Assembly (NCBI RefSeq): GCF_017549005.1 | Contig: NZ_JAFYYT010000029.1 | Span: 266-64,265, forward strand | DNA: 64,000 nt | DNA from: Ruminococcus sp. | GTDB taxonomy: Bacteria > Bacillota > Clostridia > Oscillospirales > Ruminococcaceae | Direction: 5' to 3' | In this document: one piece after another, positions 1 to 64,000 of the stretch | How the letters are laid out: each line of letters starts with the position of its first letter | Position numbering within the stretch: position 1 is the first letter of the stretch | Position numbers and translations under genes: made by a program | Notes under the pieces: model-generated | Database searches by the model: none | What the model saw: only the letters and a program-made list of their open reading frames with translations | What the model was told of the DNA's origin: nothing

Positions 1-70
1 TTATTTGACGCTTACGGTTCATAAGCAATTTCATGGTTTTAACCGCTGAATCTGCGTATATAAAGAAGAT

Positions 71-115
71 GCGGCTTCCGGAAGTACTTTACATACTTCC
101 AGGAAGCCGCTTTTT
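71..115. terminator. Intrinsic terminator between convergent transcription units
   Basis: Inverted repeat GCGGCTTCCGGAAGTA / TACTTCCAGGAAGCCGC (71-110) followed by TTTTT (111-115). It lies between a plus-strand frame that stops at TAA 22-24 (gene body left of the window) and the stop of the minus-strand gene 209..11248. Confidence 0.6.
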
Positions 116-208
116 GTGTTTAAGTCAAATCAAGTTTCATCGCCATCATTTCCGAAGCGTTTTTGTGCTCCTGACACAGTTTTTTGATATTATGAAGACG
201 CCGGTACA

Positions 209-3200
209 TTAATCATCCTTCAAGAAATCGTGATCGACCTTTGCATTAGTATAAATCAGATAATCGTCTGCATAGCTGCCGGCAATCTCCCCCGAGCTCA
301 TGTTGCTTAGCTTCACTGAAAGGTTTACTTTATAATTAGCATATTCCGTAAAGCCTGCTCCGGTCTTGGCATTGAAACCTATGTTGATATAAATGTAGCC
401 GTTTTCATCTACCCGGTATCCGGAAGAACCCGGTGTTTCTCCGGAAGCAACTACTTCCTTCGGAATAGTCAGGGTAAATGTATCAGCATTCGCGGGAACA
501 GTAACAAGATCATTATAACTGCCACAAGTAATATGTAAGTTAGTCCCCGATGCTGTTATCGGTGTACTGGAATCATTTGTAGTCACTTCATAAGATCCGT
601 TTCGTTGAACAGCTCCCCAATAATTACTAATAGGGGAAACATTCTGATAGCTTGCAGAAGTATATGGACCTCCTGCCGGCAAATCTGTCTTTTTCTGCAA
701 TGACAGCGTCAGGATAAGACTATCTGCGTCTTGAAGCGCACTTTCTATATTCTGAACATTATACTGGGCAGTTGTATCAACCGGCATATAAGTATTCATC
801 GAATATTTACCGCTAACACCCAGTCTTGAATAGTTCTCACTTGGCGAACCGTCTTCATCATAGCAATCCAGTTCGGGTTCAGCATAATATTTCATGCTTG
901 CCGTACTAAGTGACTGACGGTAATAAATATGCTTTATGGCAGCAGGCTCTTCCAAAGGTTCTGACATGTTCGAAAAAGCAATACTTGCCGAATCGTATGC
1001 CAGATTCGATGCTGCTCTTACGCTTACACCAGTATCACTTGCTACCTTTTGCGGAAACTCACTCACATAATCGTCAAAATCAAGTCTTATTCTCGAATAG
1101 ATAGTCACTCCATCATTTTGCAGAATAGTCTGACCTCCATTAACCGTAACTACATTGATGTAGTTATCTTCAAGATTGATGTTCGCAGAACTGATACTAT
1201 TAATACCGGTATCTGTCATATCCGCTTCATCACCTGGCGGAATGGCAGTTCCGATTCTGTACCAAGCCTGTATATCTGTTGCGTCATTTTCAGGATCAAG
1301 CCCGGAAATGTTATTTGTTATCAATCCGTTTTCTCCCTTTCTATCAAGGAATAGATTAAACGAATGATAAATGTTAGCATTCACAGATCTTAAAATAGTA
1401 TTAACATTGGCATCTTTAGGAGTTATTATTGTCTTTGCATAAATATTCAGCGTGTGGTTACCATTATCAATTTCAAGATCATTCGGTAAAACAGTAAGTT
1501 CGGTTCTCTGATCAAACAGATTTCCAATATAGACCTGACGATTTATTGTAGTACTATTATCGCCATAATAACAGTTAACCTTTGCAGATTTCGTTACTGC
1601 ATTATTCGTGCCGCTTGCATAGCTCGGAGCGTCAAAGTTTTCCGGTGTTCTGATATAGTAACCATACAAATTATTATCTTCTTCGTTTCCCGGTACAAAC
1701 ATACTGATATAGTAGTTCTCGTAAACATCTCCAGAAGAAAGTGTCAGATCATATTCACCTCCGCTTCCGACATATTCATAATATGTCGGAGTTCCGTTAG
1801 AAGATTTGGTATACGCATAATGAGTAGATCCGATGTTTGATGGTGTTCCTGCGTACAAGTTATATTTTCCGTTCCTACTGCCATTCGGTGTCGCAGTAAT
1901 CTTCTGTGCAATGAGTTCATTAAATGTACTCACACTGAAATAATTATTGCTACTATCTTTGAACTTTCTAAGATCAAATGTAATTCGGTCATTGGCCACT
2001 GCAAAATCCGTACTGTTCAGCAATACCTGATACTTCTTGTCATGATCTCCATTAGGATCGACAAATATCATATACGTGTTATTTGGAAGCATGTTAGTTG
2101 CTTTATGCTCGGTTTTATCGATATAGAAATACTTATCATGATTCCAGTTCAGATTACCCGAATCAAGCAACGCAACAATGTCATCATGACTATAGGTATA
2201 TCTTATGTATGTAGTAAACCACGTATTCAGATTATCAACATGTGTATCTCTTCCGGATGTAGCAAGCTTCGCACTGTAAGGATTTGTGCTTTCAGCTCCG
2301 GCAACATATGATACTGAATTTGTACCATTCATTACTGCCGCCGAGAAAGAAACCTCAATTTCCTTGATTGTATATACAGGGATATACAAATGATATGCAA
2401 TTTTATCTGTATTAAACGGATCTTTAAACTGCACATCTACCAGCGTAAACGTATTTTCTCGTTTTGAATCAGCATTAGCACCGTTCAACGCAAAAGAACC
2501 TTTTGTATTTGCATTTGGTGGAGTCCATTCAATACCGGGAGTAATGCTGTCCGTAATGAACTTGCCGCCACTGTAACTGCAGTTTTTGACATCAATGGAA
2601 TAATAATCACTTGAAGCGGTATAGTCCGTTGATGTATTAGTTACAAGCTGTATATAGCGGTTTATAAGATTTGTAGTTTCATCTGTTTCATTATTTGCGA
2701 TTACAACTACAGCAAAATTCTCAACGCCGGATGGCAATTCACCACCTTTTTCAGTTTGATATGTCGAGATACGATCACCGTCATCAGCAGTAGTTCGCTT
2801 CATATAGTAATCAATTTTGTTATTACCATATATTTCGCCTGCATCATCATTGAGTGCATTAAATGTTGTATAGCGCCTTGAATAATTCTCTGCATTTTGA
2901 TCTGTCAAAATCATATCTTCATATATCTTTAGTGCCATAGTGCTTTCGGCAGTCTTTCCGCTGTATTCAGCAGTACTCGATGCAGAAGCAGCTAAAGCTG
3001 CACCATCACCTGAAATGATCTCATCTGTACCCATTTTAGCCTGTGGATTGATGTTTACAAACGGATATTTTGGCATATCAACATTGTTTGCAGCATTATA
3101 TCCGGAAACAGCAATTGTATAGGTCGTAGTCGTTTCAGTATCAGCCGAAGCATCAGCTACAACTTTATAAATCTTGCCTTCACTTTCAGAGATAGACCAT

Positions 3201-6200
3201 GTTGTTGAGTTTTCCGATACGCCGTCTTCAACCGCAACGGCATCTCCCGTCACAGCGCTGCCATAACGATATTCAATTGTTTGAGTTTTAGTGTTCTTTT
3301 CATCGCCACTGATCGTTACTGTTACAATAGTACGAGTTATTATTTTATTAGTCGTATCTATTGAGTAGCTTTCAGTAACAGAGTTTGCATCACCCTCCTG
3401 TTTTTCAGCGGTCACTTCTGTTGAAGTTCCATTACAAGCACCTGTGTAGTCGGCGAAAACGAAGGAGGCATTTGAGAAATTAGTTCTGTTTCCAACGTTT
3501 TTGGTAAAGCCATTGCCATAAATTGCTATGCCTGAAAACTGGATAGATGTCGCATTATCACTTGTATCAACAAAACCTATCCATGCTCCCATTTTATCGC
3601 CGGAATTGGTTAGAATATTATCAAGTTTAATATTATATCCTAACAGCTGATTAGCGGATTTTTTTATAATCTGCCCGATGATACCTCCTGCATAATTTCC
3701 TGATGCTCCAATCGTGCAATTTTCAATTGAACTGTCATGAAGATAACAAGTTACACTGTTTGTTGCCGAACTTGCATAGCCAATAAAACCGCCAACATAA
3801 CTCTGTTTATTACTTTTAGCAGTGATGTCGTAGTTTGAGATCTTGCAGTCTTTTATCAATACATTATGGGTAACCTTGTTGTTGACTATATTCGTATAAG
3901 GATAGAGTCTGCCAATGAAGCCTCCTGCGTAGCCTGAATTATTATCTTTAGTAAAAAGATTGTTAGCATAGATAGTATTGTGTTTAGATGGTGATCCAAT
4001 CATTTTACAATTATCCAATGTAATTGAATATGTTGTCCAGTTTGAATCCCATTTACCACCATAGAAACCACCGGCAAAACTGCCATTAATATTAATTCTT
4101 TCGACTGTACAATTTTTAAAAAATGCAACACCGGTTGTTCCACCACTTGCCTGTGATTGCATTGCACCTACAAGCCCACCTACAAATCGAATATTATCAT
4201 TTCCAATGGTGATATCACATCCTTCTGAAGGCATGACCTTCATATCATAGATCTTACAACCATTGCCTGCAAAGCCAACAAGACCTCCTGCAGCAGTATA
4301 ATAATTCAATGAAGTTTCGGCAAATTTGAACGACTTAATTTTTACTGTAGAATAATCATTTAAATCATTATTATCCGCCAATGAAGAAGTGCCATAAATA
4401 TGCACTGCTCCTTCTTGAATTTTACCAACAAAACAACCAATAGCATTTCTTGCTTTTTCATTGCTCTCAATATTTCTTGCAGATGTCATTTCAACAGAAA
4501 CATTATTTGCATTACATTGTTTTATTGTGAAATAATTGCTTGTACTGCTCAAGCCTGAAAAGCCAATAATTCCACCTACAAAATCTGCACCGCTTACAAC
4601 AAGATTATCAAGATCAATGTAGGAAAATTCACCATAAACGCCGTCTCTTATCCAGCCACAAACGCCACCAGAAGAAAGCCATAAAATTCTAGAATTATCA
4701 TTCGGGGTTTCAACATAATTTTGTTCTTGATTAGAAGTTGCATATGTGTTACTGTAAATCTCTGTATTTACTGAACCGGTTAGTGTGAATTCAGTTACTT
4801 TTGTTTTTAGAATAATGCTGTTAAAGAGAGCAAGTCCATTAGTTTGTGGAACCGTATAATCACCTTTAGCTGTATTACCTAAATAAGGTATATTATTGTT
4901 AGCTGAATCACTAAGAACTTGATTTACGCCCTTATGAAGGGTATCAAAATAATTATCGGCTTTGAACTTATTCAGGTAAATATCCTCATCAATAGTGCAG
5001 TTATCTCCGGTGAAAGTATCTACTTTCATACTGTATTTGTTATTCAAAACAGTTGTTTCATAATCATAAAAGCCCACACTTCCCAGTCCTCTGAAGCTAT
5101 CCGGCAGTTGATAGGTATACTCGTCAAGCGGCGTAACAGTATCGGGTTCTCCCTCGGTCTCGCTTGGCGTTACAGTCCCGTAAGTGGTTTTGCCCGTCAG
5201 ATTAATATCATAGTAGCCTTTAGTGCTTGTAACACATCGTGCAGGGTAATCTCCGCTTGTATCAGGAGCAGTATACCATCTGATTATGTACGGAACAGCA
5301 GTGTTAGCGGCAGTATCGGCACTTGCATAACCGTAATCCGTGTTAGATGTATCAATATTCGCCTTTCCAATATCGGAATAATCCGCAATATGGCTCATAC
5401 CATACACTGTAGTATTTGTTCCATAGGACAATGAAGTTGTATAATTACCTTTGGCTGTTTGAGCTGTTCCGGCACACGACTGTGTGATAAGCGAGAGAAT
5501 GAAGAACGCCTGAGAATTGGGTATATTTATCGTTCCGTCATTCGATGCTGAAGAAGGTGGTGTAACAGACAGCTTGTTCGTCTCATTCTTATTGATGTCA
5601 GTGATTGTATAATGTTTCGTGCCGTTCTTAAGTGTATGAATCAAATCAGCATTCGCACCATCAGCCGTAGAGAAGCGCACAGTTGTATCATCATCCTGAT
5701 ACTTGCCATCCTCATCAACTGAGAACTTCGTTGTTTCATTTACTGCATAACCATTGATAACACGACCGACTATCGGATTGACATAGATTGCTGCTTTTGC
5801 CGCAACCGTGTTCGAAGCCAGATTATTTGAAGTATTTGTTTTGTAATAGACTTTTAGTTTTGTACTATCTATGGCAGTATTTGCAGCTGTCATATTCTTG
5901 AAAATAAGGCCACCAAATACGATAACCCCCACATAACCGCCAACCGGAATAATTGTTCCAAATTTTTGTGAGCCGTCATTATCAGTCAATGTAATCGTCG
6001 TGGCATGAGCCACATTGCTGCTATCAGTATAGGAATACTTAACATAGCTGTTGTCAATGATATTATCTCCGCCCATGATCTCGCCGATAATACCACCATA
6101 ATACTTGCAATTGGAAGCATAACCAAAGTTAGCATTATTGTATCCGGCTGTTGATTGTGTAAGTGCAATATTTCCTGCATTTACTATAATATTAACATCC

Positions 6201-9200
6201 TTAACAACACAACCATTTGATACATTTATAAGTGGAGACTTGCTATTGTTCGTAATAGAGTAAAGCGGAGTGCCATCTTGTTTCTTTTCACCAACAATTA
6301 CACCTCTGAATGCCATGTTAGCATCAGTTTTGCCAAGTCCGACAAAACCAGTTGCAGAATCACCGGATAAGGTAATATTATCATCTATTTTATAATATGC
6401 GTTTGCAAGATAATACTGAACATTAACTACATCCCAATAAATGTTGCCATTCTCATAGCCAGTTCCGGCAGTATTAGGTGAGAATTCCAGATGATAACCG
6501 CTTCCGTTCTTGTCAGTACACCAGCGAGAACCGGTTGTGTTGTCTGAAATAGATGCATAATTTGATGTTCCTTTAGGAAGTTTGACTTTTGAAAGCTCAT
6601 TTGTTGTACCATTTGAAATAAACCTTGACACAGCCACAAGCTGTTTGCCGTCGGTAATAATATATGGATCATTGTAAGTACCACAACCTGACGTCAAGCC
6701 CTCAGCCGATACATTAACCTTCAGTTCTCTGTAATAAAGAGCATTAGCCTGAGAGGCAACAAACGATTCTTTAACATAAGGAAGAAAACCCGTACTGAAG
6801 ATATAGGGCGAGCCGCTCTGATATGTTTCCAGATCTGTATAGTAAGAACTACCGTCATATTTGTTTTCCAGAGAAACATTGTTTTCACGATATTCTGCAG
6901 AATCTGTAATTTCTTTACCATAAGTAACCCATCTTGTACCATTCGCACCATTACCCCAGTCTTCTGTTATCGTATAATAATACTTAAGCTTAGCATTATT
7001 ATCAGTGCTGATAGATGCAAGAAGCGTAGAGTCAGTAAAGATCGAGCTTGAAGTACCATATGCGGTGTCCAGAGCAGTATTACCGTTTAACGTGCCGGCT
7101 TCTCTCGAATCGAGCTTGATCTTAGTAAATTCAATAGTAAGATTTGCTCCCGAAGCAGCACCAAGAAGGCTCTTCGCAACAGTAGTTCCTAAACCATAAT
7201 TGTGAGAAGTGCTGATTCCTTCAAGCTTTATCGTAATGTCATCAGCAGAATCAATACTGTTTATTCTTGTAATATTGTTTACAAGGAGATAGCCGTCATC
7301 ATATGCTGCATTTGCAGTAGTTTTAGCAACTATTCCGTCAAGGACCAATGTGCTTCCGTTAGATGAAACGATGCTACCGTTAGAAGTTCCGCTTATAAGA
7401 ACACCCGAAACACCACTTAATTCAAGAAAACTTCCCTTTAAAGTATTGCTGCCGCTGATAGACAGAGTTTTTGTATTGGGAAGCGATAAAAACAGACCGG
7501 AATGCATAAGATAGTGCTGATTAGCTGAAGCTGGATCACGAGTATAATTATCTGTTACATTGTATGAACCAAAAAAAGCTTCGGCAGCATATGCCCCACT
7601 GTAATCCATTGTAAGCGTAAGGTTGTTTATAGTGTAATCCTCTCTTCCTTCGATAGGATAAAAAGAGAGACCTGTCATGTCAGCAGCACCTGTCAGTGTA
7701 TTGTCGGAAATTGAACTTTCAAAAAGTTCTTCTATATTTTTTGCGGCATATTTTTTTACACTCCAGAGCAGAATATTCTGACCGGCATTTGTATTATCTA
7801 AAACATCCAGATTATAATAGTATCTAGTATGCTCGTTAGCATATGTTGTATCTCCCAACGCAGTTGATGATGCACTGGTGAGCTTGTTCTGATAAGTGCC
7901 GGTAACAGAAATCTTTGCTTCTCCGTAACCATCATCCGGATTTGCTGAAGAATCGTGTCTTCCACCGTTCATGTTGATTGAAACAACACCTGCGCCATGT
8001 GTGGTAGTATTTCCGCCTGAAGTTACGCTATATGTTCCTTTGGTAACATCAGGAGCAGAATACGCTGCCAACTCATCATAAATACCCAGAGAATTCGGCA
8101 GAGTGATTCCTGTTGAACCTGTTTTATCTGTAAGTGTATAACCAGCATTAAGAACGTTAAGATAAAGACCTTTATCCTTATCGTTCTCATAAGCCTTATT
8201 TACGAGCATGCCAAGAGAAGTGCCCGCGCCATTTGACATAGACATTTTTGTAATGGTAAGATTATTGACTGTCCATCTTCCGGTCGCTTCAAAGCACATT
8301 ACACCAACATTAGCGGAAGAATTTGTTATCGTGCCATCTGTAACGGTCAAACCGTCAATAGTCGTATCGGTATCATGCCATACATAACCAAGGAAACCTC
8401 CGCCGTTTGTAGAAGCTTTATTGATGATAATGCAGTTATTGAAAGAAAGATGATCTATATTGATCTTTCTGCCCGAATAAGTTCCCGATGTGATATAACC
8501 GATCAATCCACCGCCATTAGCATTACCACCGGCAGAAAAACTGTTATCAACCATCCTATGCGATACAGTAAGTGTATCACTGTTGCCTTGTGCAATGTTA
8601 ATTGTGAACTTCGGTGAAGTTACTCTTCCTATAGCTGCACCAAGATAATTATCGCTGCTAAAATAGCCGCTGATGTTAAAAGTGGTGCTGATAGTATTTG
8701 TACCTGTAATATCGATCGAACCATTATCTGTGTTATTGGAAACAACACCAATTAGTCCTCCGATATTCTTTGTACCGATAGAGGATGGTTCTTTATAATT
8801 TATCGTTTGGTTAGCAGTTATTCCATTCAATATGGTTTTGCCATTGGATTTTGCTGCAATACCGCCGATATTCATTTCGCTGCTCTTATTATGGACATCA
8901 ATACTGCCACTGATAGTGAGTGAATTTACTGTGCCGGCATTTCCGCTTGTACCATTACCGATAACGGCAAACAGGCCATTGTATGGATGAGCATATATCT
9001 GACCTACACCCTCTGTGTTTGGGTTCACAGCTGTGCCACTGCCGGTAAAACCATACGCCTGACCTGTAGCAAACGTAACATTATGAGAATTACCATTTAA
9101 AGTTCCCGTAAATTCGCCTACAGAATCAGAACCATCACGCATAAAACCAGTGATACCTGTATTGGCAAAAGAGAGGTCATTCGTTAAGTCCAGAGTTGTC

Positions 9201-11248
9201 CCAAGCAAATATGCACGGGTATTATTTCCGCCGGTAAATTTCAGGCAGTCATAATCAGAGCCCTGATTAAGCTGAATGTTGAGTGCAGTTTTCACCAAAT
9301 CAGTTTGAGTCCCCATTGAAGTCTGAGCAGCCTTTATTGTAACAGTATGATTGGCAGAATCCAGAGTAAGAACTCCATTTGCGCTATCTTCAATGTCGGC
9401 GATCCTTACAACTTCTCCCCACGTACCAAGATCATCAACGCTAGAGGCACTGCTCGAACGCCTGAACGACCAACCGGTTGCAGCTGTGGTAATCGCATTA
9501 TTTCCGTCTCTGACTGACGAAACGCCATTTGTTCCATCACCGATTGCATAAATAAGCACATTATTATTCTTACCAACAAGCTGGCCGCCCTTCTTTGACT
9601 TAGCCCCTGACATATTCGTTACACCACTAAGGCGCAGCACACCATTCTTAAAGTTGCCGACTATACCGCCTCCTTTGAATCCGTCTTGATCAGTTGCTGT
9701 AACGGTAATATCTCCGAGGACTAAGAATACACCTCTTGTTTCTGACGTCTTACCAACTAAACCGCCGAAATAGCCTTCGCTATCTGCTCGAGCAGTTCCC
9801 GTTGCTGTAATGTTCATATCATCAGCATTAATATATGCAGCTCCGTCGGCATAACCTATCGCTCCGCCGAAAGAACCAAAAGACGCATTCGCTGTGGCTG
9901 TGATAGCAAGATCATCAAGCACAAGACTATTTACGATATTGTCTGTAATATACTTTCCGGCGATACCGCCAAAATAGCCTCCGCTTGCAGTGCTTCCGGA
10001 ACAAACATTTACATTACCTGTATTTCCTGTATTCTTTATTGTCAGTTCTGCTGCTGTTACCGACGAGCCTTTATTATTTTCAAGCACACCGAAAACACCA
10101 CCGCAATTATCAGCACTTACGGTAGCTGTGATACTGTAATCTTTCAAATCAAAGGCGGATGCAGCATTGGAATAACAACCATACAGACCGCCAGCACCGA
10201 AAGTACCTGTTACAGTTCCGCCGATTGCCAGAGGTGATGAAAGACCGTTTATTGTTGCTGAAGATGAAGTCACACCTACAAGACCTCCGGCATACCCGTT
10301 TCCGGACGTTACTGAAACACTTGAGAAAACAGGATAAGAACCCAGCGTCAACGAAGCATTTCCTTCCATTGTTCCGACAAGTGAGCCCGCATTTCCATTA
10401 TCAGAATAAACAGCAGGACGGGATGCCGAGGTATCATTAACTGTAAGTCTCGAGCCTGTTTTCATGATGCCGCAAAGTTCACCGACGTCCTTTATATCAT
10501 TCTCGCCTGATGAAGTGTTTGAAACTGCTGCCGTTGAGTTGTTATTAAATGAAAGTACAACATCAGCATCTGTCTCAATCTGCCCGATTACACCTGCAAA
10601 AGCATTTGTATTACCACTGGCAACAGTAATTTTCCAATTTGCAGCACGTGAACCATGATGCACAAAATCTGCAAGAAGAGGTGATGATGCACTGTTGTTT
10701 TTAGTGATTTCAAGAGTAATATCATTACCACTGTTATCAGTGATTTTTGCATTAGTGCTGACGTGGGTAAATATTGCTCTCGGAAGCGTAACATTACCCA
10801 TACCATTCGAAGCAATAAATCTTACCGAGCCGGCAAACGGAACTCCTGCATTTCCAAGCCCCATGAAACCTAAGTCTCCGGCGACTTCAGGGAAAGTTAT
10901 TGAAAGTGTGTCTTCCTTATGAGTATTACAGAAAGTTCCGCCTTCATTAACACTATAATAATAGCAATAATCTATGAATTTTCTTATACCGTCAGCGTCA
11001 TTGCTGAAATCGATTGATGTACTTGAAAAAGCACCAACAAGATTTGTAGGTTCATATGACGGAGTCTCTTCCTCAGCTTTTACCGTCATAAAGGCCGAGA
11101 AACTGAACAACCCAAATAACCCATCCGAATACATGGAATTTATGACAAGCATAAATACTGTAATAAAGCTCAGCAGTTTCCGGAACAGCTTTCTATTACT
11201 TCTGAATATCTGGGATCTTTCAGGTTTTTTATTGTTCATATATCTCAT
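209..11248 (-). CDS. Giant secreted surface protein (3,679 aa) with two blocks of GLUG-like GG[LIF][VIA]G repeats; putative adhesin
   Basis: Uninterrupted 11 kb ORF with GGTGA 5 nt upstream of the ATG. The N-terminal hydrophobic segment ends FSAFMTVKA/EEE. More than 20 motifs such as GGLVG, GGIAG, GGLIG, GGFIG and GGIIG fall in two blocks (about aa 215-1000 and 1620-2600). A central 'CGTYNDPYIITDGKQL' module-start motif is typical of GLUG/beta-helix adhesins. No LPXTG motif, dockerin or C-terminal TM segment is present. Confidence 0.9.
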   Translation of the reverse strand: MRYMNNKKPERSQIFRSNRKLFRKLLSFITVFMLVINSMYSDGLFGLFSFSAFMTVKAEEETPSYEPTNLVGAFSSTSIDFSNDADGIRKFIDYCYYYSVNEGGTFCNTHKEDTLSITFPEVAGDLGFMGLGNAGVPFAGSVRFIASNGMGNVTLPRAIFTHVSTNAKITDNSGNDITLEITKNNSASSPLLADFVHHGSRAANWKITVASGNTNAFAGVIGQIETDADVVLSFNNNSTAAVSNTSSGENDIKDVGELCGIMKTGSRLTVNDTSASRPAVYSDNGNAGSLVGTMEGNASLTLGSYPVFSSVSVTSGNGYAGGLVGVTSSSATINGLSSPLAIGGTVTGTFGAGGLYGCYSNAASAFDLKDYSITATVSADNCGGVFGVLENNKGSSVTAAELTIKNTGNTGNVNVCSGSTASGGYFGGIAGKYITDNIVNSLVLDDLAITATANASFGSFGGAIGYADGAAYINADDMNITATGTARADSEGYFGGLVGKTSETRGVFLVLGDITVTATDQDGFKGGGIVGNFKNGVLRLSGVTNMSGAKSKKGGQLVGKNNNVLIYAIGDGTNGVSSVRDGNNAITTAATGWSFRRSSSASSVDDLGTWGEVVRIADIEDSANGVLTLDSANHTVTIKAAQTSMGTQTDLVKTALNIQLNQGSDYDCLKFTGGNNTRAYLLGTTLDLTNDLSFANTGITGFMRDGSDSVGEFTGTLNGNSHNVTFATGQAYGFTGSGTAVNPNTEGVGQIYAHPYNGLFAVIGNGTSGNAGTVNSLTISGSIDVHNKSSEMNIGGIAAKSNGKTILNGITANQTINYKEPSSIGTKNIGGLIGVVSNNTDNGSIDITGTNTISTTFNISGYFSSDNYLGAAIGRVTSPKFTINIAQGNSDTLTVSHRMVDNSFSAGGNANGGGLIGYITSGTYSGRKINIDHLSFNNCIIINKASTNGGGFLGYVWHDTDTTIDGLTVTDGTITNSSANVGVMCFEATGRWTVNNLTITKMSMSNGAGTSLGMLVNKAYENDKDKGLYLNVLNAGYTLTDKTGSTGITLPNSLGIYDELAAYSAPDVTKGTYSVTSGGNTTTHGAGVVSINMNGGRHDSSANPDDGYGEAKISVTGTYQNKLTSASSTALGDTTYANEHTRYYYNLDVLDNTNAGQNILLWSVKKYAAKNIEELFESSISDNTLTGAADMTGLSFYPIEGREDYTINNLTLTMDYSGAYAAEAFFGSYNVTDNYTRDPASANQHYLMHSGLFLSLPNTKTLSISGSNTLKGSFLELSGVSGVLISGTSNGSIVSSNGSTLVLDGIVAKTTANAAYDDGYLLVNNITRINSIDSADDITIKLEGISTSHNYGLGTTVAKSLLGAASGANLTIEFTKIKLDSREAGTLNGNTALDTAYGTSSSIFTDSTLLASISTDNNAKLKYYYTITEDWGNGANGTRWVTYGKEITDSAEYRENNVSLENKYDGSSYYTDLETYQSGSPYIFSTGFLPYVKESFVASQANALYYRELKVNVSAEGLTSGCGTYNDPYIITDGKQLVAVSRFISNGTTNELSKVKLPKGTSNYASISDNTTGSRWCTDKNGSGYHLEFSPNTAGTGYENGNIYWDVVNVQYYLANAYYKIDDNITLSGDSATGFVGLGKTDANMAFRGVIVGEKKQDGTPLYSITNNSKSPLINVSNGCVVKDVNIIVNAGNIALTQSTAGYNNANFGYASNCKYYGGIIGEIMGGDNIIDNSYVKYSYTDSSNVAHATTITLTDNDGSQKFGTIIPVGGYVGVIVFGGLIFKNMTAANTAIDSTKLKVYYKTNTSNNLASNTVAAKAAIYVNPIVGRVINGYAVNETTKFSVDEDGKYQDDDTTVRFSTADGANADLIHTLKNGTKHYTITDINKNETNKLSVTPPSSASNDGTINIPNSQAFFILSLITQSCAGTAQTAKGNYTTSLSYGTNTTVYGMSHIADYSDIGKANIDTSNTDYGYASADTAANTAVPYIIRWYTAPDTSGDYPARCVTSTKGYYDINLTGKTTYGTVTPSETEGEPDTVTPLDEYTYQLPDSFRGLGSVGFYDYETTVLNNKYSMKVDTFTGDNCTIDEDIYLNKFKADNYFDTLHKGVNQVLSDSANNNIPYLGNTAKGDYTVPQTNGLALFNSIILKTKVTEFTLTGSVNTEIYSNTYATSNQEQNYVETPNDNSRILWLSSGGVCGWIRDGVYGEFSYIDLDNLVVSGADFVGGIIGFSGLSSTSNYFTIKQCNANNVSVEMTSARNIESNEKARNAIGCFVGKIQEGAVHIYGTSSLADNNDLNDYSTVKIKSFKFAETSLNYYTAAGGLVGFAGNGCKIYDMKVMPSEGCDITIGNDNIRFVGGLVGAMQSQASGGTTGVAFFKNCTVERININGSFAGGFYGGKWDSNWTTYSITLDNCKMIGSPSKHNTIYANNLFTKDNNSGYAGGFIGRLYPYTNIVNNKVTHNVLIKDCKISNYDITAKSNKQSYVGGFIGYASSATNSVTCYLHDSSIENCTIGASGNYAGGIIGQIIKKSANQLLGYNIKLDNILTNSGDKMGAWIGFVDTSDNATSIQFSGIAIYGNGFTKNVGNRTNFSNASFVFADYTGACNGTSTEVTAEKQEGDANSVTESYSIDTTNKIITRTIVTVTISGDEKNTKTQTIEYRYGSAVTGDAVAVEDGVSENSTTWSISESEGKIYKVVADASADTETTTTYTIAVSGYNAANNVDMPKYPFVNINPQAKMGTDEIISGDGAALAASASSTAEYSGKTAESTMALKIYEDMILTDQNAENYSRRYTTFNALNDDAGEIYGNNKIDYYMKRTTADDGDRISTYQTEKGGELPSGVENFAVVVIANNETDETTNLINRYIQLVTNTSTDYTASSDYYSIDVKNCSYSGGKFITDSITPGIEWTPPNANTKGSFALNGANADSKRENTFTLVDVQFKDPFNTDKIAYHLYIPVYTIKEIEVSFSAAVMNGTNSVSYVAGAESTNPYSAKLATSGRDTHVDNLNTWFTTYIRYTYSHDDIVALLDSGNLNWNHDKYFYIDKTEHKATNMLPNNTYMIFVDPNGDHDKKYQVLLNSTDFAVANDRITFDLRKFKDSSNNYFSVSTFNELIAQKITATPNGSRNGKYNLYAGTPSNIGSTHYAYTKSSNGTPTYYEYVGSGGEYDLTLSSGDVYENYYISMFVPGNEEDNNLYGYYIRTPENFDAPSYASGTNNAVTKSAKVNCYYGDNSTTINRQVYIGNLFDQRTELTVLPNDLEIDNGNHTLNIYAKTIITPKDANVNTILRSVNANIYHSFNLFLDRKGENGLITNNISGLDPENDATDIQAWYRIGTAIPPGDEADMTDTGINSISSANINLEDNYINVVTVNGGQTILQNDGVTIYSRIRLDFDDYVSEFPQKVASDTGVSVRAASNLAYDSASIAFSNMSEPLEEPAAIKHIYYRQSLSTASMKYYAEPELDCYDEDGSPSENYSRLGVSGKYSMNTYMPVDTTAQYNVQNIESALQDADSLILTLSLQKKTDLPAGGPYTSASYQNVSPISNYWGAVQRNGSYEVTTNDSSTPITASGTNLHITCGSYNDLVTVPANADTFTLTIPKEVVASGETPGSSGYRVDENGYIYINIGFNAKTGAGFTEYANYKVNLSVKLSNMSSGEIAGSYADDYLIYTNAKVDHDFLKDD

Positions 11249-11302
11249 GCTATCACCACACTTATTGTTTTATAATTCATTAACCCTATCCTGAGCTTTT
11301 TA

Positions 11303-12352
11303 TCATTGCAGTTCACAGTGAATATAATTGGCCGCATCATTAGTTCCGGTATACGGGATATTCGCCTTCTTCTTGTACAGCTGCAGCTCATATCGGCTTT
11401 TACTGTTCGTAGAATTGACCACAATGGTTACCTTCTTCCAGCTATCATATGTTCCACCGCTTATGACAACAGGAATAGTGACATTATTGTAAAATGTCAC
11501 TCCGGACAGACTGCTGTTGAAGAAAAAATCATCAATATCAAAATAAACAGGATTCCACATAATGTCCAGGTTGCCGCTTCCGCTTCCTGAAATAACATAA
11601 TTGTAAAAATCATAATCTGTTGTTGCTGTATTTTGCTCAGCAAGAGTTCCGGACCATGCCGCTGTGACAACGACATTCTTTGAACCATAGAGATTTGTGC
11701 GAATCGTCCTAAGTCCGTTATCAGTAGGCACAGCCTCAACATGGACATAAAACCTGGGATTCGTTTCGTTAAAATCCCTTTCCGGAATAATCACCTTATA
11801 TTTGTCGGTAGACACTGAGCCGCCGGGAAGGGTTTCATAATTTGACGAATTACCAAAAGCCACTTCAAACCCGTTTGATGCAGAAAACTCTGTCATTGCC
11901 GGAGTTGATATAATGCCTGTTGTATTATTATCCTGACTCTTGCCAATATAGTATCCGGTTGCTTCTGCTACAATTGCGTTATATTCATCTGCATCATTAA
12001 GAGCCGTCGCAAGATCACTGAATGACATTATAGTACCATTGTGCTTCACATAAAGCTGCGCTGTCAGCGTATACTGAATTTCCGATGGGTTTGGAGTTCC
12101 CGGTGAATTCACATCAAAATTGTTGACATTAACATTATACTCATGTGCCGGCATTCTTCTTTCATAAAGATCCGCATACATACAGTTGGAAGAGAACAAT
12201 TCCCTTGGAGCTGATTTAGTTGTAACAACACGCTTTACCGAAGATACCTCAGTATAGATAGCATAGGTCACGAAAGTTCCAAGAATAGCCAATACGGCAA
12301 CAAGCCAGACCGTTATCCAGTGCTTTTTCAGTTTTCTTAAAACATCTTTCAT
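11303..12352 (-). CDS. Putative minor fibre subunit with SipW/TasA-like N-terminal signal motif (P4)
   Basis: 349-aa ORF with AAAGGAGG upstream. N-terminus: KKHWITVWLVAVLAILGTFVTYAIYTEVSS, a degenerate form of the YAWFT motif of the three upstream genes. Lies in the same operon. Confidence 0.7.
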   Translation of the reverse strand: MKDVLRKLKKHWITVWLVAVLAILGTFVTYAIYTEVSSVKRVVTTKSAPRELFSSNCMYADLYERRMPAHEYNVNVNNFDVNSPGTPNPSEIQYTLTAQLYVKHNGTIMSFSDLATALNDADEYNAIVAEATGYYIGKSQDNNTTGIISTPAMTEFSASNGFEVAFGNSSNYETLPGGSVSTDKYKVIIPERDFNETNPRFYVHVEAVPTDNGLRTIRTNLYGSKNVVVTAAWSGTLAEQNTATTDYDFYNYVISGSGSGNLDIMWNPVYFDIDDFFFNSSLSGVTFYNNVTIPVVISGGTYDSWKKVTIVVNSTNSKSRYELQLYKKKANIPYTGTNDAANYIHCELQ

Positions 12353-12447
12353 CCCCTGCTCCGCCTCCTTTCGGTAATTTCCGGTAATAATTCAACAATA
12401 GTTCTTATTATAATAAAATATCAAAATAAACTTCTGCAAAAGCTATT

Positions 12448-13278
12448 TCAGTTTCCTGACCATCTGCTTGCTGTCAGGTAAATCATATCTGTTTCTTTTT
12501 TATTGTCAGCCGTATTCCATTCTGAAAAGCCTTCTTTTTCTGCTGCAGTTTCGTCAAAACTAATCTCCAGAATATAATAATCGTGATCACTGGTTGAATC
12601 ATATGTTATTCTTCCGCTCTGTTCATAAATCGGAACGGCATAGATTTCAGGATCATCATCATAATCATATGTATCGTTATAATAGCTGCCGCTTCCAAGC
12701 GCTATCTGTCTTCCATAATTGGATCTTGAATTCTGATCGGAATTCTTTGATGTTAGAGGGATCTGATTCTCCAAGGTGTAATAGAAAGTATATGTGCTTT
12801 CTCCCTGTACTTTCAGCGGTTCAGATATGTATGTTACATATTGTCCTCCCTGAACACTTGTATGTTCCTTAGCTCTGTAAATCTTATAAATGAACGGAAT
12901 ATTCGTGGTGTGTGCAAGCTGAATTTGGTAAGGGATCTTATAATCACCTGCACTTACGCTAAACACGACCCTATGCGGAGTTCCCGATTGAATACTTTCA
13001 ATATCGATATCATTCAAGCTGAAATACTGAACGGCATCATAATGTCCCGCACGAATATCCAGATTATTCGGTTCTTCGATCTTTGTAAAGGCTTCAAGCT
13101 TTCCGCCAAGTGCAAACCACGCATAAACAGGCAGTGCGATCATCAGGATCAATGTGAATACAGAAGCGATTATCGCCTGCACTTTTTTAGCTGTACTCAG
13201 TTTGGAGAACATATTTTTCAGCCTTTTTAGCACATTGGACTCTTTTATATCTTTAGTTTCATTCTGCAGCTCGTTCAT
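12448..13278 (-). CDS. Putative minor fibre subunit with SipW/TasA-like N-terminal signal motif (P3)
   Basis: 276-aa ORF. Its start ATG overlaps the stop of the upstream gene (TAATG, 1-nt overlap at 13278). N-terminal TM segment ends ...LMIALPVYAWFALGGKLE. Confidence 0.75.
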   Translation of the reverse strand: MNELQNETKDIKESNVLKRLKNMFSKLSTAKKVQAIIASVFTLILMIALPVYAWFALGGKLEAFTKIEEPNNLDIRAGHYDAVQYFSLNDIDIESIQSGTPHRVVFSVSAGDYKIPYQIQLAHTTNIPFIYKIYRAKEHTSVQGGQYVTYISEPLKVQGESTYTFYYTLENQIPLTSKNSDQNSRSNYGRQIALGSGSYYNDTYDYDDDPEIYAVPIYEQSGRITYDSTSDHDYYILEISFDETAAEKEGFSEWNTADNKKETDMIYLTASRWSGN

Positions 13279-14318
13279 TATGGACCACCTCCCACGGCAG
13301 TTCCTTCAGTAACTGAAAGCTTTATCAACAGATAGTGCACACGCATTCCTATTTCATTATCTCCCTGATCGTACATATCGCCATAGGAGATATAGTGTTC
13401 TCCTATAGTTCCAACATCAACGGTATCGTCTGGACTTATTCCCTTAAGATAGTACTGAGGGAAGTGTTCGATATTATCGGTAATTGCAGTATAAGAATCG
13501 CAACCGTATGAATCATCATCATGACAAAACGGTATAGTGGTGACCCCCGAAGCACTGGCATTCACAAAAGTGCTCAAAGTATTCGGCCAGACCCAGTAGA
13601 TATTAATAGGGGTAGCTGTATTCTTGCCTGTTACAGTTCTGGTCATGATCCTGTGCATATCTTCATCTGAACAGATCGGTGTCGAGTATGTTACTGTAGT
13701 AACACCATTTTCTGTGACCTCATCTCTGTGCTCAAAAAAAAGAATATGTCCGTTAAGGAGGTTTTGTGCTGTAGTGCCGTCACCGCCGTCCAGTTGAGAG
13801 AGCGGAGTCATTGCGAGTTCATCATCCGTATGATCTGTCGGAGTATTATTCACATCATTATATAATGCCTGATATCCGATTAATTCAAAATCAAATTTAA
13901 GATCAACGCTGTCCTTTTTCGGGATCACATTAAACGAAATAACGCCTTCAGTATTGGGATGAAGTCCCTCGTCACCGGGATGATCGTCATCAACATACTC
14001 GTTATAATTAATCAGATTATTGGTCGAAGTCATTTGCCAGTACAGAGCTTCTTCTTCGTGAACCGCAATATGATACGGGTTTTTAAAAATGCCGTCCCTG
14101 CTTCCGGAAAGCATTGTCACTTCAAAGTTCTGTCCGCCGACCTTCACCCCCATACCAGATCCCCCGACGTTCTTATTCATGGTAAACCATGCAACAGAGC
14201 TAAACACCCATACAATAAAGGCGAGTATCATAACGACGCCGATCTTGAAAAGGGAGTTGCGTCGTTTTCTGATTAGCTCATTATTAGGTGGGCTTTGACC
14301 GCTATTCAATTTTTTCAA
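13278..14318 (-). CDS. Putative fibre subunit with SipW/TasA-like N-terminal signal motif (P2)
   Basis: The ORF track starts at 14366, but GGAGGTGAGGCG-TTG places a strong RBS 5 nt before the TTG at 14318, giving (M)KKLNSGQ... N-terminus: ...AFIVWVFSSVAWFTMNKNV, which shares the heptapeptide AWFTMNK with P1. Confidence 0.75.
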   Translation of the reverse strand: MKKLNSGQSPPNNELIRKRRNSLFKIGVVMILAFIVWVFSSVAWFTMNKNVGGSGMGVKVGGQNFEVTMLSGSRDGIFKNPYHIAVHEEEALYWQMTSTNNLINYNEYVDDDHPGDEGLHPNTEGVISFNVIPKKDSVDLKFDFELIGYQALYNDVNNTPTDHTDDELAMTPLSQLDGGDGTTAQNLLNGHILFFEHRDEVTENGVTTVTYSTPICSDEDMHRIMTRTVTGKNTATPINIYWVWPNTLSTFVNASASGVTTIPFCHDDDSYGCDSYTAITDNIEHFPQYYLKGISPDDTVDVGTIGEHYISYGDMYDQGDNEIGMRVHYLLIKLSVTEGTAVGGGP

Positions 14319-14555
14319 ACGCCTCACCTCCGTATGGCAATTCAGCTCAAAAAGTGGAACGCGCAAAGAGACCTCTTCGGACGGAGCCCGGAACAGAGTG
14401 ATGCTCCGAGCAGTCCGAAGCTATGATGACGTACCTTTAACAGAACCGACTGTCTGTGCACAGGGTGAACTGAGGGCACATTACCACAAAAAGGAAACCG
14501 AAAGATTTTTGCGCGCAAATACTCAATGTAAAAATCTCACATCTTTTCAATATAT

Positions 14556-14584
14556 ATTATAACATAAGATGAAATGAATTTCAA
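14556..14584 (-). promoter_or_regulatory. Internal sigma-A-type promoter for P2-P5
   Basis: Minus strand reads TTGAAA (14584-14579), a 17-nt spacer, then TATAAT (14561-14556). It lies downstream of the P1 terminator and about 230 nt upstream of the P2 start. Confidence 0.5.
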
Positions 14585-14660
14585 GCATTTTCACTGAAAA
14601 TTCGCAATTTATCCACAATAAACTATTAGTATTATCCACTATAAAAATAACATATAGGTA

Positions 14661-14693
14661 TTAAAAAGTAATCCCCTCCCGAATGGGGAGGGG
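14661..14693 (-). terminator. Intrinsic terminator/attenuator after the major-subunit gene
   Basis: Perfect 8-bp G+C stem CCCCTCCC / GGGAGGGG (14673-14680 and 14686-14693) with a 5-nt loop. On the minus strand it is followed by ATTACTTTTTAA. Confidence 0.6.
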
Positions 14694-14879
14694 AAACTTC
14701 TTAGGAGGTTAACAACCTATGATGAAACTCTATCATGAATCTCTCATGCCATCGCCTTTTTGAGTTCATTATCATTTTAAGGTTTAAACCGTCCTATATT
14801 GGAGGAAGATTTATAGAGAGGGAGTGATTTTTATTAATTATGCGCCTGTATTCAGTAATTAGCAATTAGTGAGTAGTGA

Positions 14880-16046
14880 TTAAGCACCACCGCCGCCGCC
14901 ATTGCCTTGCTGCTGAGCAGCTGTTGTAACAACATCTATCGGATTAGCAACAGCAGTCTGTGTCGGAGTCTTTGTTGCATCCCAAGCATTTGAGCTAATC
15001 TCAGTAACAGCATTCAAACCAGTTACAGGCGGATTTGCACTAGGATCATCTGCATCTGTTCCGTTCACAAGTTTAAAATCTAGGTCAAGTTTCCACTGAC
15101 CACTTTCTAATGCTGCATATGTAGCTGAATTACAAGTCGTATCTTCGCCTTCAAGCCATACTCTAACAAGAACCTTATAATATCCTGTTTCTCCAGCATT
15201 AATTGTATCAATCAAGCCAGAGCCAGTTGTAATAGTGCTCTTAGTTGAAGCAGTAGCTACTGCTCCGCCGGTAAAGTAATCTGCACCATTTAATGCTAAT
15301 ATCGCCTTTGCAGTTTCAGTCTGAGCAGCAGGATCAAGTTGACCAACAGCAGCTCCATCGCCTGAATTTCCAATACCAGCCTGTTCAGCTGTCAATTCCT
15401 TAGCAAAGAGAGCAACTCTCCAAGCCTTATCGCCTGTGCCTAAACCGCCATATGATAATGTCTCAGCAGTATTATCTCCAGCATAGTCAAGATCACATCT
15501 TGTCATTCTGATCTGCTGTCCAGCAGCTGTTCCCGTCGCCTTTAAGTAGAATACATAATCAACATATCCATATGCAGTGCCGAAATCTTCTGAATTTGGA
15601 TCAACACCATAAGCACTATTAAATTTGCTATCAAAGAAGTATTTACCAGCTGCTGAGGCTGTTGCATTTGTATTTGTTGCTTCAACATATGGAACATAAG
15701 CTTCAGTTACAGTATCATGCGCTTTGCTACCGTTTTCAGCTGCATCTAATGTGTAGAAGAACTTGCCTGTCTGCGCTGTAACAGATGATACAGGCTCCAA
15801 TAAAGCCTTGCGTCCTTCTATAAGGGTATCTGCCTTGTAAGAACCTTCCGCATTGTTTGAAGAAATCAAAAGGTTTGAGCTAACCTTTGTACGCATTGCA
15901 AGTCCATTTACCTGAACTTCCTTATTCATTGTGAACCACGCATAGGTGGAGGTTCCGAGCATTGAAGCAGAAACCGCAAGCATCATAGCAGCCGGTAAAA
16001 GCTTCTTAGCTGTATTACCTTTTTTCTTGTTATTAGTTTTCATCAT
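14880..16046 (-). CDS. Putative major fibre subunit, TasA/camelysin-like SipW-type signal (P1)
   Basis: 388-aa ORF with AAAGGAAAA RBS. N-terminus: KKKGNTAKKLLPAAMMLAVSASMLGTSTYAWFTMNKEVQVNGLAMRTKV, which resembles the SipW-cognate signal class (...GT.AYFTD). It is the first gene behind a consensus promoter and has its own terminator, as expected for a high-copy subunit. Confidence 0.8.
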   Translation of the reverse strand: MMKTNNKKKGNTAKKLLPAAMMLAVSASMLGTSTYAWFTMNKEVQVNGLAMRTKVSSNLLISSNNAEGSYKADTLIEGRKALLEPVSSVTAQTGKFFYTLDAAENGSKAHDTVTEAYVPYVEATNTNATASAAGKYFFDSKFNSAYGVDPNSEDFGTAYGYVDYVFYLKATGTAAGQQIRMTRCDLDYAGDNTAETLSYGGLGTGDKAWRVALFAKELTAEQAGIGNSGDGAAVGQLDPAAQTETAKAILALNGADYFTGGAVATASTKSTITTGSGLIDTINAGETGYYKVLVRVWLEGEDTTCNSATYAALESGQWKLDLDFKLVNGTDADDPSANPPVTGLNAVTEISSNAWDATKTPTQTAVANPIDVVTTAAQQQGNGGGGGA

Positions 16047-16142
16047 AAGTCATTTTCCTTTCATAATAAATTTCCCGTGGAAATCGGCTCCGCGGCTGCC
16101 TCCAGTTTGTGTGTTTGCGTTATACTTTTTGTTTACAATCAT

Positions 16143-16171
16143 ATTATAACTTGTTTTAATGGAAATGTCAA
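16143..16171 (-). promoter_or_regulatory. Consensus sigma-A promoter of the fibre operon
   Basis: Minus strand reads TTGACA (16171-16166), a 17-nt spacer, then TATAAT (16148-16143). This is about 95 nt upstream of the P1 start. Confidence 0.65.
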
Positions 16172-16389
16172 TATCATGGGGAAAAGTTCATATTTTCTCA
16201 AAACATTTCAGCGTTTTACACAAAGAGCAGTACTTCCAATGTACTTTTGCACCAAGCGGATAATTACTAACTGTATACAAAATTTCCGATATTCACAACA
16301 GTAAACATCGTTAAATAATATGTCCTACCACTTTGGTACGACCTTTCTTTTCCAAATCTTAATAATTCATAAATTTTCTCATTTTCTCA

Positions 16390-16418
16390 TTGCAATTTTA
16401 TTATTAATGTGTTATACT
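16390..16418 (+). promoter_or_regulatory. Promoter of the EAL gene, divergent from the fibre operon
   Basis: TTGCAA (16390-16395), a 17-nt spacer, then TATACT (16413-16418), with TGt immediately upstream (extended -10). Confidence 0.5.
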
Positions 16419-16491
16419 CTTATATGTAAACAGGGTTTTTACTCGATTTTTGCGATTTGACCCGTTTTTCGGGTAGTAAAGGGGTGTGGAT

Positions 16492-18138
16492 ATGCTGCAC
16501 ATAGATGAACAGTTTATTGTAGACAACTTTGATGACGCGCTTGCAAACGGTGCTATCCGTGCCTATTATCAGCCCGTTATCCGGACCTTGACCGAAAAAA
16601 TATGCAGTGTCGAAGCTCTTGCGCGCTGGCAGGATCCCGTTATGGGTCTCCTCTCGCCTTTCCTATTTATTAATGTACTGGAAAAGTACCGCCTTATCCA
16701 CAAGCTCGACCTGTATATCCTCGAAAACATATGCATTACTTATAATGAAATGAAAGAAAATGGGCTCCCGCTCCACCCGTTTTCAATAAATCTCTCCCGT
16801 CTTGATTTCGACGAGATAGATATGCTGAAAGCCATTTCCGATATCCTCAGGAAGTACAATGTTCCCTCAAAGGCTATACATATAGAGATAACCGAGAGCG
16901 TAATGCTTGATAACACAGCTTATTTCCGACGTATATTCGACAGTTTCCACGACGCAGGCTTTGCGATATTCATGGACGACTTCGGCAGCGGCTACTCCTC
17001 TTTAAATGTATTGAAGGACTACAGCTTCGACGTGCTGAAGATCGATATGCGTTTCCTCAGCGATATCGGCTCGCGCTCGAAGAAGATACTTGCTTCCGTA
17101 GTCAACATGGCAAAGGCTATCGGAATACATACTCTCGCCGAGGGCGTTGAAACAAAGGAGCAGAAGACCTTCCTGCGTAATATCGGCTGTGAAATGCTCC
17201 AGGGCTACTACTACGCCAAGCCTATGGACGGAGCTCTCTATGTGGAGTACCTCTCCGAGACAGGTTTCCAGGTCGAGGACCCCGACGAGCACCACTACTG
17301 GAACGAAGTCGGACAGATCAACTTTCTCAGTCCCGACCCGCTCAATGAAAACGACTATACCGAAGCCGAGAACGGTGATTACGGCTTTGTCCGTGAGAAC
17401 TCCGCACCTCTCGCTCTTATCGAGCAGTCGGATCATCATGTGGAAATGCTCTACCGCAATCAGGCATATGAGACAAACCTGCAAAAGCTGGGCTTTGCTT
17501 CCTCAAAGGAAATGATAAAAGCCATAAACGAGACCGAAGCCGCCTATTATCCGAACATGGACGAACAAGTGAAGTCTTCGATCATAACAGGCAACGTAGT
17601 CAAGGAGGACCACTTCCTCAACGGTATATATTTCACATATTTTACCAAGTGCATAGCCCAGACCGACAGCAAGGTAATGCTCGCCGCAAGCATACAGACC
17701 TACGGCAGCGATGTGGATATGTCCACGAACGAGATGTTCGACACCTACAGCCGCGCTCTCATTGATACCTTTGACCATATAACCATTATGGACCCCGAAA
17801 GGAACCGCGTAACGGCACGAGTCTACTCAAAGCAGGGCTACTCCCCTGATTATTCCAATATGCCCCTTATCGAGTCCATAAACCGATTTGCCGCCGATGA
17901 AGTTGCGGAAGAGGAAAGACTCGCTTTCCTTGATTTCATTGATCCGCCGACTCTGCGCGACAGAATGGCAAAGATCAGCAGCAGGTACCTGCAGGGTACT
18001 TTCAGGGTAAAATGCGCTGACGGCACTTTCAAGCCCAAGGTCATACGTATAACCAAGCTTTACCTTGACCTTGACGTTAAGGGTTCACGGGAGCTGTTCA
18101 TGCTGACAATGCAGAGTATTTCGGACAGCGGCAATTAA
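16492..18138 (+). CDS. EAL-domain c-di-GMP phosphodiesterase with an uncharacterised ~290-aa C-terminal domain
   Basis: Motifs YYQPV, SVEALARW, FSINLS, EITES, DDFGSGYSSL, KIDMRF, AEGVETKEQ and QGYYYAKP, so all canonical EAL catalytic positions are present. No GGDEF domain. AAAGGGG lies 8 nt before the ATG at 16492; the ORF track starts at GTG 16486. Confidence 0.85.
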   Translation: MLHIDEQFIVDNFDDALANGAIRAYYQPVIRTLTEKICSVEALARWQDPVMGLLSPFLFINVLEKYRLIHKLDLYILENICITYNEMKENGLPLHPFSINLSRLDFDEIDMLKAISDILRKYNVPSKAIHIEITESVMLDNTAYFRRIFDSFHDAGFAIFMDDFGSGYSSLNVLKDYSFDVLKIDMRFLSDIGSRSKKILASVVNMAKAIGIHTLAEGVETKEQKTFLRNIGCEMLQGYYYAKPMDGALYVEYLSETGFQVEDPDEHHYWNEVGQINFLSPDPLNENDYTEAENGDYGFVRENSAPLALIEQSDHHVEMLYRNQAYETNLQKLGFASSKEMIKAINETEAAYYPNMDEQVKSSIITGNVVKEDHFLNGIYFTYFTKCIAQTDSKVMLAASIQTYGSDVDMSTNEMFDTYSRALIDTFDHITIMDPERNRVTARVYSKQGYSPDYSNMPLIESINRFAADEVAEEERLAFLDFIDPPTLRDRMAKISSRYLQGTFRVKCADGTFKPKVIRITKLYLDLDVKGSRELFMLTMQSISDSGN

Positions 18139-18164
18139 AATTAAAGTTTTTACACACTTAAAAA

Positions 18165-18195
18165 ATAGCATAAGCATTAGCTTGTGCTATTTTTA
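18165..18195 (+). terminator. Intrinsic terminator
   Basis: ATAGCATAAGC-ATTA-GCTTGTGCTAT hairpin followed by TTTT. Confidence 0.55.
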
Positions 18196-18360
18196 TTATA
18201 CATGATATCATATTTTAATTATATACTTTTTAGCTGAAAATCGGTTTGAACAAACACTGAATTTAAGATAAGTTTAAGATTATTTTAAGCTTTGTTCATT
18301 ATTATGTAAGTATCATATAGCGACAATCTCATTATCTGTATTATAGGAGGAATGATTAAA

Positions 18361-21306
18361 ATGAGAAAGAAGCATTTACTGGCAGGTCTTCTGTCAGCAC
18401 TTGTTCTCGGAACTGCTTCGGCTGCAACAGCTGCTGCCGCTGACGGTCTCTACGGCGACGCCAACTGCGACGGAAACGTAGATATGTCAGATGCAGTGCT
18501 TGTTATGCAGGCACTCGCCAATCCGGGAAAATACGGCGTCAACGGCACTGACGCAAAGCACATCACACAGAAGGGCATCGACCTTGCTGACGTTTGCGAA
18601 AACGGCAACGGTCTCACATCAAACGACGCCCTTTCTATCCAGAATTATCTTTTAGGCAACGTCAAGAATCTTCCCGAATCCTACAAGCAGGGTTCAGTTC
18701 AGACAACGACCACAGTTAATCCGGGACAGACCACAACGACTACCACAAAGCCGGTCAATACTGTTCCTCAGGAAGATGTCAACACAGTTATCCACCTCAA
18801 GGGTTCTTCTATCACTGTGGAAGGCAAATATGCAACCGCCAACGGTTCAAAGGTAACTATCTCCCACTCGGGTACATATACTATCGACGGTACTCTCAAC
18901 GACGGTCAGATCTATGTTGAGGTTCCCGATGAAAAGGCTGATCCCGACACAGTCAAGCTCGTATTCAACGGCGTTAACATTACAGGCAAGAGCGCCCCTG
19001 CAGTTCTTATCAAGAACGCAGACAAGACCTCTATCACTGTAGCTGACGGAACAGAGAACATCATTTCCGACGGCACCAACGCTTATGCCGGCGACGAGCT
19101 CGAGAGCGCAGTTCTCGAAGCTAAGGACGACCTTACTATCAAGGGCGGCGACAACGGCACCGGAAAGCTCACTATCAATGCTAATATCCAGCCTGCTGTC
19201 GTTTGCAACAACGACCTCAAGCTCACAGGCGGCGTGCTCAGCATCAACACTCTCAATGAAAACAAGGAAGCTTCACCTGACGCTGTAAAGGGCAAGGGCT
19301 CAGTAACAGTAAAGGGCGGCACTATAGATATCACCTCAAAGGGCGACGGTATCAAGTCCTCAAAGGGCGAAGTCGTTATCGAGGGCGGCACACTTGTCAT
19401 CAAGGCAAGCAAGGACGCTGTACAGGCTGAGACAGATATCACTATCTCAGGCGGCGATATCGCAGCATTCGGCGACAAGGGCCTCACAGCAGTGGGCAAT
19501 GTGAATATCACAGGCGGCAATGTTCTCGTTACCGCAAAGGATAATCAGTGCGAAACTATCAAGTCCACAGAACAGGCAACAATGGTTCTCGACTTCACAA
19601 AGGAGTGGGCAAAGAACAATCCTATCGCTGTTACCGATTCTTCCAACAAGGTGATCCTTGAGCAGAATCCGCCCAAGAAGTACAAGTACGCTATCGTTTC
19701 TTCACCTGACATCGCTTCCGGCGACTTTAAGGTATTCGCAGGCGGTATCAAGATGAAGCACAGCAGCGGCAGCACCTTCAAGGCAGGCAAGCCAGCCAAG
19801 TTCACAGACGTAAACAACGATATGGAGAACGAGGAGCAGCTCTATGAGAGTCTCTTCAGTCAGACAGTCGTTCACAAGATCGACGTTCAGATGAACGAGA
19901 GCACATGGCAGAACATGATGAACAATGCCAGCAAGGAAGAGTGGACTCCCTGTGACGTTACTATCGACGGCGAGACAATAAAGAACGTTGCTATCAGAAC
20001 CAAGGGCAACAGCTCACTCATGATGGCTCAGAACGGCAAGTACAGTCTCCGTCTCAAGCTCGACAAGTACGACAAGACCAACAACTACCACGGACTCACT
20101 GAGTTCTGTATGAACAATATGCTCTCAGACGCTTCATGTCTCAGAGATATCCTCTGCTACAACGCTATGTATGAAGTAGACGGCGTAGCTCCTCATGCAG
20201 CTCATACCGATATGTACCTCAACGGCAAGCTTTACAGCTTCTATCTCCTTGCAGAGCAGCCGGGCGACACACTTGCAGAGCGCTATGGCATCGACGATGA
20301 TACAGTTCTCTACAAGGCTACCGAGAGAAACGGCGGCGGCGGCGGATTCGGCTTCGGCGGCGACGGCTACTGCTCGTTCACAGAGAAGATGCCTCTTGAC
20401 AACTTCGATGTAAAGTTCGGTGCTGACGATAACTATGCACACATTCAGGATATAAAGACTGCTATAAACAAGCTTTCTTCCACAAACTACAAGTTCATCG
20501 AGGACGTTATCGACGTACCGAGCTTCCTCAAGGGCTTCGCAGTAAACTCTATTTTCTGCAACTACGACAGCTACAACGGCTCGCTTGCACATAACTACTA
20601 TCTCATCTACACAGGCGGCAAGGCATACTTCGTAGGCTGGGACTACAACCTCGCAATGGGCAACTTCATGGGCGGTGCTGATTCAGTTAACTCTGATATC
20701 ACAACAAGCCTCTACCAGGCAACTATCACAGACCGTCCTCTCGCAAAGCTCCTTCAGGTGCCGGAGTACTATGATATGTACGTAGGCTATGTAAAGGATA
20801 TCCTTAACCTTTACAGCAATCCCGAGCAGTACATCAGCAACTATGCTAAGAATATCCGTTCACACGTTCAGGCTGATCCGAGATTTGAATTCACTCTTGA
20901 CCAGTTTGACTCCAACACCTCAAGAAGCGCTAACGGCCTCCAGACAAGCGGCGGCGGTCAGCAGCAGGGTGGCTGGAACATGGGCGGCCAGCAGCAGGGC
21001 GGTCAGCAGCAAGGCGGCTGGGACATGGGTCAGCAGGGTGGCTGGAACATGGGCGGCTTCCAGATGAACTCCGATGAGCCTCAGGACGGCTACGTAACAG
21101 TTGTCGGCGATGACTGGGCATTCCAGGGCGGCTTCGGCGGCGGCGGAATGAACTGGGGCGGCGGAGGCGGCTTCGGCGGAGGCGGCGGCTTCGGCGGCTT
21201 TGGCGGCTTCGGCGGCGGCGGCGGAATGTTCGGCGGCGGAAATATCTCCGTTGTTGACTTCCTGGAAGCAAGATTCCAGATAATCCGCAGCGCACTTCGT
21301 ATGTAA
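18361..21306 (+). CDS. Dockerin (N-terminal) + Cthe_2159-like beta-helix carbohydrate-binding domain + CotH kinase-family domain + Gly/Gln-rich tail
   Basis: Signal peptide followed by dockerin GDANCDGNVDMSDAVLVMQALANP...NGLTSNDALSIQNYLLG. The stretch 'VTISHSGTYTIDGTLNDGQIYVEV...VKLVFNGVNITGKSAPAVLIKNADKTSITVADGTEN' is typical of the Cthe_2159 family. CotH-like region: 'VHKIDVQMNESTWQNMM...CDVTIDGETIKNVAIRTKGNSS...YSLRLKLDKY...HNYYLIY'. AGGAGGA favours the second ATG at 18361. Confidence 0.85.
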   Translation: MRKKHLLAGLLSALVLGTASAATAAAADGLYGDANCDGNVDMSDAVLVMQALANPGKYGVNGTDAKHITQKGIDLADVCENGNGLTSNDALSIQNYLLGNVKNLPESYKQGSVQTTTTVNPGQTTTTTTKPVNTVPQEDVNTVIHLKGSSITVEGKYATANGSKVTISHSGTYTIDGTLNDGQIYVEVPDEKADPDTVKLVFNGVNITGKSAPAVLIKNADKTSITVADGTENIISDGTNAYAGDELESAVLEAKDDLTIKGGDNGTGKLTINANIQPAVVCNNDLKLTGGVLSINTLNENKEASPDAVKGKGSVTVKGGTIDITSKGDGIKSSKGEVVIEGGTLVIKASKDAVQAETDITISGGDIAAFGDKGLTAVGNVNITGGNVLVTAKDNQCETIKSTEQATMVLDFTKEWAKNNPIAVTDSSNKVILEQNPPKKYKYAIVSSPDIASGDFKVFAGGIKMKHSSGSTFKAGKPAKFTDVNNDMENEEQLYESLFSQTVVHKIDVQMNESTWQNMMNNASKEEWTPCDVTIDGETIKNVAIRTKGNSSLMMAQNGKYSLRLKLDKYDKTNNYHGLTEFCMNNMLSDASCLRDILCYNAMYEVDGVAPHAAHTDMYLNGKLYSFYLLAEQPGDTLAERYGIDDDTVLYKATERNGGGGGFGFGGDGYCSFTEKMPLDNFDVKFGADDNYAHIQDIKTAINKLSSTNYKFIEDVIDVPSFLKGFAVNSIFCNYDSYNGSLAHNYYLIYTGGKAYFVGWDYNLAMGNFMGGADSVNSDITTSLYQATITDRPLAKLLQVPEYYDMYVGYVKDILNLYSNPEQYISNYAKNIRSHVQADPRFEFTLDQFDSNTSRSANGLQTSGGGQQQGGWNMGGQQQGGQQQGGWDMGQQGGWNMGGFQMNSDEPQDGYVTVVGDDWAFQGGFGGGGMNWGGGGGFGGGGGFGGFGGFGGGGGMFGGGNISVVDFLEARFQIIRSALRM

Positions 21307-21327
21307 AAAACACATATCTCATAAATG

Positions 21328-21366
21328 GTCTCCTGTGGCAATTATTTGCTGCAGGAGACTTTTTTA
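21328..21366 (+). terminator. Intrinsic terminator
   Basis: GTCTCCTG (21328-21335) / CAGGAGAC (21352-21359) followed by TTTTTT. Confidence 0.7.
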
Positions 21367-21562
21367 TATTGTCATTTTGCACATTATGCTATGCTTTTTT
21401 TGTTTGACAGCACAATATTTAAAGAATTATACACAACTTCTTCGTTTTGTCCACCTTTGTTTCATAATGTGAGTTTACAGATTGAATAATTTGAGTTATT
21501 ATTACATTAAATAATATCAGAGACGCCATGTCCTCTCATGGCACTCAGCAGGGGGTACTAAA

Positions 21563-23806
21563 ATGAATGTAACCAAAAAGATCAGGACTGCCCTTTCAGC
21601 AGTCGTAGCAGGAGCTATGCTTGTTTCTTCGGCAAGCTTATTCCCTGCACCCGGGCTCGAGGCAAATGCCGCAGGAGCTTGCACCATCAACACAAACAAG
21701 GAATATCAGACTATCCGCGGCTTCGGCGGAATGAACCATCCCGAGTGGCAGAGCTACAACGTTCAGAACGGAGCTCCCGGAGACATGACCGAAGCACAGG
21801 TACAGACTGCTTTCGGAAACGGCGAGAACGAGCTTGGTCTCACTATCCTGCGTATATTCGTAAGCGACGACAAGAACGCATGGAAGAACGCTATCCCGAC
21901 TGCACAGAGAGCACAGAAGCTCGGTGCTACCGTATTTGCAACTCCGTGGAATCCGCCCGCTTCAATGCGCCAGAACGGTTCAGGCGGTCCGAGAGGCGGT
22001 CAGTACGTTCTCAAGAACGGTGCAGAAGCACAGTACGCTCAGCACCTCAACGACTTCATCAAATACTGCAACAGTCAGGGAGTTGAGCTCAACTCCATCT
22101 CGGTACAGAACGAGCCTGACTGGTCGGGCGAATGGACATACTGGGCTCCCGACCGCTGTGCCAACTTCCTCGCCAACTACGGAAAGACCGTAACAGCAGG
22201 CACGAACACAAAGATGATGTCGCCCGAGAGCTTCAGCTACAGCAAGGATTACTACAACGCTATCCTGAACAACTCAAAGGCTATGGCTAACTGTGATATG
22301 TTCGGTACTCACTTCTACGGCACACAGCGCAGCCAGATGGACTTCCCTGCCCTTGAAAACTGCGGCAAGGAAATATGGATGACCGAAGTATACGTGCCCA
22401 ACAGCGATAACAACTCCGCAGACAGGTGGCCCGAAGCCGTTCAGGTATCGGAAAATATCCACAACGCTCTCGTTGTCGGAAATATGAACGCATATGTATG
22501 GTGGTATATCCGCCGTCAGTACAGTCCTATGTGGGATACGGGCAAGATATCCAAGAGAGGCTATGCTATGGCACAGTTCTCCAAGTGGGTACGTCCGGGC
22601 GACGTGCGTATCGACGCTACAGAGCAGCCCAACAGCAATATCCTCGTATCAGCTTACAAGCACAGCGATACTCAGGCAACTGTAGTTGCTATAAACAAGG
22701 GCAGCGGAGCTGTTTCACAGCAGTTCACCCTCAGCAACAGAACTGTCACAAACGTTGACAGCTACAGAACATCAGGAAGCGAGAATATCGCTAAGATCGG
22801 CGGTATCTCCGCAAGCGGCTCGTCGTTCACGGCACAGCTCCCCGCAAACAGTGTTACTACATTCGTTGTGGGACTTGAAAGCGACGGCAAGGGCTTCGAG
22901 GGCGGCAAGGATCCTGTTCCACCGGAGCCTATCGAGCCCGATGAGAACGGCTACTACTATCACGATACATTTGAAGACGACAGCAACGGCTGGGAAGGCA
23001 GAGGCGGTGCTACAGTTACTACAGGCGGCACAGCTTATAAGGGAAGCAAGGCTCTCACAGTTTCAGGCAGAACAAGCGCATGGCACGGAGCTCTAAAATC
23101 CCTGGATTCACTGACCTTCAAGGCAGGCGAGACCTACAGCTTCAGCGTTGCAGCCTCGGGTTCAGGCAACCTTATGCTCTCTCTCGAGTACAAGGACTCC
23201 GCAGGCGAGACAAAGTACGACCACATTGCAAGCGGCGAATCCTCAGGCGGATACGTACAGCTGGCAAATGCAAACTATAAGCTTCCCGAGGGTTCGGGAT
23301 ATATCCTCTACGTTGAGACAGAGGAAGGCACAGACGATTTCTCAATTGATGAGGCTATCGTTGCAAAGGCAGGCACCTCTGTTGACGGACCCGTTGTAAC
23401 CACTACAACGACTACAACAACGACAACAACTACCACCACAACTACTACGACCGCGACTACAACCACAACCACAACAGCCACTACGACTACAACTGCCGAA
23501 ACAACAACTGAACCGGCAACTACCACTGTTAAGGATCCGAAGGCAGCTCTTGAAGCAAAGGTATCCAAGTGGGGCGACGCAAACTGCGACGATGCTGTAG
23601 ATATGGGCGACGCAGTAATCATTATGCAGTCCCTCGCTAATCCGAATAAATACCAGCTCTCAGACTCAGGCAAATTCAACGGCGATGTATACGAGGCAGG
23701 CGGCGGTATAACAACGAACGACGCTGTAACCATACAGAAGTTCCTGCTTGGCCTGATAAAGAGTTTCCCTGAAAGCTATGCTGAAAAAATAACCACTATC
23801 GGCTGA
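21563..23806 (+). CDS. GH30-family (xylanase-type) glycoside hydrolase + CBM22/CBM_4_9-like module + Thr linker + C-terminal dockerin
   Basis: Signal peptide; 'YQTIRGFGGMNHPEW', 'ATPWNPPASM', 'ISVQNEPDW' (acid/base Glu) and 'EIWMTEVYVPN' (nucleophile Glu). CBM region: 'YYHDTFEDDSNGWEGRGGATV...'. Poly-Thr linker, then dockerin GDANCDDAVDMGDAVIIMQSLANPNKY...GGITTNDAVTIQKFLLG. Confidence 0.85.
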   Translation: MNVTKKIRTALSAVVAGAMLVSSASLFPAPGLEANAAGACTINTNKEYQTIRGFGGMNHPEWQSYNVQNGAPGDMTEAQVQTAFGNGENELGLTILRIFVSDDKNAWKNAIPTAQRAQKLGATVFATPWNPPASMRQNGSGGPRGGQYVLKNGAEAQYAQHLNDFIKYCNSQGVELNSISVQNEPDWSGEWTYWAPDRCANFLANYGKTVTAGTNTKMMSPESFSYSKDYYNAILNNSKAMANCDMFGTHFYGTQRSQMDFPALENCGKEIWMTEVYVPNSDNNSADRWPEAVQVSENIHNALVVGNMNAYVWWYIRRQYSPMWDTGKISKRGYAMAQFSKWVRPGDVRIDATEQPNSNILVSAYKHSDTQATVVAINKGSGAVSQQFTLSNRTVTNVDSYRTSGSENIAKIGGISASGSSFTAQLPANSVTTFVVGLESDGKGFEGGKDPVPPEPIEPDENGYYYHDTFEDDSNGWEGRGGATVTTGGTAYKGSKALTVSGRTSAWHGALKSLDSLTFKAGETYSFSVAASGSGNLMLSLEYKDSAGETKYDHIASGESSGGYVQLANANYKLPEGSGYILYVETEEGTDDFSIDEAIVAKAGTSVDGPVVTTTTTTTTTTTTTTTTTTATTTTTTTATTTTTAETTTEPATTTVKDPKAALEAKVSKWGDANCDDAVDMGDAVIIMQSLANPNKYQLSDSGKFNGDVYEAGGGITTNDAVTIQKFLLGLIKSFPESYAEKITTIG

Positions 23807-23868
23807 GAGGAAAAAATTTATTAGTTCAGCTTATTCCATTTCCACCAACATTCTATACTTTTAAGAAG

Positions 23869-23902
23869 CATCAGCTGCCTTTCGGAAGCTGATGTTTCTT
23901 TT
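23869..23902 (+). terminator. Intrinsic terminator
   Basis: CATCAGCT / AGCTGATG stem followed by TTTCTTTT. Confidence 0.65.
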
Positions 23903-23986
23903 GGCCGAACGGAGTCAAAAGTAAAACTATTTTAACAATTTACATTGTTTTAACTTTAGGTCTTGTTAAAAACCGCAACAATTGGA

Positions 23987-24015
23987 TTGACAATAACGCA
24001 TTTTTATGATATAAT
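23987..24015 (+). promoter_or_regulatory. Consensus sigma-A promoter of the scaffoldin gene
   Basis: TTGACA (23987-23992), a 17-nt spacer, then TATAAT (24010-24015), preceded by TGa (extended -10). Confidence 0.65.
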
Positions 24016-24119
24016 AACACAAAGTGCTTTAATCAGCGGCAGTCAGTGCAGAGGCCGCTGAAAGCAAATGATCTTTACGTCTAAAGCGGCGTAAAAACTA
24101 TTGAAAGGAAGTATTGCAA

Positions 24120-26105
24120 ATGAAAAAGTTTATTTCTGCAATCACATCACTTGGAATTGCTGCTTCAATGATAAGTGCAGTAGTTCCCGCAACAGCAGGT
24201 GCTGCTGACGCTTCCAAGGGCTTCGCTGTCAAGACATACGATATTGCAAAGCCATCGGCAGCTGACGGCAAATCCTCAGTAACTATCAAGAAGAGCGACA
24301 TTCCTGCAGACGGTTATGTTCTTACCTCTGCTCTCTATTACAGCGAGGCTACCAACGGTTCTACCGACTCTCTCCTCGTTGGTCTTACAACAGATTCAAA
24401 GGATATCTCCTTCAAACTCTATAACCCCGAAAAGGACGGCTATACAACCGAAGAAAAGGAGTATACTTTACACGGAACTTCTTTCAAGACATCAAGCTAT
24501 ATCTCATTCGGCGGCTCATATGACGACCTCGACGGCTATATGTATGCAGGCAAGCATATATTCGGCGTTGACAAGTCCCAGACAGCAGCCGGTACGGATA
24601 ACTACTACATAGGCCTCTCATGGACGAACAACGGTAAGGATTACAAGTGGGCTGGCGAAAAGTCCGATTCTTATCCTTTATATGTATTCGATACCGTTAT
24701 CCCGCAGAGCATCGCTCCCGGCAAGTACAGTGTAAAGTTCTGTGAGTACAACACGGATACATCCGGTGAGAACTACAATCCTTGTCCGCTCGTTGAGGGT
24801 GAAAAGAAGAGATTCATGACCAAGGACGGTACTCTCAAGCTCGAGACAATGACTATCGAGGTCCTCGGTGACGGTGAGCAGCAGGCTACAACCACCAAGG
24901 CTCCCGAAAATACTACAACAACCACAACAACGGCAAAGCCTGTATCTCAGAACGGCGATATCAGCTTCACATTCGTTGACAAGAACGGCAAGAGCTCTAT
25001 CGAAGCTAAGCCCGGCGACGAGATCACAGTCAATGCAAATATCACCGCAGGCGGCAACAAGGTCTCTGCTATGGACCTCCAGTTAAAGCTCGGCAGCGGT
25101 CTCAAGCTCACAAAGATCGGCGGTAAGTCAACTGCTCTTGACGGCGCTGCTGTTTCAACAAACGAAGACGATTGCCGTGCAAACTTCACATCTGTTGACG
25201 ATCAGGGCGATCCTATCGTTCCTAAGGACGGAAAGGCTGCTCTTACATTCGTAGTAAAGGTCGCAGACAATGCAAGCGGCGATTACACAATCGACTTCTC
25301 AGAGTGCAAGGTATTCCAGGACAGCACAAACTTCAACTACAAGACCTCATCCACACCTCTTACTATCAAGGTAAGCGGTAACGGAAATACTCAGCAGCCT
25401 GTCGGAAATGCTGATATCAACTTCTCATTCGCTGACAAGGACGGCAAGACAGAGATTTCTGCTAAGCCCGGCGATGAGCTCACTATCTATGCTAACATTT
25501 CTACTGACAATAAGCCCGTTTCGGCTATGGACGTTCAGTTCAAGCTCGATTCAAGCCTCAAGCTCACACAGATCGGCGGAAAGTCTGTTGCTCTCGATAA
25601 TGCAGCTGTTTCAACAAACGAGACCGAGCGCCGCGCTAACTTCACATCTGTTGACGAGGACGGCGAGCCTATCGTTCCTGCTAACAGCAAGGCTGCATTC
25701 ATTATCAAGGTAAAGGTTGCTGATGACGCTTCAAACGGCAAGCACACCATCGGCTTCTCAGAGTGCAAGGTCTTCAAGGACAGCACAAACTTCAACTACA
25801 CAACATCAACTGCTCCTATCACTGTAACAGTTACAGGCGGTAAGGACATAACATACAAGCTCGGCGACGTTAACAACGACGGCAATGTAAACGCAGTTGA
25901 CGCTTCACAGGTACTCAAGTACTATGCTAAGCTCTCTACAGGCGGCGAAGGCGGCTTCACAGAGGCACAGAAGCTTGCAGCAAACGTTAACGGCGACTCT
26001 ATCATCGACGCAGTTGACGCTGCAAAGATACTCAGCTACTATGCATATGTTTCTACTGTTAAGGAAGGAACTCCCAAGACAATGGAAGAGTTCATGGGCA
26101 AGTAA
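24120..26105 (+). CDS. Adaptor scaffoldin-like protein: unknown N-terminal module + two tandem cohesin-like modules + C-terminal dockerin
   Basis: Signal peptide. Two ~150-aa repeats (GDISFTFVDKNGKSSIEAKPGDEITVNANI...VSAMDLQLKL...FSECKVFQDSTNFNY and ADINFSFADKDGKTEISAKPGDELTIYANI...VSAMDVQFKL...FSECKVFKDSTNFNY) have the beta-sandwich pattern of Ruminococcus cohesins. Dockerin: GDVNNDGNVNAVDASQVLKYYAKLST...NGDSIIDAVDAAKILSYYAYVST. The GAAAGGAAG RBS favours the ATG at 24120. Confidence 0.75.
   Translation: MKKFISAITSLGIAASMISAVVPATAGAADASKGFAVKTYDIAKPSAADGKSSVTIKKSDIPADGYVLTSALYYSEATNGSTDSLLVGLTTDSKDISFKLYNPEKDGYTTEEKEYTLHGTSFKTSSYISFGGSYDDLDGYMYAGKHIFGVDKSQTAAGTDNYYIGLSWTNNGKDYKWAGEKSDSYPLYVFDTVIPQSIAPGKYSVKFCEYNTDTSGENYNPCPLVEGEKKRFMTKDGTLKLETMTIEVLGDGEQQATTTKAPENTTTTTTTAKPVSQNGDISFTFVDKNGKSSIEAKPGDEITVNANITAGGNKVSAMDLQLKLGSGLKLTKIGGKSTALDGAAVSTNEDDCRANFTSVDDQGDPIVPKDGKAALTFVVKVADNASGDYTIDFSECKVFQDSTNFNYKTSSTPLTIKVSGNGNTQQPVGNADINFSFADKDGKTEISAKPGDELTIYANISTDNKPVSAMDVQFKLDSSLKLTQIGGKSVALDNAAVSTNETERRANFTSVDEDGEPIVPANSKAAFIIKVKVADDASNGKHTIGFSECKVFKDSTNFNYTTSTAPITVTVTGGKDITYKLGDVNNDGNVNAVDASQVLKYYAKLSTGGEGGFTEAQKLAANVNGDSIIDAVDAAKILSYYAYVSTVKEGTPKTMEEFMGK
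24954..25845 (+). repeat. Tandem duplication (~456-nt period) encoding the two cohesin-like modules
   Basis: Copy 1 starts at about 24954 (ggcgatatcagcttcacattcgttgacaag). Copy 2 starts at about 25410 (gctgatatcaacttctcattcgctgacaag). Similarity is visible at both protein and nucleotide level. Confidence 0.7.
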
Positions 26106-26138
26106 TTGAGCCAACACGAAAAAATCATTATCTGAAAG

Positions 26139-26176
26139 ACGGCGGTCTGTACTTTGTACAGGCTGCCGTTTTTTAT
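26139..26176 (+). terminator. Intrinsic terminator
   Basis: ACGGCGGTCTGTAC-TTT-GTACAGGCTGCCGT hairpin followed by TTTTTT. Confidence 0.7.
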
Positions 26177-26303
26177 TATCTGCAATTGCAGGCTCCGACA
26201 GCTCCGCAGATAATATATACTTATTTTAACAGGATAACAATTCCTTAAAACGTCGGTATATAGTAGTATAACGGAAATATCTGCCTTTCGGACGTCCGTA
26301 TGA

Positions 26304-26332
26304 TTGACTTTTTACGGAAAATGTTATATAAT
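26304..26332 (+). promoter_or_regulatory. Sigma-A-type promoter of the membrane-protein/vWA pair
   Basis: TTGACT (26304-26309), a 17-nt spacer, then TATAAT (26327-26332). Confidence 0.55.
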
Positions 26333-26382
26333 ATATTTTGATATAATAAGCCGCGTAAAACGGCTGATTGGGGTGAAATTTT

Positions 26383-27060
26383 TTGAAGAAATACCTGGGG
26401 CAGATCATTTTTAACCTTATTATCGCAGGGGTAGGAGCCTTGCTCTTCGGCGGTACAGATATCCTGGACTCCGCAGGGCTCTCCATTATAGCTATAATAG
26501 TCATTGTCGGGCTTCTCAGCGCAGGAAACTATTACTTCGTGAAGCTTGCGGCTCTCGGAAAGAAAGCCTTCCAGCGCTCCTACGTCATTGACGAGCACAC
26601 ATTTGAAGCTCTCAATGAGCCTGAGGACTACATAAATGTCATGAAAGACCTGAAGGACTATCCCCTTTGCCGTCAGGAGGCTGCGAGAATGATAGAGCAG
26701 TGGGAGCTTTTCCGGAAAAAGTCGGAAACTCTCGATACAATAAGCTCCAGCGGCGGCGTCTATGAGCTGGTAAATCAGGATATCCAGTCCGTAATGCTCA
26801 ATAATATGACTATGTTCATGAAGCGTACCGCTATAATGCAGTCAGCTTCAAGGAATGAAGAAATAACCACTCATAAGGGCTACCTTAGAATGCTTACGGA
26901 AAGAAACGATAAGATACTTAAGGACTATACCGATCTCCTCGTGGAAGTCTCACAGATGACCGACAATGAGAGAAGCAGTACCGAAATAAGGTCGCTCAAG
27001 CTTATAATAGATTCCATACACGAATACAAAAACCAGATCGAAAGTGAGGACATGAGATGA
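26383..27060 (+). CDS. Hypothetical membrane protein (two N-terminal TM segments + helical cytoplasmic domain)
   Basis: 225-aa ORF with a TTG start preceded by GGGGTGA. N-terminal hydrophobic segments IIFNLIIAGVGALLFGG and LSIIAIIVIVGLLSAG. The stop overlaps the next start (ATGA). Possibly XpaC-like, but I cannot confirm this from memory. Confidence 0.55.
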   Translation: MKKYLGQIIFNLIIAGVGALLFGGTDILDSAGLSIIAIIVIVGLLSAGNYYFVKLAALGKKAFQRSYVIDEHTFEALNEPEDYINVMKDLKDYPLCRQEAARMIEQWELFRKKSETLDTISSSGGVYELVNQDIQSVMLNNMTMFMKRTAIMQSASRNEEITTHKGYLRMLTERNDKILKDYTDLLVEVSQMTDNERSSTEIRSLKLIIDSIHEYKNQIESEDMR

Positions 27061-28769
27061 ACAAAAGCAAAACTCCCGTTATTATTGCTATTATCGGTGC
27101 TATCATAACTGCGGCGATGATAATCGCAGTTATCAACAAAACCTCTTCGAGGAACAACAATCCGCCTGTTACAAATAACAATAGTAATAAGGTATCTATC
27201 AACGAGCCCGAAGACAAGCTTCAGAAATGCCTGAAAAAAATAAACATTATCAGCACAGAGAAGATAAAGGGCACTGTTGACTATTCGGATAATAGCTCTG
27301 CCAATCTCCCGAATATCGAGACAAAGTATCCCCTCACCATTGTCGGTGACGGCGATGTGGATATCGAGATATTCTCCACCTCTGAAAAGGCAGGCAAGAA
27401 CAACAACGGCTGGCTCAACGAGACTGCGGAGGAGTTCAACAATCAGAGGAACCGCCTCTCAAACGGAATGATCGCTTCCGTAAGCGTAAGAAGTATTCCC
27501 TCGGGAGCTTCATCTGACTATATATCCAATAATGTATATCTCCCCCAGGCTTATACGCCTTCAAACGAGCTCTTCGGCAAGCTTGCAATGGAAGCGGGCG
27601 CCAAGCTTAAACTTGAGGCTGAGTCTCTCGTTGCAAATACGGCAGGTATTGCTATTTCGCGCACTGCCGCTTCAACTATAAATTCAAAATACGGCTCTGT
27701 GACCTATGAGAACGTTGTTGACGCTGTTGTGAACGGCGAGCTGCAGATGGGTTATACATACCCTTATACTTCGGCTACAGGTCTCAACTTCCTGGTAAAT
27801 GCCCTCCAGCACTTCGACAGTGACAATATCCTCAGTGAAACGGCTGTTTCAAAGTTCCAGCAGCTCCAGAAGAGCATTCCTTTCGTATGCTACACTACAG
27901 ACCAGATGGTAAACGCTATGCAGAGCGGCACGCTCCAGGCAGGCGTTGTGGAATATCAGGCTTACACAAACAGCCCCGTACTCAAGGGCGGCTATGACTT
28001 CGTACCTTTCGGCTACAAGCACAGCAATCCCCTTTACAGCGTCGGCGACCTTACACAGGAACAGCAGGAGGCTCTTGATCTTTTCCTGAACTATGCACTC
28101 AGCAGCGGTCCTCAGCAGCACGCAAGAGATTACGGCTTCGCTCCCGACAGCAGCTACAGCTATAACACCAGGGACATCAGCGGCGGCGATATAATCAGCG
28201 CTCAGCGCCTCTGGAAAGAGGAAAAGGACTCGGGTACTCCAACTATCGCTCTGTTTATCGCAGACGTTTCGGGAAGTATGATCGGCGATCCCCTCAACCG
28301 TCTCAAGGAGTCTCTGTTAGAAGCTTCAAAGAATATCAAGTCGGATAACTATGTCGGTCTCATCTCCTATAATGACGATGTAAAGCTCAATCTTCCCATA
28401 GCTCAGTTCGACCTCGAACAGCGCTCATACTTCGCAGGAGCTGTGGAGAAAATGAAGGCAGGCGGCAATACCGCTACCTATGATGCTCTTCTCGTTGGCA
28501 TCAACATGATAAACGAGTACAAGGAGAGCATTCCGGGCGCCAAGACAATGATATTCGTCCTCAGTGACGGACAGTGCAACCGCGGCGTTGAGTATAATAC
28601 CTCCGCAGGTATAGTTAGTCATTACGGAATACCAATATATACTATCGGATACAACGAGGAGATCAACTCCCTCAAGGACCTCTCCTCCATAAACGAAGCA
28701 GTTTATATCGACGCTGACAGCGACGACGTTGTATACGAGCTCGCTGCTCTCTTCAATGCACAGATGTAA
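27057..28769 (+). CDS. Membrane-anchored protein with periplasmic-binding-protein-like region and C-terminal von Willebrand factor A (vWA) domain
   Basis: N-terminal TM segment (VIIAIIGAIITAAMIIAVI). C-terminal vWA domain with MIDAS motif 'IALFIADVSGSM', followed by 'GGNTATYDAL' and 'MIFVLSDGQCN'. Confidence 0.8.
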   Translation: MNKSKTPVIIAIIGAIITAAMIIAVINKTSSRNNNPPVTNNNSNKVSINEPEDKLQKCLKKINIISTEKIKGTVDYSDNSSANLPNIETKYPLTIVGDGDVDIEIFSTSEKAGKNNNGWLNETAEEFNNQRNRLSNGMIASVSVRSIPSGASSDYISNNVYLPQAYTPSNELFGKLAMEAGAKLKLEAESLVANTAGIAISRTAASTINSKYGSVTYENVVDAVVNGELQMGYTYPYTSATGLNFLVNALQHFDSDNILSETAVSKFQQLQKSIPFVCYTTDQMVNAMQSGTLQAGVVEYQAYTNSPVLKGGYDFVPFGYKHSNPLYSVGDLTQEQQEALDLFLNYALSSGPQQHARDYGFAPDSSYSYNTRDISGGDIISAQRLWKEEKDSGTPTIALFIADVSGSMIGDPLNRLKESLLEASKNIKSDNYVGLISYNDDVKLNLPIAQFDLEQRSYFAGAVEKMKAGGNTATYDALLVGINMINEYKESIPGAKTMIFVLSDGQCNRGVEYNTSAGIVSHYGIPIYTIGYNEEINSLKDLSSINEAVYIDADSDDVVYELAALFNAQM

Positions 28770-28794
28770 TTGCTTAAAGTGATAATATCAGACA

Positions 28795-28820
28795 GGGCTG
28801 CCTTTGGCAGCCCTTCATTC
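28795..28820 (+). terminator. Intrinsic terminator
   Basis: GGGCTGCC-TTT-GGCAGCCC hairpin followed by TTCATTC, a weak U-tract. Confidence 0.5.
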
Positions 28821-28849
28821 TGTCAAACCACCTATATTATTTAAGGAGA

Positions 28850-28953
28850 CGCCCTCACTTGCGGAGCGCTTTGAGGGTATATGTGGTAATTTGCCCCACT
28901 CCCCACCAGAGGCGCTGTCTCTGGACTCCGCCAAAGGGTTGTAAACCCTTTGG
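28850..28953. repeat. Structured intergenic element with three consecutive hairpins; REP/MITE-like candidate
   Basis: The hairpins are GCCCTCA...TGAGGGT, CCAGAG-gcgctgt-CTCTGG and CCAAAGGGTT-gt-AAACCCTTTGG. The spurious minus-strand ORF over this region (…FQRVYNPLAESRDSASGGEWG…) looks like the 'hypothetical proteins' produced by intergenic repeats in Clostridia. Confidence 0.35.
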
Positions 28954-29232
28954 AATCCCTTCCATGAGTAAATTGACTTTCTCTTTACAAAAAAGCACTT
29001 TCTATAAGAGGGCTGAAATGAGGAAGTATTAAACGCTTTTCCGTTTAATAAGAAAAAAATAATTTTCAGATTCCACTTTGTGCATAAAACCGCACCCATT
29101 CTCAGTACGCCTTTTGTCGTCTGTGAACATATGCCCGTCAGCAGACCTATACTCAAAACTCAGGACGTCGGGGATCCACGTCCCTGCATTAATATCCATG
29201 TTATCAGTTCCCGAAAAGCGCCACCACAGACA

Positions 29233-29262
29233 TTGACAAGGGCGCTTTTTTTATGATATAAT
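29233..29262 (+). promoter_or_regulatory. Sigma-A promoter of the MutS-like gene
   Basis: TTGACA (29233-29238), an 18-nt spacer, then TGaTATAAT (TATAAT at 29257-29262). Confidence 0.6.
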
Positions 29263-29306
29263 TGGAATAATTAATGAATACTGTTCAAAAAGGAGCGTTA
29301 TCAAAG

Positions 29307-31031
29307 ATGAATGTTAAAAAGCGTTTCAGTATCCTTTTCCCCGATCATGAAAATGTGACCTATAAACAGCTCACGGAAACCACCTGCCACGATCTCGGTC
29401 TTGACATTCTCTGCCGTGAGCTCACACTTGACAAAAGAGAACAGAACATAATCATGAACGTTATCTCAAATATGACCTCTGACGCGAAAACGGCTTTTTA
29501 CAGGCAGAAAGTGTTTGCGGATATCCTAAGGCTCCCCGATCTCAGAAAAAAACTTTCCGACATCTTTGACAGGATAGAATATATCAGGACATTCAACTCA
29601 GGCAACCTCGAAATTGACGAAAAAATCGGTTTCTGGCTGCTTATGCACAGGCTCAACGAGCTCAGCGACTATATCAAATGTTTGGAGTCAATGAGAGAGT
29701 GCCTTTCCGACGCGGATATACAGTCTGAGGGGCTTACCGCTTTCAGGGACTACCTTGATATTCTCTATGATGAGGCTCACTTCAAGGCTATGAAAAAAGA
29801 TATCGCCGAGCTGAAAGCCAGTACATCGAATATACAGAGCGTTACCCTCGGCGTAAACGTAAATTCAAGGTTTGAAGCAGTAAGTCTCGGCCTTGTGTCG
29901 GTCAACAGCAAGCCCTTCAAAAAGTCCAATATAGTAAGCAACTTTGCCGACGCTATATCCGATAAGGACAGGATTCAGGACAGCACCGACTGGGACGGCG
30001 ATATGCACTATCATCATGTGGATAAGGATCACAGCAATGGGCCTGCCAAATTCATCGAAAATATCAGCGGTATGCTTACTATAACAAAGACTCCTTTTAT
30101 GGACGGCAGGATAAGATCAACTATCGTACAGAACATAAATAACGATGATTCGGCAGGAGCTACCTTCTACCTTGACAAGGTAATGAACAAAATGATCGGC
30201 TCCGTCATAAAGAAGCTGAGAAGCGTTCTCACTGAATACGCAGATATCGCTATTGTGGATATCTCCAACGTTATCCCCGAATTCATGTACTATATCAGGT
30301 TCGCGGAGTTTATCGAAAAGCTCACTGAAAAGGGATTCGGGTTCTGTGAGGCACAGCTCTCGTACAAGAGCAATGTCTCTATGGACGCAAAGGAGCTCTA
30401 CAACCTCAGGCTCGCCCTCAGTCTTGAAAACAGCAGCGAGATAGTATATAACGACCTCGGCTTCGACAACGAGCATAATCTTTATATCCTCACAGGAGCG
30501 AACCGCGGAGGTAAAACCACAGTAACACAGGCTGTCGGACTTCTCTATATCCTCGCGCAGGGCGGTATCTCCGTGCCTGCTTCTTCCTTTGCGTACAAGC
30601 CTGTGGACTGCATATACACCCACTTCCCTGCCGACGAGGATAAAACCCTTGATCTCGGCAGGCTTGGCGAGGAATGCGTGAGGTTCAAGGAGCTTTACTC
30701 CGAAGCTACAGGAAACAGCCTTGTTCTGCTGAACGAAACATTCTCAACGACCTCATTCGAGGAGGGCTTCTATATTGCCAAGGACTCCGTGAGAGCCCTT
30801 ATGAAAAAGGGCATAAGGACTATCTACAACACCCATATGCACAAGCTTGCGGCAGACATCGGCGAACTCAACAGCGAAAGCGATGTATACAAGGCGGCTT
30901 CACTCATCGTCAAGAACGAGAAAGGCAAGCGCTCTTTCAAGGTGGAGATAGCTCCCCCGGAGGGACTGTCCTATGCTAAGGATATTGCCGAAAAATACGG
31001 TGTTACTTATGAAATGCTCACAGGAGAATGA
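29307..31031 (+). CDS. MutS-family ATPase (domain V only, no mismatch-binding domain)
   Basis: 'LTGANRGGKTTVTQAVGLLYILAQGGISVPA' (Walker A variant of MutS GPNMGGKS), 'SLVLLNETFSTTSFEEG' (Walker B) and 'TIYNTHMHKLA'. The predicted promoter leaves too little room before the ATG at 29274, and AAGGAG lies 10 nt before the ATG at 29307. Confidence 0.8.
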   Translation: MNVKKRFSILFPDHENVTYKQLTETTCHDLGLDILCRELTLDKREQNIIMNVISNMTSDAKTAFYRQKVFADILRLPDLRKKLSDIFDRIEYIRTFNSGNLEIDEKIGFWLLMHRLNELSDYIKCLESMRECLSDADIQSEGLTAFRDYLDILYDEAHFKAMKKDIAELKASTSNIQSVTLGVNVNSRFEAVSLGLVSVNSKPFKKSNIVSNFADAISDKDRIQDSTDWDGDMHYHHVDKDHSNGPAKFIENISGMLTITKTPFMDGRIRSTIVQNINNDDSAGATFYLDKVMNKMIGSVIKKLRSVLTEYADIAIVDISNVIPEFMYYIRFAEFIEKLTEKGFGFCEAQLSYKSNVSMDAKELYNLRLALSLENSSEIVYNDLGFDNEHNLYILTGANRGGKTTVTQAVGLLYILAQGGISVPASSFAYKPVDCIYTHFPADEDKTLDLGRLGEECVRFKELYSEATGNSLVLLNETFSTTSFEEGFYIAKDSVRALMKKGIRTIYNTHMHKLAADIGELNSESDVYKAASLIVKNEKGKRSFKVEIAPPEGLSYAKDIAEKYGVTYEMLTGE

Positions 31032-31082
31032 GCTTCCCTGACAGTTTTCCATACAAAATAATGGCATTCCTTATATACACAA

Positions 31083-31116
31083 ACAGGACGGAAATATTTC
31101 CGTCCTGTCTTTTTTA
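31083..31116. terminator. Bidirectional intrinsic terminator between convergent genes
   Basis: ACAGGACGGAAATATTTCCGTCCTGT perfect hairpin followed by CTTTTTTATT. Confidence 0.75.
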
Positions 31117-31145
31117 TTCTATTCTCAAAACGCAATCTATAATTA

Positions 31146-33575
31146 TTATTGCAGATCGCCCAGCTGAGTTGCTGCACCGATAAATAACGGTACGTTGTTC
31201 TTGTCAACTATCATGTACACGAACGGTCTGTCAAGATATATGTATACCTCTTTCTTCGGTTCCGGCATTATTTCACATCCGGCTGCCATTCCTACAGCTG
31301 TTACGGCTGCTGCCTTTGTGCCTGATTCTGTCAGCTCTATCTTTGTCTTATGAAGTACCGTGGAAATATACAGGGGATCGGCTCCCTCAACGGAAAGATC
31401 GTTTATCTTTGAGAAATCAGCTCCGCCGCTGAAAGCTGTGGGCATTCCCATTTCCTTGAGGAAATCGTTCAGCGTCTTTCCGTAATCGTACTCGAACTTC
31501 GGTATCATAGTGTAAAGGTCAATACTATCGGGGTCCTCACATTCGCTGAGACCTGCAAGGAGCTTCTCGGCGTCAAGATTCTTCACATATTCAACTATAT
31601 CATTGTCACGGGGAAGTATTCCCACAAAGCTGTAATCGCCGCCTGCATAGGGCTTCTTGAAAGCGTCTGCGTCGCCGAGGTCGAAGTACTCGCGCTCCTG
31701 GCTGATAAGCTGCTTTATCGTGCGCTTATTGCCGTTAAGGTCTGTGAACTTGCCGTCGGGAGCCCAATCATACTGATTCTGCCATTCCGCCTCGAAATAC
31801 AGGGTATTTATGAGCATCATGAGCATTTCTTCATTTTCTGTGGGTTCAAGGGAGTCCTTTTCGAGGAGAGTCGGTATCATGCCCTCGGTGTTCCTGCTTA
31901 CCCAGCTGTTTATATCGGCAACTGTATCGTTGTTGAATGCAGCCTTGTACAGCTCGGCGTTATAGTACTCCTTATTCTTTTCAAGGAATTCATCATAGAC
32001 CTTGAATGTTTCCTTGTCCTTGAACCATATGGAGTCCGCCATATATACCTTTTCCTTGTCCTTCTTAGGAAGATTCCTTATATAGCCCGCCATGTACTCG
32101 TTGAGCTGACCGACAGTAAGTCCGTTTCCGAGGACCTTCTCCATTTCATCGAGTGTCTTGCCGTCAGCTCCGTTTGCGGTCATAGTAAGAGCTGCCGATA
32201 TGGAAACAGGCGAGATAAGCATATTCTCCTCTTTCTGTTTAGTAGGGTCAAATGCCTTTTTCAGCAGCTCTATGCCAAGATTCATCTCTGCAGCTGCAAA
32301 TTTTTCATCTGCTGTCCTGCCCTCGGCTGCCTGTACGCTTACCTTGTCGTCAAGGCGGACGCTGCTCATCGGGGTGGAAGTATCAGTGTTTTCCGACTTC
32401 TTGTCAAGCTCATACAGCAGACCGTCAAGGCTGAAGGCTTCCTCATATATCATCTTGTACCAGGGCTTCAGCGGATTCCTGATGAACATATTTCCCATAT
32501 GCCATACAGTTACAGTATCTCCGCCCTCATATTCAAGATCGATAGTCCAGCTTGTGCCATTATAATGATCGGGATTTTCGGAGAAATTGGTTATGAGGTG
32601 CAGCCCCGAGAGATAATCGGCTACAGCCTGAGCTTTCTCACCTTCAAATGTATACTTTCTCGTGCCCATCATGCCCGTTACAACAGCGCTTTTTATCTTG
32701 CCGTCTTTCAGTCCGAGGAGATCTGCCGCAGACTGTCCCTCGCTTATATCAAAGCCGAGAAGCTGTTTCTGTATGCTCTGCGCGTCGCCAACTGTCAGTC
32801 CGTCACCGTTGAAGTCGCCGTTTTCCTTGCCCTGAGCGGTAAGGTGGTTGTCGGCAGTACCGTTTTCGCCGTATTTATTGGGATTTGCAAGAGCCTGCAT
32901 AATAAGCACGGCGTCTGCCATATCTACTGTGCCGTCACAGTTTACGTCGCCCTTTAGCACATCATGATCGGGAGACGTGCTCGTTCCAATCGTTTCATCT
33001 GTATCTGCACCGAGATAATCAAAATAGAAATAACAGAAATGTTTATTGAGCTGTACATAATTCATAGCAGCCGCCAGAAGCTCCGCTTCTTCATCTTCGT
33101 CCTTAACCTTTGGAATAATCGCAAACTGAGCACATTTATTACCGTTACACGTCATTGCCTGCTTATGCCTGATATCAAATAATTTCTCTGGAAGAGCAGC
33201 CTCTTCTTTTATTTTTTCATCGTCAAGGACTTCTCCGAACTGATCGCCCTCATAAAGCACATTTACAATTTCATTCTGTATAATATCATTTACCTTTCCA
33301 ATCTCTCTATTTAATCTCTCTTTTGTCCATAATGTGCATTCTACACCGCTTGTCTTTTCTTTTTCATCAAGCAAGGCTTTCACTTCATCGGCTGACAGCT
33401 TGCTAAACTCGTCAAAGGTATACTCCTTTTCCGACTTTTCATCAGCTGTAGTCAGTGAAGCAGTTATATCCGTATCACTGTCTGCGTTGTCTGCATTTGC
33501 GAACGTCAATGCAGACGATGCTGCCGTCATCACTGCTGCCATTAATGCCGCAATGATCTTTTGTGATTTTCTCAT
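31146..33575 (-). CDS. Cellulosomal serpin: unknown N-terminal module + internal dockerin + unknown module + C-terminal serpin domain
   Basis: Signal peptide; dockerin GDVNCDGTVDMADAVLIMQALANPNKYG...GDGLTVGDAQSIQKQLLG. Serpin motifs: 'ISPVSISAALTMTANGADGKTLDEM', 'LINTLYFEAEWQ', an inhibitory-type hinge 'ESGTKAAAVTAVGMAAG' and 'LDRPFVYMIVD'. RBS spacing favours the ATG at 33575. Confidence 0.85.
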   Translation of the reverse strand: MRKSQKIIAALMAAVMTAASSALTFANADNADSDTDITASLTTADEKSEKEYTFDEFSKLSADEVKALLDEKEKTSGVECTLWTKERLNREIGKVNDIIQNEIVNVLYEGDQFGEVLDDEKIKEEAALPEKLFDIRHKQAMTCNGNKCAQFAIIPKVKDEDEEAELLAAAMNYVQLNKHFCYFYFDYLGADTDETIGTSTSPDHDVLKGDVNCDGTVDMADAVLIMQALANPNKYGENGTADNHLTAQGKENGDFNGDGLTVGDAQSIQKQLLGFDISEGQSAADLLGLKDGKIKSAVVTGMMGTRKYTFEGEKAQAVADYLSGLHLITNFSENPDHYNGTSWTIDLEYEGGDTVTVWHMGNMFIRNPLKPWYKMIYEEAFSLDGLLYELDKKSENTDTSTPMSSVRLDDKVSVQAAEGRTADEKFAAAEMNLGIELLKKAFDPTKQKEENMLISPVSISAALTMTANGADGKTLDEMEKVLGNGLTVGQLNEYMAGYIRNLPKKDKEKVYMADSIWFKDKETFKVYDEFLEKNKEYYNAELYKAAFNNDTVADINSWVSRNTEGMIPTLLEKDSLEPTENEEMLMMLINTLYFEAEWQNQYDWAPDGKFTDLNGNKRTIKQLISQEREYFDLGDADAFKKPYAGGDYSFVGILPRDNDIVEYVKNLDAEKLLAGLSECEDPDSIDLYTMIPKFEYDYGKTLNDFLKEMGMPTAFSGGADFSKINDLSVEGADPLYISTVLHKTKIELTESGTKAAAVTAVGMAAGCEIMPEPKKEVYIYLDRPFVYMIVDKNNVPLFIGAATQLGDLQ

Positions 33576-33599
33576 AAGAACCATCCTTTCATAAATAAA

Positions 33600-34598
33600 T
33601 TATTGCCGCGGGGGTATTGTTTTTATTATTTCGTAAATATCCATGCCGCTTCTGCAGTACAGATAATACTCTTCATTCTCCTGAAACCTTATTGCAACAG
33701 CGTCATCACCGACATAACCGCTGACAGCGTATACGTCTGCCGAACACTTCTTTTCCTCGCCTGCGATACGCTGACCGCTGAGCATTTCCGCGCTGTCTGT
33801 CCATGCTCCCACTACATCGGGCGAGATCATGTACAGGCTGTTGTAGACATAGTCACTGCCGTAAATGTATGCATATGGATAGCGCTCGTTTATCGGAAGC
33901 TGTAACCATTGCTGCTCCTCATAGCCGCTGTCGTCTCCGCCTGAACCGCCGCCACTCATGCCGCCTGTTCCGCCTCCGAAACCGCTGCCTCCGCCGCTGT
34001 AGCCGCCTGCACCGCCGTTCTGACCGCCGTTATTGCCGTCGCCTGTAAGGCCGCCGTTTCCGCCGTCATCACCGCCCGGAACTTCGTCTGTCCTTGTGGT
34101 GGTTACTTCCCGTGTAGTCACCGTATTGGCTGCCGTAGTTGCAGATGTCACGGTAGTTTTCAATGTAGTTTCAGCTGTAGTGCGCTCAGTAGCCGCTGCT
34201 GTCGTTACACGAGTTGAAGCCTTCTGCGTGGTATCTGCCGCTGTAGCCACATCAGTTTTTGCTGTAGTGACAGTGGTCGCCGATACAGTCGTTTTTGTGC
34301 CGCTCTTTTCGGCTGTGGTCACAGCTGTTGTGCGGGCCGTGGCTGCTCTTGTTGTGGTAATGGGCATAGCTGTGCCCTGTACGGAGGTCGTTTCCGCTTC
34401 TATGATATTATCAGGGACAGGAATCGTATCGGGACGGGTATGACCCTTCCATACGCCAAAACCGATAATAACAGCACCTATCACGCCTGCCGCCGCAGGT
34501 ATCACCCTTTTGGCAACAGCTTTCCTGTGCTTTCTCTTTTTCTCGGTTTCATCGCGGACTTCAAGTACATATTTTGCCATTTCTTCATATGTTTTCAT
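33600..34598 (-). CDS. Single-pass membrane protein with Thr/Gly-rich extracellular linker; putative anti-sigma/sensor partner of the upstream ECF sigma
   Basis: Start 'MKTYEEMAKYV' at 34598, overlapping the sigma gene end by 14 nt. About 35 cytoplasmic aa with a KKRKHRK stretch, then TM segment AAAGVIGAVIIGFGVW, a T-rich and G-rich linker, and a ~100-aa C-terminal domain. Paralogue of 40912..41730. Confidence 0.6.
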   Translation of the reverse strand: MKTYEEMAKYVLEVRDETEKKRKHRKAVAKRVIPAAAGVIGAVIIGFGVWKGHTRPDTIPVPDNIIEAETTSVQGTAMPITTTRAATARTTAVTTAEKSGTKTTVSATTVTTAKTDVATAADTTQKASTRVTTAAATERTTAETTLKTTVTSATTAANTVTTREVTTTRTDEVPGGDDGGNGGLTGDGNNGGQNGGAGGYSGGGSGFGGGTGGMSGGGSGGDDSGYEEQQWLQLPINERYPYAYIYGSDYVYNSLYMISPDVVGAWTDSAEMLSGQRIAGEEKKCSADVYAVSGYVGDDAVAIRFQENEEYYLYCRSGMDIYEIIKTIPPRQ

Positions 34599-35139
34599 AT
34601 TTGAAGCCCCCCTTTTCAAGTTCTGTCCTAAGTGCCTTCCTTGCATTATACAGGAGATTTTCTATCTGTTTTCTTGACCTTCCGATGATCTTTGCAGTTT
34701 CCTCATTGCTGAACTCCTCGAAATAGGTAAGGTACAGCACCTGCTGATACTCCTCCTTTAGCCTGCATATAGCATGGCGGAGGTTTATCTTCTGCTCGCT
34801 GACAAGATAGCTCTGTTCAAGGTCGGCTTCGTCCGCAAGTATACCGCAGTCGCTGAGAGGTACTCCCCTGTTTCTGCGGAGCTTTCTCACGTTGTCTATA
34901 GCGATATTCCTGCCGATAGTGTAAAGCCAGGTCTTGAATGAGCTTTTGCCGTTGAATCTCGGCTTCTTCACGGCGAGCCTGATAAAGGTATCCTGCACGC
35001 AGTCCTCGGCTGCGCTGATATCATCGGTATAACTACGCAGATACAGCATGAGACCGTCCCTGAACTCACGGACTATCTCGACCATACCGCTGTCATCGCC
35101 TGCAAGGAAACGGCGGTAGCTACTTTCACCGTTATCCAT
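34585..35139 (-). CDS. ECF-type sigma-70 family RNA polymerase sigma factor (paralogue 1)
   Basis: 184 aa. Region 2: 'EDCVQDTFIRLAVKKPRF...FKTWLYTIGRNIAIDNVRK'. Region 4: 'YQQVLYLTYFEEFSNEETAKIIGRSRKQIENLLYNARKAL'. Confidence 0.9.
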   Translation of the reverse strand: MDNGESSYRRFLAGDDSGMVEIVREFRDGLMLYLRSYTDDISAAEDCVQDTFIRLAVKKPRFNGKSSFKTWLYTIGRNIAIDNVRKLRRNRGVPLSDCGILADEADLEQSYLVSEQKINLRHAICRLKEEYQQVLYLTYFEEFSNEETAKIIGRSRKQIENLLYNARKALRTELEKGGFKYENI

Positions 35140-35176
35140 GTATGGACTCCTTTCGCGTCTGATCCTGCGCTCTTTA

Positions 35177-35213
35177 CATATTAGACGTAACGAGAGCGGA
35201 AAAACACTAAGCT
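35177..35213 (-). promoter_or_regulatory. Conserved bipartite motif (candidate ECF-dependent promoter) upstream of sigma paralogue 1
   Basis: Minus strand reads AGCTTAGTGTTTTTCCG-CTCTCGTT-ACGTCTAATATG. The 17-mer and the 11-mer recur identically, with the same 8-nt spacing, at 37272-37307. 'CGTC' matches the ECF -10 core. Confidence 0.55.
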
Positions 35214-35309
35214 GATTTCAGGTTAAAATAAAAAATTATGTAAGAATGGTTCGTTCGCTAATATTAATCTAACATCTATACTGCGGATTGTCAATAGTTT
35301 TACGGAAAT

Positions 35310-35346
35310 AAAAAAAGCTCCGCTCACCGAAGCAAGCAGAGCTCAT
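35310..35346 (-). terminator. Intrinsic terminator after 35353..37185
   Basis: Minus strand reads GAGCTCTGC-ttgcttcggtga-GCGGAGCTT followed by TTTTTTTATTT. Confidence 0.6.
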
Positions 35347-35352
35347 ATCGTT

Positions 35353-37185
35353 TTATTGTGCGCTATTTTCAAGAAGAGCCTTTTTCATCGCTGTCAGGTC
35401 AAATACGTCGAGCTTGTTATCCGCGCAGAGGTCTGCGGATCTCCAGTTTACAAGCTTCGCGCCGTCAGCTCCGAGGAGCCACCTTTGCAGGGCTACGATG
35501 TCGCAGATGTCGAAGATAGCGTCACCGTTCACATCGCCTCTGAACGCTGCATAAGACGTTGCGCCCATTCCCTCAAAATGAATGCCCTCACAGCATGATC
35601 TGAGCTGCACGTAATTAAGCATTGCGGTATAAAGCGTGACCGCCGTTTCCCTGTCGTCGGCATAAGGCTTTATGACACAATTGCAGTACTTTCTGTATAT
35701 TGGACCTGTCTCCTCATTTCCTGTAAGGCAGGTCATTGAAACAGACGGTTGTATATCAAAAAGCTCGGGAGAAAGCTCGAGTGCAGAGTATATCTTGCCG
35801 ATATCCCATATAACGTCGCCGTCTTCGATAAGCTCATGCATATCATCTGCACTGTAGACCTCTGTCACAAGCTCTTCTCCGTTTCCGGCGGTCATAAACG
35901 GCTTCGGGTCGAGCTGTACCTGATAGAAGCCGTTGCTGAGAACGGTCTCGGGCTTATAAATGTGATATCCCTTTTCCCATGTCATGCCCTTTGCTTCGTA
36001 AAGCGCCTCTATTTCAGCCGTTGTCATACTGCGGATATCCTCGAAAGTATAGTCCTTATCGGCATTTATTACAGATGTATCTGTCTCTGACAGCTGATCA
36101 TCCTTTACGCTGTCAACGGAATAGACCTTTTTCATATACACCGTGATCTCATTCTGTTCCGGGGAGGTAAAGCAGAATGGGGTCTGCGACTTTTCTTCAT
36201 CAATTACATAACAATAGTTCCTGTTTTCAACATATGAAAACGCCCAATGATATACGATACTTATATAATTATTCAATATAACGTCCTCAATGACAAATGG
36301 ATTGTTTTCGTTTACATTCCATTCATCAAGAGAGACACATCCGCCGAAAAACGGGTCTGAAGGCATGATCATTGAAGAAGAATAGGCGTTGAATACAACA
36401 TCCTTGCCTTTGGGATCGCTGAAAAGCTCATTTGTCTCCTCGTCGATAACTGTGACTTTGATATCTCCGTATTCGACCTTATCCTCTCTCGGGAGCTTAT
36501 GTACATATACCGTTATATCGTTAACTTTCTCCTTGACCTGCCATAAAAATGCACTGGAATCTTTGGCATAGTCTATTGCATAATAATAATCGTCGTCCCT
36601 CATGTAGTATGTGTCGTTCACAATACTACCTGCAGTGTTTAACGGTACATTTTTCAATGTAAGCGGATTGCAGAGAGCAGCATCCCAATTAACGCGGAGG
36701 TCGGAAATACTGAACAGACTGTGCTCTGTGAAAAGCTCATTCGTATCTTCATCAATGACAGTGATGTTGACTGTCCCACAGTTGTCGTTCTGCTTTATTG
36801 GCTCTTTCTTCATGTATATTGTAATATTATATGTTTCTTCGCTTTTGTCGTAAAAGAACTGCGAATTTGTCGTCTTGTAATCTATACTGTACTTATATCC
36901 GTCATACTCCCTCGCTGCACAGTCTGAAACGACAACATAGCTTGCTTCCTTTAAAACGTTCTTTACGGTAAAGGGATTGCTCTCCAAGGTGTTCCAGCTC
37001 TCGTCACATGGAAGTATACTGAAACAGCAGTCCAGGTCAAAAAGCTCGTCCGTCTCCTCATCGATAACGGTAACTATCATGTCTCCGTACTCTCGTTGTA
37101 TCCTCTTTGCCTCCGCACTTGGAACGCACATCATCGACAAAGCAAATACCGATGACATAATAAACGCCAGTATTCTTTTCCTCAT
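35353..37185 (-). CDS. Dockerin protein with three tandem ~100-aa repeats and a module shared with the serpin protein
   Basis: Signal peptide. The repeats begin YGDMIVTVIDEETDELF, CGTVNITVIDEDTNELF and YGDIKVTVIDEETNELF, and each ends ...ITIYMKKEP / ITVYVHKLP / ITVYMKKVY. The module '...YTFEDIRSMTTAEIEALYE...LYTAMLNYVQLRSCC' is homologous to serpin-protein residues '...YTFDEFSKLSADEVKALLD...LLAAAMNYVQLNKHFC'. C-terminal dockerin: GDVNGDAIFDICDIVALQRWLLG...DNKLDVFDLTAMKKALL. Confidence 0.8.
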   Translation of the reverse strand: MRKRILAFIMSSVFALSMMCVPSAEAKRIQREYGDMIVTVIDEETDELFDLDCCFSILPCDESWNTLESNPFTVKNVLKEASYVVVSDCAAREYDGYKYSIDYKTTNSQFFYDKSEETYNITIYMKKEPIKQNDNCGTVNITVIDEDTNELFTEHSLFSISDLRVNWDAALCNPLTLKNVPLNTAGSIVNDTYYMRDDDYYYAIDYAKDSSAFLWQVKEKVNDITVYVHKLPREDKVEYGDIKVTVIDEETNELFSDPKGKDVVFNAYSSSMIMPSDPFFGGCVSLDEWNVNENNPFVIEDVILNNYISIVYHWAFSYVENRNYCYVIDEEKSQTPFCFTSPEQNEITVYMKKVYSVDSVKDDQLSETDTSVINADKDYTFEDIRSMTTAEIEALYEAKGMTWEKGYHIYKPETVLSNGFYQVQLDPKPFMTAGNGEELVTEVYSADDMHELIEDGDVIWDIGKIYSALELSPELFDIQPSVSMTCLTGNEETGPIYRKYCNCVIKPYADDRETAVTLYTAMLNYVQLRSCCEGIHFEGMGATSYAAFRGDVNGDAIFDICDIVALQRWLLGADGAKLVNWRSADLCADNKLDVFDLTAMKKALLENSAQ

Positions 37186-37271
37186 AAAAACACTCCTTTT
37201 TATTGATTTCCCGTTCCCTTTCTGTATTTATCTCATTTATCTGCTTTCAGCTCAGGTTTTACACCCTGCAT

Positions 37272-37307
37272 ATATTAGACGTATGCAAGTCGGAAAAACA
37301 CTAAGCT
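37272..37307 (-). promoter_or_regulatory. Second copy of the conserved bipartite motif, upstream of 35353..37185
   Basis: Minus strand reads AGCTTAGTGTTTTTCCG-ACTTGCAT-ACGTCTAATAT, about 87 nt upstream of the start codon at 37185. Confidence 0.55.
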
Positions 37308-37441
37308 TTTCTGGTGTTAAACAATAAAAATATCACGCATGCCGTATGTCACTTTAAATATAGCAATATTTCGAGAAATTGTCAATATCAATGAATAATT
37401 TTCTTTTTTTGACATATATTATACCGAAAGGGTGATGATTT

Positions 37442-37909
37442 ATGAAGATCAAATGGACCGACCTTATCATATGGGTAGTTGCAACCGAACTGGTGGGAGC
37501 TCTGTCGGCTCTTATCTCGGGTGGGAACTTCTCGGAGTTCTACAGCTCCCTTGAACAGCCGCCGTTTGCTCCGCCCGGGTGGCTTTTTCCCGTGATGTGG
37601 AGCATTCTCTACGCGCTCATGGGAGTTTCGGCTTATCTTATATGGGAGAGCGGCAATACGCGCAGAAAAGGAGCGATCATACTGTACGGAGCGCAGCTTT
37701 TTGCGAATTTCCTGTGGACTCCCGTATTTTTCGGATTGAAGTCCCTGAAAGGTGCGACAGTTGTGGTTGTCATCATGCTGATACTCATAACCGCCATGAT
37801 AATATCGTTCCTGAGGATAAACAAGACTGCCGCATATCTCAACCTTCCATATCTGTTTTGGACTGCCTTCGCCACTTACCTCACAATTGGCGTGACAGTG
37901 CTGCAATAA
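37442..37909 (+). CDS. tspO: TspO/MBR family tryptophan-rich sensory protein
   Basis: 155 aa with five hydrophobic segments. Motifs: 'LEQPPFAPPGWLFPVMWSILYALMGVSAYLIW', 'QLFANFLWTPVFFGLKS' and 'NLPYLFWTAFATYL'. Confidence 0.9.
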   Translation: MKIKWTDLIIWVVATELVGALSALISGGNFSEFYSSLEQPPFAPPGWLFPVMWSILYALMGVSAYLIWESGNTRRKGAIILYGAQLFANFLWTPVFFGLKSLKGATVVVVIMLILITAMIISFLRINKTAAYLNLPYLFWTAFATYLTIGVTVLQ

Positions 37910-38047
37910 CAAAAAAACTGCCAATACTGTGATACTCATACAGGAGCTTTGTACTTTCTATTCAGGGAAAACCTTTTGGAAAAGATTTTCCACGATATAA
38001 AGCATCAGTTCCTATATATGCATCACAGTATCGGCATTTTTGCTGTT

Positions 38048-39169
38048 TTAAACTTTTTCTTCGCTTATAAGCTTATCGCTGTCCCATTTCTGGCGCTTTT
38101 TGCTGCCGTCGGTGCAGGTGAGTATCCCCTCGCCGCAGCGCAGGTCGTTCTGCCACTCGCCCTCAAAGACGTTGCCGTTTTTGAAATAATACACTCCATG
38201 TCCCTGCTTGAGACTGTTGGAATACTCTCCCTCGAATCTGTCACCGTTTTTGTAATAGAACACGCCGTGACCATTTTTGAGGTTGTCCTTCCACTCGCCG
38301 TTGTATTTGTTTCCGTTCTGTGAGGAGAATACTCCCCTGCCGCTTCTGACGTCGTTTTCAAAGCCGCCCTCGTACAGATCGCCGTTTGCCCATGTAAAGA
38401 CTCCCTGTCCGTGCTTGACGCCCTCCTTGAAACCGCCTTCGTATTTATTGCCGTTGGTGTAGGAGAATACTCCCTTGCCGTGCATTTTTCCCGTAAAACC
38501 TACTTCCCCCTCATAGGTGCCGTTCTCAAACCTAAGCACCCTTTTAGCGTCGGGTGAGGGCTTTGGAGTTCCGCTCACAAGCTTCTCGCTCACCATTTTT
38601 CCGTTCTTGTATATGCGCTTGTATACGCAGTCGTCACGGTCTGACAGGGTAGCCTCTCCCTCGAGAAGTCCGTCTATCCACTCTCCCTCGATAACGCTGC
38701 CGTTTTCGCAAGTATACACGCCTTTCCCGTGATATCTGCCCCTGTTCCATGTACCCTTGAACTTTACTCTGCCGTTTTCGTAGTATTCCGTACCTGCGCC
38801 GCTTTTCCAGCCGTCTTTCCACTCGCCGTCGTATAATGTCTTTCCTGTCTGGCTGAACTCCTGTCCTTTTCCGTGAAATCTGTCGTCCTTGAAGTCGCCT
38901 GCATACGTAAGGGACTTGCTTGTATCGTCGCCGCCCTGCAGCATATCATAGTAGCCCTTAGCGTATTTTTTTCCAAAGCCGCAAAGCTTTCCATTCTGCC
39001 ATTCGCCGTCATATTCGATCTCAAGACTGTTTATGAAAACTCCGTGACCGTGGGGTTTCCTGGACGAGTCAACGTGCCCCGAATAAAAACCAGTACCCAG
39101 CGTTTTGCTCTCAAAATGAATATTGTTCGCGATCCCTTTGCTGACCTTTAAGAAATCCATCATGCTCAT
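38048..39169 (-). CDS. MORN-repeat protein
   Basis: More than 10 tandem repeats of the form Y.GE[WF].[ND]G...G.G (e.g. YDGEWQNGKLCGFG, YDGEWKDGWKSGAG, YEGGFKEGVKHGQG, YNGEWKDNLKNGHG). No signal peptide. Confidence 0.85.
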   Translation of the reverse strand: MSMMDFLKVSKGIANNIHFESKTLGTGFYSGHVDSSRKPHGHGVFINSLEIEYDGEWQNGKLCGFGKKYAKGYYDMLQGGDDTSKSLTYAGDFKDDRFHGKGQEFSQTGKTLYDGEWKDGWKSGAGTEYYENGRVKFKGTWNRGRYHGKGVYTCENGSVIEGEWIDGLLEGEATLSDRDDCVYKRIYKNGKMVSEKLVSGTPKPSPDAKRVLRFENGTYEGEVGFTGKMHGKGVFSYTNGNKYEGGFKEGVKHGQGVFTWANGDLYEGGFENDVRSGRGVFSSQNGNKYNGEWKDNLKNGHGVFYYKNGDRFEGEYSNSLKQGHGVYYFKNGNVFEGEWQNDLRCGEGILTCTDGSKKRQKWDSDKLISEEKV

Positions 39170-39268
39170 AAATATTTCTCCTTATCGTAGCTTTAAGGTT
39201 TAAGTGGAGAATCTGACGAGATAAATTATCAAAAACATTATGCAATTAATACATATTTCATCTGTTAT

Positions 39269-39297
39269 ATTGTACCATATTAATTCAACAAAGTCAA
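39269..39297 (-). promoter_or_regulatory. Sigma-A-type promoter of the MORN gene
   Basis: Minus strand reads TTGACT (39297-39292), a 17-nt spacer, then TGgTACAAT (TACAAT at 39274-39269). Confidence 0.5.
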
Positions 39298-39391
39298 TAA
39301 TCCATTTATGCATTCAGGTGTAATTCCGCTTTGTCAGTCCGAGTTTTCGCGGAAAAAACTTTTACAGCTGATATATATTTTACAGTTTTGA

Positions 39392-39421
39392 CAAAAATGA
39401 CCCCCGAACAAATCGAGGGTC
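39392..39421 (-). terminator. Intrinsic terminator after 39448..40899
   Basis: Minus strand reads GACCCTCGA-tttgt-TCGGGGGTC followed by ATTTTTGT. Confidence 0.55.
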
Positions 39422-39447
39422 TCAGCGTAAAATCATTATTCACTTAT

Positions 39448-40899
39448 TTAATGGCATTCAATTACAACGACCGCAGGCTGTGTTGCAACAGGTTCACCGT
39501 CAGTCGTTACAGGTGAAGTTTTCGTGTCATAGCTTGATATATTATCAAGCGACAACGCCTTGAGTTCAGCCTCAGTTACATTAATTACAAGTTCATCTGC
39601 CGCCTCATCATACTCATAGCTGATGTTCTGCTCCTTCAGCTTCTGAACGGAGATCTGCTTCATATCATGATAGTACGCTTTTATCGCTTCTGACAGGTTC
39701 TCCTGCGGAGCATAATCGAACTTTGCGATATCTTCTTCAACTTTTTTACGAAGGAACTTACCGTCCACGATATACTTTGCAAGGAAATCCCCGCCGTAAA
39801 ACGCAACTCTCTCCTCATACAGCGACTTAGCCCATATCTCGCCGTTTCCGTCGCCTGTTGTGTAAAGAGCTTCACCGTATTTCAGCTTCTCGCCCTCCTT
39901 GTCCAGCTGTATAAGCTTGTCAAAGAGGTGAGAGTTCTCGTCTCTCTCGTCTGCATATTTCTGTATGGTCATGCCCTTGTATTCATAATCGTAATCAAGC
40001 TTAAAGCCAGGAACAACACTGAAAACCGTATTCGGATCAGTATTATTCTTCAAAAGCTCGTACAGCTCATAGGTCACAGCGACTCCGTCCACACTTGATA
40101 ACCCAGCCACCTGAGACTGCAATTCCTGACGGAGTTTCTCCTCATCAAAGGGAACATACTTCTTATTCCAGTTGACTGTCTGTCCCTTGTATTCGGACTT
40201 TGGAACAGCTATCTGCGCGAAGCATACCGAGAACATATCGTCCTCTCCGTGTTTTCTTACATAGTCCTCTATGCAGATATCTATCGTACTGTCAGAAAAA
40301 GTGATATCTCCTATTCCGTAAAGCGGTCTGTCTGAGCCTGCTCCTTGCGGAATGGTATTGAGAAGAAGAATGTTTTCGCCGAAATAGCTTTCATCATATT
40401 TGGAAAGATATTTTGATACAATGTGCTCATAGTACAGCGGTTCGAGGTATGCTTTAAGCTCGGCGGTATTTGTAACTACGGCTTTTAATATCTCAGCATT
40501 CCATGTTACATTCCTATAATCATCAGACGCAGGATACCATACAAGCTCTTTGCCGTACTTGGCATCAACGGTCTCTTTTATGCCGAGGAGCTTTTTCTGT
40601 ATAGCCTGCGCGTCGCCAACGGTAAGTCCGTCGCCGTCCGTGTCGGCATTTGCCCTGCCCTGAGCTGTAAGATGAAGCTGCTCTGTGCCGTTTTCACCGA
40701 ATCTGTTCGGGCTTGCAAGAGCCTGCATTATAAGCACTGCATCCGCCATATTTACCGTTCCGTCGCAGTTTGCGTCGCCTTTAACTGTTGAAGCAGCCGT
40801 GGCTGAAACATCATTTGCCATAGCTGCACCCGGAATACAAGCAGCTCCCATACAGCAAGTTACAGCCGTTAGCATTGCGATAAACCTCTTGTTTTTCAT
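39448..40899 (-). CDS. N-terminal dockerin protein with uncharacterised ~370-aa C-terminal region
   Basis: Signal peptide; dockerin GDANCDGTVNMADAVLIMQALASPNRFG...GDGLTVGDAQAIQKKLLG. I do not recognise any domain in the remainder. AAGGAG RBS. Third gene of sigma cassette 2. Confidence 0.8.
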   Translation of the reverse strand: MKNKRFIAMLTAVTCCMGAACIPGAAMANDVSATAASTVKGDANCDGTVNMADAVLIMQALASPNRFGENGTEQLHLTAQGRANADTDGDGLTVGDAQAIQKKLLGIKETVDAKYGKELVWYPASDDYRNVTWNAEILKAVVTNTAELKAYLEPLYYEHIVSKYLSKYDESYFGENILLLNTIPQGAGSDRPLYGIGDITFSDSTIDICIEDYVRKHGEDDMFSVCFAQIAVPKSEYKGQTVNWNKKYVPFDEEKLRQELQSQVAGLSSVDGVAVTYELYELLKNNTDPNTVFSVVPGFKLDYDYEYKGMTIQKYADERDENSHLFDKLIQLDKEGEKLKYGEALYTTGDGNGEIWAKSLYEERVAFYGGDFLAKYIVDGKFLRKKVEEDIAKFDYAPQENLSEAIKAYYHDMKQISVQKLKEQNISYEYDEAADELVINVTEAELKALSLDNISSYDTKTSPVTTDGEPVATQPAVVVIECH

Positions 40900-40911
40900 A
40901 AGATCACTCCT

Positions 40912-41730
40912 TTACTTTTTTGATTCTTTAAAAGGCAGTTTCCTTGTAAACGGTATCTGTTCTCCTTTTTTTATTGCGACAACTATATCATCGGATTCAA
41001 GTATTGTATAGAACTTTACTGTCGGATTGTCATGGAAAATGCCTTCAAAATCTGTACCATAACCGAGAAATTCATCAAGAGTATATTCATTTTTCCCGTC
41101 ATCCCCACTGTCATCAGTTCCAATATAGTAGTAAGTAACTCCGTCAATGTAAACTTTTGAGAAAACCCCACCCATGTTATTACCGCCTGAAGTAGTTATC
41201 ACAGAAGTTGTAATATGTGCATCATCATGTGTAGTTAAAGTTGTATTGGCACTGCTTTGAGTTGTCATTGTAACGTTCACTGATGTTTCAATAACAGAAG
41301 TCTGCTGAGTGGGCGGTTCTGTCACGGGAGCAGCAGTGGTTTCGGTCGTATTTGCCTCTGTTGTTTCGGTATTTGTGCTTGTTTTCACAGCGGAAGTCGT
41401 TTCTTTTTCCGTCTTAGATGTCCCAGTCACGGTAGTTTTTGCGGTCTTTGTGGCTGAGACAGTGGTTTTAGAGGAAGTCCTTACCGTCGGCACCTGCGAA
41501 GTCGATTCAGCAGCAGTTGTCGGAACTTCTATAATAATATCAGGTGACGATGGTATAGACGGGATATTCCTCGAGTAGTTCCAGTACCCCAGTCCCAGCC
41601 CTACAGTCAGGCACAGACAGGCAATAACAGGAACAGTATGCATGATTATACGCTTCTGCCGTTCTTTTTTCTTTATGTGTTCGGTTCGTCTGGAAAGGAC
41701 ACTCTGATACATTTCAAAATCATTCTTCAT
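40912..41730 (-). CDS. Single-pass membrane protein with Thr/Ser-rich linker; putative anti-sigma/sensor partner (paralogue 2)
   Basis: Start 'MKNDFEMYQSV' at 41730, analogous to MKTYEEMAKYV in paralogue 1, overlapping the sigma gene end by 11 nt. Basic stretch KKKERQKR, TM segment VPVIACLCLTVGLGLGYW, T/S-rich linker and a small C-terminal domain. Confidence 0.6.
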   Translation of the reverse strand: MKNDFEMYQSVLSRRTEHIKKKERQKRIIMHTVPVIACLCLTVGLGLGYWNYSRNIPSIPSSPDIIIEVPTTAAESTSQVPTVRTSSKTTVSATKTAKTTVTGTSKTEKETTSAVKTSTNTETTEANTTETTAAPVTEPPTQQTSVIETSVNVTMTTQSSANTTLTTHDDAHITTSVITTSGGNNMGGVFSKVYIDGVTYYYIGTDDSGDDGKNEYTLDEFLGYGTDFEGIFHDNPTVKFYTILESDDIVVAIKKGEQIPFTRKLPFKESKK

Positions 41731-42271
41731 ATTCAAAGCCGCCCCTTTCCAGTTCAGTTTTCAGAGCCTTTCTGGCGTTGTACAGCAAGGTCTCAATCTG
41801 CCTTTTCGATTTTTTCATGATAATAGCAGTTTCCTCGTTGCTGAATCCCTCAAAATATGACAGATACAATACCTGTCGGTATTCTGTTTTCAGGCTGTGC
41901 AAAGCCTTATGAACAGCTCTCTTTTGTTCGCTTTTTATGTAATTGCCTTCGATGCTTTTCTCGTCGGCAAGATTTTCCTGCGATTCCAGCGGAACGATGA
42001 TGAATTTGGCGCGTTTTCGCAGATGTTTTGCGGTAATATTGCGCCCAATGGCGTAAAGCCACGTCTTAAAGGAGCTTTTTTCCGAAAACTTCGGACAGCG
42101 TATGGCGAGCTCCGCAAATGTGTCCTCGGTCATCTCCTCAGCTGTGCGGATATTCTGCACGAAGCTGTTGATGTACAGTATCAGACCCTGTCGGTATTCG
42201 CGGATTATCTCGTGGAGCCCTTCATCATCACCTGCAAGGAAACGGCGGTAGCTACTTGCACCGTTATCCAT
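41720..42271 (-). CDS. ECF-type sigma-70 family RNA polymerase sigma factor (paralogue 2)
   Basis: 183 aa, collinear with 34585..35139. Compare MDNGASSYRRFLAGDDEG... with MDNGESSYRRFLAGDDSG..., 'SSFKTWLYAIGRNI' and 'YRQVLYLSYFEGFSNEETAIIMKKSKRQIETLLYNARKAL'. Confidence 0.9.
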   Translation of the reverse strand: MDNGASSYRRFLAGDDEGLHEIIREYRQGLILYINSFVQNIRTAEEMTEDTFAELAIRCPKFSEKSSFKTWLYAIGRNITAKHLRKRAKFIIVPLESQENLADEKSIEGNYIKSEQKRAVHKALHSLKTEYRQVLYLSYFEGFSNEETAIIMKKSKRQIETLLYNARKALKTELERGGFEYEE

Positions 42272-42532
42272 GGGGAGATTCCTCCTCTCAGGGGTATTGA
42301 TTTATCCCTTTCATTTATTAGTACCTTTTTTTCGTCAGAACTCAAAGTTTTTTCAAATATTATTTATTTTTAACTATTATATCACAGTCAAATTCACATT
42401 GCAATGTATTTTGTGTTAATAATAGCTCTAAATAGCCAGTTCGCTGATAAAGCACTTAAATATACAGAACCTGCACATAATATATAATGTATACCACCGC
42501 CGTTAAGCAGAGCAGCTATTTTGGTTTTTCCA

Positions 42533-42561
42533 TTGACTTTAGACGAAAATTGTGATAATAT
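42533..42561 (+). promoter_or_regulatory. Sigma-A-type promoter of the LRR/dockerin/beta-helix gene
   Basis: TTGACT (42533-42538), a 17-nt spacer, then TGaTAATAT (TAATAT at 42556-42561). Confidence 0.45.
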
Positions 42562-42673
42562 AAGAACAATGTCTTAATAAGTTTTCAATAATAAAAATTA
42601 TTTAAGTAAATAGACGGAAAAGCAGGTTTTTTTCATTGAAAAAATTTAAGGACATGAAAAGAGGTATAAGTAT

Positions 42674-45600
42674 ATGAATCGAAAAAAGATATTTGCTTCT
42701 TTTATGGCATTCGTAATGTCATTTGGAGCAATACAGTCACCCAATTTTTCCTCCGACATTTTTACGGCTGCTACAGAAGAACATAACGGGGAAACTGTTT
42801 CATTCGACATTGAAACAGGTACGCTGACTTTACAGGGGAAAGTCGACAGGGACGATGTATCAGAATACAACAGAAATGAAAACGTAAAAAACATTATCGC
42901 AGCAAAGGGTACTATCCTCCCCGAAAACTGCGGGGAGCTTTTTATGGGCTCAAAAGCTGAAAAAATAGACCTAAGCAACGCTGAGTCGGCAAATGTAACA
43001 AATATGCACTCTATGTTTGAGGAGTGTGATCTGCTGACATATATCGACCTTTCAGGCTTCAATACAAAAAATGTTACAGATATGAACAGTATGTTCCTCA
43101 GCTGCCGCTCTCTGATATCTGTTGATGTTTCGGACTTTGATACTTCCAACGTTACGGGAATGTCCCGAATGTTCAAGAACTGCTCGTCGCTTACAGCTCT
43201 TGATGTATCGGGATTTGATACTTCAAAGGCAGCCCCTCTGTTCAGTATGTTCGAAGGCTGCTCGTCACTCAAAGCTCTCGATGTATCGGGCTTTGATACT
43301 TCAAATGCAACATATATGTTCAATATGTTCAAGGGATGTTCATCACTGAAAGTTCTTGATCTTTCAGGTTTCAATACTAAAAATACAGTAAGTATGGTCG
43401 GAATGTTCATGGACTGTTCAGCACTGACAATTCTTGATATATCAGGATTCAGTACGGAAAGTCTCATGAATATGTACGAATCCGCCGGCGGCTGCTCGTC
43501 CATGTTTGAAAACTGCTCTGCTTTGAAAACGATCTACGCTGGCAATGCCCTGACCTTCAGTGACGGCGACGGTACAGATCTGTTTGCAGGCTGTAACAAG
43601 CTTGTCGGCGGAAATGGGACTAAATTCGACGAAAACAATACAGGAATATCATATGCACGCATAGATAGTAACGAAAAGCACGGATATTTCACGGAAAGAC
43701 CTGACTACACCCTCGGTGATGTCAACAACGACGGATTTATAGACGCAGTAGACTCTTCGCAGGTACTCGTCTACTATGCAAAGGTTTCCACGGATTCCGA
43801 CGGTGGTTTCACAGACGGGCAGAAGCTTGCCGCTGATATGAACCGTGACGGTCTTATCGACGCTGTGGATGCTTCTCTTATTCTTGCGTACTACGCGCAT
43901 ATTTCCACTAATAATGAAACAACTACAACCACTACAGGCACTACTACTTCTTCTACTACAAGCACAACGACAACTACAACGACAAGTACTACATCATCTA
44001 CTACAAGTACGACTACCACTACAACAAGTACAACTACTTCAACGACAAAACCAACTACTACCACTACAAGTACAACATCAACCACAACAACCACGACAAC
44101 TACTACCACAAGGACGTCTACTACTACAACAAGGACAACAACTACTACGACAAAACCAACTACTACCACTACAAGTACAACATCAACCACGACAACTACT
44201 ACCACAAGAACATCTACTACTACAGCAAGGACAACAACTACTACGACAAAAACAACTACCACTACTACGAGTACATCTACCACTACAACAAGTACAACTA
44301 CTACGACAAAACCAACTACTACCACTACAAGTACAACATCAACCACGACAACTACTACCACAAGAACATCTACTACTACAACAAGGACAACAACTACTAC
44401 GACAAAAACAACTACCACTACTACGAGTACAACTACTACAACAAGCACAACCACCACAACAACGACTACTACAAGTTCAACAACCACTACGACGAGTACG
44501 ACCACAACTACTACAAGTACAACTTCCACCACAACAAGCACAACAACAACAACAACTACTACTACGACAACTGTTCCTCAGTCAAGTACTACTACAACCG
44601 TCCTGACAACAAGCTTTGCGGACTATATGATACCACCTGAACTTGAACTTGAAATAAACAGCTCAATTGTTGTCGGAGATCCATCACAGTATCTGACTCC
44701 ACAGCAGTTCGGCGCAAAGGGCGACGGCTCAACTGATGATACACAGGCTTTCCGTAAGCTTTTCAAGGCTGCATATGATGATTCTTCCATTTCAGTCGGC
44801 TGGCGGCACGCAAAGAGCATTTTCATCCCGAGCGGATTATATATAATCAATGGTACAGTCATAGATGAAAACTCAGACATTCGTTTCGCAATGTTTGATG
44901 TCAGCGGTGCAGGCAGGGAAAGTACAACTATACAGTTCAACGGCGATGTACTGTTCGATAATCAAACACATGACGACCCTGATGATCCTAATAAGGACCG
45001 GCGTCCTATCTTCGGCTTCACTACCTTCCGCAACATAGGCTTTAACGGCACCGACAAGAATACTTTTATGAACATCAGAGACAGCGTTAAAATGGTTGAC
45101 GGAGTTAATGTTGGAGTCAACGACGGTGTACAAAGATTACAGTTCATTTCATGTACATTCGGACATTGCAATAAGATCCTGAATACTATCGATTCAACTA
45201 TAATGCTTTCGGAGATCACTTTTGCATATTGTAAAATTGCATCATGCGGCACAGTAAACAACCCGTGCAAGCTGTTCGTATTAAACTGTCCGCAGTCTGT
45301 AAACTGGAGATTTATTTATACGGATATGGAATCCTTCCACGGCGACGCATTCTATTACATGAAAGGTACGAGTATAAGCCTTTTAGGCGGCTCTATTATC
45401 CCGCTTTCAGGCAGCGTTTTCAATTTTGACTTGTATACTGCTGAAAAAACTGATACCGCAGGTCCTTCCAATTCTCCACATGTACTATGTATCAATTCAC
45501 GTTTTGAGATCAGAGACGAAAGCTCACTAATAAAATCAGCTTCCTATTACGGAAATACAACTAAAGCTTTATTTAAAGCCTGTGGTTTTGGTACAGCTTC

Positions 45601-46222
45601 AAATAATTCTCCCAATTTCCTTTCAATAAACGGCGGACTGAACGTTAACTTTGAAGAATGTTACGGCTGCGACCGCATCAGACTCAGCGGAAACGTTACC
45701 AAAAACGGCTGGCTGGTGCCTAAACTCACCTTTACAAAATGCCCTGATCTCAATCTGGAATACCTCATAAAAAACGCAAACATCAAAAACGAGCAGCCGG
45801 GACTTACCAAGAACAACCTCCATGTCAAGGTCGACAATTCATATGATTTCTTCATTGTAGACAATGATTACTTTCATACTATATCTGAGCTTGAGGAATG
45901 CAGACAGACCGTAAAGCTCAGTGAATATGATACTGTTGGTCTTTCAAATGGCAAAACTTTCAAGACCAAACCATACGGATATGTAAAATACGTAGAACTG
46001 ACTGTTATCCATAACGATAATTATGGAGATGATTATCCTGTAACCATAACTCTTTATGATAACGGCAAAAAGATAAGCGAACCCACCAAGCTCACATTTG
46101 AAGCAAACAGGACCTACAAGATCGAAGTAAATGACTATGTGGATGAACTTCAGGCTGTATTTACACATTCAAATTCAAAAAATCCCAACATAGACATGAA
46201 TATGGAAATCATCAAATACTAA
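42674..46222 (+). CDS. DUF285/BspA-type leucine-rich-repeat module + internal dockerin + ~230-aa Thr/Ser linker + pectate-lyase-superfamily (tailspike-like) beta-helix domain
   Basis: Signal peptide. Six 25-aa repeats 'F..C..L..[LI]D[LV]S.F[DN]T..[VA]T.M..M'. Dockerin: GDVNNDGFIDAVDSSQVLVYYAKVST...NRDGLIDAVDASLILAYYAHIST. Long T/S linker. The C-terminal domain opens with 'TPQQFGAKGDGSTDDTQAFRKLFKAA', the signature N-terminus of Pectate_lyase_3/GH28-related beta-helices. Confidence 0.85.
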   Translation: MNRKKIFASFMAFVMSFGAIQSPNFSSDIFTAATEEHNGETVSFDIETGTLTLQGKVDRDDVSEYNRNENVKNIIAAKGTILPENCGELFMGSKAEKIDLSNAESANVTNMHSMFEECDLLTYIDLSGFNTKNVTDMNSMFLSCRSLISVDVSDFDTSNVTGMSRMFKNCSSLTALDVSGFDTSKAAPLFSMFEGCSSLKALDVSGFDTSNATYMFNMFKGCSSLKVLDLSGFNTKNTVSMVGMFMDCSALTILDISGFSTESLMNMYESAGGCSSMFENCSALKTIYAGNALTFSDGDGTDLFAGCNKLVGGNGTKFDENNTGISYARIDSNEKHGYFTERPDYTLGDVNNDGFIDAVDSSQVLVYYAKVSTDSDGGFTDGQKLAADMNRDGLIDAVDASLILAYYAHISTNNETTTTTTGTTTSSTTSTTTTTTTSTTSSTTSTTTTTTSTTTSTTKPTTTTTSTTSTTTTTTTTTTRTSTTTTRTTTTTTKPTTTTTSTTSTTTTTTTRTSTTTARTTTTTTKTTTTTTSTSTTTTSTTTTTKPTTTTTSTTSTTTTTTTRTSTTTTRTTTTTTKTTTTTTSTTTTTSTTTTTTTTTSSTTTTTSTTTTTTSTTSTTTSTTTTTTTTTTTVPQSSTTTTVLTTSFADYMIPPELELEINSSIVVGDPSQYLTPQQFGAKGDGSTDDTQAFRKLFKAAYDDSSISVGWRHAKSIFIPSGLYIINGTVIDENSDIRFAMFDVSGAGRESTTIQFNGDVLFDNQTHDDPDDPNKDRRPIFGFTTFRNIGFNGTDKNTFMNIRDSVKMVDGVNVGVNDGVQRLQFISCTFGHCNKILNTIDSTIMLSEITFAYCKIASCGTVNNPCKLFVLNCPQSVNWRFIYTDMESFHGDAFYYMKGTSISLLGGSIIPLSGSVFNFDLYTAEKTDTAGPSNSPHVLCINSRFEIRDESSLIKSASYYGNTTKALFKACGFGTASNNSPNFLSINGGLNVNFEECYGCDRIRLSGNVTKNGWLVPKLTFTKCPDLNLEYLIKNANIKNEQPGLTKNNLHVKVDNSYDFFIVDNDYFHTISELEECRQTVKLSEYDTVGLSNGKTFKTKPYGYVKYVELTVIHNDNYGDDYPVTITLYDNGKKISEPTKLTFEANRTYKIEVNDYVDELQAVFTHSNSKNPNIDMNMEIIKY
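44042..44458 (+). repeat. Near-identical in-frame tandem DNA repeats inside the Thr-rich linker
   Basis: The unit starting 'acgacaaaaccaactactaccactacaagtacaacatcaaccac...' recurs at 44042, 44147 and 44303. The 156-nt units 44147-44302 and 44303-44458 are nearly identical and each encodes KPTTTTTSTTSTTTTTTTRTSTTT(A/T)RTTTTTTKTTTTTTST... Confidence 0.8.
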
Positions 46223-46227
46223 GCCAA

Positions 46228-46260
46228 AAGGGCAGTAGTTCAATCTACTGCCCTTTTTTC
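46228..46260. terminator. Bidirectional intrinsic terminator between convergent genes
   Basis: AAGGGCAGTAG-ttcaat-CTACTGCCCTT followed by TTTTTC and preceded by CCAAAA. Confidence 0.75.
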
Positions 46261-46313
46261 ATCTGTATTCTTTATTTCACTGATCTATTTCCAAATAGAT
46301 AAATCGCTTTGCA

Positions 46314-47363
46314 TCAAAGCTCACGCATGATATCCAGTGTGTGGCGTATTCCCTCTTCCACAGTAAACTGCCCTTTCCAGCCCAGGCTCTCAAGCTTTCT
46401 GCTGCTGAGAACCTGTTTTGCGATAGGTGTCATTTCTGCCTTTGCGACTTCATCAGGATCTGCAAATATGACTTTTGTTCCCGTCTGTGCGGCAACTTCC
46501 TTTGCAAAGCCTGCGATAGTCGTTCTTGAAGCGGAATTTGCAATATTATAGGCATTTCCGCTGATTCCGCTTGTGAGTACCGAGATTATAGCTGACGCTG
46601 AATCTGCAAGATAGGTGTACGACCGGAACTGATTTCCGGCGCTGTTGAGGACAATATCCTCCCCTGCAAGTCCCTTGTTCACAAACTGTGCGTTTGCACG
46701 ATTATCAGCCTTTGTAACTGTAGGACCGTAGGTGTGGCTCGGTCTTACTATAACAGTATCAAGTCCGAACTGCTTTGTATATGACACGCACAGAGTCTCA
46801 GCCGCTCTCTTTCCGTTAGGATAGCATGAACGCGCCGATGTAGGGTCGACATAGCCTGCATAGGTCTCCTCAAAGGCTTCAAGGCTGAGGTCGCCCTGTC
46901 CGTATACTTCGCCCGACGAGATATAGAGCAAACGCTTTGTGCCGTGCTCCCTGCCGTAGTCAAGAAGGTACTTCGTACCGAGGATATTGCTCATTACAGT
47001 TCCAACGGGGTCGCTGTTGAAAGCCGCAGGAAATGCAGGACTTGCTGCGTGAATGATATAGTCAGCTGTAAAGTCAAAATCAGGAAGTTCATTGACATTA
47101 TGCTCCACAAAATGCAGCTTGTCCGTGTTGATCCCCTCATATCTTGCAGCAAGCCGCTCCGCACTCAGATCCATTGCGTAAACTGTGATGTCTGCGTTCA
47201 TGTACTTGTTTGCATAAAGCAGCATATCCGCCATGAACGAACCGATAAGTCCCGAACCGCCTGCTATAAGAACAGATGAACCATACAGCTTTTCAAGTCC
47301 GACTACAGCATTTACAGCTATTCCGACGTCCTTTTTGTAATTTTCACTTTTATAGAAATTCAT
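46314..47363 (-). CDS. NAD-dependent epimerase/dehydratase-family (extended SDR) enzyme; possibly the reductase partner of the adjacent cytidylyltransferase
   Basis: 'VLIAGGSGLIGSFMADML' Rossmann motif, 'YISSGEVYG' and 'YPNGKRAAE' (YxxxK). Confidence 0.8.
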   Translation of the reverse strand: MNFYKSENYKKDVGIAVNAVVGLEKLYGSSVLIAGGSGLIGSFMADMLLYANKYMNADITVYAMDLSAERLAARYEGINTDKLHFVEHNVNELPDFDFTADYIIHAASPAFPAAFNSDPVGTVMSNILGTKYLLDYGREHGTKRLLYISSGEVYGQGDLSLEAFEETYAGYVDPTSARSCYPNGKRAAETLCVSYTKQFGLDTVIVRPSHTYGPTVTKADNRANAQFVNKGLAGEDIVLNSAGNQFRSYTYLADSASAIISVLTSGISGNAYNIANSASRTTIAGFAKEVAAQTGTKVIFADPDEVAKAEMTPIAKQVLSSRKLESLGWKGQFTVEEGIRHTLDIMREL

Positions 47364-47368
47364 AACAA

Positions 47369-48094
47369 TTAGTCCTTTAACCAGTCTGATCTTTTTGCCT
47401 TGAGAAGAGCCTTGAATATGTCGATATCCTCAACTGTCGTAAGTTTGATGTTCTTTTCCGAACCTGACGAGAAATGTACCTGCTCGCCCATTTCTATCAT
47501 AAGTGTACACGAAGCAATAGAATTGGTGATGCCTGCCTCAAGAGCGCATCTGTGAAGATCACAGATATCTCCTATCTTAAATCCCTGGGGAGTTTGCGTT
47601 CTTTTGAGGTTATCACGGGGATAGCTGCCAGTGGACACTTTACCGTCCTCTGTCTGCATCATAGCTTCTGCACATGGGATAACGGTTATAGCATTTCCGT
47701 ACTTCTTAGTCTTGCTGATACAGTCCGAAATTATCTCTGCCGACACCATCGGACGTATCGCGTCGTGTATGAGAACTATATCGTCTTTGCCGAAGTGCTT
47801 TTCCAGTTCATAAACGCCGTTGCGTATGGAATCCTGACCGTTTTTGCCTCCGGGAACAACGTACTTGAGTTTTGTGATGCCGAACTGCTTTGCATAAGCC
47901 CAGAGGACCTGATCCCAGCCCTCGATACAAACTACTGCAATTGCGTCGATTTCGGGATGATTCTGAAAAGCCTCCAGTGTGTACACGATAACAGGTCTTT
48001 CATAAACAGTTATGAACTGCTTCGGAATATCCTGATGCATTCTGCTTCCGCAGCCGCCTGCTATCAATAATCCAATATTTGCCATAAATGCCAC
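47369..48094 (-). CDS. IspD/TarI-family cytidylyltransferase (CDP-alditol, e.g. CDP-ribitol, synthesis)
   Basis: 'GLLIAGGCGSRMHQDIPKQFITVYERPVIVYTLEAF', 'IHDAIRP' and 'RTQTPQGF'. Confidence 0.8.
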   Translation of the reverse strand: MAFMANIGLLIAGGCGSRMHQDIPKQFITVYERPVIVYTLEAFQNHPEIDAIAVVCIEGWDQVLWAYAKQFGITKLKYVVPGGKNGQDSIRNGVYELEKHFGKDDIVLIHDAIRPMVSAEIISDCISKTKKYGNAITVIPCAEAMMQTEDGKVSTGSYPRDNLKRTQTPQGFKIGDICDLHRCALEAGITNSIASCTLMIEMGEQVHFSSGSEKNIKLTTVEDIDIFKALLKAKRSDWLKD

Positions 48095-48134
48095 CTCTTG
48101 ATAATATATAAATGCTCCAGCCTGTTTAAAGCTG

Positions 48135-49307
48135 TCACTTCTTTTTCTTTTTTCTGAGCTTTCGTTTCAGATCAGACCAGAACAGCATCGAGAGCTTGAA
48201 TGAGAACTTGTCTATAGTCCTGTAATCACTGGATCTCAGACTGTACCTGTATCTAAGGTAATCGGCGTCAGTCTTGACAGGCTCCGCACTTTCCGACGTA
48301 TCGTAAAGCTTAATGGTGTGACCGGCGTAATCCTGCAAGATGTTCAGCTCCACAGGCCGCAGGCTCATTCCGTATTCACGTACCACCTTGTAAGGAAGCG
48401 GATCAACAGTGAGAATGTATCTTTTGAAGAGAACGGGTTTCTTTGTTCCCCATATGCATACGGTGAGCTCATCATCGGGAACTCCCAGTGCATTTCCGAG
48501 CCCTTCACGTTCCATATACTCGTCATATATCACAGCCGAGGGAGAAAACTCAGGGAAAGAATACTTCTTTTTCCCGTACTGCAGCTCAACCTGATGATCG
48601 TCCACAGTGTACTTTGCGTGCTCGCCTGCGTCGCTGCAATTGGTGGAAAGACTGCAATACGGATATACGAAATAGCGCCCCTCTTCTATACAGTATCTGT
48701 CATGAAACTTGAGCCACGATGATTCGGGCCACTCATTGAGCGCATATGGTATCCTGTCGGACTTTGTGAACTTCTCATTGCGGCTGAGCCATTCCTTGAA
48801 GGGCTTCCATTTGGAATAAGTCCAGACCTGTCCCCATGACATTGCAATCTTCATGAAAAAAGCGTCATGCTCCGATTTCTGAGGTTCAAAACGGGCCAGC
48901 CATTTCAGCCAGTTCTTCTGAAATGTGTACAGCGAGATACCTGCAATATTCTCATCTTCGCCGTAGAATCCGACTGCCTGATAAGCATAGTGATACATAC
49001 TGTCGCTAACATATATATCGTCCTCGAGAACTATGACCATGTCATATTTTTCCGTAAAATCTCCGCACTGAAGGATATGTTTTTTAAGTCCCTGACGCTG
49101 CGGGAATGTACGTATGACCTTCTCACCGTGCTTCCACTCATATTTCTTCGCGAAGTCCTCGACCAAAGAAGTCCCGCTGTTATCTATGCTGAAAATCAAT
49201 GAAATATCATTTCTTCCGTCATAATCGACCTTTTCCAGTGAAGAAAGCAGGCGCTTCAAGCCGCCAAGACGATTATAACATACTAAAACAATGGCAACAG
49301 ATCTCAT
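48135..49307 (-). CDS. Putative GT-A-fold glycosyltransferase (GT2-like N-terminus)
   Basis: 'VAIVLVCYNRLGGLKRLLSSL...SIDNSG...VIVLEDDIYVS' (DxD-like EDD). The C-terminal half is uncharacterised. Confidence 0.55.
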   Translation of the reverse strand: MRSVAIVLVCYNRLGGLKRLLSSLEKVDYDGRNDISLIFSIDNSGTSLVEDFAKKYEWKHGEKVIRTFPQRQGLKKHILQCGDFTEKYDMVIVLEDDIYVSDSMYHYAYQAVGFYGEDENIAGISLYTFQKNWLKWLARFEPQKSEHDAFFMKIAMSWGQVWTYSKWKPFKEWLSRNEKFTKSDRIPYALNEWPESSWLKFHDRYCIEEGRYFVYPYCSLSTNCSDAGEHAKYTVDDHQVELQYGKKKYSFPEFSPSAVIYDEYMEREGLGNALGVPDDELTVCIWGTKKPVLFKRYILTVDPLPYKVVREYGMSLRPVELNILQDYAGHTIKLYDTSESAEPVKTDADYLRYRYSLRSSDYRTIDKFSFKLSMLFWSDLKRKLRKKKKK

Positions 49308-49310
49308 TTT

Positions 49311-50600
49311 TTATCTCCTAAACGTTATTCCTTTGAGCATAAGTATCGAATTCTCCCTTATCGGCTTTATAAACAGAGGAAGCACTATACTTGTTCCTAT
49401 CTGAGTAATCAGAGAAGCTACGGCAGCGCCTGTAGCTCCGAATTTCGGTATCAGCAGCCAGTTGATAAGGATATTCAGTACTACCGCAGAGCCGTACAGG
49501 TATTTCAGGTACTTCTGCTTGCCCTCGCACACGAGCCACGCGTTTCTTGCAACTCCGAGGTATGAGAACGCCGTGTACCAGGTTATCACCTTCAAGGGCT
49601 CAACAGCGCCGATATACTTTTCTTTGTATAAGAACAGAACAGCAGGCTTCGCTATAACGGTGATACCGACCGAAGCGACCAGCGCTACGTAAAATACAAT
49701 ACTGTAGAGCTGGATATTACGTTTTCTATATTTTTCGTAATCCTGCTTATGAAGCTCCATGATGGACGGATAAAACGAGTCGATTATCGCCTGCAATACG
49801 AATACCCATGCCAGACTGAGCTGTACAGCAGCACCGTAGTCTCCTACCGACGATGTATTGTGCAGCATATGCTTCAGCATGAATTTATCTGTGTTTCCGT
49901 ATATCGAGACCATAAGAGTGGAAATTATGAAATGATAGCTCTGCGACAGCAGCCTTTTTCCGGTAGGCCATGAAAACGAGAACGCAGGTCCGTTTTTCTT
50001 TTTGTAGAAGATGTACACGACTACAACAACTGCGATATAATCTATCGACATTGCCACCGCGAACCAGCCTACGCTTTTGCCAAGCAACAAAAGCACTGCT
50101 TTATATGCCGACATTGCCAGATATGCTATGATAGTCGCTATGGCACATACCTTTGACTCAAGCCTTGCCTGGAACCAGTACTCGAGTATGGTGAAGGACT
50201 GAAATACCATTCCGATACAGCAAAGTCCGACTATTTTTGTAGTCTGAGGCTCTCCCTTGTCGATAATGCATGACAGACAGATTATAGAGATCCACGAAAG
50301 TACAGAAGCTGCAAGCCTCATGGCTATTGATGTACCCAGCAGCTCTCCCTGCTTGTCCTTATGCTCGAGCATTTCCTTAACAATGACCGAATTAAGTCCC
50401 AGAGAGCATAAAGACGAGAAAAATCCCGTATATACAGCAGCATAGCTGATAAGTCCGAAATTACTGTTTCCGAGATATCGGGTAGTAAGAATGTTTATCA
50501 CAAATGCGATTATCATCTGCACTACCTTGCCGCCCACGAGCCATGAGATATTCTTGAATACCCTGGAGGTTTTAGCTTTATTTACAATACTACTAATCAT
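49311..50600 (-). CDS. Wzx-type polysaccharide flippase (MOP superfamily)
   Basis: 429 aa with about 12 predicted TM segments. N-terminal 'FKNISWLVGGKVVQMIIAFVINILTTRYLG' is typical of polysaccharide biosynthesis/export proteins. Confidence 0.75.
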   Translation of the reverse strand: MISSIVNKAKTSRVFKNISWLVGGKVVQMIIAFVINILTTRYLGNSNFGLISYAAVYTGFFSSLCSLGLNSVIVKEMLEHKDKQGELLGTSIAMRLAASVLSWISIICLSCIIDKGEPQTTKIVGLCCIGMVFQSFTILEYWFQARLESKVCAIATIIAYLAMSAYKAVLLLLGKSVGWFAVAMSIDYIAVVVVVYIFYKKKNGPAFSFSWPTGKRLLSQSYHFIISTLMVSIYGNTDKFMLKHMLHNTSSVGDYGAAVQLSLAWVFVLQAIIDSFYPSIMELHKQDYEKYRKRNIQLYSIVFYVALVASVGITVIAKPAVLFLYKEKYIGAVEPLKVITWYTAFSYLGVARNAWLVCEGKQKYLKYLYGSAVVLNILINWLLIPKFGATGAAVASLITQIGTSIVLPLFIKPIRENSILMLKGITFRR

Positions 50601-50634
50601 ATTATCCTTTGATCCTTACTTTTGCTGTTGAATG

Positions 50635-51891
50635 TCAGTTACCGTCGGCTGCAGCGTTCTCTGCGTCCTTTTCTTCATTTGCCGTAAGCTTTTCGGCGTA
50701 TTTGTTCACGTTCATTATAAATCCTGCATAGAACCAGAAATCTATGGAGATAACAAAGCTTGCCGATATGAAATGCTTTATCATTATTACGGAAAAAGCG
50801 CAGAACGTAAGCATTACGATAACGCTGTTATTACTGCTCCTTGCAACTGCTATCGTCTTTACAAGACCGAATATCACGACAAAAACCAGTGCAGCTCCTA
50901 CGATCACACCGTAGGAAAGCAGCATTTCAAGTATCCAGTTATGAGCGTATACCATCGGATTAAGCGGCTCGTAGAGAACTGTCCTGTCTCCGAAAAGTCC
51001 GTATCCGAACAGGTTAAGCTTCTGTACAGCCATTTCCCATATTCCGTTTCTTCCGTCCTTTTCGAGCCAGCCCGAAGCCGAGCCCGACATAAACTGCTCA
51101 ATGAATGACAAGGCTCTGCTGGATACACCTGCTTTCGTCAGGAGCCCGCCTATCTTTTCCAGGATATACGGCAGCGAAAACAGGCCTGCTATAGTCAGGA
51201 AAAGCCACTTTAACCTGTTGAATGCACTGTTTTCCGCGTCCGAAAAAAGGTGCATCATTATAAGCAGGACGATATATACCGATACTGTCAGAAACGCTCC
51301 GCGGCAGCCGCCTATAAGAAGCATTACACAGCCTGCGATCCCCAGTATTTTCGAGATGCGCGTGGAGCTTTTTGAGGGAAACAGGCAGAAAAAGACCGAA
51401 TTAAGGCTCATATATGCAAAGGACATATAGTCGCTGGTCTTTTTTTTCAGTATGAACTGTATAACTACAAAAACTCCTATCGCACCTATCAGCGTTATCT
51501 TCGCAAACGTAAAAAGAGCTTTAAAAAGCTCGTCATAATCTATCTCTTCCGTCATTCTGAGAAATATCGGGAAATACACCGTAAGCAGCATCACAAAGCC
51601 GCTTGACCAGAATGAACCGTAAAACATATATGTGGCAGTTGCGGGATTGAGAAGATAGCTGAAAGCCAGCGAAAGCAGCAGAAATGCTGTCGAAAACGCA
51701 GCCGCCCTGAATTTTATCACTCTTGAATAGGAGAATAGTCCTATCACGCCGAGAAACAAATAAATGAACATCGTGAAGCTGCCAAGGCCGAAAACAGCCA
51801 TTATTTCCACCAGAAAGTAATTCATCTGAGGCAGGAAAAACAATAACGCGATCAGGAGTTCATTTTTGGGAGTATTGATCTCTTTTGTCAT
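50635..51891 (-). CDS. Wzy-like polysaccharide polymerase / O-antigen ligase-family membrane protein
   Basis: 418 aa, polytopic with at least 10 hydrophobic segments and a larger loop in the C-terminal third. Positioned next to wzx. Confidence 0.6.
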   Translation of the reverse strand: MTKEINTPKNELLIALLFFLPQMNYFLVEIMAVFGLGSFTMFIYLFLGVIGLFSYSRVIKFRAAAFSTAFLLLSLAFSYLLNPATATYMFYGSFWSSGFVMLLTVYFPIFLRMTEEIDYDELFKALFTFAKITLIGAIGVFVVIQFILKKKTSDYMSFAYMSLNSVFFCLFPSKSSTRISKILGIAGCVMLLIGGCRGAFLTVSVYIVLLIMMHLFSDAENSAFNRLKWLFLTIAGLFSLPYILEKIGGLLTKAGVSSRALSFIEQFMSGSASGWLEKDGRNGIWEMAVQKLNLFGYGLFGDRTVLYEPLNPMVYAHNWILEMLLSYGVIVGAALVFVVIFGLVKTIAVARSSNNSVIVMLTFCAFSVIMIKHFISASFVISIDFWFYAGFIMNVNKYAEKLTANEEKDAENAAADGN

Positions 51892-51894
51892 TTT

Positions 51895-52593
51895 TTATCC
51901 TTTCATCAGGAAATCCAGATCTTTCACATCTGTTATTTCCCTTTGGAAATGCTCAGCATTCTGCCTGAGCCATTCAGCGTCCTTCTCCCACCATTTCAAT
52001 GAGACAAGCTTTTCAATAATGCTGTCGTCAAAGCGCTTACTTATGACCTTTGCAGGAACTCCGCCGACGATAGTATAAGGAGCGACGTCCTTTGTCACTA
52101 CAGCTCCCATTGCTATTATAGCTCCGTCGCCGATCCTTATGCCGCCCTTGAGCATGACATTTTCGCCGATCCAAACGTCGTTTCCTATCTTAACGACGCT
52201 CCTCATTCCGTCTTCCTTTATGTAAAGCCCCTCGTCATATACGTCCTTTGCAGCAAAGCTTGCACCGCACTGCTTCTGAGTGGAATAGAAAACAGGAGCT
52301 GTCGACAGGAAACTCTTCGGGTGTACTGCTCCGATAGTCCTCACATTGCGGGATATGGAGCAGAACGAGCCGATATTCGCGTCGATCTCGCAGTTTTCAC
52401 CAATATATGTATAGGAGCCGATCTTTCCTTTTATCCATGTTTTTCTTCCGATCTTCACATTATCCGCAATTACAGTTCCCGGCTTTACCTTAGTTGAAAG
52501 GCTGAGCCTGACCTTGCGTCTTCTGACCGAAAGATATGCCGAATACATAAGATAAAAAATATTCCTATGTAATACCATAAACCAATTCCTCAC
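51895..52593 (-). CDS. Hexapeptide-repeat O-acetyltransferase (CatB/Vat-like)
   Basis: 'IGNDVWIGENVMLKGGIRIGDGAIIAMGAVVTKDVAPYTIVGGVPAKVISKRF...LKWWE'. Confidence 0.8.
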   Translation of the reverse strand: MRNWFMVLHRNIFYLMYSAYLSVRRRKVRLSLSTKVKPGTVIADNVKIGRKTWIKGKIGSYTYIGENCEIDANIGSFCSISRNVRTIGAVHPKSFLSTAPVFYSTQKQCGASFAAKDVYDEGLYIKEDGMRSVVKIGNDVWIGENVMLKGGIRIGDGAIIAMGAVVTKDVAPYTIVGGVPAKVISKRFDDSIIEKLVSLKWWEKDAEWLRQNAEHFQREITDVKDLDFLMKG

Positions 52594-52605
52594 ATTTTTT
52601 ATTTA

Positions 52606-53406
52606 TTACTCTGTAAAGAACTCAAATCCGAATTTTCTGAGCACTTTCTTTAATGCCCTCTTAGGCTTTCCTGGAGTATATCTTCCGATAATGGTCTTTA
52701 TTCCCAGCTTCACCTCATACCATACCGTATTTACATCGCGGTCGCCGTTGTATATGCCGGGGTGACGCTTGAAGTAATAATACGGCTTGTGGAGGAGCTT
52801 TCCCTTCCTTACGACGTCAAGTATCTCAAATTCCTTCCTTTTGCTCATTACACACTTCGCGCCGTATTCATTCGCTCTTTTGGACAGTGAAACCTCAAAC
52901 TGCCATGCGTTCTGAGGCTCTTTTATCATAGCAAGGATAAATTCCTTTTTCCAGAGTCCGGAATAAAGATTTACGCTGTAATTGCACTTTGTATTGAGAT
53001 TATGGATACCCTTGTAGCCCTCAAGTTCGTCAAGGATAGACTTCTTTGAGTGTATGAAAAGACGGACATAGTCGATATTTTCTTTCTCCATCATCTTCAG
53101 AAGACTTGCGATCGACTTGTCCCGGACCTTTTTTATAAGGTAATAGTCGTCAAGCGTGATAAAAACATAATCGGTTTTTACCTGTTCAATGGCGTATTTC
53201 AGACGCTCGGACCACTCTATCCCCTCGCCTGCCGATAATATCTTCACATTGGGATAGCTCTTGTCGCAGGGCTTATCCGTAACTATGTATGTATCCATGT
53301 TCCTGTCAGGCCAGTTCTGCTCAAGGAGCTTTACATGGCCGTCCCACAGGTCTGAAAATTTATCGCATGACAATATAAGCATTGTCATATTTCTTTTGCT
53401 GTTCAC
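52606..53406 (-). CDS. Polysaccharide-locus protein of unknown function (possible transferase)
   Basis: 266-aa ORF: 'MLILSCDKFSDLWDGHVKLLEQNWPD...FITLDDYYL'. The start/stop region overlaps the upstream gene by 4 nt. I cannot name a domain with confidence. Confidence 0.5.
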   Translation of the reverse strand: MNSKRNMTMLILSCDKFSDLWDGHVKLLEQNWPDRNMDTYIVTDKPCDKSYPNVKILSAGEGIEWSERLKYAIEQVKTDYVFITLDDYYLIKKVRDKSIASLLKMMEKENIDYVRLFIHSKKSILDELEGYKGIHNLNTKCNYSVNLYSGLWKKEFILAMIKEPQNAWQFEVSLSKRANEYGAKCVMSKRKEFEILDVVRKGKLLHKPYYYFKRHPGIYNGDRDVNTVWYEVKLGIKTIIGRYTPGKPKRALKKVLRKFGFEFFTE

Positions 53407-54719
53407 TTCTTTTTTGATACCTTCTTCATATTTTTTATAGCTTTTTCGACAACTTTTTCAGATGTCGAGCAGCTTGCACGTCTGTTATGATGCTTTTCGG
53501 TCATGACTATCGCCTGATCGTAATACTGTTTCTGAAGCTCCTTATCCCCGAAAAGCTTCCTGATGCAAGTTTCAAGGGATTCCTTTTCAGTGCATACCAT
53601 CGCAGCCTGCGTGGACTGCATATAATCGATGATACCGCTTTCAAGCGAGCCGTAAACAAGTATACCTGCTCCGCTTGAAAGGGCGTCCGCTGCCTTTGTG
53701 GAAAGGGAATAACGCGAAAGATTGATGTCCTTGTCTGCAAAGCCTTCCACAACAACGGTAACATCGCTCTCGGTCATGCGCTTCTGGACCTGTGCATAAG
53801 GAACAGAACCCATGAACTTCACATTGGGATTATCCTTGAAAACATCGTAGTAAACCGCGTCCTGCTCGTTGGAGTAGACCTCCAGTATGTAACTCGGATT
53901 GATCTTCCCGAGAGCATAGCCTATATCATTGAGGGAGTTGTTTCTGCCCATTCTGATATTGCCGAAATAGGTTATAACAGGAGCTTCCGTATTTATGGTC
54001 TGAAACGGCTTTCGCTCAATGGTGGAGGCAAGATACACCGTCTCTCCGTCAAGACCGAACTCGGAATTGTACTTGTCCCTGATCTTGTCGCTGATATATA
54101 TGGCACTTCCGCGCCATGCAAGCACTTTTCTTATAAGTCTGCGGTAAGTCCGCTTATACAGATGATACAGCGGATTCGCAGTCTTTTCGAGGTTGAAGTA
54201 ATAATCATCGCCTATGCACGAAACTATAGGGATATTGTACCTTTTGGCAGCATACATCGCTATTTTCGGAATGAAATAATCGTCCGAAAACGCTAAAAAT
54301 ATGCATTCGGGCTTGAAATCGTCCATCCATTTGTTCAGCTTTTCCGTACACCAGAATTTCTTTCTCCACAGCAAGCCCCTGAGAAGATGCGTCAGAGGAG
54401 AGTGCTTACGTCCGAATTTATAGGCTGCCTTTGCAGTATCGCCCTTTACCTCTAAATCAGTATCAGTCCATTCATCTTCCAGCTCGTCGTAATTATATAT
54501 CACGCCCGTTTCCAGCTTTTTTCCCTGCCATCTCTGAAGCATACGATGATCGGTTATCTGATAAAGGGTGCCGCAGTGTCCCTTGCAGGGGCGTTTGGTA
54601 TTTGAAAATATCTGCGCGATGTTCTCTTTCTCCCAATAATGAAAATATGCATCAAACGCCCGTGATGTAGATTTTGTATTATATGGAACAGTTCCGATAA
54701 TTAAAAGCCTTGGATGCAT
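53403..54719 (-). CDS. Putative glycosyltransferase (GT-B-like C-terminal half)
   Basis: 438-aa ORF in operon context: 'RLLIIGTVPYNTKSTSRAF' and '...VVVEGFADKD...SLSTKAADALSSGAGILVYG'. The assignment is tentative. Confidence 0.45.
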   Translation of the reverse strand: MHPRLLIIGTVPYNTKSTSRAFDAYFHYWEKENIAQIFSNTKRPCKGHCGTLYQITDHRMLQRWQGKKLETGVIYNYDELEDEWTDTDLEVKGDTAKAAYKFGRKHSPLTHLLRGLLWRKKFWCTEKLNKWMDDFKPECIFLAFSDDYFIPKIAMYAAKRYNIPIVSCIGDDYYFNLEKTANPLYHLYKRTYRRLIRKVLAWRGSAIYISDKIRDKYNSEFGLDGETVYLASTIERKPFQTINTEAPVITYFGNIRMGRNNSLNDIGYALGKINPSYILEVYSNEQDAVYYDVFKDNPNVKFMGSVPYAQVQKRMTESDVTVVVEGFADKDINLSRYSLSTKAADALSSGAGILVYGSLESGIIDYMQSTQAAMVCTEKESLETCIRKLFGDKELQKQYYDQAIVMTEKHHNRRASCSTSEKVVEKAIKNMKKVSKKK

Positions 54720-54746
54720 ATTATCTATCCTTTCAAATTCACCTTT

Positions 54747-55799
54747 TTATTTTTTCCTGCCGTACAGCCCCAGCTTGAAAAACGAGTTCTTTTCAGTAAG
54801 AAGTATCAGCGCCGATACTCCCGCAATTGCTATCAGCCAGTTTGCCGCAGTCAGTGAGACTCCAGATACAGAGCTGAATGCAGGAGTTGTTTTCATTTTC
54901 AGAAGGTCAAGGAAAATATAGTGCGCAAGGTATATCTCCAAAGAGTGAGTACCGATCCACACTGCTGCCTTTGCTATTCCTGAATCATGAGGTCTGCCGC
55001 TGAGCAGAGCACTGCACAAGCCGCATACGGCTATACAGCCCGTCATCGACGCAGCTGCACGGATAATTACCGATATCCCGCCGTCGTCAAGCTCGAATAT
55101 ATGATATCTCATAAGAAGATACATCCATACGACGCCGCATACCGCAACGGTAACATCAACAGCTTTCTTTCCGCAGCTTTTTTCAAAAATACGGTCGCTG
55201 TATGCTCCGAACAGATAGCCTGCGTAATAAAACGGCATATAATAAAGTGTAAGCTTTATCGCAAGGAACGAAAGTCCTGCAAGTCTGCCCGTTACGGCAA
55301 GTACAGCCATTCCGGCTGCATAAAGCAGAAAGAAAACAGCCTGACGCTTAATGCCGTCGCGCTTTGCAGCTTTGACCGCCGCAAATCTTGCACAACCGAA
55401 TATCATGCTGATAGTCCATATCGTGGCTAAGAACCAATAACCCGAGTCCATATGCCACAGCAGCCACCTGATATTCAGGTAATCATGCTGCCCCAACACC
55501 AGGCCACGGATAAGGAAGCTCCATACTGCCCATGGCAGAAGATATGCGACAGTACGCCTTTTAACATAGCTCCAAAAGCTTGAAGCACTGTCGATCTCTC
55601 TGCTGTATTTCGTAACATAGCCGCTTATCAGTATGAACAGCGGCATCTGCAGTGACCATACTACATTATACAGGAAGCTTTTTTCTGCTCCCTGCGTACA
55701 TCCTGTCATGGTATGACCGAGAACTACCATAAGTATGGCAATTCCGCGCATGATATCAACGATACGGTTCCTTTCCCCAGACATAGCTGTCTTATTCAC
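54747..55799 (-). CDS. Acyltransferase-3 family membrane O-acyltransferase
   Basis: 'RIVDIMRGIAILMVVLGH' N-terminal signature and about 10 TM segments. Confidence 0.8.
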   Translation of the reverse strand: MNKTAMSGERNRIVDIMRGIAILMVVLGHTMTGCTQGAEKSFLYNVVWSLQMPLFILISGYVTKYSREIDSASSFWSYVKRRTVAYLLPWAVWSFLIRGLVLGQHDYLNIRWLLWHMDSGYWFLATIWTISMIFGCARFAAVKAAKRDGIKRQAVFFLLYAAGMAVLAVTGRLAGLSFLAIKLTLYYMPFYYAGYLFGAYSDRIFEKSCGKKAVDVTVAVCGVVWMYLLMRYHIFELDDGGISVIIRAAASMTGCIAVCGLCSALLSGRPHDSGIAKAAVWIGTHSLEIYLAHYIFLDLLKMKTTPAFSSVSGVSLTAANWLIAIAGVSALILLTEKNSFFKLGLYGRKK

Positions 55800-55800
55800 C

Positions 55801-56691
55801 TCATTTTTGCTTCTTTAAGTAGTCTTTATACGGAATATCTGCACTGAAGTGCAGAGCTGAATGATTTGCTGCGTTTTTTACTATTTTTTTCCAGTCACCG
55901 TACTGAACTGTAAGGCGTTCCTCATATTTATAAGGAGCAGAAATAGTTCTGTCCTCGAACGGAAGATCAACAGTCTTTTCAAACAACGCCCTGTCCCAAG
56001 TGTATTTAGCATACCCGGGAGTATATGAAGTCACTCCGACCTTTTTTGTCCTTCCTTTTTCACATTTTGCAACAGATAAGTATCTTCTGCATATTTTGTC
56101 AGAAGATGTGAACAAAGAAATGAGCTTCCACAGACCGCTTGCAGCCCTTCTTGTGGCTGTTGCCTTTACAGAGCTGTTTTTAAGAGCGCGGTCAGTCTCG
56201 AAGCACTTGAACATATATTGCAGAGCTTTGAGTCTTATGGTCTGCCATTTGTACTTTGCGGCACTGTCGGGAATATTGTAAAGCGGAAATATATCAATGA
56301 AGATACCGTGATTTCCGCCGGGGCTCATTTCCAGCTCCCACTGTGAAAAACACGTGGTATCACTTCTTCTCAGCTTGGCGTGCCAGGGATAAAAACCCTT
56401 TTCCGTATTCCAGTACTGCAAAAAATACGGCGGCTCAAGCTCCTCCTTCGCGAATCTGCAAAACGCTTCAAAATCATCCACAAACATCTGAACGTCTATA
56501 TCATCGTCCCATGGGATAAAACCTTTATGTCTTACAGCTCCGAGCAGGGTTCCGCCGTCCGCATAGTATTTAAGTCCGTGTTTTTTACATATTTTTTCAA
56601 GGCGATCGAGCAGATCAAGCTGGACCGCCCAAAGCTTTTTTGTTTCTGCTGTAACTAAATGTCCATCTCTTACTTCTTCGTTAAGTTCCAT
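55801..56691 (-). CDS. LicD-family phosphotransferase (copy 2)
   Basis: 'LLDRLEKICKKHGLKYYADGGTLLGAVRHKGFIPWDDDIDVQM'. Confidence 0.85.
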   Translation of the reverse strand: MELNEEVRDGHLVTAETKKLWAVQLDLLDRLEKICKKHGLKYYADGGTLLGAVRHKGFIPWDDDIDVQMFVDDFEAFCRFAKEELEPPYFLQYWNTEKGFYPWHAKLRRSDTTCFSQWELEMSPGGNHGIFIDIFPLYNIPDSAAKYKWQTIRLKALQYMFKCFETDRALKNSSVKATATRRAASGLWKLISLFTSSDKICRRYLSVAKCEKGRTKKVGVTSYTPGYAKYTWDRALFEKTVDLPFEDRTISAPYKYEERLTVQYGDWKKIVKNAANHSALHFSADIPYKDYLKKQK

Positions 56692-56719
56692 TTTTTCCTC
56701 ACATTCTTACTGCTTCACA

Positions 56720-57625
56720 TTATTTTTCAGATTTAAAAGCTATATCGCATATAAAGTGTCGTTCTCTTTTTTCAACAGGAGGCACCTGCATATAATCTCC
56801 GTAAAGATTTTCAAGGTATTTCTTGTAATTGTGCGGCATCAGAGCTTCTTTGCCCTCAAATTCTCCCTTAACTACAGGAAAAAAGAAGTCTGTCCTTATT
56901 ATTTCACCGAAATAGTGACCTCTTCCGGTAGGGATGCTTGATAATTTTGTTTTTTTCCTGTAACGAACAGCCTTATCCACTAAATCGAACCACTTATTGC
57001 TGTTCATAAACGAAAATATCCTTCCCACAAAAAGCCTTTTGCGGTAGACATTCTCGCCGTCCTCCGCCTGAGAAAGGTACTTTCTGAGTGTCTCGTTCCT
57101 GCCCTCATACGTCTGAACCTGTCCCGCTATATACATAAGACCTGTTGCCAGAAAGCCCTTGAACTTGCGGTACATGAAGTTATCGGGGACATTTTCGATT
57201 ATAAAGAGGTCAACGGCGATATTATGAGGAATATCAACGCCGTCGTCCTCAACTGTGACCAGCTTCGTACCCTTGATAAGTATCTGAGGGAATCGCTGTC
57301 TTGCCCTGCCCTTACAGTTCGGAGCGCTGAGTATGTATTTTTCACCCAGTTCTTTATCAAATACCTTTCTGAACTTATCAAAGTGTTCCCTGCTGATGGC
57401 AAGGTCAAGATCGTCGTCCCAGGGGATAAAGCCCTTATGCCTTACACCGCCCAAAAGAGTACCGCCTATGAGCATGACTTCTATGCCGTGTTTTTCACAG
57501 GCATTATATATGTCCGTATATGCCGACAGGAACAGCTCTTTGAGCTTTCGGCTCTCATCCTCTGTTAATTCTCTTAAAAAACCCTGTTTTGGTACGCTGT
57601 TTAAAAGCTGCTTGTAGGATCTCAT
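56720..57625 (-). CDS. LicD-family phosphotransferase (copy 1)
   Basis: 'IYNACEKHGIEVMLIGGTLLGGVRHKGFIPWDDDLDLAI'. Confidence 0.85.
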   Translation of the reverse strand: MRSYKQLLNSVPKQGFLRELTEDESRKLKELFLSAYTDIYNACEKHGIEVMLIGGTLLGGVRHKGFIPWDDDLDLAISREHFDKFRKVFDKELGEKYILSAPNCKGRARQRFPQILIKGTKLVTVEDDGVDIPHNIAVDLFIIENVPDNFMYRKFKGFLATGLMYIAGQVQTYEGRNETLRKYLSQAEDGENVYRKRLFVGRIFSFMNSNKWFDLVDKAVRYRKKTKLSSIPTGRGHYFGEIIRTDFFFPVVKGEFEGKEALMPHNYKKYLENLYGDYMQVPPVEKRERHFICDIAFKSEK

Positions 57626-57643
57626 ATACCTCTCCTGTTTTTA

Positions 57644-58465
57644 TTATTCTCTTGCAAACTTACGGAATACCCAGCCTCTAACCTTGTTTGGCATGAGTTT
57701 CTCCACGATCAGCCTTTTTACTGAGTTGGCAACAAATGTTGAAAAGCCAATCATATGCTTTTCAAGCATCAGCTTCTGAATGCCTATCTCACTCTTGAAG
57801 TACTTGTTGCCGCCGCGTCTCTGATACATATCTGCACCGACACGGGTATGCACCAGCGTATCGGGAAGATTTGCAAATTTGCAGCCCTCGAGGGCAAGCC
57901 TTATCCACAGGTAATAGTCCTCATTCCAGAACCAGTCCTTATAGTTGCCAGCCTTTATGACATCGCTCTTTCTGAACATTACCGTCATGTGATTGAAAGG
58001 GCAGCGTTTTTTCATAAATTCCTTCAGCTCTGCGTCTGTCTGCGAAACCACACGTCTGCCTACTACCTTGTCAGGAGAAGTGATGAATTCCTCGATCTGT
58101 CCGCCAAGTATTGTAAGCTGCGGATCATTCTCAAAAAAGCGGAGCTGCTTCTCACAGCGGTCAGATACTGCTATATCGTCAGTATCCATACGGGCAACAA
58201 GCTCGTTTCTGCAGACCTTGAGTCCTGCATTCAGAGCAAGTCCGAGTCCCTGATTCTTTTCAAGTACCAGTACATTGAAAAGCTCGGGAAATTTGTCCTC
58301 GTATTCGCCTACTACGTTGTAAAGCTCGTCAGTAAGAGGTCCGTCCTCAACAAGAACGATCTCGTCAGGCTGAACTGTCTGATTTATCATGGATTCCAAA
58401 GCGGAACGGAGATATTCTGGGTTTTCTTTCTGATACAATGACATTAATACGCTGTATTTTTCCAT
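57644..58465 (-). CDS. Family 2 glycosyltransferase
   Basis: 'YSVLMSLYQKENPEYLRSALESMINQTVQPDEIVLVEDGP' and 'ARMDTDD'. Confidence 0.85.
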   Translation of the reverse strand: MEKYSVLMSLYQKENPEYLRSALESMINQTVQPDEIVLVEDGPLTDELYNVVGEYEDKFPELFNVLVLEKNQGLGLALNAGLKVCRNELVARMDTDDIAVSDRCEKQLRFFENDPQLTILGGQIEEFITSPDKVVGRRVVSQTDAELKEFMKKRCPFNHMTVMFRKSDVIKAGNYKDWFWNEDYYLWIRLALEGCKFANLPDTLVHTRVGADMYQRRGGNKYFKSEIGIQKLMLEKHMIGFSTFVANSVKRLIVEKLMPNKVRGWVFRKFARE

Positions 58466-59206
58466 TCAGATCTTCCTTTCATGCTTTTCCAGCAGCTTCC
58501 TTGCCTCTGCCTGTAACTCGTCATACCTTTCCTTGCTGACTCTGCCTTCAGCCAGCAGTACATCGCCGTAATCAAGGGCAAGATCAGTCTCGGCTGCGTT
58601 TGTTTCGTCTTTTCTTCGTATAAATACCTGCATAGCTGTTTTTACAACAAGTTTCACATCTCCGATGAAACTTACCTTTTCGATGTATTTCTGATCCCAG
58701 TTGAGCTTATCGTCCCAGGTTATGGCATTTCTGCCGTTTGTCTGAGCAAGGCCGCTCATACCCGGTACTGCTGTGTGTCTCATTCTCTGTTTTTCCGTCA
58801 TGAATACCATGTCGCGTACAAGCTGCGGACGCGGACCGATTATGCTCATGTCGCCTTTTAAAATATTGAAAGCCTCGGGCAGCTCGTCCAGGCTCGTTGC
58901 CCTCAGGAACTTTCCGAACTTCGGAAGGCGCTGCCCGTCGGGCAGCAACTCTCCGTTTTCGTCCCTTTCATCAGTCATTGTGCGGAATTTATACATATCA
59001 AAGAGGGTTTCCTCACCTGTTTTCGGATCAACAATGCCGGGACGCGGCTGCCTGAAAATAACAGGAGACCCCATTTTTATTCTCACAATAACTGCTATGA
59101 CAGCATATAGCCAGCTGAAAAGAATAATCGCCAGCAGAGCGCATATAATATCGATCAGCCGCTTTATGTACCTTTCATAAAAGCCTCTTTTTCGCTGAAG
59201 TCGCAT
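58466..59206 (-). CDS. Initiating sugar-phosphate transferase (bacterial sugar transferase, PglC/WbaP C-terminal type)
   Basis: 'RLIDIICALLAIILFSW' TM segment, 'SPVIFRQPRPG', 'MYKFRTM' and 'SLDELPEAFNILKGDMSIIGPRP'. GGAAGGAAAG RBS precedes the ATG at 59206; the ORF track start at 59287 would overlap the vanZ-like gene. Confidence 0.85.
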   Translation of the reverse strand: MRLQRKRGFYERYIKRLIDIICALLAIILFSWLYAVIAVIVRIKMGSPVIFRQPRPGIVDPKTGEETLFDMYKFRTMTDERDENGELLPDGQRLPKFGKFLRATSLDELPEAFNILKGDMSIIGPRPQLVRDMVFMTEKQRMRHTAVPGMSGLAQTNGRNAITWDDKLNWDQKYIEKVSFIGDVKLVVKTAMQVFIRRKDETNAAETDLALDYGDVLLAEGRVSKERYDELQAEARKLLEKHERKI

Positions 59207-59228
59207 TTGCTCTTTCCTTCCGTATTTA

Positions 59229-59714
59229 TTATTGTGTATCCTTATTTTTTCTGTGCTTTCCCGAAATAAACGCTCTGAGAAGGCCATAGCCCGTCAAAGC
59301 GCCCAGACTGTTGCAGATCACGTCATCAAGCTCACACAAACCTAATCGTGCAGCATACTGCGTGACCTCTATAAATACCGAAAACACAAGTCCGACGCTA
59401 AGCACCGCAAGCCATTCCCTGCCTCTGAATGCAGAGGGCAGACGCTTAACCAAACTGCGCGGAAAAGACATTCCGAAGGGAACAAAAAACAGGATATTGA
59501 AGATATTCTGCAAAACATCTGTTTTCCACTCCGGGTGTCCCGTCAGCATTTCGCGGTAAGCCCACATAAACCGCATATCAGCCTTATGATATGCGCCCTG
59601 TTTTCTCAGCAAAAGCGTATAACAGACAATGAAAAAGCAGTAAACTCCGAAAAAGACGAGCTTTATCCTTTGTCTGTTATCCCATATGAACTTCTTTGCC
59701 TGTGATATGCTCAA
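59229..59714 (-). CDS. VanZ-like family membrane protein
   Basis: 'NILFFVPFGMSFP', 'SVFIEVTQY' and 'CELDDVICNSLGALTGY'. Confidence 0.75.
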   Translation of the reverse strand: MSISQAKKFIWDNRQRIKLVFFGVYCFFIVCYTLLLRKQGAYHKADMRFMWAYREMLTGHPEWKTDVLQNIFNILFFVPFGMSFPRSLVKRLPSAFRGREWLAVLSVGLVFSVFIEVTQYAARLGLCELDDVICNSLGALTGYGLLRAFISGKHRKNKDTQ

Positions 59715-61051
59715 TTAAAGCACCTGTGAATTATGTCGATGATCACATTCTGTTCCTCTGCGGTCATCTTGTTATCGGAAGGCAGACATAAGCCTCTCTG
59801 GAATATATCAGCTCCCACGTCTGTCATATTGCCTGCGATGTATGCATTGCTCTGACCTCTGCCGTTGCCGTCAGCCGTGATGAATCCATGACTTCTGTAG
59901 ATAGGCTGGAGATGCATGGGCTTCCATATCGGGCGGCCTTCTGCATTATACTTTGACAGAGCATTAAGTATTTCGCCCGGTGAACTCTTTCCTGCCTCGC
60001 TTGTCCAAAGCTCGTCACTTCCGCTGCGTACAAACAGCGTCATGGCGTCAGGATTTATTATCATGCATGAAAGCCAGTAATTCGGAACGCTGGTAGCAGC
60101 GTCAAAGGGATTCATCGATATCGGGAGGTCTGCAAGTCCCTCCTTGTATCTCTCGTAAATCGCTTTCTTCTGTCCGATATGCTCGTTAAGATGAGGGAGC
60201 TGTCCCCTTACGATACCTGCAATGATATTGCTCATACGGTAATTGTAGCCGAGCTCCTCATGCTGATACCACGGTGCGGCTTCACGGCTCTGTGTAGACC
60301 ATTTGCGTATCTTGTCCGCATCAGCCTTGTCCGAGCACAGAAGCATTCCGCCGCTGCTTCCCGTTACTATCTTGTTTCCGTTGAACGATATTACTGAAAA
60401 GTCTCCGAAAGTACCTGTCTGCCTGCCCTTATATGTAGCGCCAAAGCTCTCGGCAGCGTCTTCAACTATCAGTGCATTGTGTTTATCGGCTATTTTTCTG
60501 ATAAGGTCTATCTTACCGGGAGTACCATAAAGATGAGCAACCACTATAAGCTTTACATCGGGATATATCTCAAAAGCCTTTTCAAGCGCCTCGGGAGACA
60601 TATTCCAGGTGTCGGACTCTGTGTCGATGAATACAGGCTCGCCGCCTTCATATGTTATGGGATTTACAGTTGCGTCAAAGGTCATATCGGAAGCAAAGAC
60701 CTTTTTGCCCTCAAGGCTTCCGTGACCTACTCTCGGAAGACCGTACAGTTTCTCGCCTGCAAGTCTTATCGCCAGATGAAGTGCAGCTGTTCCGCATGAC
60801 AGAGCAACAGCACAGTTGACATGAAGGTATTCGCAAACCTGCTTTTCAATAACATTGATGTTTTCGCCTACCGTAGATACCCAGTTGGTCCTTATCGCCT
60901 CGTCCACCCACTTCTGTTCTTCTCCGTGCATTGTCGGCGACGCGAGCCAGAGCTTTTGCTTAAACGGTTCTATCCCCGCAAATCTGGAATCAGAATTCTG
61001 AATGATACTGCCGACCTCCTTAACATTACCTTTCATTTTAACTGCGCTCAT
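59711..61051 (-). CDS. DegT/DnrJ/EryC1/StrS-family PLP-dependent sugar aminotransferase
   Basis: 'VALSCGTAALHLA', 'ALIVEDAAESFGA' and 'SFNGNKIVTGSSGGMLL' (PLP lysine). Confidence 0.85.
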   Translation of the reverse strand: MSAVKMKGNVKEVGSIIQNSDSRFAGIEPFKQKLWLASPTMHGEEQKWVDEAIRTNWVSTVGENINVIEKQVCEYLHVNCAVALSCGTAALHLAIRLAGEKLYGLPRVGHGSLEGKKVFASDMTFDATVNPITYEGGEPVFIDTESDTWNMSPEALEKAFEIYPDVKLIVVAHLYGTPGKIDLIRKIADKHNALIVEDAAESFGATYKGRQTGTFGDFSVISFNGNKIVTGSSGGMLLCSDKADADKIRKWSTQSREAAPWYQHEELGYNYRMSNIIAGIVRGQLPHLNEHIGQKKAIYERYKEGLADLPISMNPFDAATSVPNYWLSCMIINPDAMTLFVRSGSDELWTSEAGKSSPGEILNALSKYNAEGRPIWKPMHLQPIYRSHGFITADGNGRGQSNAYIAGNMTDVGADIFQRGLCLPSDNKMTAEEQNVIIDIIHRCFN

Positions 61052-61174
61052 CGGGTATGCTCCTTTAATGTAATTTCGTTTTTTATTCTCTTTAATGTCA
61101 TTTTAAACTTAGAAGTTTATCTTTCTATGTCTTTTCCAGCAGCCCTGAGGGATAAGGCCGCATTCTTTTCATTG

Positions 61175-62596
61175 TCAGCTGCCATAGCTGCCGTACTTGT
61201 ATTTGGAATAAAGTATGCCTCTGCGCTTGGTTTTCACGCCGTTAAGGATAAAACCAAGCATATTCATCCCCGAGAAGCCTACCTTCTTCATCGCTTCATT
61301 TACGTCATCGGTCGTTGTCTTTCCGTATCGGACGACCATGATAGTTCCCGAAACCTTCTTTGCAAGCTCAATAGCGTCTGTCACAACATTTACGGGAGGA
61401 GTATCAATAACGATAGTATCATATCTTTCGCTGAGCTTTTCAAGCATTTCCGTCATATTTCCGGAAGCAAGCAGCTCAGAGGGATTAGGCGGTACAGGTC
61501 CCGACGGAAGTATGTCGAGATTGTCCTCTATCTCCCTGAAGATACATTCATCTGTATGTGCCATTCTGCTGACAGCGCTTGACAGTCCTTTGGAGTTCCT
61601 GACGCCGAATATCCTTGACTGAACTCCTTTTCTCAGGTCTCCGTCGATAAGAAGGGTCTTTGAACCGCCTTGTGCAAGGGCAAGCGCTATATTTGCAGCT
61701 GTTGTGGATTTTCCCTCGCCCGGACTTGTTGATGAAACAGTGAATACCTTCTTATCACAGGTCGAAAGAGTAAAGCTCAGGTTTGCCCTTATTGACTTAT
61801 AGCTCTCAACAACAGAAAACGGCACTTTCTTGTCTGTGAGCATCAAATATCTGCCTTTTCTCTTCTTTTCAAGCTCAAACTCCTGTACCGAACCTATTAT
61901 CGGCTTATTGTACGCAGCGCTCAGCAATGCTGTACCCTTTATGGTATTATCAATGTAATAAGCCGCAATTATAAACGTAACGACCAGAACTGCTCCGATA
62001 AGCGCTCCCAGTATCGTATACCGCCTGACATCGGGAGATACGGGAGTTCTGTATATCTTAGCCGAATTGATCGTATTTATACTGCCTGCGCCAACTGCCT
62101 TTCTTATGTAACCCGGTGCAACCTTTGCCAGAGTATTGCATACAGCAGCGGAAAGCTCCGCATTCTGTGTCGTTGCCGTCACTTTCAGAGCATTTGTATC
62201 AGTGGACGAGGTTATAGTCATGCAGCTGCCTATTGACGCAGGAGCTATAACACCGTCTGATATGGTAAAGTTCTCGGCAAGCATATCATGATCAAAGCTG
62301 TGCATGAGCTTTACTCCCACAGCATTGAGAACAGCTTCGTCATCAAGAACATTTATGTAGGTATTTATCAGCTGTTTGGAATTGCTGATGTTATTGTAGC
62401 TTTGCTCCGACTCGTCATCAAAGCGGGAATAGCTCTGCACATACATGGAAATATGCGAAGAATACTTAAGCGGCATACAGAGCTCGGCATAGAAGAACGC
62501 CGCAGCACCGCCTATCAGGGCAGCTGTGATAATGAGCCACAGCCGGCTGAAGAGCAGCGCGAATATTTCTTTAAGTTCAATTTCTTCTTTACGCAT
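61175..62596 (-). CDS. Fused Wzz-type chain-length regulator + BY-family tyrosine kinase
   Basis: N-terminal 'EIELKEIFALLFSRLWLIITAALIGG' plus a second TM segment (LGALIGAVLVVTFIIAAY). Kinase motifs: Walker A 'SPGEGKSTTAANIA', 'LLIDGDLRKG', 'TIVIDTPP', and a C-terminal Tyr cluster YSKYKYGSYGS. GGAGA RBS precedes the ATG at 62596. Confidence 0.85.
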   Translation of the reverse strand: MRKEEIELKEIFALLFSRLWLIITAALIGGAAAFFYAELCMPLKYSSHISMYVQSYSRFDDESEQSYNNISNSKQLINTYINVLDDEAVLNAVGVKLMHSFDHDMLAENFTISDGVIAPASIGSCMTITSSTDTNALKVTATTQNAELSAAVCNTLAKVAPGYIRKAVGAGSINTINSAKIYRTPVSPDVRRYTILGALIGAVLVVTFIIAAYYIDNTIKGTALLSAAYNKPIIGSVQEFELEKKRKGRYLMLTDKKVPFSVVESYKSIRANLSFTLSTCDKKVFTVSSTSPGEGKSTTAANIALALAQGGSKTLLIDGDLRKGVQSRIFGVRNSKGLSSAVSRMAHTDECIFREIEDNLDILPSGPVPPNPSELLASGNMTEMLEKLSERYDTIVIDTPPVNVVTDAIELAKKVSGTIMVVRYGKTTTDDVNEAMKKVGFSGMNMLGFILNGVKTKRRGILYSKYKYGSYGS

Positions 62597-62879
62597 TACT
62601 GATGCTCTCCTGTACAAACATTATGATCATATACTAAAGAGCTATATTAAATATCATAGACAAAATATAAAAAAACGGACGATATATGCATATGAGTGCA
62701 AAAGCCGTGACATCAGAAGCCAATCTCATAAAAAGGAATGTTTTCTCCTGTTGCTTTTGGTATGCATCTCATAATTATCACCCGATTTATATATAAAAAA
62801 AATATAACATAAATTTTTAAATCTAACTCAATCTGTATACTTGGAACCAATATCTACTTTTTGTAATTACTATACCTCA

Positions 62880-62908
62880 ATTATATCATCGAAGATTTCA
62901 TATGTCAA
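62880..62908 (-). promoter_or_regulatory. Consensus sigma-A promoter of the polysaccharide operon
   Basis: Minus strand reads TTGACA (62908-62903), a 17-nt spacer, then TGaTATAAT (TATAAT at 62885-62880). This leaves a ~280-nt leader before the first gene. Confidence 0.6.
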
Positions 62909-63138
62909 TGCGTGCCCGAAACTTTGTTTAAAACACCAAATACAGTTTATTTTATAGTTTTGTTTTCGTTTGCTTTTTCACACACAATATTCTATATGTA
63001 TTTTATTACTTTTGTTGTTTACAAACGGTATATAAAAAATTAATAAATAAGATTTTTTAGCGGTTATATTTAAATTTATAATCGTTTAAATCACACTAAT
63101 TCTACTCATTAATTGTGCAAATTAAAAGTGCATAATCA

Positions 63139-63169
63139 CAAAAAAGAGCAGTCCGCATGGACTGCTCTT
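63139..63169 (-). terminator. Intrinsic terminator with no intact upstream gene (orphan)
   Basis: AGAGCAGTCC-gcat-GGACTGCTCT perfect 10-bp stem, followed on the minus strand by TTTTTTGTG. Confidence 0.65.
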
Positions 63170-63523
63170 TATATACATATCAAGTAGTAATTACTTCATA
63201 GCCTCTTCAACAGCAACTGCACAAGCAACTGTTGCACCAACCATCGGGTTGTTGCCCATTCATGTATAGCCGATCTGCGGATTCCACAGCATTGCGTTGT
63301 GTTGCGTATAATTGTCGAAAAATAGCCGTATTTTCGCAAATACAAATTCTTATTGACCTTTTGAAATATGTGTCAGAACTTAGTATTTTTCAATTTAGGG
63401 TGACAAATGGGTGACAAAACAAGCTTACTATAACCAGCTGTACTTTGAGCAAAACGAGTTATATGCTTTTTTCTATTATAACAGATAACGGAATAATTTT
63501 CAAGTATTAGGCAGCATTCTTTA

Positions 63524-63561
63524 TAAAAAAATACGTCGCTCAGGTGTGGTCCTGAACGACG
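63524..63561 (-). terminator. Intrinsic terminator of the integrase gene
   Basis: Minus strand reads CGTCGTTCAGG-accaca-CCTGAGCGACG followed by TATTTTTTTAT. Confidence 0.6.
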
Positions 63562-63567
63562 GTCAGA

Positions 63568-64000
63568 TTATTTGAAAACATCCTCCAGAGCTTTTTTGCC
63601 CTGTTCAGCCTGATTTCGTGTTAGGTGATTATAAATGTTCATTGTAACATTTATGTTTTTATGTCCAAGCCTCTCCTGCACATATTTCAGCGGCAGGCCT
63701 GCTTCTAATAAACGGGTACAGTGAGTATGTCTCAGGGAGTGAAAATTAAAAGTAGGACAAAACTCATGTATCACCGTACTGGTATGCTGCATGGTCCGTG
63801 GCTGGATAAAGCCTCCGTTCTCATATACATTAATGAAGTCGATCACTTCCCCGCTGCTGGTGTTGATACCGTCTTGCTCATTATAGTGCAAGGTCGTATA
63901 GAACTCATCATAAAACTCCTTGTTCGCAGCCTGCTCCGCCCTTAACTCATTTAGCAGATTCAGAACAAACTGATCTATATCGATGATTCTTGAAGAGTTG
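63568..64000 (-). CDS. Tyrosine recombinase / phage-type integrase, C-terminal part (gene continues beyond the window)
   Basis: 'FHSLRHTHCTRLLEAGLPLKYVQERLGHKNINVTMNIYNHLT' contains the R..H.xxR...H...Y catalytic-domain motifs. The reading frame stays open from 63891 to position 64000 (…NSSRIIDIDQFVLNLLNELRAEQAANKEFYDEFYTT…). Confidence 0.85.
   Translation of the reverse strand, partial: NSSRIIDIDQFVLNLLNELRAEQAANKEFYDEFYTTLHYNEQDGINTSSGEVIDFINVYENGGFIQPRTMQHTSTVIHEFCPTFNFHSLRHTHCTRLLEAGLPLKYVQERLGHKNINVTMNIYNHLTRNQAEQGKKALEDVFK

Follow-up and report, generated by a model that had tools for sequence, protein, structure and literature searches.

Surface fibres that depend on SipW have been described in Bacillus subtilis (tapA-sipW-tasA) and Clostridium perfringens (sipW-bsaA-bsaB-bsaC), and BsaA fibres are locked by isopeptide bonds, the lock being formed by an Asn of the donor strand (PMC11580942). 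CoCoPALM, a system linked to pilus assembly, was named in 2024 in one paragraph of the main text of PMC11090510, which deferred its analysis; no follow-up study was found in the literature. The proteins considered here (P1-P4, P0 and the giant) are not described in that main text, and two supplementary files of the same paper do not contain the terms 'CoCoPALM', 'signal peptidase', 'SipW' or 'TasA'. The putative surface-fibre system presented below has barely been described; its machinery in related genomes matches CoCoPALM, which has been named but never analysed. We read the region as the structural ('cargo') cassette of a SipW-dependent surface filament displaying a giant adhesin, and give this reading a probability of roughly 0.55.

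Gene layout and transcription units

Five co-directional genes, P1, P2, P3, P4 and the giant gene, lie on the minus strand of the window, the whole 64,000-nucleotide stretch of rumen Ruminococcus sp. DNA that was analysed. The features are as follows (a slash within a motif marks the putative signal peptidase site).

71..110, minus strand: terminator hairpin 3' of the giant gene (-30.1 kcal/mol), followed by a T-rich tract
209..11248, minus strand: secreted giant, 3,679 aa; GG-phi-phi-G repeats of beta-helix-like type; candidate adhesin for display
11303..12352, minus strand: P4, 349 aa; N-terminal hydrophobic segment, then ...VTYA/IYTE
12448..13278, minus strand: P3, minor subunit candidate, 276 aa; motif ...LPVYA/WFALGG, translationally coupled to P2
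13278..14318, minus strand: P2, minor subunit candidate, 346 aa; motif ...FSSVA/WFTMNKNV
14319..14550, minus strand: structured 232-nt leader 5' of P2 (MFE -77.7 kcal/mol)
14556..14584, minus strand: second promoter, TTGAAA-17-TATAAT with a TG-extended -10 (11/12, second best in 17 kb)
14672..14694, minus strand: intrinsic terminator 3' of P1 (9-pair stem, 7 G-C, then a T-rich tail)
14880..16046, minus strand: P1, candidate major subunit, 388 aa; signal peptide ending ...GTSTYA
16143..16171, minus strand: P1 promoter, TTGACA-17-TATAAT (12/12 consensus, sole such match in 17 kb)
16486..18138, plus strand: divergent EAL-domain protein, 550 aa (PF00563, E = 1.7e-62)

The sequence-only reading had placed all five genes in one operon behind a perfect promoter. 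That promoter is present, matching the consensus at 12 of 12 positions, but the genes form two transcription units instead of one, as an 11/12 promoter and the 232-nt leader precede P2. The second promoter serves P2-P3-P4-giant, and P1 is a separate transcription unit, with a 5' UTR of about 90 nt that has no notable structure. Two further details of the earlier reading were borne out: P1 has its own terminator, a strong hairpin at 14694-14672, and two of the small-protein genes are translationally coupled, P2 and P3 overlapping in TAATG. Because P1 combines the perfect promoter with its own terminator, it looks like an abundant subunit, as had been proposed.

The P2 leader folds with a z-score of -3.37, and none of 200 shuffled sequences folded equally well; an Rfam search with it gave no match. 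In strain UBA1190, the leader is 73-94% identical despite diverged coding sequence on either side. The P2 reading frame spans 13278-14366, with a likely start at the TTG codon at 14318, preceded by the ribosome-binding site GGAGGTGA; an independent gene call on contig L081 begins at the same codon. Every assembly ends just past the giant gene.

The N-terminal module and the giant protein

P1, P2 and P3 each carry a basic stretch, a hydrophobic segment and A-W-F, and no other of the 89 window ORFs with 100 or more residues contains [AG]W[FL][TSAR] within the first 110 residues. The mature N-terminus of P1 is predicted to be W37-FTMNKEV. No Pfam or NCBIfam family matched P1, whose own family comprises 3,777 representatives at 50% clustering and is not phage-borne; YAWFTMNKEV is near-invariant among P1 relatives, and the N-terminal motif is identical whether or not machinery genes adjoin the locus. 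The corresponding family motifs are [AG]WF[TS]xN for P2 homologues and AWFxxQ[RK] for P3. In hhalign comparisons with P1, P2 aligned over N-terminal residues 12-56 (97% probability) and P3 over residues 8-69 (89%). The three smaller proteins had been called paralogue-like, which is correct only for this module of about 45-60 residues in P1, P2 and P3 and not for the remainder. Likewise, the motif once assigned to all of P1-P4 is conserved in P1, P2 and P3, whereas the P4 family has a different and looser one (A/xY, then KRVV...FSSN), and P4 has no profile similarity to P0-P3.

The giant protein gave no sequence match in Pfam or PDB, and its content of N, S, T and G is about 10% apiece. Pfam does not detect the GLUG-like repeats suggested for it, although 20 GG-phi-phi-G motifs are found in three clusters. 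As had been reported, it has no LPXTG, dockerin or C-terminal anchor: it lacks a C-terminal hydrophobic segment, LPXTG is absent from all five proteins and from the window, and no dockerin domain was detected in the five. A motif in the giant that had been thought related to those of P1-P4 (FSFSAFMTV) is not conserved among its homologues, in the N-termini of which about 20 aa separate a hydrophobic segment from an AxA site (VKA/EEE in this giant).

Conservation, variability and neighbouring genes

The order P1-P2-P3-P4-giant is fixed, and the five genes are conserved together in several lineages of Clostridia, in agreement with the earlier expectation. P2 homologues come after P1 in 22 loci, P4 homologues lie between P3 and the giant in 15, and a giant homologue is directly 3' of P4 in at least 13. 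The comparison with UBA1190 shows where the sequences diverge: P1 is 86-88% identical at the DNA level up to codon ~49, with no identity beyond; the P1-P2 spacer is 94% identical; and the P2, P3, P4 and giant proteins are 28-33% identical. The window holds only the hypervariable structural cassette, in which the N-termini are conserved and the rest is swapped between strains.

The neighbouring EAL protein retains the motifs EAL43, DDFGSG164 and EGVE219 and, judged by these residues, is likely to be an active c-di-GMP phosphodiesterase. Its orthologues (60-92% identical) flank all R. flavefaciens-type loci, and c-di-GMP enzymes are linked to the loci. The same window also contains an exopolysaccharide cluster.

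Signal peptidases and associated machinery in related genomes

The operon had been reported to encode no signal peptidase or sortase, and the motifs of both are indeed absent from all five proteins and from the window, which also has no GTPase or P0 gene. Across 78 loci from related genomes, SipW/archaeal-type signal peptidases, commonly a pair of them, are often encoded no more than 10 kb from the P1 homologue. Counting the related loci of at least 18 kb, a SipW-type peptidase is found within 10 kb of the P1 homologue in 18 of 37, and machinery genes in 25 of 37; the chance expectation for such proximity is about 1% by our rough estimate. With TIGR02228, the archaeal/ER-type model (cut-off 51.85), the peptidases reach 82.9 and 93.3 bits, and their best named match is SipW; 30 of 36 SipW1 and 20 of 23 SipW2 sequences retain the catalytic Ser, His and GDxN motifs.

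The peptidases are accompanied by a membrane-anchored McrB-like GTPase, which the sequence-only reading had missed. This McrB-like ATPase has Walker A, DEMN and the NxD motif in all 39 sequences, and its identity over 120 clusters is 78% or higher. Its partner is a McrC-N protein in which DUF2357 was detected; the protein is enlarged to 935-1,074 aa in seven loci and is fused to the second peptidase, SipW2, in R. albus and R. flavefaciens YL228. Further machinery genes encode a degenerate EAL protein and P0, an anchored P1 paralogue (hhalign probability 97%, with the WLEGxDxxC motif in common). In YL228, a cultured strain, the machinery including both peptidases is on contig 1, and the cassette EAL-P1-P2-P3-P4-giant is on contig 4. 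The proximity in the long loci, together with the arrangement in YL228, supports the proposed dependence on a dedicated SipW-type peptidase.

Proposed filament and alternative explanations

In the filament that we propose, P1 would be the abundant major subunit, P2, P3 and P4 would be low-copy subunits or adaptors, and the 3,679-aa beta-helical giant would be the displayed adhesin. Sec would export all five proteins, with the N-terminal hydrophobic segment keeping P1, P2, P3 and perhaps P4 in the membrane. SipW1, SipW2 or both would then cut after the conserved Ala (TYA/WFT in P1). These peptidases are presumed to be encoded elsewhere in this genome, alongside the anchored McrB-like GTPase, for which we infer a role in the process, the McrC-N coiled-coil protein, the degenerate EAL protein and P0, which would together constitute the CoCoPALM machinery. 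The freed N-terminus, WFTMNKEVxVTGM, would serve as the assembly element, most likely as a donor strand into the next subunit by analogy with TasA and BsaA, and the giant, which lacks the motif, would accept a strand only and occupy the distal position. Output may be controlled by c-di-GMP via the neighbouring EAL phosphodiesterase and by the structured P2 leader. The exposed parts would be exchanged between strains, with the N-terminal assembly modules and the machinery held constant. Several observations count against the filament reading: the window has no peptidase, GTPase or P0 gene; the predicted fold of P1 matches neither TasA nor any pilin significantly; TIGR04088, TIGR04089 and TIGR04090 miss these signals; the strongly hydrophobic segments of P2, P3 and P4 could be permanent membrane anchors; the AWF motif is missing from P4 and from the giant; and relatives of McrBC are usually defensive.

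The alternative that survives best, although we consider it unlikely, is a hypervariable secreted or wall-associated coat (S-layer-like or capsule-associated) with no end-to-end polymer, in which P1-P4 would be surface proteins processed by SipW and the giant an independent adhesin under shared regulation. P1 has no detectable pilin or TasA fold, hypervariability and high expression would also suit coat proteins, and the exopolysaccharide cluster lies within the same window. However, the N-terminal module is conserved past the cleavage site and is common to three otherwise unrelated proteins; if there were no shared step of assembly, it would be difficult to account for this module, and equally for two dedicated peptidases plus an NTPase. 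The constant order of the five genes across families also suggests an ordered complex.

Somewhat less probable still is that P2, P3, P4 and possibly P1 keep uncleaved signal anchors and form a bitopic trans-envelope scaffold that exports or holds the giant, the peptidases processing other substrates. The hydrophobic stretches of P2, P3 and P4 are about 27-33 residues long (mean Kyte-Doolittle above 1.6 in 19-residue windows), and they are preceded by cytoplasmic N-terminal tails of about 30-35 residues in P2 and P3 and about 9 in P4; these segments could be permanent membrane anchors. P4 has a weak Wzz-like N-terminal match, and P0 is clearly anchored. On the other hand, P1-P4 show conservation of Ala at position -1 and of a small residue at -3, the hydrophobic region of P1 is Ala/Ser-rich and of the typical cleavable type, and the register agrees with the proven TasA site.

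The locus had also been described as TasA-like. We doubt that the subunits are divergent but genuine members of the TasA/BsaA/camelysin group, sharing its jelly-roll and donor strand beyond sequence detection. The proposed searches with TIGR04088 and PF12389 gave no match, nor did TIGR04089 and TIGR04090 with P1-P4, although in the same library the positive control, TasA, reached a TIGR04088 score of 38 bits. Comparison of the P1 family with a 35-sequence TasA family by hhalign gave probabilities of 1.7-5.7%, with only the signal peptides aligned; P3 showed a weak match to TasA over the signal and ~35 residues at the start of the mature part (22.5% probability, E = 9e-4). Structure prediction for the P1 monomer yielded a confident AlphaFold2 model (pLDDT 80.7) with an all-beta fold, in which residues 21-44 are disordered before a confident beta domain. 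Foldseek found no significant PDB match for this model and no TasA among the top 50; the best match was self-complemented FimA, which is not significant (E = 2.5e-3, TM-scores 0.18/0.34). Homology of the mature proteins to TasA is not supported, PF12389, TIGR04088/89/90, profile-profile comparison and Foldseek all having failed to detect it.

Relatives of McrBC are usually defensive. A conflict or defence module against phages or competitors, acting for example through decoy receptors or triggered release and not through adhesion, would suit the McrB/McrC ancestry of the machinery, the match of the ATPase to PADLOC candidate PDC-M26A (1.3e-37) and the cassette-like hypervariability, but it is very improbable given a McrC-like protein with no detected nuclease domain, partners comprising exported structural proteins as well as peptidases, c-di-GMP enzymes linked to the loci, and the reading of the system as pilus assembly by the authors who named CoCoPALM, in the main text of their paper (PMC11090510).

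Comparison with known systems

The SipW-dependent filament proposed here resembles tapA-sipW-tasA of B. subtilis in having a dedicated ER/archaeal-type signal peptidase and in combining major and accessory subunits. The signals end in T-aromatic-A followed by x-F and align in register, TYA/WF in P1 with TWA/AF in TasA, where the proven site is A27/A28, and the N-terminus is disordered in the monomer for both. The mature proteins, in contrast, have no detectable homology to TasA. The present system has two peptidases and four subunit families plus a giant protein, its structural genes may stand apart from the peptidase genes, and it adds the McrC-N protein, the degenerate EAL protein and an anchored paralogue; as the machinery also includes a McrB-like GTPase, the system differs from tapA-sipW-tasA.

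The sipW-bsaA-bsaB-bsaC operon of C. perfringens is, as proposed for the present genes, a clostridial SipW-dependent matrix/fibre operon with a large extra cargo, BsaC (PMC11580942). An Asn is retained by P1, P2 and P3 at position +5 from the predicted mature end (WFTMN), and the donor strands of BsaA are disordered in monomer models, as are residues 21-44 of P1. The BsaA family model, TIGR04090, does not match P1-P4, and BsaA export involves type IV pilus proteins, not a McrB-like GTPase.

Chaperone-usher pili (fim, pap) offer a functional analogy only: the order runs from the major subunit through minor or adaptor subunits to the adhesin last, and the subunits have a common conserved N-terminal extension that the tip adhesin lacks, but the present bacterium is Gram-positive, with neither chaperone nor usher. 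In the archaeal AbpA/AbpB bundling pili, signal peptidase I processes the subunits of a donor-strand filament, and an accessory protein of several domains has been proposed to act as initiator or adhesin (PMC9245690); the filament proposed here would share these features. The archaeal system has no dedicated peptidase, compared with two here, and no homology was detected.

According to the main text of PMC11090510, CoCoPALM comprises a McrB-like GTPase of the NxD type, the N-terminal part of which is transmembrane and coiled-coil, together with a coiled-coil McrC-N (DUF2357) protein and members of the signal peptidase family. The window itself carries none of these defining machinery genes, whereas the machinery beside P1 homologues in related genomes fits the published description.

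Organization and transcription of the P1-P4 and giant genes

The genes for P1 (candidate major subunit), P2, P3 and P4 (candidate minor subunits) and a giant protein (candidate adhesin) were located in the window together with the following signals.

Genes and signals of the locus
16171-16143, minus strand: P1 promoter TTGACA-17-TATAAT, the sole 12/12 match in 17 kb
14880-16046, minus strand: P1, 388 aa
14694-14672, minus strand: strong terminator after P1
14584-14556, minus strand: second promoter, TTGAAA-17-TATAAT with a TG extension, second best in the region
13278-14366, minus strand: P2 ORF, start at TTG 14318 giving 346 aa
12448-13278, minus strand: P3, 276 aa
11303-12352, minus strand: P4, 349 aa
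209-11248, minus strand: giant protein, 3,679 aa
71-110: hairpin ending the giant gene, -30 kcal/mol

The sequence-only reading had described a single operon behind a perfect promoter. The promoter stands, but the single operon does not: because the P1 terminator and then the second promoter precede P2, the five genes are two transcription units, P1 alone and P2-P3-P4-giant. The same reading was right that P1 has its own terminator and that two small genes are translationally coupled, the overlap of P2 and P3 being TAATG. The TTG start of P2 is preceded by the ribosome-binding site GGAGGTGA and was chosen independently when genes were called on an identical metagenome contig.

The 232-nt leader of P2 (14319-14550, minus strand) adopts a multi-stem fold with GCGCGCAAA...UUUGCGCG as the closing pair, and this fold is far better than those of shuffled sequence (z = -3.37). 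It is 73-94% identical in R. flavefaciens strain UBA1190 despite the diverged flanking coding sequence. An Rfam search of 11000-17000 returned no riboswitch, specifically no c-di-GMP riboswitch, and no family for the leader, which may be an undescribed cis-regulatory RNA. At the other end of the locus, each of the four public assemblies with the giant gene breaks off no more than a few hundred bases beyond its stop codon (window 1-208), suggesting a repeat or variable junction directly downstream.

A conserved N-terminal module in P1, P2 and P3

P1, P2 and P3 begin with a basic stretch, a hydrophobic segment and A-W-F; no other window ORF, of the 89 that reach 100 aa, has a motif of this kind close to its N-terminus. 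The family motifs are as follows, a bar marking predicted cleavage after Ala.

N-terminal motifs of the four families
P1 family: STYAWFTMNKEV, nearly invariant, even in relatives of ~30% identity
P2 family: [AG]WF[TS]xN
P3 family: AWFxxQ[RK]
P4 family: A|xY, looser

At the predicted cleavage positions of P1-P4, residue -1 is Ala and residue -3 is Thr, Ser or Val. The N-terminal architecture said to be shared by all four is borne out for P1, P2 and P3 by the conserved A-W-F, and P4 has only its looser motif. The related motif attributed to the giant protein, 'FSFSAFMTV', is not conserved among its homologues, so an AWF-type signal was rejected there; in the homologues, a hydrophobic segment is instead followed by a spacer of ~20 residues and then by an ordinary AxA site (VKA|EEE in the window protein).

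BLAST, phmmer and hhalign delimited a common module of ~45-60 residues in P1, P2 and P3, comprising the signal and the first 20-30 mature residues, and detected no similarity of P4 to these three. The small proteins are therefore paralogue-like, as had been proposed, within the module of P1-P3, but not beyond it and not for P4. In the predicted mature N-terminus of P1, Asn41 is kept in at least 90% of 60 homologues. By analogy with the N35-K74 isopeptide bond of BsaA (PMC11580942), it is a candidate covalent lock that would form an intermolecular isopeptide bond. Cys184 and Cys305 are invariant and are a candidate disulfide pair; Cys305 lies within a WLEGEDxxC motif common to P0, a membrane-anchored P1 paralogue of related loci.

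Protein families and folds

Pfam and NCBIfam scans of the five full-length proteins and of N-terminal fragments gave nothing meaningful, and weak matches to DUF2189, Wzz, Arylesterase and FliL were attributed to hydrophobic segments or chance. The mature parts of P1-P4 thus fit no Pfam or NCBIfam model, in agreement with the sequence-only reading, which recognised no characterised family in them. PDB sequence searches with P1, a P1 profile and the giant protein also returned nothing. P1 belongs to a large unnamed family: its 721 close relatives all come from rumen-type Ruminococcus and metagenomes, and a full HMM scan with the P1 profile recovered, at E <= 1e-3, the representatives of 3,777 clusters formed at 50% identity.

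For P1, AlphaFold2 run on an alignment of 60 sequences predicted a confident all-beta domain (pLDDT 80.7, pTM 0.80); disorder covers the signal helix and extends to residue 44. Foldseek gave no match to this model at E <= 1e-3 in the PDB or BFVD; the weak top matches were self-complemented FimA pilins and assorted beta-sandwiches. The single-sequence model of P3 (pLDDT 44) was too low for use. The giant protein is rich in N, S, T and G, and its repeats, described earlier as GLUG-like, gave no PF07581 (Glug) match; only a short GG-phi-phi-G motif recurs, 20 times in three clusters. As had been noted, it has no LPXTG and no C-terminal hydrophobic segment that could serve as an anchor.

Comparison with TasA and other pilus classes

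PF12389 (TasA/CalY/camelysin), carried by 120 of 120 TasA relatives among the matches listed, matched neither P1-P4 nor the giant protein at E <= 1. TIGR04088, TIGR04089 and TIGR04090 (the BsaA family model) matched none of P1-P4, full-length or as N-terminal fragments, even at E <= 10; as a control, TasA scored 38-42 bits against a cut-off of 19, with 38 bits on TIGR04088 in the same run. The profile comparisons proposed for P1-P4 with the SipW-cognate signal and the TasA and BsaA families thus all came back empty. The P1 homologue of R. flavefaciens Y1 (P0005) likewise matched none of the three TIGR models, though its UniRef name is 'SipW-cognate class signal peptide', a name that may stem from another pipeline or threshold.

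When 60 P1 sequences were aligned by hhalign with 35 TasA sequences, 31 columns were aligned, all within the signal peptide, at 1.7% probability. A broader P1 alignment reached 5.7%, and P0, P2 and P4 each stayed below 3%. The P1 and TasA signal peptides are in register (TSTYA|WFT and GGTWA|AFN) at these probabilities of 1.7-5.7%. P3 reached 22.5% (E = 9e-4) over the signal and ~35 mature residues. The TasA sequence used is an exact match to PDB 8AUR, whose mature chain begins at A28.

Sortase pili were rejected, as LPXTG occurs in none of the five proteins and no pilus sortase was found; a TLxTC-like motif occurs just once in the window, inside ORF 61175-62617, and the protein encoded there matches Wzz and AAA/ParA-type ATPase domains. 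Type IV pilins and pseudopilins were rejected because the hydrophobic segment precedes the conserved motif and does not follow it; the window holds no GxGD[VAIL]K-type prepilin-peptidase motif, and no PilB/PilC-like family was seen among the window ORFs scanned with Pfam. A prophage or phage origin is unlikely, with one weak match in 2.9 million viral contigs.

Signal peptidases and McrB-like machinery in related genomes

A scan of one genome per species gave 78 loci encoding P1 relatives, in R. flavefaciens, R. albus, Lachnospiraceae, Oscillospiraceae, Christensenella, Huintestinicola butyrica and rumen Erysipelotrichaceae/Bacilli metagenome-assembled genomes. Many of these loci also encode small proteins, one or two per locus, in which SxSMxP, THR[IV] and GDNN motifs occur; these are the signal peptidases described below. 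The conserved neighbourhood has the following members.

Conserved neighbourhood of P1 relatives
1: P1
2: EAL-only protein, ~255 aa, catalytic motifs lost
3: P0, membrane-anchored P1 paralogue, ~240-280 aa
4: SipW1, archaeal/ER-type signal peptidase
5: McrB-like protein, ~525 aa, with an N-terminal transmembrane and coiled-coil part and a McrB-type AAA+ domain
6: coiled-coil protein, ~670-750 aa, with the McrC N-terminal domain (McrC-N, DUF2357)
7: SipW2, archaeal/ER-type signal peptidase
8: small membrane protein
9: P2, P3, P4 and giant protein

P0 and P1 were related by hhalign at 97% probability and have a WLEGxDxxC motif in common. All 39 McrB-like sequences have the Walker A, DEMN and NxD motifs, and a search with the McrB-like protein retrieved at least 8,000 scored candidates at E <= 1e-10. 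Both peptidases of H. butyrica exceeded the curated cut-off (51.85 bits) of TIGR02228, the archaeal/ER-type signal peptidase I model, with 82.9 and 93.3 bits, and their best named match was SipW. Because the catalytic motifs are retained across both families, SipW1 and SipW2 are probably active enzymes, in contrast to the SipA/LepA-type pilus chaperones, which are inactive. In R. albus and R. flavefaciens YL228, McrC-N and SipW2 are fused into a protein of ~985 aa (L011 2569-5532, L082 11606-14566 and L088 11653-14613 in the fetched loci), and thus a domain that binds a cytoplasmic GTPase is physically joined to an extracytoplasmic protease.

In 37 loci that span 18 kb or more, features were counted within 10 kb of the P1 homologue: any machinery gene was present in 25, a SipW-type peptidase in 18, and P2, P3 and P4 together in 13. 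A giant homologue directly follows P4 in at least 13 fetched loci. The five genes therefore co-occur, as the sequence-only reading expected, and comparative genomics lends good support to its idea of a surface system that depends on SipW and combines co-conserved subunits with a giant cargo. What it lacked is the tie to McrBC-derived machinery, which is not visible from the window sequence. It was also correct in finding neither signal peptidase nor sortase in the operon; no peptidase, sortase or NTPase gene occurs anywhere in the window.

The machinery corresponds to CoCoPALM, which was named in one paragraph with its analysis deferred to a later paper (Bell et al., eLife 2024, PMC11090510). 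P1-P4 and the giant protein are not described in the main text of that paper, and our searches for literature on SipW in Ruminococcus, TasA-like proteins in Clostridia and CoCoPALM found nothing beyond this paragraph. The defining genes of CoCoPALM (McrB-like NxD GTPase, McrC-N/DUF2357 protein and signal-peptidase-family proteins) are absent from the window and are all present beside P1-P4 homologues elsewhere, so the window holds the associated cargo and not the defining genes.

Separation of cassette and machinery in R. flavefaciens YL228

The window has the R. flavefaciens arrangement, a long active-type EAL gene and a divergent P1-P4-giant cassette with no peptidase, which was also found in strains Y1, MA2007, YAD2003, YL228, ATCC 19208 and UBA1190. 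In YL228, the cassette EAL-P1-P2-P3-P4-giant-P1'-P2' is on contig 4, and the machinery (degenerate EAL, P0, SipW1, McrB-like protein, McrC-N::SipW2 fusion and small protein) is on a separate contig. These machinery proteins are 43-74% identical to their H. butyrica counterparts, and both peptidase-bearing proteins score above the Pfam Peptidase_S26 cut-off. The N-terminal motif of P1 is identical with or without adjoining machinery. From this unchanged motif and the split in YL228, the natural expectation for the window is that peptidases encoded elsewhere in the genome would do the processing.

Hypervariability of the protein bodies

Compared with UBA1190 (L065), the nearest genome, the window from 25963 to 15900 has flanking DNA of 86-88% identity. 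Similarity stops at about codon 49 of P1, just past YAWFTMNKEVQV, and there is none over the rest of P1. It returns in the P1-P2 spacer (94%) and in the P2 leader and N-terminus (73%), and the proteins P2, P3, P4 and giant are only 28-33% identical. The McrB-like protein, by contrast, is at least 78% identical across its best 120 clusters, and P0 is 73% identical between genera. The breakpoints (window 15900 and 14173-14850) coincide with the ends of the conserved N-terminal modules in P1 and P2, which suggests that variable bodies are swapped by recombination, with the signal/assembly modules and the spacer as homology arms. Conserved assembly ends with replaceable exposed bodies would follow the pattern of pilins and flagellins.

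c-di-GMP proteins and other neighbours

Features beside the cassette
16486-18138, plus strand: EAL protein, 550 aa, transcribed divergently from P1; EAL43, DDFGSG164 and EGVE219 intact
18352-21306, plus strand: Cthe_2159/CotH/dockerin protein, adjoining the EAL gene

The EAL protein ends in a C-terminal domain of ~300 aa to which no family was assigned, and its orthologues (60-92% identical) flank every R. flavefaciens-type cassette. A GGDEF protein adjoins the R. albus machinery (L087 and L088). Together with the degenerate EAL protein of the machinery, these genes point to second-messenger control by c-di-GMP.

In the fetched loci L082 (2582-5305) and L001 (2894-5947), a CotH-dockerin protein and an EAL gene likewise flank the Y1 cassette and the separate machinery locus of YL228. 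The common flank may be ancestral, or it may reflect a functional tie to CotH kinases. The remainder of the window (31146-33584, 34585-35139 and 41720-42271, minus strand; 42674-46222, plus strand; 46314-62617) is typical of cellulosomal rumen Ruminococcus. Its products include a serpin with dockerin, a MORN-repeat protein and a DUF285/LRR/dockerin protein of 1,182 aa. Two ECF sigma factor genes are each followed by an unassigned ORF that may encode an anti-sigma factor, and a ~16-kb cluster for exopolysaccharide contains genes for a Wzz/ParA-type kinase, a flippase, glycosyltransferases, LicD and DegT.

Proposed assembly model and alternatives

The most far-reaching reading, tentative at a probability of about 0.35, is that P1-P4 and the giant protein form an unrecognised class of Gram-positive surface filament. 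A membrane McrB-type GTPase ring would drive or gate its assembly, coupled through the McrC-N coiled coil to an extracytoplasmic SipW-type peptidase (fused to it in some species). A motor of restriction-enzyme origin would thereby serve as a pilus machine under c-di-GMP control, and Clostridia that degrade fibre in rumen and gut would use it to display adhesins that differ from strain to strain and run to thousands of residues. In the most likely mechanism, the proteins would be exported by Sec and cleaved after the conserved Ala, freeing the N-terminal strand WFTMNKEVxVTGM to dock into the next subunit. P1 would be the shaft, P2-P4 the adaptors and P0 the membrane-proximal base; the giant protein, with its ordinary AxA signal, would be a distal adhesin needing no strand of its own. 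The cytoplasmic GTPase ring, via McrC-N, would time or power processing and assembly through the extracytoplasmic SipW2 domain.

Among the alternatives, it is unlikely that P1-P4 and the giant protein make up a coat that does not polymerise. Somewhat less likely still is that the N-terminal segments are permanent membrane anchors, a reading favoured by the strong hydrophobic segments of P2-P4. TasA-like identity, proposed earlier, finds no support as a matter of homology, as the PF12389 and TIGR searches were negative and hhalign reached only the signal peptides for the P1 family; a truly divergent TasA homologue is accordingly a poor prospect. A defence role inherited from McrBC is very improbable, though the PADLOC candidate PDC-M26A matches the McrB-like ATPase.

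The P1 and McrB-like families are widespread (R. flavefaciens, R. albus, Lachnospiraceae, Oscillospiraceae and Bacilli-type gut and rumen genomes), and the structural proteins, abundant in rumen and gut Clostridia, are without a family name, solved relative or described function. These organisms need to adhere to plant fibre as well as to one another. If the filament reading is true, an abundant strain-variable filament with a giant adhesin would be a major unrecognised colonisation factor, probably also in phage and host recognition.

The disorder of the N-terminal residues in the P1 monomer model would fit polymerisation by donor-strand exchange. If the filament reading holds, A|WF[TS]xN would be a second SipW-cognate signal overlooked by current models, and CoCoPALM, in which a McrB-like GTPase and McrC-N are joined to a signal peptidase, would gain concrete substrates and become a testable example of a restriction-type motor put to new use in envelope assembly. 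The system varies the theme of SipW-dependent fibres, and there is a real chance that it represents a new class of assembly machine.

What the first reader, a model, noticed from the sequence alone, without database searches (positions are those of the whole stretch)
31146..42271. Two paralogous 'ECF sigma / Thr-rich membrane protein / dockerin protein' cassettes: a possible cellulosome-linked signalling module
Cassette 1 comprises the sigma gene 34585..35139, membrane protein 33600..34598 and dockerin-serpin 31146..33575. Cassette 2 comprises the sigma gene 41720..42271, membrane protein 40912..41730 and dockerin protein 39448..40899. The sigma factors are clearly homologous along their full length. 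Both membrane proteins start inside the last codons of their sigma gene (14- and 11-nt overlaps). Each has a short basic cytoplasmic head, one TM segment, a long Thr/Ser(/Gly) linker and a small C-terminal extracellular domain. This is formally analogous to the SigI/RsgI systems that couple polysaccharide sensing to cellulosome gene expression in Clostridium thermocellum. It differs in using ECF-type sigmas and unrelated sensor proteins whose cytoplasmic part (~35 aa) is too short for a classical anti-sigma domain. The output genes, a protease inhibitor and an unknown dockerin protein, are non-catalytic cellulosome components.
Basis: partly seen in the sequence, partly recalled or inferred. 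Interest (0 to 1): 0.72.

Follow-up and report, generated by a model that had tools for sequence, protein, structure and literature searches.

The report
ECF sigma cassettes controlling dockerin proteins
Two neighbouring three-gene operons in a Ruminococcus flavefaciens-type genome each pair an ECF sigma factor and a previously undescribed short-headed membrane anti-sigma-like protein with a secreted cellulosome (dockerin) protein, and their shared promoter motif gives a testable first lead on how this rumen bacterium controls accessory cellulosome parts.

Summary
Both cassettes lie on the minus strand. Each is an ECF sigma gene, an overlapping single-pass membrane protein gene, and a tightly linked dockerin-protein gene (one a serpin).

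The sigma/membrane-protein pair belongs to a large Clostridia family with more than 575 loci in species-representative genomes. Its membrane partner has a conserved ~30-residue head (MKxYxEMAxxVLxRRDEY, then a basic run), one TM segment and highly variable ectodomains. No Pfam or NCBIfam model covers this partner.

A conserved bipartite ECF-like motif, CTTAGTGTTTTT-N12-CGTCTAAT, sits 25-50 nt upstream of the sigma genes. The sigma-2 clade uses a GGTACTAAT variant. The same motif precedes the 610-aa dockerin gene between the cassettes. In rumen metagenomes it precedes three stand-alone dockerin genes, one of them a Doc-serpin.

In Ruminococcus-type loci the third gene is usually a dockerin protein. 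In three relatives the anti-sigma-like ORF itself runs into a dockerin.

The cassette-1 sensor domain folds confidently (pLDDT 93) but resembles no CBM or any solved fold, so polysaccharide sensing is unsupported. The signalling-module reading is supported; the signal is unknown.

Verdict: a new variant of ECF sigma/anti-sigma signalling, apparently undescribed for ruminococcal cellulosomes.

The parts
42376..42404 (-). SigA-type promoter-like site upstream of cassette 2 (TTGCAA-17-TATAAT with TG)
   Evidence: The same element is conserved in L067, L055 and L047.
42317..42347 (-). ECF-type bipartite motif, type 2 (CTTTGAGTTCTG-N11-GGTACTAAT), about 45 nt upstream of the sigma-2 ATG
   Evidence: The GGTACTAAT variant occurs only with sigma-2-clade genes, 15 of 15.
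41720..42271 (-). ECF sigma factor 2 (183 aa)
   Evidence: Pfam r2 plus r4_2; TIGR02937 84 bits against a 42.9 cut-off. 59% identical to sigma 1.
40912..41730 (-). Anti-sigma-like single-pass membrane protein 2 (272 aa): head MKNDFEMYQSVLSRRTEH, basic run, TM, Thr-rich linker, ~85-aa C-terminal domain
   Evidence: Overlaps sigma 2 by 11 nt. No Pfam family above cut-off.
39448..40899 (-). Secreted dockerin protein (483 aa): signal peptide, N-terminal dockerin, unassigned body
   Evidence: Dockerin_1. The dockerin matches R. flavefaciens dockerin 5M2S_B at E 2e-19. Residues 262-457 are conserved in the third genes of L067, L047 and L055.
39399..39421 (-). Terminator-like hairpin ending the cassette-2 operon
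37357..37385 (-). SigA-type promoter-like site upstream of the 610-aa gene (TTGACA-17-TATATT)
   Evidence: Aligns with the equivalent site of the sigma-1 promoter region.
37274..37305 (-). ECF-type motif, type 1 (CTTAGTGTTTTTCCG-N9-ACGTCTAAT), upstream of the 610-aa dockerin gene
   Evidence: Both half-sites are identical to those of the sigma-1 promoter.
35353..37185 (-). 610-aa secreted protein with C-terminal dockerin; predicted sigma-1 target
   Evidence: Dockerin_1 at 550-605. Residues 375-570 resemble residues 51-232 of the serpin protein. The gene and its promoter are absent from the syntenic locus L001.
35315..35344 (-). Strong terminator-like hairpin between the 610-aa gene and cassette 1
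   Evidence: 13 pairs followed by a T-run.
35266..35294 (-). SigA-type promoter-like site upstream of cassette 1 (TTGACA-17-TAGATT)
35180..35211 (-). ECF-type motif, type 1 (CTTAGTGTTTTTCCG-N9-ACGTCTAAT), 41 nt upstream of the sigma-1 ATG
   Evidence: Conserved in L001, L002, L003, L004, L005 and L007, and in 17 metagenome sigma loci.
34585..35139 (-). ECF sigma factor 1 (184 aa)
   Evidence: Closest solved relative is B. subtilis SigW, E 9e-14.
33600..34598 (-). Anti-sigma-like single-pass membrane protein 1 (332 aa): head MKTYEEMAKYVLEVRDE, basic run, TM, Thr-rich then Gly-rich linker, ~100-aa C-terminal sensor domain (33603-33923)
   Evidence: The sensor domain appears in only 15 representative clusters and is C-terminal in every full-length hit (~300-350 aa). 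AF2 pLDDT 93. No significant PDB fold match.
31146..33575 (-). Secreted dockerin-serpin (signal peptide, N-terminal module, dockerin, middle region, serpin)
   Evidence: Serpin E 8e-75 and Dockerin_1. Closest solved serpins are 2PEE and tengpin, E 1e-76. Orthologous sigma/anti-sigma/Doc-serpin arrangement in L001 and in the distant L011.
31083..31108 (.). Palindromic hairpin between the convergent serpin and MutS-like genes; likely bidirectional terminator

Best explanation
Each cassette is an autoregulated operon of three genes.
- An ECF sigma factor.
- Its cognate single-pass anti-sigma factor, of a new short-headed family. The ~30-residue N-terminal head is proposed to hold the sigma at the membrane. 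A long Thr-rich stalk carries a small sensor domain through the cell wall.
- A secreted dockerin-bearing accessory cellulosome protein as the co-transcribed output.

Proposed working: a basal SigA-type promoter keeps the sensor pair present. An extracellular cue at the sensor domain leads to destruction of the anti-sigma, most likely by regulated proteolysis. The freed sigma then reads the CTTAGTG-T-tract...CGTCTAAT promoter in front of its own operon and in front of further dockerin genes, here the 610-aa gene. The two paralogues are insulated from each other by different head sequences and different -10 variants (CGTCTAAT versus GGTACTAAT).

What is shown: gene order, overlaps, family conservation, the promoter motif and where it occurs.
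What is inferred: sigma-head binding, proteolytic release, and transcription from the motif. The signal is unknown.
For: - ECF identity of both sigmas.
- About 60 of 80 related loci have an overlapping downstream gene (-14 to -35 nt) encoding a conserved head, basic run and one TM segment. The head consensus is MKnYeEmAqsVLeRRDEY.
- Ectodomains fall into about 29 unrelated BLAST clusters while the head stays constant, as expected for a sensor family.
- The bipartite motif was found 34 times in 949 kb of related loci, about 30 of them 25-47 nt upstream of a sigma ATG.
- An exact 19-base version occurs in only 24 stretches of 241 million metagenome records. Seventeen of these are upstream of this sigma family.
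- The non-sigma Ruminococcus-like targets are all dockerin proteins: the window 610-aa gene, L098 CotH-dockerin, L082 unknown-dockerin, and L103 Doc-serpin.
- The -10 variant GGTACTAAT tracks the sigma-2 clade 15 of 15. The head variant EMYQSVLSR tracks the same clade.
- Third genes in Ruminococcus-type loci mostly carry dockerins.
- The sigma-1 type goes with a Doc-serpin also in L001 and in L011, whose sigma is only 60% identical. The sigma-2 type goes with the W_dock2 body domain in L047, L055 and L067.
- Cassette 2 is present or absent as one block relative to the syntenic L001 locus.
- Terminators bracket each unit.
Against: - No direct evidence that the head binds the sigma.
- The head shows no significant amphipathic moment and matches no known anti-sigma domain model.
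- The promoter motif is inferred from conservation only, with no transcript data.
- The 5' half-site lacks the AAC triad typical of ECF -35 elements.
- There is no folded juxtamembrane domain that could relay a conformational signal along the disordered stalk, so the release mechanism is open.
- The window itself is rich in dockerin genes, so adjacency within this window alone would be weak evidence.
Confidence: 0.72

Rival explanations
1. The signal is a plant polysaccharide, as in SigI/RsgI. The C-terminal domains would bind cell-wall glycans and so couple substrate availability to expression of accessory cellulosome proteins.
For: - The overall layout is the same as RsgI: sigma, single-pass anti-sigma, long Ser/Thr linker, outer sensor, with dual SigA/alternative-sigma promoters (PMC6056542).
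- An ECF-like pair with a carbohydrate-active sensor exists in C. thermocellum, sigma24C-Rsi24C with a GH5 module (PMC3990059).
- One related locus has a GH30-CBM-dockerin enzyme 159 nt downstream of the anti-sigma gene (L020).
Against: - The cassette-1 sensor has no CBM or GH Pfam hit. Its confident model has no fold match at E below 0.1, and the best match is not a carbohydrate binder.
- The 20 longest ectodomains of the family have no CBM, PA14 or GH hits.
- The outputs are a protease inhibitor and unknown proteins, not glycanases.
- The family is common in taxa not labelled as cellulosome producers.
Confidence: 0.15
2. The signal is proteolytic damage. Foreign proteases clip the exposed stalk or sensor, the shortened anti-sigma becomes a substrate for intramembrane proteolysis, and sigma 1 switches on the cellulosomal serpin. 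This would be a stress-matched circuit like lysozyme-RsiV-SigV.
For: - The output of cassette 1 is a serpin with an inhibitory-type hinge (ESGTKAAAVTA, read). The sigma-serpin linkage is conserved in L001 and L011, and a stand-alone Doc-serpin carries the same promoter (L103).
- ECF systems often sense the stress that their output counters, as with RsiV (PMC6066255, PMC4183432).
- A disordered stalk with an unusual ~50-residue Gly-rich stretch needs no conformational relay if clipping is the signal.
- Cellulosomal serpins are thought to protect the complex from proteases (PMC12484212).
Against: - The same sensor-domain type is combined with non-serpin outputs (L003, L047, L067, L098).
- A well-folded, conserved sensor domain argues for ligand binding rather than passive clipping.
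- Thr-rich linkers are usually protease-resistant (general knowledge).
- No experimental data.
Confidence: 0.12
3. The third-gene product is a co-sensor or partner of the anti-sigma, not merely an output. The anti-sigma ectodomain would engage its cognate dockerin protein or the cellulosome itself, so that the module reports cellulosome assembly or occupancy.
For: - In three divergent relatives the anti-sigma-like ORF continues in frame into a dockerin-bearing protein: L002 11526-13187(-), L026 and L034. Dockerin E-values are 3e-15, 3e-12 and 2e-5. This is a Rosetta-stone-type hint.
- Sigma clade and third-gene type co-vary.
- The cassette-1-type sensor domain occurs only in this anti-sigma family. 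In loci with readable downstream genes it sits next to dockerin genes.
Against: - Third genes are very diverse (serpin, LRR, CotH, GH30, LPXTG, PASTA).
- The promoter also drives dockerin genes far from any cassette (L082).
- The fused ORFs keep an internal RBS, ATG and signal peptide, so two separate products remain possible.
- The sensor model is not cohesin-like.
Confidence: 0.1
4. The membrane protein is not an anti-sigma, and the dockerin adjacency is coincidental in a dockerin-rich genome region.
For: - No known anti-sigma domain is detected.
- At least six dockerin genes lie in this 64-kb window.
Against: - The overlap with the sigma gene and the head are conserved across about 60 loci from several families.
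- The same third-gene types stay with the same sigma clades in other genomes.
- The promoter motif is shared with other dockerin genes.
Confidence: 0.04

Closest known systems
SigV-RsiV (Bacillus, Clostridioides, Enterococcus; lysozyme sensing)
   Same: An ECF sigma and a single-pass anti-sigma with a short cytoplasmic part are encoded in one operon with a downstream output gene. An extracellular ligand-binding domain decides proteolytic release (PMC6066255, PMC4183432).
   Different: The sigma scores 65 and 59 bits against the NCBIfam SigV model, whose cut-off is 190. The membrane proteins have no DUF4179 or RsiV-type domain. A ~150-residue Thr-rich stalk separates the TM segment from the sensor. 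The outputs are dockerin proteins.
SigI-RsgI of Clostridium thermocellum and relatives
   Same: Multiple paralogous autoregulated sigma/anti-sigma pairs. The anti-sigma has an outer sensor on a Ser/Thr-rich linker. Targets are cellulosome genes, and promoters are dual SigA/alternative-sigma (PMC6056542, PMC10328401).
   Different: SigI lacks a sigma-4 domain, whereas these sigmas have r2 plus r4_2. There is no RsgI_N domain and no CBM, PA14 or GH sensor. The -10 is similar (CGTC-type) but the 5' element differs. The organism is a Ruminococcus, for which that paper lists no SigI set.
Sigma24C-Rsi24C (Cthe_1470/1471) of C. thermocellum
   Same: An ECF-like sigma with a membrane anti-sigma in a cellulosome producer, induced on biomass (PMC3990059).
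   Different: Rsi24C carries a GH5-like sensor module. The proteins here have a small domain with no detectable relative outside this family. Sequence relatedness to Rsi24C was not tested.
Class II anti-sigma domains (CnrY/NepR type; from memory)
   Same: Very short cytoplasmic sigma-binding segments, showing that about 30-45 residues can suffice.
   Different: No sequence similarity was detected to any Pfam anti-sigma family. The structural class of the head could not be tested.
Dockerin-serpins of R. flavefaciens FD-1 (SIGN-Doc-SERPIN, ORF01368/01369) and C. thermocellum PinA
   Same: The same modular output protein: signal peptide, dockerin, serpin (PMC2930009, PMC12484212).
   Different: Those papers do not mention an adjacent sigma/anti-sigma pair or a shared promoter (one search found no occurrence of 'sigma'). 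The window protein has an extra N-terminal module shared with the 610-aa protein.

Membership tests
ECF (group 4) sigma-70 factors | Only sigma-2 and sigma-4 domains, about 180-200 aa | tested here: met
   Pfam Sigma70_r2 plus Sigma70_r4_2 only, 184 and 183 aa. TIGR02937 at 99 and 84 bits against a 42.9 cut-off.
ECF (group 4) sigma-70 factors | Co-transcribed cognate regulator, usually a single-pass anti-sigma | tested here: met
   The downstream gene overlaps by 14 and 11 nt. The pair is conserved in about 60 of 80 loci.
ECF (group 4) sigma-70 factors | Autoregulation from a conserved group-specific promoter | tested here: inconclusive
   A conserved bipartite motif lies 25-50 nt upstream of the sigma ATG in many loci. 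No transcription data.
ECF (group 4) sigma-70 factors | Assignment to a numbered ECF group (ECF Hub HMMs) | not testable with these tools
   The HMMs are not available, and the supplements of PMC7826278 are not held. No NCBIfam equivalog reached its cut-off.
SigI/RsgI | Sigma with a sigmaI-C domain in place of sigma-4 | tested here: not met
   A clear Sigma70_r4_2 domain is present.
SigI/RsgI | Anti-sigma with an RsgI N-terminal domain and a conserved autoproteolytic periplasmic domain | tested here: not met
   No Pfam hit in either membrane protein. The TM segment is followed directly by a low-complexity linker.
SigV/RsiV (ECF30) | Sigma reaches the SigV equivalog score | tested here: not met
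   NF053879 at 65.2 and 59.3 bits against a cut-off of 190.
SigV/RsiV (ECF30) | Anti-sigma with DUF4179 (TM plus amphipathic helices) and an RsiV ectodomain | tested here: not met
   No Pfam hits.
Class I anti-sigma domain (zf-HC2, RskA, RseA_N and related) | An ~80-aa four-helix anti-sigma domain detectable by Pfam models | tested here: not met
   The head is about 30-35 aa, with no hit even at E up to 10.
Anti-sigma factor (functional class) | Binds and inhibits its sigma | not testable with these tools
Only genomic coupling and head/sigma-clade co-variation are available.
Type I dockerin | Duplicated Ca-binding segment matching PF00404 above its gathering score | tested here: met
   27.4, 23.6 and 26.2 bits against a 22.9 cut-off for the serpin, 483-aa and 610-aa proteins. 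5M2S_B R. flavefaciens dockerin at E 2e-19.
Serpin (inhibitory) | Full serpin fold | tested here: met
   PF00079 E 8e-75, covering profile positions 3-367 of 370. 2PEE and tengpin at E 1e-76.
Serpin (inhibitory) | Inhibitory hinge in the reactive-centre loop, and actual protease inhibition | tested here: inconclusive
   The hinge ESGTKAAAVTA fits the inhibitory consensus (read; the consensus is from memory). Activity cannot be tested here.

The most novel reading that the evidence does not exclude
These cassettes are self-contained, gain-and-loss 'plug-in' units. Each puts one accessory cellulosome protein under a dedicated surface sensor that is itself physically tied to the cellulosome. The tie is direct where the anti-sigma ORF ends in a dockerin (L002, L026, L034). 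In the unfused cassettes it would run through the small C-terminal domain binding the cognate dockerin protein or a scaffoldin. The sigma would then report cellulosome occupancy, tension or damage rather than a soluble ligand, with the serpin cassette acting as a protease-damage alarm. That would be a membrane-to-cellulosome signalling link of a kind not described for any cellulosome.
Probability: 0.15. Interest if true: 0.85.

Novelty: new variant of a known kind. Interest (0 to 1): 0.62.

Why it matters
How R. flavefaciens regulates its more than 200 dockerin proteins is stated to be unknown (PMC4081043). Reviews cite only SigI/RsgI of the thermocellum group (PMC12484212).

This finding supplies three concrete things:
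- a sigma family;
- a partner-protein family with a defined 18-residue signature;
- a highly specific promoter motif, with clade-specific -10 variants, that already picks out dockerin genes away from the cassettes.

Regulons can therefore be predicted genome-wide and tested with simple reporter assays. The finding also adds a widespread, unannotated short-headed anti-sigma family in gut and rumen Clostridia. Family members whose ORF ends in a dockerin hint at a direct link between transmembrane signalling and the cellulosome.

Tried and rejected
- Structure of the 483-aa dockerin protein from a 3-sequence alignment failed (pLDDT 34, unusable). Its body domain remains unassigned.
- Word-indexed homologue searches with the sensor domain and the 483-aa body returned only 1 and 2 proteins.
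- Fold search of the sensor model against the PDB gave no match at E below 0.1. The best was the NisI C-terminal domain at TM 0.44, with weak lipocalin-like hits, and I do not interpret these.
- Profile comparison of the cassette-2 C-terminal domain with the cassette-1 sensor family gave probability 15%, so common ancestry is undecided.
- The hydrophobic-moment test of the head as an amphipathic helix was not significant.
- A search for sigma residues that discriminate the CGTCTAAT and GGTACTAAT clades found only three positions (37, 112, 176), none in the expected -10-reading loop.
- ECF group assignment was not possible: no HMMs, and the supplements are not held.
- The Rfam scan of the window found nothing.
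- A loose regular expression for the promoter is not enriched in the window by itself (4 hits against 2.3 expected). The argument rests on near-identity of the sites and on the specificity of the exact pattern in large collections.
- Literature searches found no paper linking ECF sigmas to ruminococcal cellulosomes. This covers only the held library.

Full report
**Observation.**
- The two 184/183-aa proteins contain only sigma-70 regions 2 and 4. They pass the NCBIfam ECF superfamily model at 99 and 84 bits (cut-off 42.9) but reach no equivalog cut-off. They are 59% identical end to end.
- The next genes start 14 and 11 nt inside the sigma genes. Each encodes a protein with a basic ~35-residue head, one hydrophobic segment, a long Thr/Ser (in cassette 1 also Gly) stretch, and a short C-terminal domain. 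The two align only over head, TM and linker.
- The third genes follow after 24 and 12 nt, each with its own ribosome-binding site. They encode a signal peptide-module-dockerin-serpin protein and a signal peptide-dockerin-unknown protein.
- The dockerins are 75% identical to each other. The cassette-2 dockerin matches a solved R. flavefaciens dockerin at E 2e-19.
- The organism is R. flavefaciens-like. The best related locus is R. flavefaciens UBA1190, with 92% sigma identity.

**A large family, not a local curiosity.** A pattern scan of one genome per species found more than 575 confirmed loci encoding relatives of these sigmas. They occur in Ruminococcus, other Oscillospiraceae, Acutalibacteraceae, Lachnospiraceae and Acetatifactor.
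- In about 60 of the 80 loci fetched, the gene after the sigma overlaps it by 14-35 nt. It begins with the same signature, consensus MKnYeEmAqsVLeRRDEY, followed by a run of Lys/Arg and one TM segment.
- Beyond the membrane the proteins are unrelated, falling into about 29 BLAST clusters with lengths from 170 to 737 aa. A constant cytoplasmic head with variable outer parts is the signature of a sensor family.
- No Pfam or NCBIfam model matches the head, even at E up to 10.
- A head this short is not without precedent. RsiV is cleaved by signal peptidase after residue 66, just outside its TM segment (PMC6066255). Class II anti-sigma domains are also short (from memory).

**Promoter and predicted regulon.** Aligning the regions upstream of the sigma genes reveals a bipartite motif. 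It reads CTTAGTGTTTTT-N12-CGTCTAAT(AAGTGAA) and ends 25-50 nt before the ATG.
- The 3' half is the CGTC-type -10 familiar from Firmicutes ECF promoters. The 5' half (TTAGTG, 17 nt upstream) is followed by a T-tract, a feature reported for B. subtilis ECF promoters (cited in PMC6056542).
- In 949 kb of related loci a relaxed version occurs 34 times, about 30 of them directly upstream of a sigma gene.
- The sigma-2 clade uses the variant GGTACTAAT with a spacer one base shorter. All 15 such promoters belong to sigmas closer to sigma 2. The same clade has the head variant MKNDxEMYQSVLSR. Sigma, head and promoter thus diverge together, as expected for insulated paralogous circuits, although common descent alone could also produce this.
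- In the window the motif occurs three times: before sigma 1 (35211-35180), before sigma 2 (42347-42317), and before the 610-aa dockerin gene (37305-37274).
- The 610-aa gene's upstream region matches the sigma-1 upstream region in both half-sites and in an upstream TTGACA-17-TAnAtT SigA-like promoter.
- An exact 19-base version of the motif occurs in only 24 stretches of 241 million metagenome records. Seventeen sites precede sigma genes of this family. Three precede secreted dockerin proteins with no sigma in between: a CotH-dockerin protein on a contig that also has a full cassette (L098), an unknown dockerin protein with no sigma within 10.8 kb (L082), and a signal peptide-dockerin-serpin (L103).
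- The remaining hits are one unrelated repeated element and a lipoprotein gene, and look like chance.
- Every plausible non-sigma target is therefore a dockerin protein.

**Third genes.**
- Where a third gene follows within about 120 nt in Ruminococcus-type loci, it nearly always encodes a secreted dockerin protein: L001, L003, L006, L007, L009, L011, L014, L038, L047, L052, L055 and L067. L020 and L057 have one at about 160-175 nt.
- The pairing is specific. Sigma-1-type cassettes carry a Doc-serpin in L001 and also in L011, a rabbit-gut Clostridia genome whose sigma is only 60% identical. Sigma-2-type cassettes in L047, L055 and L067 carry proteins sharing residues 262-457 of the window's 483-aa protein.
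- In other taxa the third gene encodes other surface proteins: LRR plus choline-binding repeats, LPXTG, or PASTA plus DUF5050.
- The general theme is 'ECF sigma, anti-sigma, surface protein', and cellulosome producers have dockerin versions of it.
- Compared with the syntenic UBA1190 locus, the window has two clean insertions: the whole of cassette 2 (39364-42512) and the 610-aa gene with its promoter (35348-37382). The units are gained or lost as blocks.

**Sensor domains.**
- The last ~100 residues of the cassette-1 membrane protein form a domain found in only 15 representative clusters among 1.84 billion proteins. In the 12 full-length hits (295-348 aa) it lies at the C-terminal end, and the other three hits are short fragments.
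- With that alignment AlphaFold gives a confident model (pLDDT 93, pTM 0.85): two short helices, a six-stranded antiparallel sheet and a C-terminal helix.
- Foldseek finds nothing at E below 0.1 in the PDB. It is not a recognisable CBM.
- The cassette-2 C-terminal domain may be a divergent, shorter relative, but hhalign probability is only 15%.
- None of the 20 longest ectodomains in the family has a CBM, GH or PA14 hit.
- Two of them end in a dockerin (L026 and L034). A third such ORF lies in R. flavefaciens YL228 (L002 11526-13187, minus strand).
- In all three, the anti-sigma head, TM and linker run in frame, without a stop, into a protein that keeps its own ribosome-binding site, ATG and signal-peptide-like segment.

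**Mechanism.**
- Shown: gene order and overlaps, family conservation of the head, the promoter motif and its locations, and the nature of the outputs.
- Inferred from how ECF systems work: the head sequesters the sigma at the membrane. The Thr-rich stalk carries the sensor through the wall. A cue leads to proteolytic removal of the anti-sigma. The sigma then transcribes its own operon and other genes carrying the motif.
- The SigA-like promoters upstream would provide basal expression, as described for SigI6 targets (cited in PMC6056542).
- What the sensors detect is open.
- I rank an unknown ligand first, then a plant polysaccharide (0.15), proteolytic damage matched to the serpin output (0.12), and coupling to the cognate dockerin protein or the cellulosome itself (0.10, suggested by the fused ORFs).

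**Comparison with known systems.**
- It works like SigV-RsiV: short head, sensor ectodomain, output gene in the operon. At the systems level it works like SigI-RsgI: paralogous sets tied to cellulosome genes.
- It is a member of neither. The SigV model, DUF4179, RsgI_N and the sigmaI-C architecture were all tested and not met.
- C. thermocellum sigma24C-Rsi24C is a precedent for an ECF-like pair in a cellulosome producer, but with a GH5 sensor (PMC3990059).
- Dockerin-serpins of R. flavefaciens FD-1 are known components (PMC2930009), but that paper does not mention a sigma.
- I found no paper linking ECF sigmas to ruminococcal cellulosomes, and regulation there is described as not understood (PMC4081043).
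- The ECF group number could not be determined. Given its abundance, the sigma family is probably already a numbered but uncharacterised group.

**Verdict.** I rate it a new variant of a known kind of system, with a specific and cheaply testable promoter/regulon prediction.

Noticed in passing
L002:11526-13187 (-); L026:8521-10734 (+); L034:1110-3137 (+): In three divergent genomes the anti-sigma-like ORF (head, TM, Thr-rich linker) continues without a stop into an EF-hand-rich protein ending in a true dockerin. At the junction an RBS-like motif, an ATG and a signal-peptide-like segment are retained, so a fusion protein and a separate secreted protein may both be made.
   Followed up: partly
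window 35348-37382 and 39364-42512: Relative to the syntenic R. flavefaciens UBA1190 locus (L001), the window has two block insertions: the 610-aa dockerin gene with its promoter, and the complete cassette 2. L001's serpin protein is longer (961 aa) and contains the module that is in the separate 610-aa protein here.
   Followed up: partly
window 31146-33575 (residues 51-232) and 35353-37185 (residues 375-570): The serpin protein and the 610-aa protein share an unassigned ~160-residue module immediately N-terminal to their dockerins (25% identity, E 3e-11). It has no Pfam hit. The 610-aa protein also has three ~110-residue N-terminal repeats (YGD..VTVIDEET.ELF) with no Pfam hit.
   Followed up: no
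window 33600-34598 (residues ~172-225 of the membrane protein): An unusual ~50-residue Gly-rich stretch (GGDDGGNGGLTGDGNNGGQNGGAGGYSGGGSGFGGGTGGMSGGGSGGDD) lies between the Thr-rich linker and the sensor domain. It is absent from cassette 2.
   Followed up: no
window 33600-34598, 40912-41730 and homologues (L001, L003, L008, L011, L025, L057, L067): A conserved juxtamembrane pattern W-x(5-6)-P-x-(I/V)-P follows the TM segment in many Ruminococcus-type members. It could be a processing or wall-spanning motif.
   Followed up: no
window 34598-34646 and equivalent positions in many loci: An alternative upstream start (MKRRALxM..., overlap -35 nt) is conserved in many homologues, but it lies in the sigma C-terminal coding region in another frame. 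The conservation may simply reflect the sigma sequence.
   Followed up: no
window 209-11248 (-): A giant 3679-aa ORF with no Pfam family at E up to 1e-4.
   Followed up: no
window 18352-21306, 21563-23806, 24114-26105, 42674-46222 (all +): There are further dockerin or fibrolytic genes in the window: Doc plus Cthe_2159 plus CotH; GH30 plus CBM4_9; a 663-aa dockerin protein; and a DUF285/LRR-dockerin protein with a ~350-residue Thr-rich tract. None has the ECF-type motif upstream.
   Followed up: partly
L002 6269-13707: R. flavefaciens YL228 has three sigma genes of this family within 7.5 kb, two tandem and one convergent. They carry type-2, type-1 and type-2 promoters respectively, so clustering of cassettes recurs in other strains.
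   Followed up: partly
L083, L087, L088, L092: Four metagenome contigs share the same sequence, CTTAGTGTTTTTA(A/G)(T/C)TCTCCACT(C/A)CGACTAAT, which matches the promoter pattern but has no ORF downstream. It is probably an unrelated conserved element.
   Followed up: no
window 1-16000 versus 18000-26000: G+C rises from about 0.38-0.42 to 0.47-0.51 across 18-26 kb, the region holding several dockerin genes.
   Followed up: no

What the first reader, a model, noticed from the sequence alone, without database searches (positions are those of the whole stretch)
35177..37307. Identical bipartite motif upstream of sigma paralogue 1 and of the neighbouring dockerin gene: putative regulon signature
On the minus strand, AGCTTAGTGTTTTTCCG-N8-ACGTCTAATAT occurs twice. 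One copy (35213-35177) lies ~40 nt upstream of the sigma-1 start and the other (37307-37272) ~87 nt upstream of gene 35353..37185. The 17-mer and 11-mer blocks are identical and have identical spacing, while the 8-nt spacer differs (CTCTCGTT versus ACTTGCAT). The downstream block contains CGTC, the hallmark ECF -10 core. This fits an autoregulated ECF promoter. A related but distinct sequence, ...TTTGAGTTCTGACG-N-GGTACTAATAAATG (42348-42312, minus), sits at the equivalent distance (~41 nt) upstream of sigma paralogue 2, suggesting diverged promoter specificity. If this is correct, sigma-1 controls at least 35353..37185 and its own three-gene operon.
Basis: seen in the sequence. Interest (0 to 1): 0.62.

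Follow-up and report, generated by a model that had tools for sequence, protein, structure and literature searches.

The report
ECF promoter pair controlling dockerin genes
Two identical promoter sequences in a rumen Ruminococcus genome most likely let one alternative sigma factor switch on its own operon (including a cellulosome-bound protease inhibitor) and the neighbouring cellulosome gene. They belong to a family of 10-21 such switches per genome, each with its own promoter code, in a lineage whose cellulosome regulation is still unexplained.

Summary
AGCTTAGTGTTTTTCCG-N8-ACGTCTAATAT occurs at 35178-35213 and 37272-37307 (minus strand) and nowhere else in the 3.33-Mb genome.

Both copies read as ECF-type promoters: -35 TTAGTG plus a T-tract, a 17-nt spacer, and -10 CGTCTAAT. 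One lies 38 nt before the sigma-1 ATG and the other 86 nt before the dockerin gene 35353-37185.

- In 9 other species of the genus the same two blocks, with free spacers, precede sigma-1 orthologues (8 cases) or a dockerin-serpin (1 case). One species keeps the two-promoter layout.
- The genome holds 10 paralogous sigma/anti-sigma operons. They share the -10 but carry clade-specific -35 hexamers, which track the sigma tree and residues of the region 4.2 helix.
- All eight extra matching sites precede dockerin genes.
- Sigma-2's distinct motif is conserved in its orthologues.

No transcription start or sigma dependence could be measured, because only patchy metatranscriptome contigs exist.

The sigma is a generic ECF. 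The anti-sigma has a short conserved N-terminal helix and matches no known domain. RsgI/SigI is absent.

Verdict: a genuine, probably autoregulated ECF promoter pair. It belongs to an apparently undescribed ECF network wired to non-enzymatic cellulosome components.

The parts
35178..35213 (-). P_sig1: predicted sigma-1 (ECF) promoter. The -35 TTAGTG is at 35205-35210 with a T-tract at 35200-35204. A 17-nt spacer follows. The -10 CGTCTAAT is at 35180-35187. The motif ends 38 nt before the sigma-1 ATG.
   Evidence: Exact pattern match and sequence read. The blocks are conserved before sigma-1 orthologues in 8 other species.
37272..37307 (-). P_doc610: second, block-identical copy of the promoter. 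The -35 TTAGTG is at 37299-37304 and the -10 CGTCTAAT at 37274-37281. The motif ends 86 nt before the ATG of the dockerin gene.
   Evidence: An equivalent site with 1 mismatch lies before the neighbouring dockerin gene in G157 (L067 3335-3366).
35353..37185 (-). doc610: secreted 610-aa protein with three ~100-aa repeats, a ~170-aa module and a C-terminal dockerin. It is the predicted second transcription unit of the sigma-1 regulon.
   Evidence: Pfam Dockerin_1 at residues 550-605. Signal-peptide-like N-terminus. The module is homologous to the serpin N-terminus.
35315..35344 (-). Intrinsic terminator (13-bp stem plus a T-run) that ends the doc610 transcript before P_sig1.
35266..35294 (-). 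Housekeeping-type promoter-like site TTGACA-17-TAGATT (TG-extended), about 50 nt upstream of P_sig1. It is a candidate basal promoter.
   Evidence: 10 of 12 matches. Analogous sites lie upstream of most paralogues (sequences, read by eye).
37357..37385 (-). Housekeeping-type promoter-like site TTGACA-17-TATATT (TG-extended), about 50 nt upstream of P_doc610.
   Evidence: 11 of 12 matches.
34585..35139 (-). sigma-1: a 184-aa ECF sigma factor with sigma2 and sigma4 domains only.
   Evidence: Pfam Sigma70_r2 at 59 bits and Sigma70_r4_2 at 46 bits. NCBIfam: only the superfamily model TIGR02937 passes its cut-off. The closest solved structure is SigW (5wuq, E 9e-14).
33600..34598 (-). anti-sigma-1 (inferred), 332 aa. 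It has a conserved ~30-aa N-terminal helix, one transmembrane segment, a Thr-rich and Gly-rich linker, and a ~100-aa C-terminal domain. Its start overlaps the end of the sigma gene by 14 nt.
   Evidence: No Pfam or NCBIfam family matches. The N-terminal module is shared by gene 2 of all ten paralogous operons.
31146..33575 (-). Dockerin-serpin, the third gene of the sigma-1 operon. No terminator separates it from anti-sigma-1.
   Evidence: Pfam Serpin at 253 bits and Dockerin_1. The sigma/anti-sigma/serpin order is conserved in G054, G157, G012 and in the C11 paralogue.
42312..42348 (-). P_sig2: predicted promoter of sigma paralogue 2. The -35 TTTGAG is at 42341-42346, followed by a 16-nt spacer. 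The -10 GTACTAAT is at 42317-42324, and the motif ends 40 nt before the ATG.
   Evidence: The motif is conserved before sigma-2 orthologues L017 and L026. No second copy was found in this genome.
39448..42271 (-). Sigma-2 operon: sigma-2 (41720-42271), anti-sigma-2 (40912-41730) and a 483-aa dockerin protein (39448-40899).

Best explanation
The two copies are promoters read by RNA polymerase carrying sigma-1, the ECF sigma factor encoded at 34585-35139.

Proposed recognition (inferred): region 4.2 of sigma-1 contacts the -35 element TTAGTG and its T-tract, and region 2 contacts the -10 element CGTCTAAT 17 nt downstream.

P_sig1 drives sigma-1, its membrane-bound anti-sigma and a dockerin-serpin, giving positive autoregulation. 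P_doc610 drives the monocistronic dockerin gene next door. Housekeeping-type promoters about 50 nt upstream of each probably give a basal level.

At rest the short N-terminal helix of the single-pass anti-sigma is assumed to hold sigma-1 at the membrane. An unknown extracellular signal acting on its ectodomain would release sigma-1, and both units would be induced together.

The pair is one node of a family of paralogous ECF switches: 10 in this genome and up to 21 in relatives. They share the -10 box but have clade-specific -35 hexamers, and their few targets are dockerin-bearing, mostly non-enzymatic cellulosome proteins.

Shown here: the sequences, their uniqueness, their conservation, their covariation with the sigma, and the nature of the target genes. 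Inferred: transcription starts, sigma dependence, anti-sigma binding and the signal.
For: 1. The match is exact and unique. There are two copies in the window with none expected, and two in the whole genome under loose matching.

2. Selection acts on the blocks only. Between the two copies the blocks are 28/28 identical, the spacer 2/8, the 38 nt downstream 18/38 and the 27 nt upstream 16/27.

3. There is a phylogenetic footprint. TTAGTGTTTTT-N12-CGTCTAA occurs in 10 of 162 genomes of the genus, against 1 hit for the reversed control. Eight of the 9 foreign hits lie 40-42 nt before a sigma-1-clade sigma gene (six of them clear sigma-1 orthologues, 76-92% identity where measured), and one lies directly before a dockerin-serpin. 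In the 12-sequence alignment CTTAG, TTT, C and TCTAAT are invariant while the spacer is free.

4. The layout is conserved. G157 has P (1 mismatch), a 645-aa dockerin protein, P (0 mismatch), sigma (90% identity), anti-sigma and dockerin-serpin. The paralogous C45 locus has the same layout, and both of its sites use the CATCTAAT variant.

5. The pattern holds across the family. All ten paralogues have a CGTC-type box 45-53 nt before the ATG, with differing -35 hexamers. Of the 20 CGTCTAAT words in the genome, 13 sit in such promoters, 7 before sigma genes and 6 before dockerin genes. The eight non-sigma sites that match a sigma's own promoter all precede dockerin proteins. Dockerins mark only about 141 ORFs in the genome.

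6. Sigma and promoter covary.
- The -35 class changes 8 times on the tree of 51 sigmas, against a mean of 27.9 and a minimum of 23 in 300 shuffles.
- The region 4.2 helix differs by class: KQIENLLYNARK with TTAGnn, RQIENLLYRAK with TGAGAG, RQITYLLYRAK with TGCAAC and RQVGDLLYRAK with TGCGAw.
- The residue after FKTWLYxIGR is N with CGTC in 32 of 37 cases, and F, H or Y always goes with CGAC or AGAC (11 of 11).

7. A terminator separates doc610 from P_sig1, so two promoters are needed.

8. No Rfam family covers the motif.
Against: - No transcription start or expression dependence could be obtained. The only RNA data are patchy metatranscriptome contigs.
- The -35 hexamer TTAGTG lacks the AAC core typical of most characterised ECF promoters.
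- Housekeeping-type promoter-like sites lie just upstream of both copies, so the genes could be transcribed without the motif.
- The assignment of the motif to sigma-1 rather than to the close paralogues on C11 (TTAGTC) and C45 (TTAGGG, CATC) rests on adjacency and covariation only, so cross-talk is possible.
- Gene 2 is called an anti-sigma from position, overlap and architecture. It matches no anti-sigma domain model.
- The covariation counts are not corrected for shared ancestry beyond the tree-based shuffle.
- The genome is a 94%-complete MAG, so the regulon may be larger.
Confidence: 0.8

Rival explanations
1. The motif is a shared promoter of the sigma-1 sub-clade rather than of sigma-1 alone. 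The close paralogues on contig C11 (82% identical; own site TTAGTC...CGTCTAAT) and contig C45 (65% identical; TTAGGG...CATCTAAT) also read it. The 'regulon' would then be a cross-talking network and not an insulated circuit.
For: The three promoters differ at only 2 of 20 specified positions. Overlap between ECF regulons is well known in Bacillus subtilis and was seen for SigI factors (PMC4711584).
Against: Each paralogue's own two sites agree with each other better than with the others. Sigma-1's two sites are 28/28 identical, and both C45 sites use CATC. The region 4 helices differ between sigma-1 and the C11 paralogue: GRSRKQIENL against GRSVKQIKNL.
Confidence: 0.1
2. The two blocks are the operator of a different DNA-binding regulator (a repressor or activator). 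Transcription would come from the housekeeping-type promoters 50 nt upstream.
For: TTGACA-17-TATATT and TTGACA-17-TAGATT sites lie upstream of both copies. The motif would then sit in the early transcribed region, where roadblock repressors can act.
Against: The blocks are neither palindromic nor direct repeats. The downstream block carries the ECF -10 hallmark CGTC at ECF spacing. The motif class covaries with residues of the adjacent sigma's DNA-reading helices across 51 family members. Its distance to the sigma ATG is fixed at 45-53 nt.
Confidence: 0.06
3. The second copy is a neutral relic of a local duplication of the sigma promoter region and has no present function.
For: Weak homology extends beyond the blocks. 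The doc610 leader keeps GAAAGCAG where the sigma leaders have the ribosome-binding site GAAAGGAG. P_doc610 therefore probably did arise by duplication of P_sig1.
Against: The blocks are 28/28 identical, while the spacer (2/8) and the leader (18/38) have decayed to near-random. The equivalent site is kept in G157, although that dockerin protein is only ~30% identical. Six further dockerin genes carry sites that match other paralogues.
Confidence: 0.03
4. The motif acts at the RNA level, as a leader element of transcripts that start at the upstream housekeeping-type promoters.
For: It would be transcribed from those promoters. Small hairpins are common in the leaders downstream of it.
Against: The two blocks can form only 4 base pairs with each other (TTAG/CTAA). 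Other classes such as TGAGAG have no such complementarity. There is no Rfam match. The conservation pattern, two blocks around a free 8-12 nt spacer, is that of a promoter.
Confidence: 0.01

Closest known systems
Autoregulated ECF sigma operons of Bacillus subtilis (sigW-rsiW, sigM, sigX, sigV-rsiV)
   Same: - A two-domain sigma (sigma2 plus sigma4) is co-transcribed with, and translationally coupled to, a single-pass membrane anti-sigma.
- The sigma has its own promoter with a CGTC-type -10 and a 16-17 nt spacer with a T-rich start.
- A housekeeping promoter lies upstream of the ECF one.
- Regulons are small and defined by promoter similarity.
- SigW is the closest solved relative.
   Different: - The -35 is TTAGTG, not the (T)GAAAC/GCAAC type.
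- The sigma fails the cut-offs of the SigW, SigM, SigV, SigX, SigY and SigZ models.
- The anti-sigma has only a ~30-aa cytoplasmic helix and no recognised anti-sigma or RsiV-type domain.
- The targets are cellulosome (dockerin) proteins, not envelope-stress genes.
- The family is expanded to 10-21 copies with diversified -35 codes.
SigI/RsgI multi-paralogue system of Clostridium (Acetivibrio) thermocellum and relatives (PMC4711584, PMC6056542)
   Same: - Many paralogous sigma/anti-sigma pairs occur in one cellulosome producer.
- The anti-sigma N-terminal module is conserved and is joined by a Thr-rich linker to variable ectodomains.
- The sigmas are autoregulated.
- Regulons of dockerin genes can be recognised from the similarity of target promoters to the sigma's own promoter.
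   Different: - Here the sigma has a canonical sigma4 domain, not the SigI-C domain.
- No RsgI_N domain is found. There is none over the cut-off in the whole genome.
- The promoter is hexamer-17-CGTCTAAT, not AAA...CGWA.
- The predicted targets are serpins, LRR, CotH-like and unknown dockerin proteins rather than glycoside hydrolases and scaffoldins.
- Reviews state that Ruminococcus lacks the RsgI system (PMC11557425).
Orthogonal ECF sigma/promoter sets (crosstalk map of ECF sigmas; PMC3817407)
   Same: Promoter specificity is set by the combination of -35 and -10 elements, which are read by sigma4 and sigma2. Different ECFs in one cell are insulated by different -35 elements.
   Different: That work compared different ECF groups from many bacteria. 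Here the diversification lies within one young paralogue family of one genus, with a nearly constant -10 and a varying -35.
ECF sigma/anti-sigma pairs of Bacteroides polysaccharide utilisation loci (PMC3463488)
   Same: Expanded ECF families are dedicated to glycan-degrading surface machinery, with one pair per locus.
   Different: The Bacteroides systems use FecR-type anti-sigmas and TonB-dependent transducers in a Gram-negative envelope. None of these is present here.

Membership tests
ECF (group IV) sigma factor with autoregulated promoter | The sigma consists of sigma2 and sigma4 domains only and is about 170-200 aa long. | tested here: met
   184 aa, with Sigma70_r2 (59 bits), Sigma70_r4_2 (46 bits) and Sigma70_ECF (31 bits). 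TIGR02937 scores 99 bits against a cut-off of 43.
ECF (group IV) sigma factor with autoregulated promoter | A promoter upstream of the sigma's own gene has a CGT(C)-type -10 placed 16-17 nt after a -35 element. | tested here: met
   TTAGTG-17 nt-CGTCTAAT ends 38 nt before the ATG. It is conserved in orthologues.
ECF (group IV) sigma factor with autoregulated promoter | The -35 element contains the AAC core found in most characterised ECF promoters. | tested here: not met
   The -35 is TTAGTG. Within the family only one clade has TGCAAC. AAC is a frequent feature of ECF promoters, not a universal one (my own knowledge; PMC3817407 shows group-specific -35 elements).
ECF (group IV) sigma factor with autoregulated promoter | The sigma is co-transcribed with a cognate anti-sigma factor that carries a recognised anti-sigma domain. 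| tested here: inconclusive
   The overlapping downstream gene encodes a single-pass membrane protein whose N-terminal ~30 aa are conserved in all ten paralogues. No Pfam or NCBIfam anti-sigma model matches it.
ECF (group IV) sigma factor with autoregulated promoter | Transcription starts downstream of the -10 and depends on the sigma. | not testable with these tools
   Only assembled metatranscriptome contigs were available, and they give no 5' ends.
SigI/RsgI biomass-sensing system | The sigma has a SigI-C domain in place of sigma4. | tested here: not met
   A canonical Sigma70_r4_2 domain is present.
SigI/RsgI biomass-sensing system | The anti-sigma has an RsgI_N domain. | tested here: not met
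   The anti-sigma has no Pfam hit. PF12791 has no match over its cut-off in the whole genome, while the control was found in B. subtilis.
SigI/RsgI biomass-sensing system | The promoter has an AAA extended -35 and a CGWA -10. | tested here: not met
   The motif is TTAGTG...CGTCTAAT, against the SigI consensus quoted in PMC4711584.
SigV/RsiV, SigM, SigW and other named Firmicutes ECF subfamilies | The score exceeds the curated NCBIfam cut-off of the subfamily model. | tested here: not met
   SigM_subfam scores 104 against 148, SigV 65 against 190, SigW 76 against 209, SigX 66 against 260, SigY 63 against 194 and SigZ 68 against 169.
ECF classification 2.0 group (Casas-Pastor 2021) | The sigma is assigned by the group HMMs of that classification. 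| not testable with these tools
   The HMMs are not available here. The main text of the paper mentions neither Ruminococcus, dockerin nor serpin.

The most novel reading that the evidence does not exclude
The 10-21 paralogous ECF sigma/anti-sigma pairs of Ruminococcus flavefaciens-group bacteria would be the ruminococcal counterpart of SigI/RsgI. They would form an insulated 'promoter-code' network with a shared CGTCTAAT -10 and clade-specific -35 elements read by a diversified region 4.2 helix.

Each anti-sigma ectodomain would report a different state of the cellulosome or its surroundings. In two of the ten cases here the ectodomain is itself a dockerin that would plug into the cellulosome. 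Each switch would turn on a few accessory dockerin proteins.

Within that network, sigma-1 would be a protease-alarm circuit. Attack on the exposed anti-sigma would release sigma-1, which would induce cellulosome-bound serpins and the module-sharing dockerin protein next door.
Probability: 0.3. Interest if true: 0.8.

Novelty: new variant of a known kind. Interest (0 to 1): 0.62.

Why it matters
How ruminococci regulate their cellulosome is an open question. Recent reviews state that the polysaccharide-sensing SigI/RsgI system is confined to Acetivibrio-type producers, and that Ruminococcus must use something not yet characterised (PMC11557425, PMC12663171).

The promoter pair gives a concrete, testable wiring diagram: which sigma, which promoter bases and which target genes. 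It covers one node of an expanded ECF family whose outputs are dockerin proteins (serpins, LRR, CotH-like and unknown modules).

The natural set of closely related sigmas with a constant -10 and divergent -35 hexamers is also a ready-made system for two purposes. One is studying how ECF promoter specificity evolves. The other is building orthogonal switches.

If the anti-sigma ectodomains, some of them dockerins, sense the state of the cellulosome, that would be a new kind of feedback between an extracellular machine and transcription.

Tried and rejected
**Transcription-start mapping.** RNA runs that hold the window are assembled metatranscriptome contigs with patchy cover, and they give no 5' ends. 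I then tried a paralogue in a relative (L071, G041). The apparent jump in depth after its promoter turned out to come from a 180-nt dispersed hairpin repeat inserted in the leader, with many different flanks. This line gives no evidence either way.

**'CGTCTAAT is depleted genome-wide'.** The word occurs 20 times against 115 expected from base composition. I withdrew the claim because Markov models of order 3-5 expect 10-20. The word is simply rare. What counts is that 13 of the 20 copies sit in family promoters.

**Sensor domain of anti-sigma-1.**
- Only 4 homologues were found among 5.8 billion proteins.
- The AlphaFold model of the C-terminal domain is fair (pLDDT 73-85).
- There is no significant PDB fold match (best E 0.3).

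**Shared ~160-aa module of the serpin and doc610.** The model has pLDDT 69 and no fold match (best E 0.34).

**Rfam.** Nothing was found at the motif or in the L071 insert.

**Literature.** Searches for ECF or anti-sigma together with dockerin, serpin or Ruminococcus found no description of this system. The library lacks most subscription journals, so this is not proof of absence.

**RNA pairing between the two blocks.** I considered and rejected it. Only 4 base pairs are possible, and none in the other classes.

**My first dockerin regular expression.** It was too strict, so I replaced it with Pfam and BLAST evidence.
Full report
**Observation**

The pattern AGCTTAGTGTTTTTCCG-N8-ACGTCTAATAT is present exactly twice on the minus strand, at 35178-35213 and 37272-37307. 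No matches occur in 100 dinucleotide-preserving shuffles, even with three mismatches allowed.

Reading the sequence confirms the rest of the description:
- The spacers are CTCTCGTT and ACTTGCAT.
- The first copy ends 38 nt before the sigma-1 ATG.
- The second copy ends 86 nt before the ATG of 35353..37185.

Pfam confirms the genes:
- 34585-35139 is a two-domain ECF sigma.
- 35353-37185 ends in a dockerin.
- The third gene of the sigma operon (31146-33575) is a dockerin-serpin.
- 41720-42271 is a second ECF sigma, followed by a membrane protein and a dockerin protein.

The window is part of a 3.33-Mb, 56-contig, 94%-complete assembly from rumen-type metagenomes. A close homologue of one of its proteins is named Ruminococcus flavefaciens by its source.

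**Not a dispersed repeat**

With up to 4+2 substitutions and a 7-9 nt spacer allowed, the whole genome contains only these two copies.

Between the two copies the identities are as follows:
- the two blocks, 28/28;
- the spacer, 2/8;
- the 38 nt downstream, 18/38;
- the AT-rich 27 nt upstream, 16/27.

The residual similarity includes GAAAGCAG in the doc610 leader, where the sigma leaders have the ribosome-binding site GAAAGGAG. This suggests that P_doc610 arose by duplication of P_sig1. Since then only the two blocks have been held constant.

**Anatomy**

Aligned on CGTC, each copy reads TTAGTG, then 17 nt beginning with TTTTT, then CGTCTAAT. This is ECF geometry.

A 13-bp-stem terminator (35315-35344) lies between the doc610 stop and P_sig1, so the two units need separate promoters.

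About 50 nt upstream of each copy there is a near-consensus housekeeping-type site: TTGACA-17-TATATT at 37357-37385 and TTGACA-17-TAGATT at 35266-35294, both TG-extended. Similar sites can be seen upstream of most paralogues. A basal promoter followed by an ECF promoter is the arrangement known from several Bacillus subtilis ECF operons (my own knowledge).

**Orthologues**

The pattern TTAGTGTTTTT-N(11-13)-CGTCTAA occurs in 10 of 162 genomes of the genus, against one hit for the reversed control.
- Eight of the nine foreign hits lie 40-42 nt before a 184-aa sigma of the sigma-1 clade. Six are clear sigma-1 orthologues (76-92% identity where measured); the G126 and G164 copies are more diverged.
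- The ninth, in G084, lies directly before a dockerin-serpin.

In the 12-sequence alignment CTTAG, TTT, C and TCTAAT are invariant, whereas the 8-12 nt between them vary freely.

In G157 the whole layout is kept: a 1-mismatch site, a 645-aa dockerin protein only ~30% identical to doc610, the exact site, sigma (90%), anti-sigma and dockerin-serpin.

The sigma/anti-sigma/serpin order recurs in G054, in G012 and in the paralogous operon on contig C11.

**Paralogues**

The genome has ten members of this sigma family. Relatives have 1-21. Among 41 relatives sampled, the family was found only in this genus plus one genome of another family.

Nine of the ten have a CGTC-type box 45-53 nt before the ATG, and in the tenth (C36) it lies about 30 nt before. 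The -35 differs between them:
- TTAGTG for sigma-1;
- TTAGTC on C11;
- TTAGGG with CATC on C45;
- TGAGAG on C7;
- TAAGAT on C49;
- TGCGAC on C36;
- GCGTAG on C34;
- TGCGTA on C26;
- TGAGAC with AGAC on C33;
- TTTGAG with GTAC for sigma-2.

I scanned the genome with each sigma's own promoter. Extra sites turned up for four of the nine other paralogues:
- C45: the 692-aa CotH-like dockerin gene directly upstream. Both C45 sites use CATCTAAT.
- C36: a divergent 639-aa dockerin gene and two paralogous dockerin genes on C53.
- C34: a 628-aa dockerin protein on C49.
- C7: an LRR-dockerin protein on C2 and a 379-aa dockerin protein on C53.

Together with doc610 this makes eight non-sigma sites. All eight precede dockerin-bearing proteins. 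Dockerin matches mark only about 141 places in the genome.

Of the 20 CGTCTAAT words in the genome, 13 sit in these promoters. I first took the word to be depleted, but higher-order Markov expectations (10-20) show it is simply rare.

**Covariation between sigma and promoter**

On a maximum-likelihood tree of 51 sigmas from this and related genomes, the -35 class needs 8 changes, where the minimum for 8 classes is 7. In 300 label shuffles the mean is 27.9 and the minimum 23.

The predicted DNA-reading helix of region 4.2 differs by class:
- KQIENLLYNARK with TTAGnn;
- RQIENLLYRAK with TGAGAG;
- RQITYLLYRAK with TGCAAC;
- RQVGDLLYRAK with TGCGAw;
- RQITNLLYQAK with TAAGAy.

In region 2, the residue after FKTWLYxIGR is Asn in 32 of the 37 sigmas... 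more precisely, 32 of the 37 Asn-bearing sigmas have a box reading CGTC. It is Phe, His or Tyr in all 11 whose box reads CGAC or AGAC, and these are spread over several clades.

This is what is expected if each sigma reads the motif in front of its own gene. It argues against an unrelated regulator.

**The partner protein**

Gene 2 overlaps the sigma stop by 14 nt. In all ten operons it begins with a conserved ~30-aa helix (M-K/R-x-Y...V-L/F-x-x-R-D/E-E, then a Lys/Arg-rich stretch) and one transmembrane segment. A Thr-rich linker and a variable ectodomain follow. This is the RsgI-like logic of a constant inside and a variable outside.

No anti-sigma model matches the protein, and RsgI_N is absent from the genome.

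The ectodomain of anti-sigma-1 has only four homologues in the large protein collection. It folds with fair confidence but has no PDB fold match.

Two of the ten partners, on C49 and C26, end in Pfam-significant dockerins (47 and 63 bits). Earlier notes of this scan reported similar proteins in other genomes. I treated those notes as leads and confirmed the feature independently here.

**What could not be shown**

No transcription start could be mapped. Dependence on sigma-1, binding of the partner protein and the inducing signal are all inferred.

The -35 lacks the common AAC core. Cross-talk with the C11 and C45 paralogues is possible.

**Comparison with known systems**

Mechanistically this is a classical autoregulated ECF node. 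The closest solved relative is SigW, and only the ECF superfamily model passes its cut-off.

Functionally it parallels SigI/RsgI of C. thermocellum, with many paralogues, variable sensors and dockerin-gene regulons deduced from the sigma's own promoter (PMC4711584). It fails every defining feature of that family.

Reviews state that Ruminococcus lacks RsgI-type regulators (PMC11557425; PMC12663171). I found no paper describing this ECF family, its promoter code or its link to dockerin genes, within the limits of the searchable library.

**Verdict**

My confidence in the mechanism is 0.8.
- It is a new variant of a known kind.
- Interest is moderate to high, because it gives a testable entry into ruminococcal cellulosome regulation and a natural series of -35 specificities.

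Noticed in passing
G000 contig C49 about 10030-12062 (-) and contig C26 about 17540-20406 (-), outside the window: In two of the ten paralogous operons the anti-sigma-like gene 2 itself ends in a Pfam-significant dockerin. The proteins are 676 aa (47 bits at residues 610-668, plus EF-hand-like repeats) and 772 aa (63 bits). A membrane anti-sigma that docks onto cohesins could couple cellulosome assembly to transcription.
   Followed up: partly
window 37186-37271 compared with 35140-35177: The doc610 leader keeps a decayed copy of the sigma leader, including GAAAGCAG where the sigma leaders have the ribosome-binding site GAAAGGAG. P_doc610 therefore probably arose by duplication of P_sig1. The G157 equivalent shows the same relic.
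   Followed up: partly
window 35266-35294 and 37357-37385 (-): Near-consensus TG-extended housekeeping-type promoters lie about 50 nt upstream of both ECF motifs. Similar sites lie upstream of most paralogues. This looks like a tandem basal-plus-inducible promoter architecture.
   Followed up: partly
window 32970-33437 (serpin residues 50-205) and 35542-36072 (doc610 residues 372-548): Both sigma-1 targets share a ~160-aa module just before their dockerins (28% identity). It is also present in the G157 and G054 proteins. The AlphaFold model has pLDDT 69 and no PDB fold match.
   Followed up: partly
L071 (G041:C25) 1256-1435: A 180-nt near-perfect hairpin element (MFE -93 kcal/mol) is inserted between the ECF promoter and the sigma gene. 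Other strains lack it ('skips 180'). It has very high depth and many different flanks in rumen metatranscriptomes, so it looks like a dispersed, expressed MITE-like repeat. It has no Rfam match and is absent from G000.
   Followed up: partly
G000 contig C49 82041-84100 (+) compared with contig C34 gene 2: The extra target of the C34 sigma is a 628-aa membrane protein with an internal dockerin. Its transmembrane region is homologous to that of the C34 anti-sigma, but it lacks the N-terminal sigma-binding helix. It may be a decoy or co-sensor.
   Followed up: no
Leaders between the -10 box and the ribosome-binding site of 45 family promoters, including window 35150-35175: About half of the leaders can form a small hairpin right after the predicted start (mean z -1.3 against shuffles). 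This may be a 5' stabiliser. The sequence after the -10 (TAATAAGTGAAAG-like) is also conserved.
   Followed up: partly
G000 contig C45 12343-14421 (-): The gene upstream of the C45 sigma, which carries the matching promoter, encodes a CotH kinase-like domain (111 bits) fused to a dockerin.
   Followed up: no
G000 contig C41 about 10780-10810 (-): A site resembling the C7 sigma promoter (CCTGAGAGTTTT-N12-CGTATAAT) lies 168 nt before a phosphoglucosamine-mutase-like gene. It is the only non-dockerin candidate and could equally be a housekeeping -10 (TATAAT).
   Followed up: no
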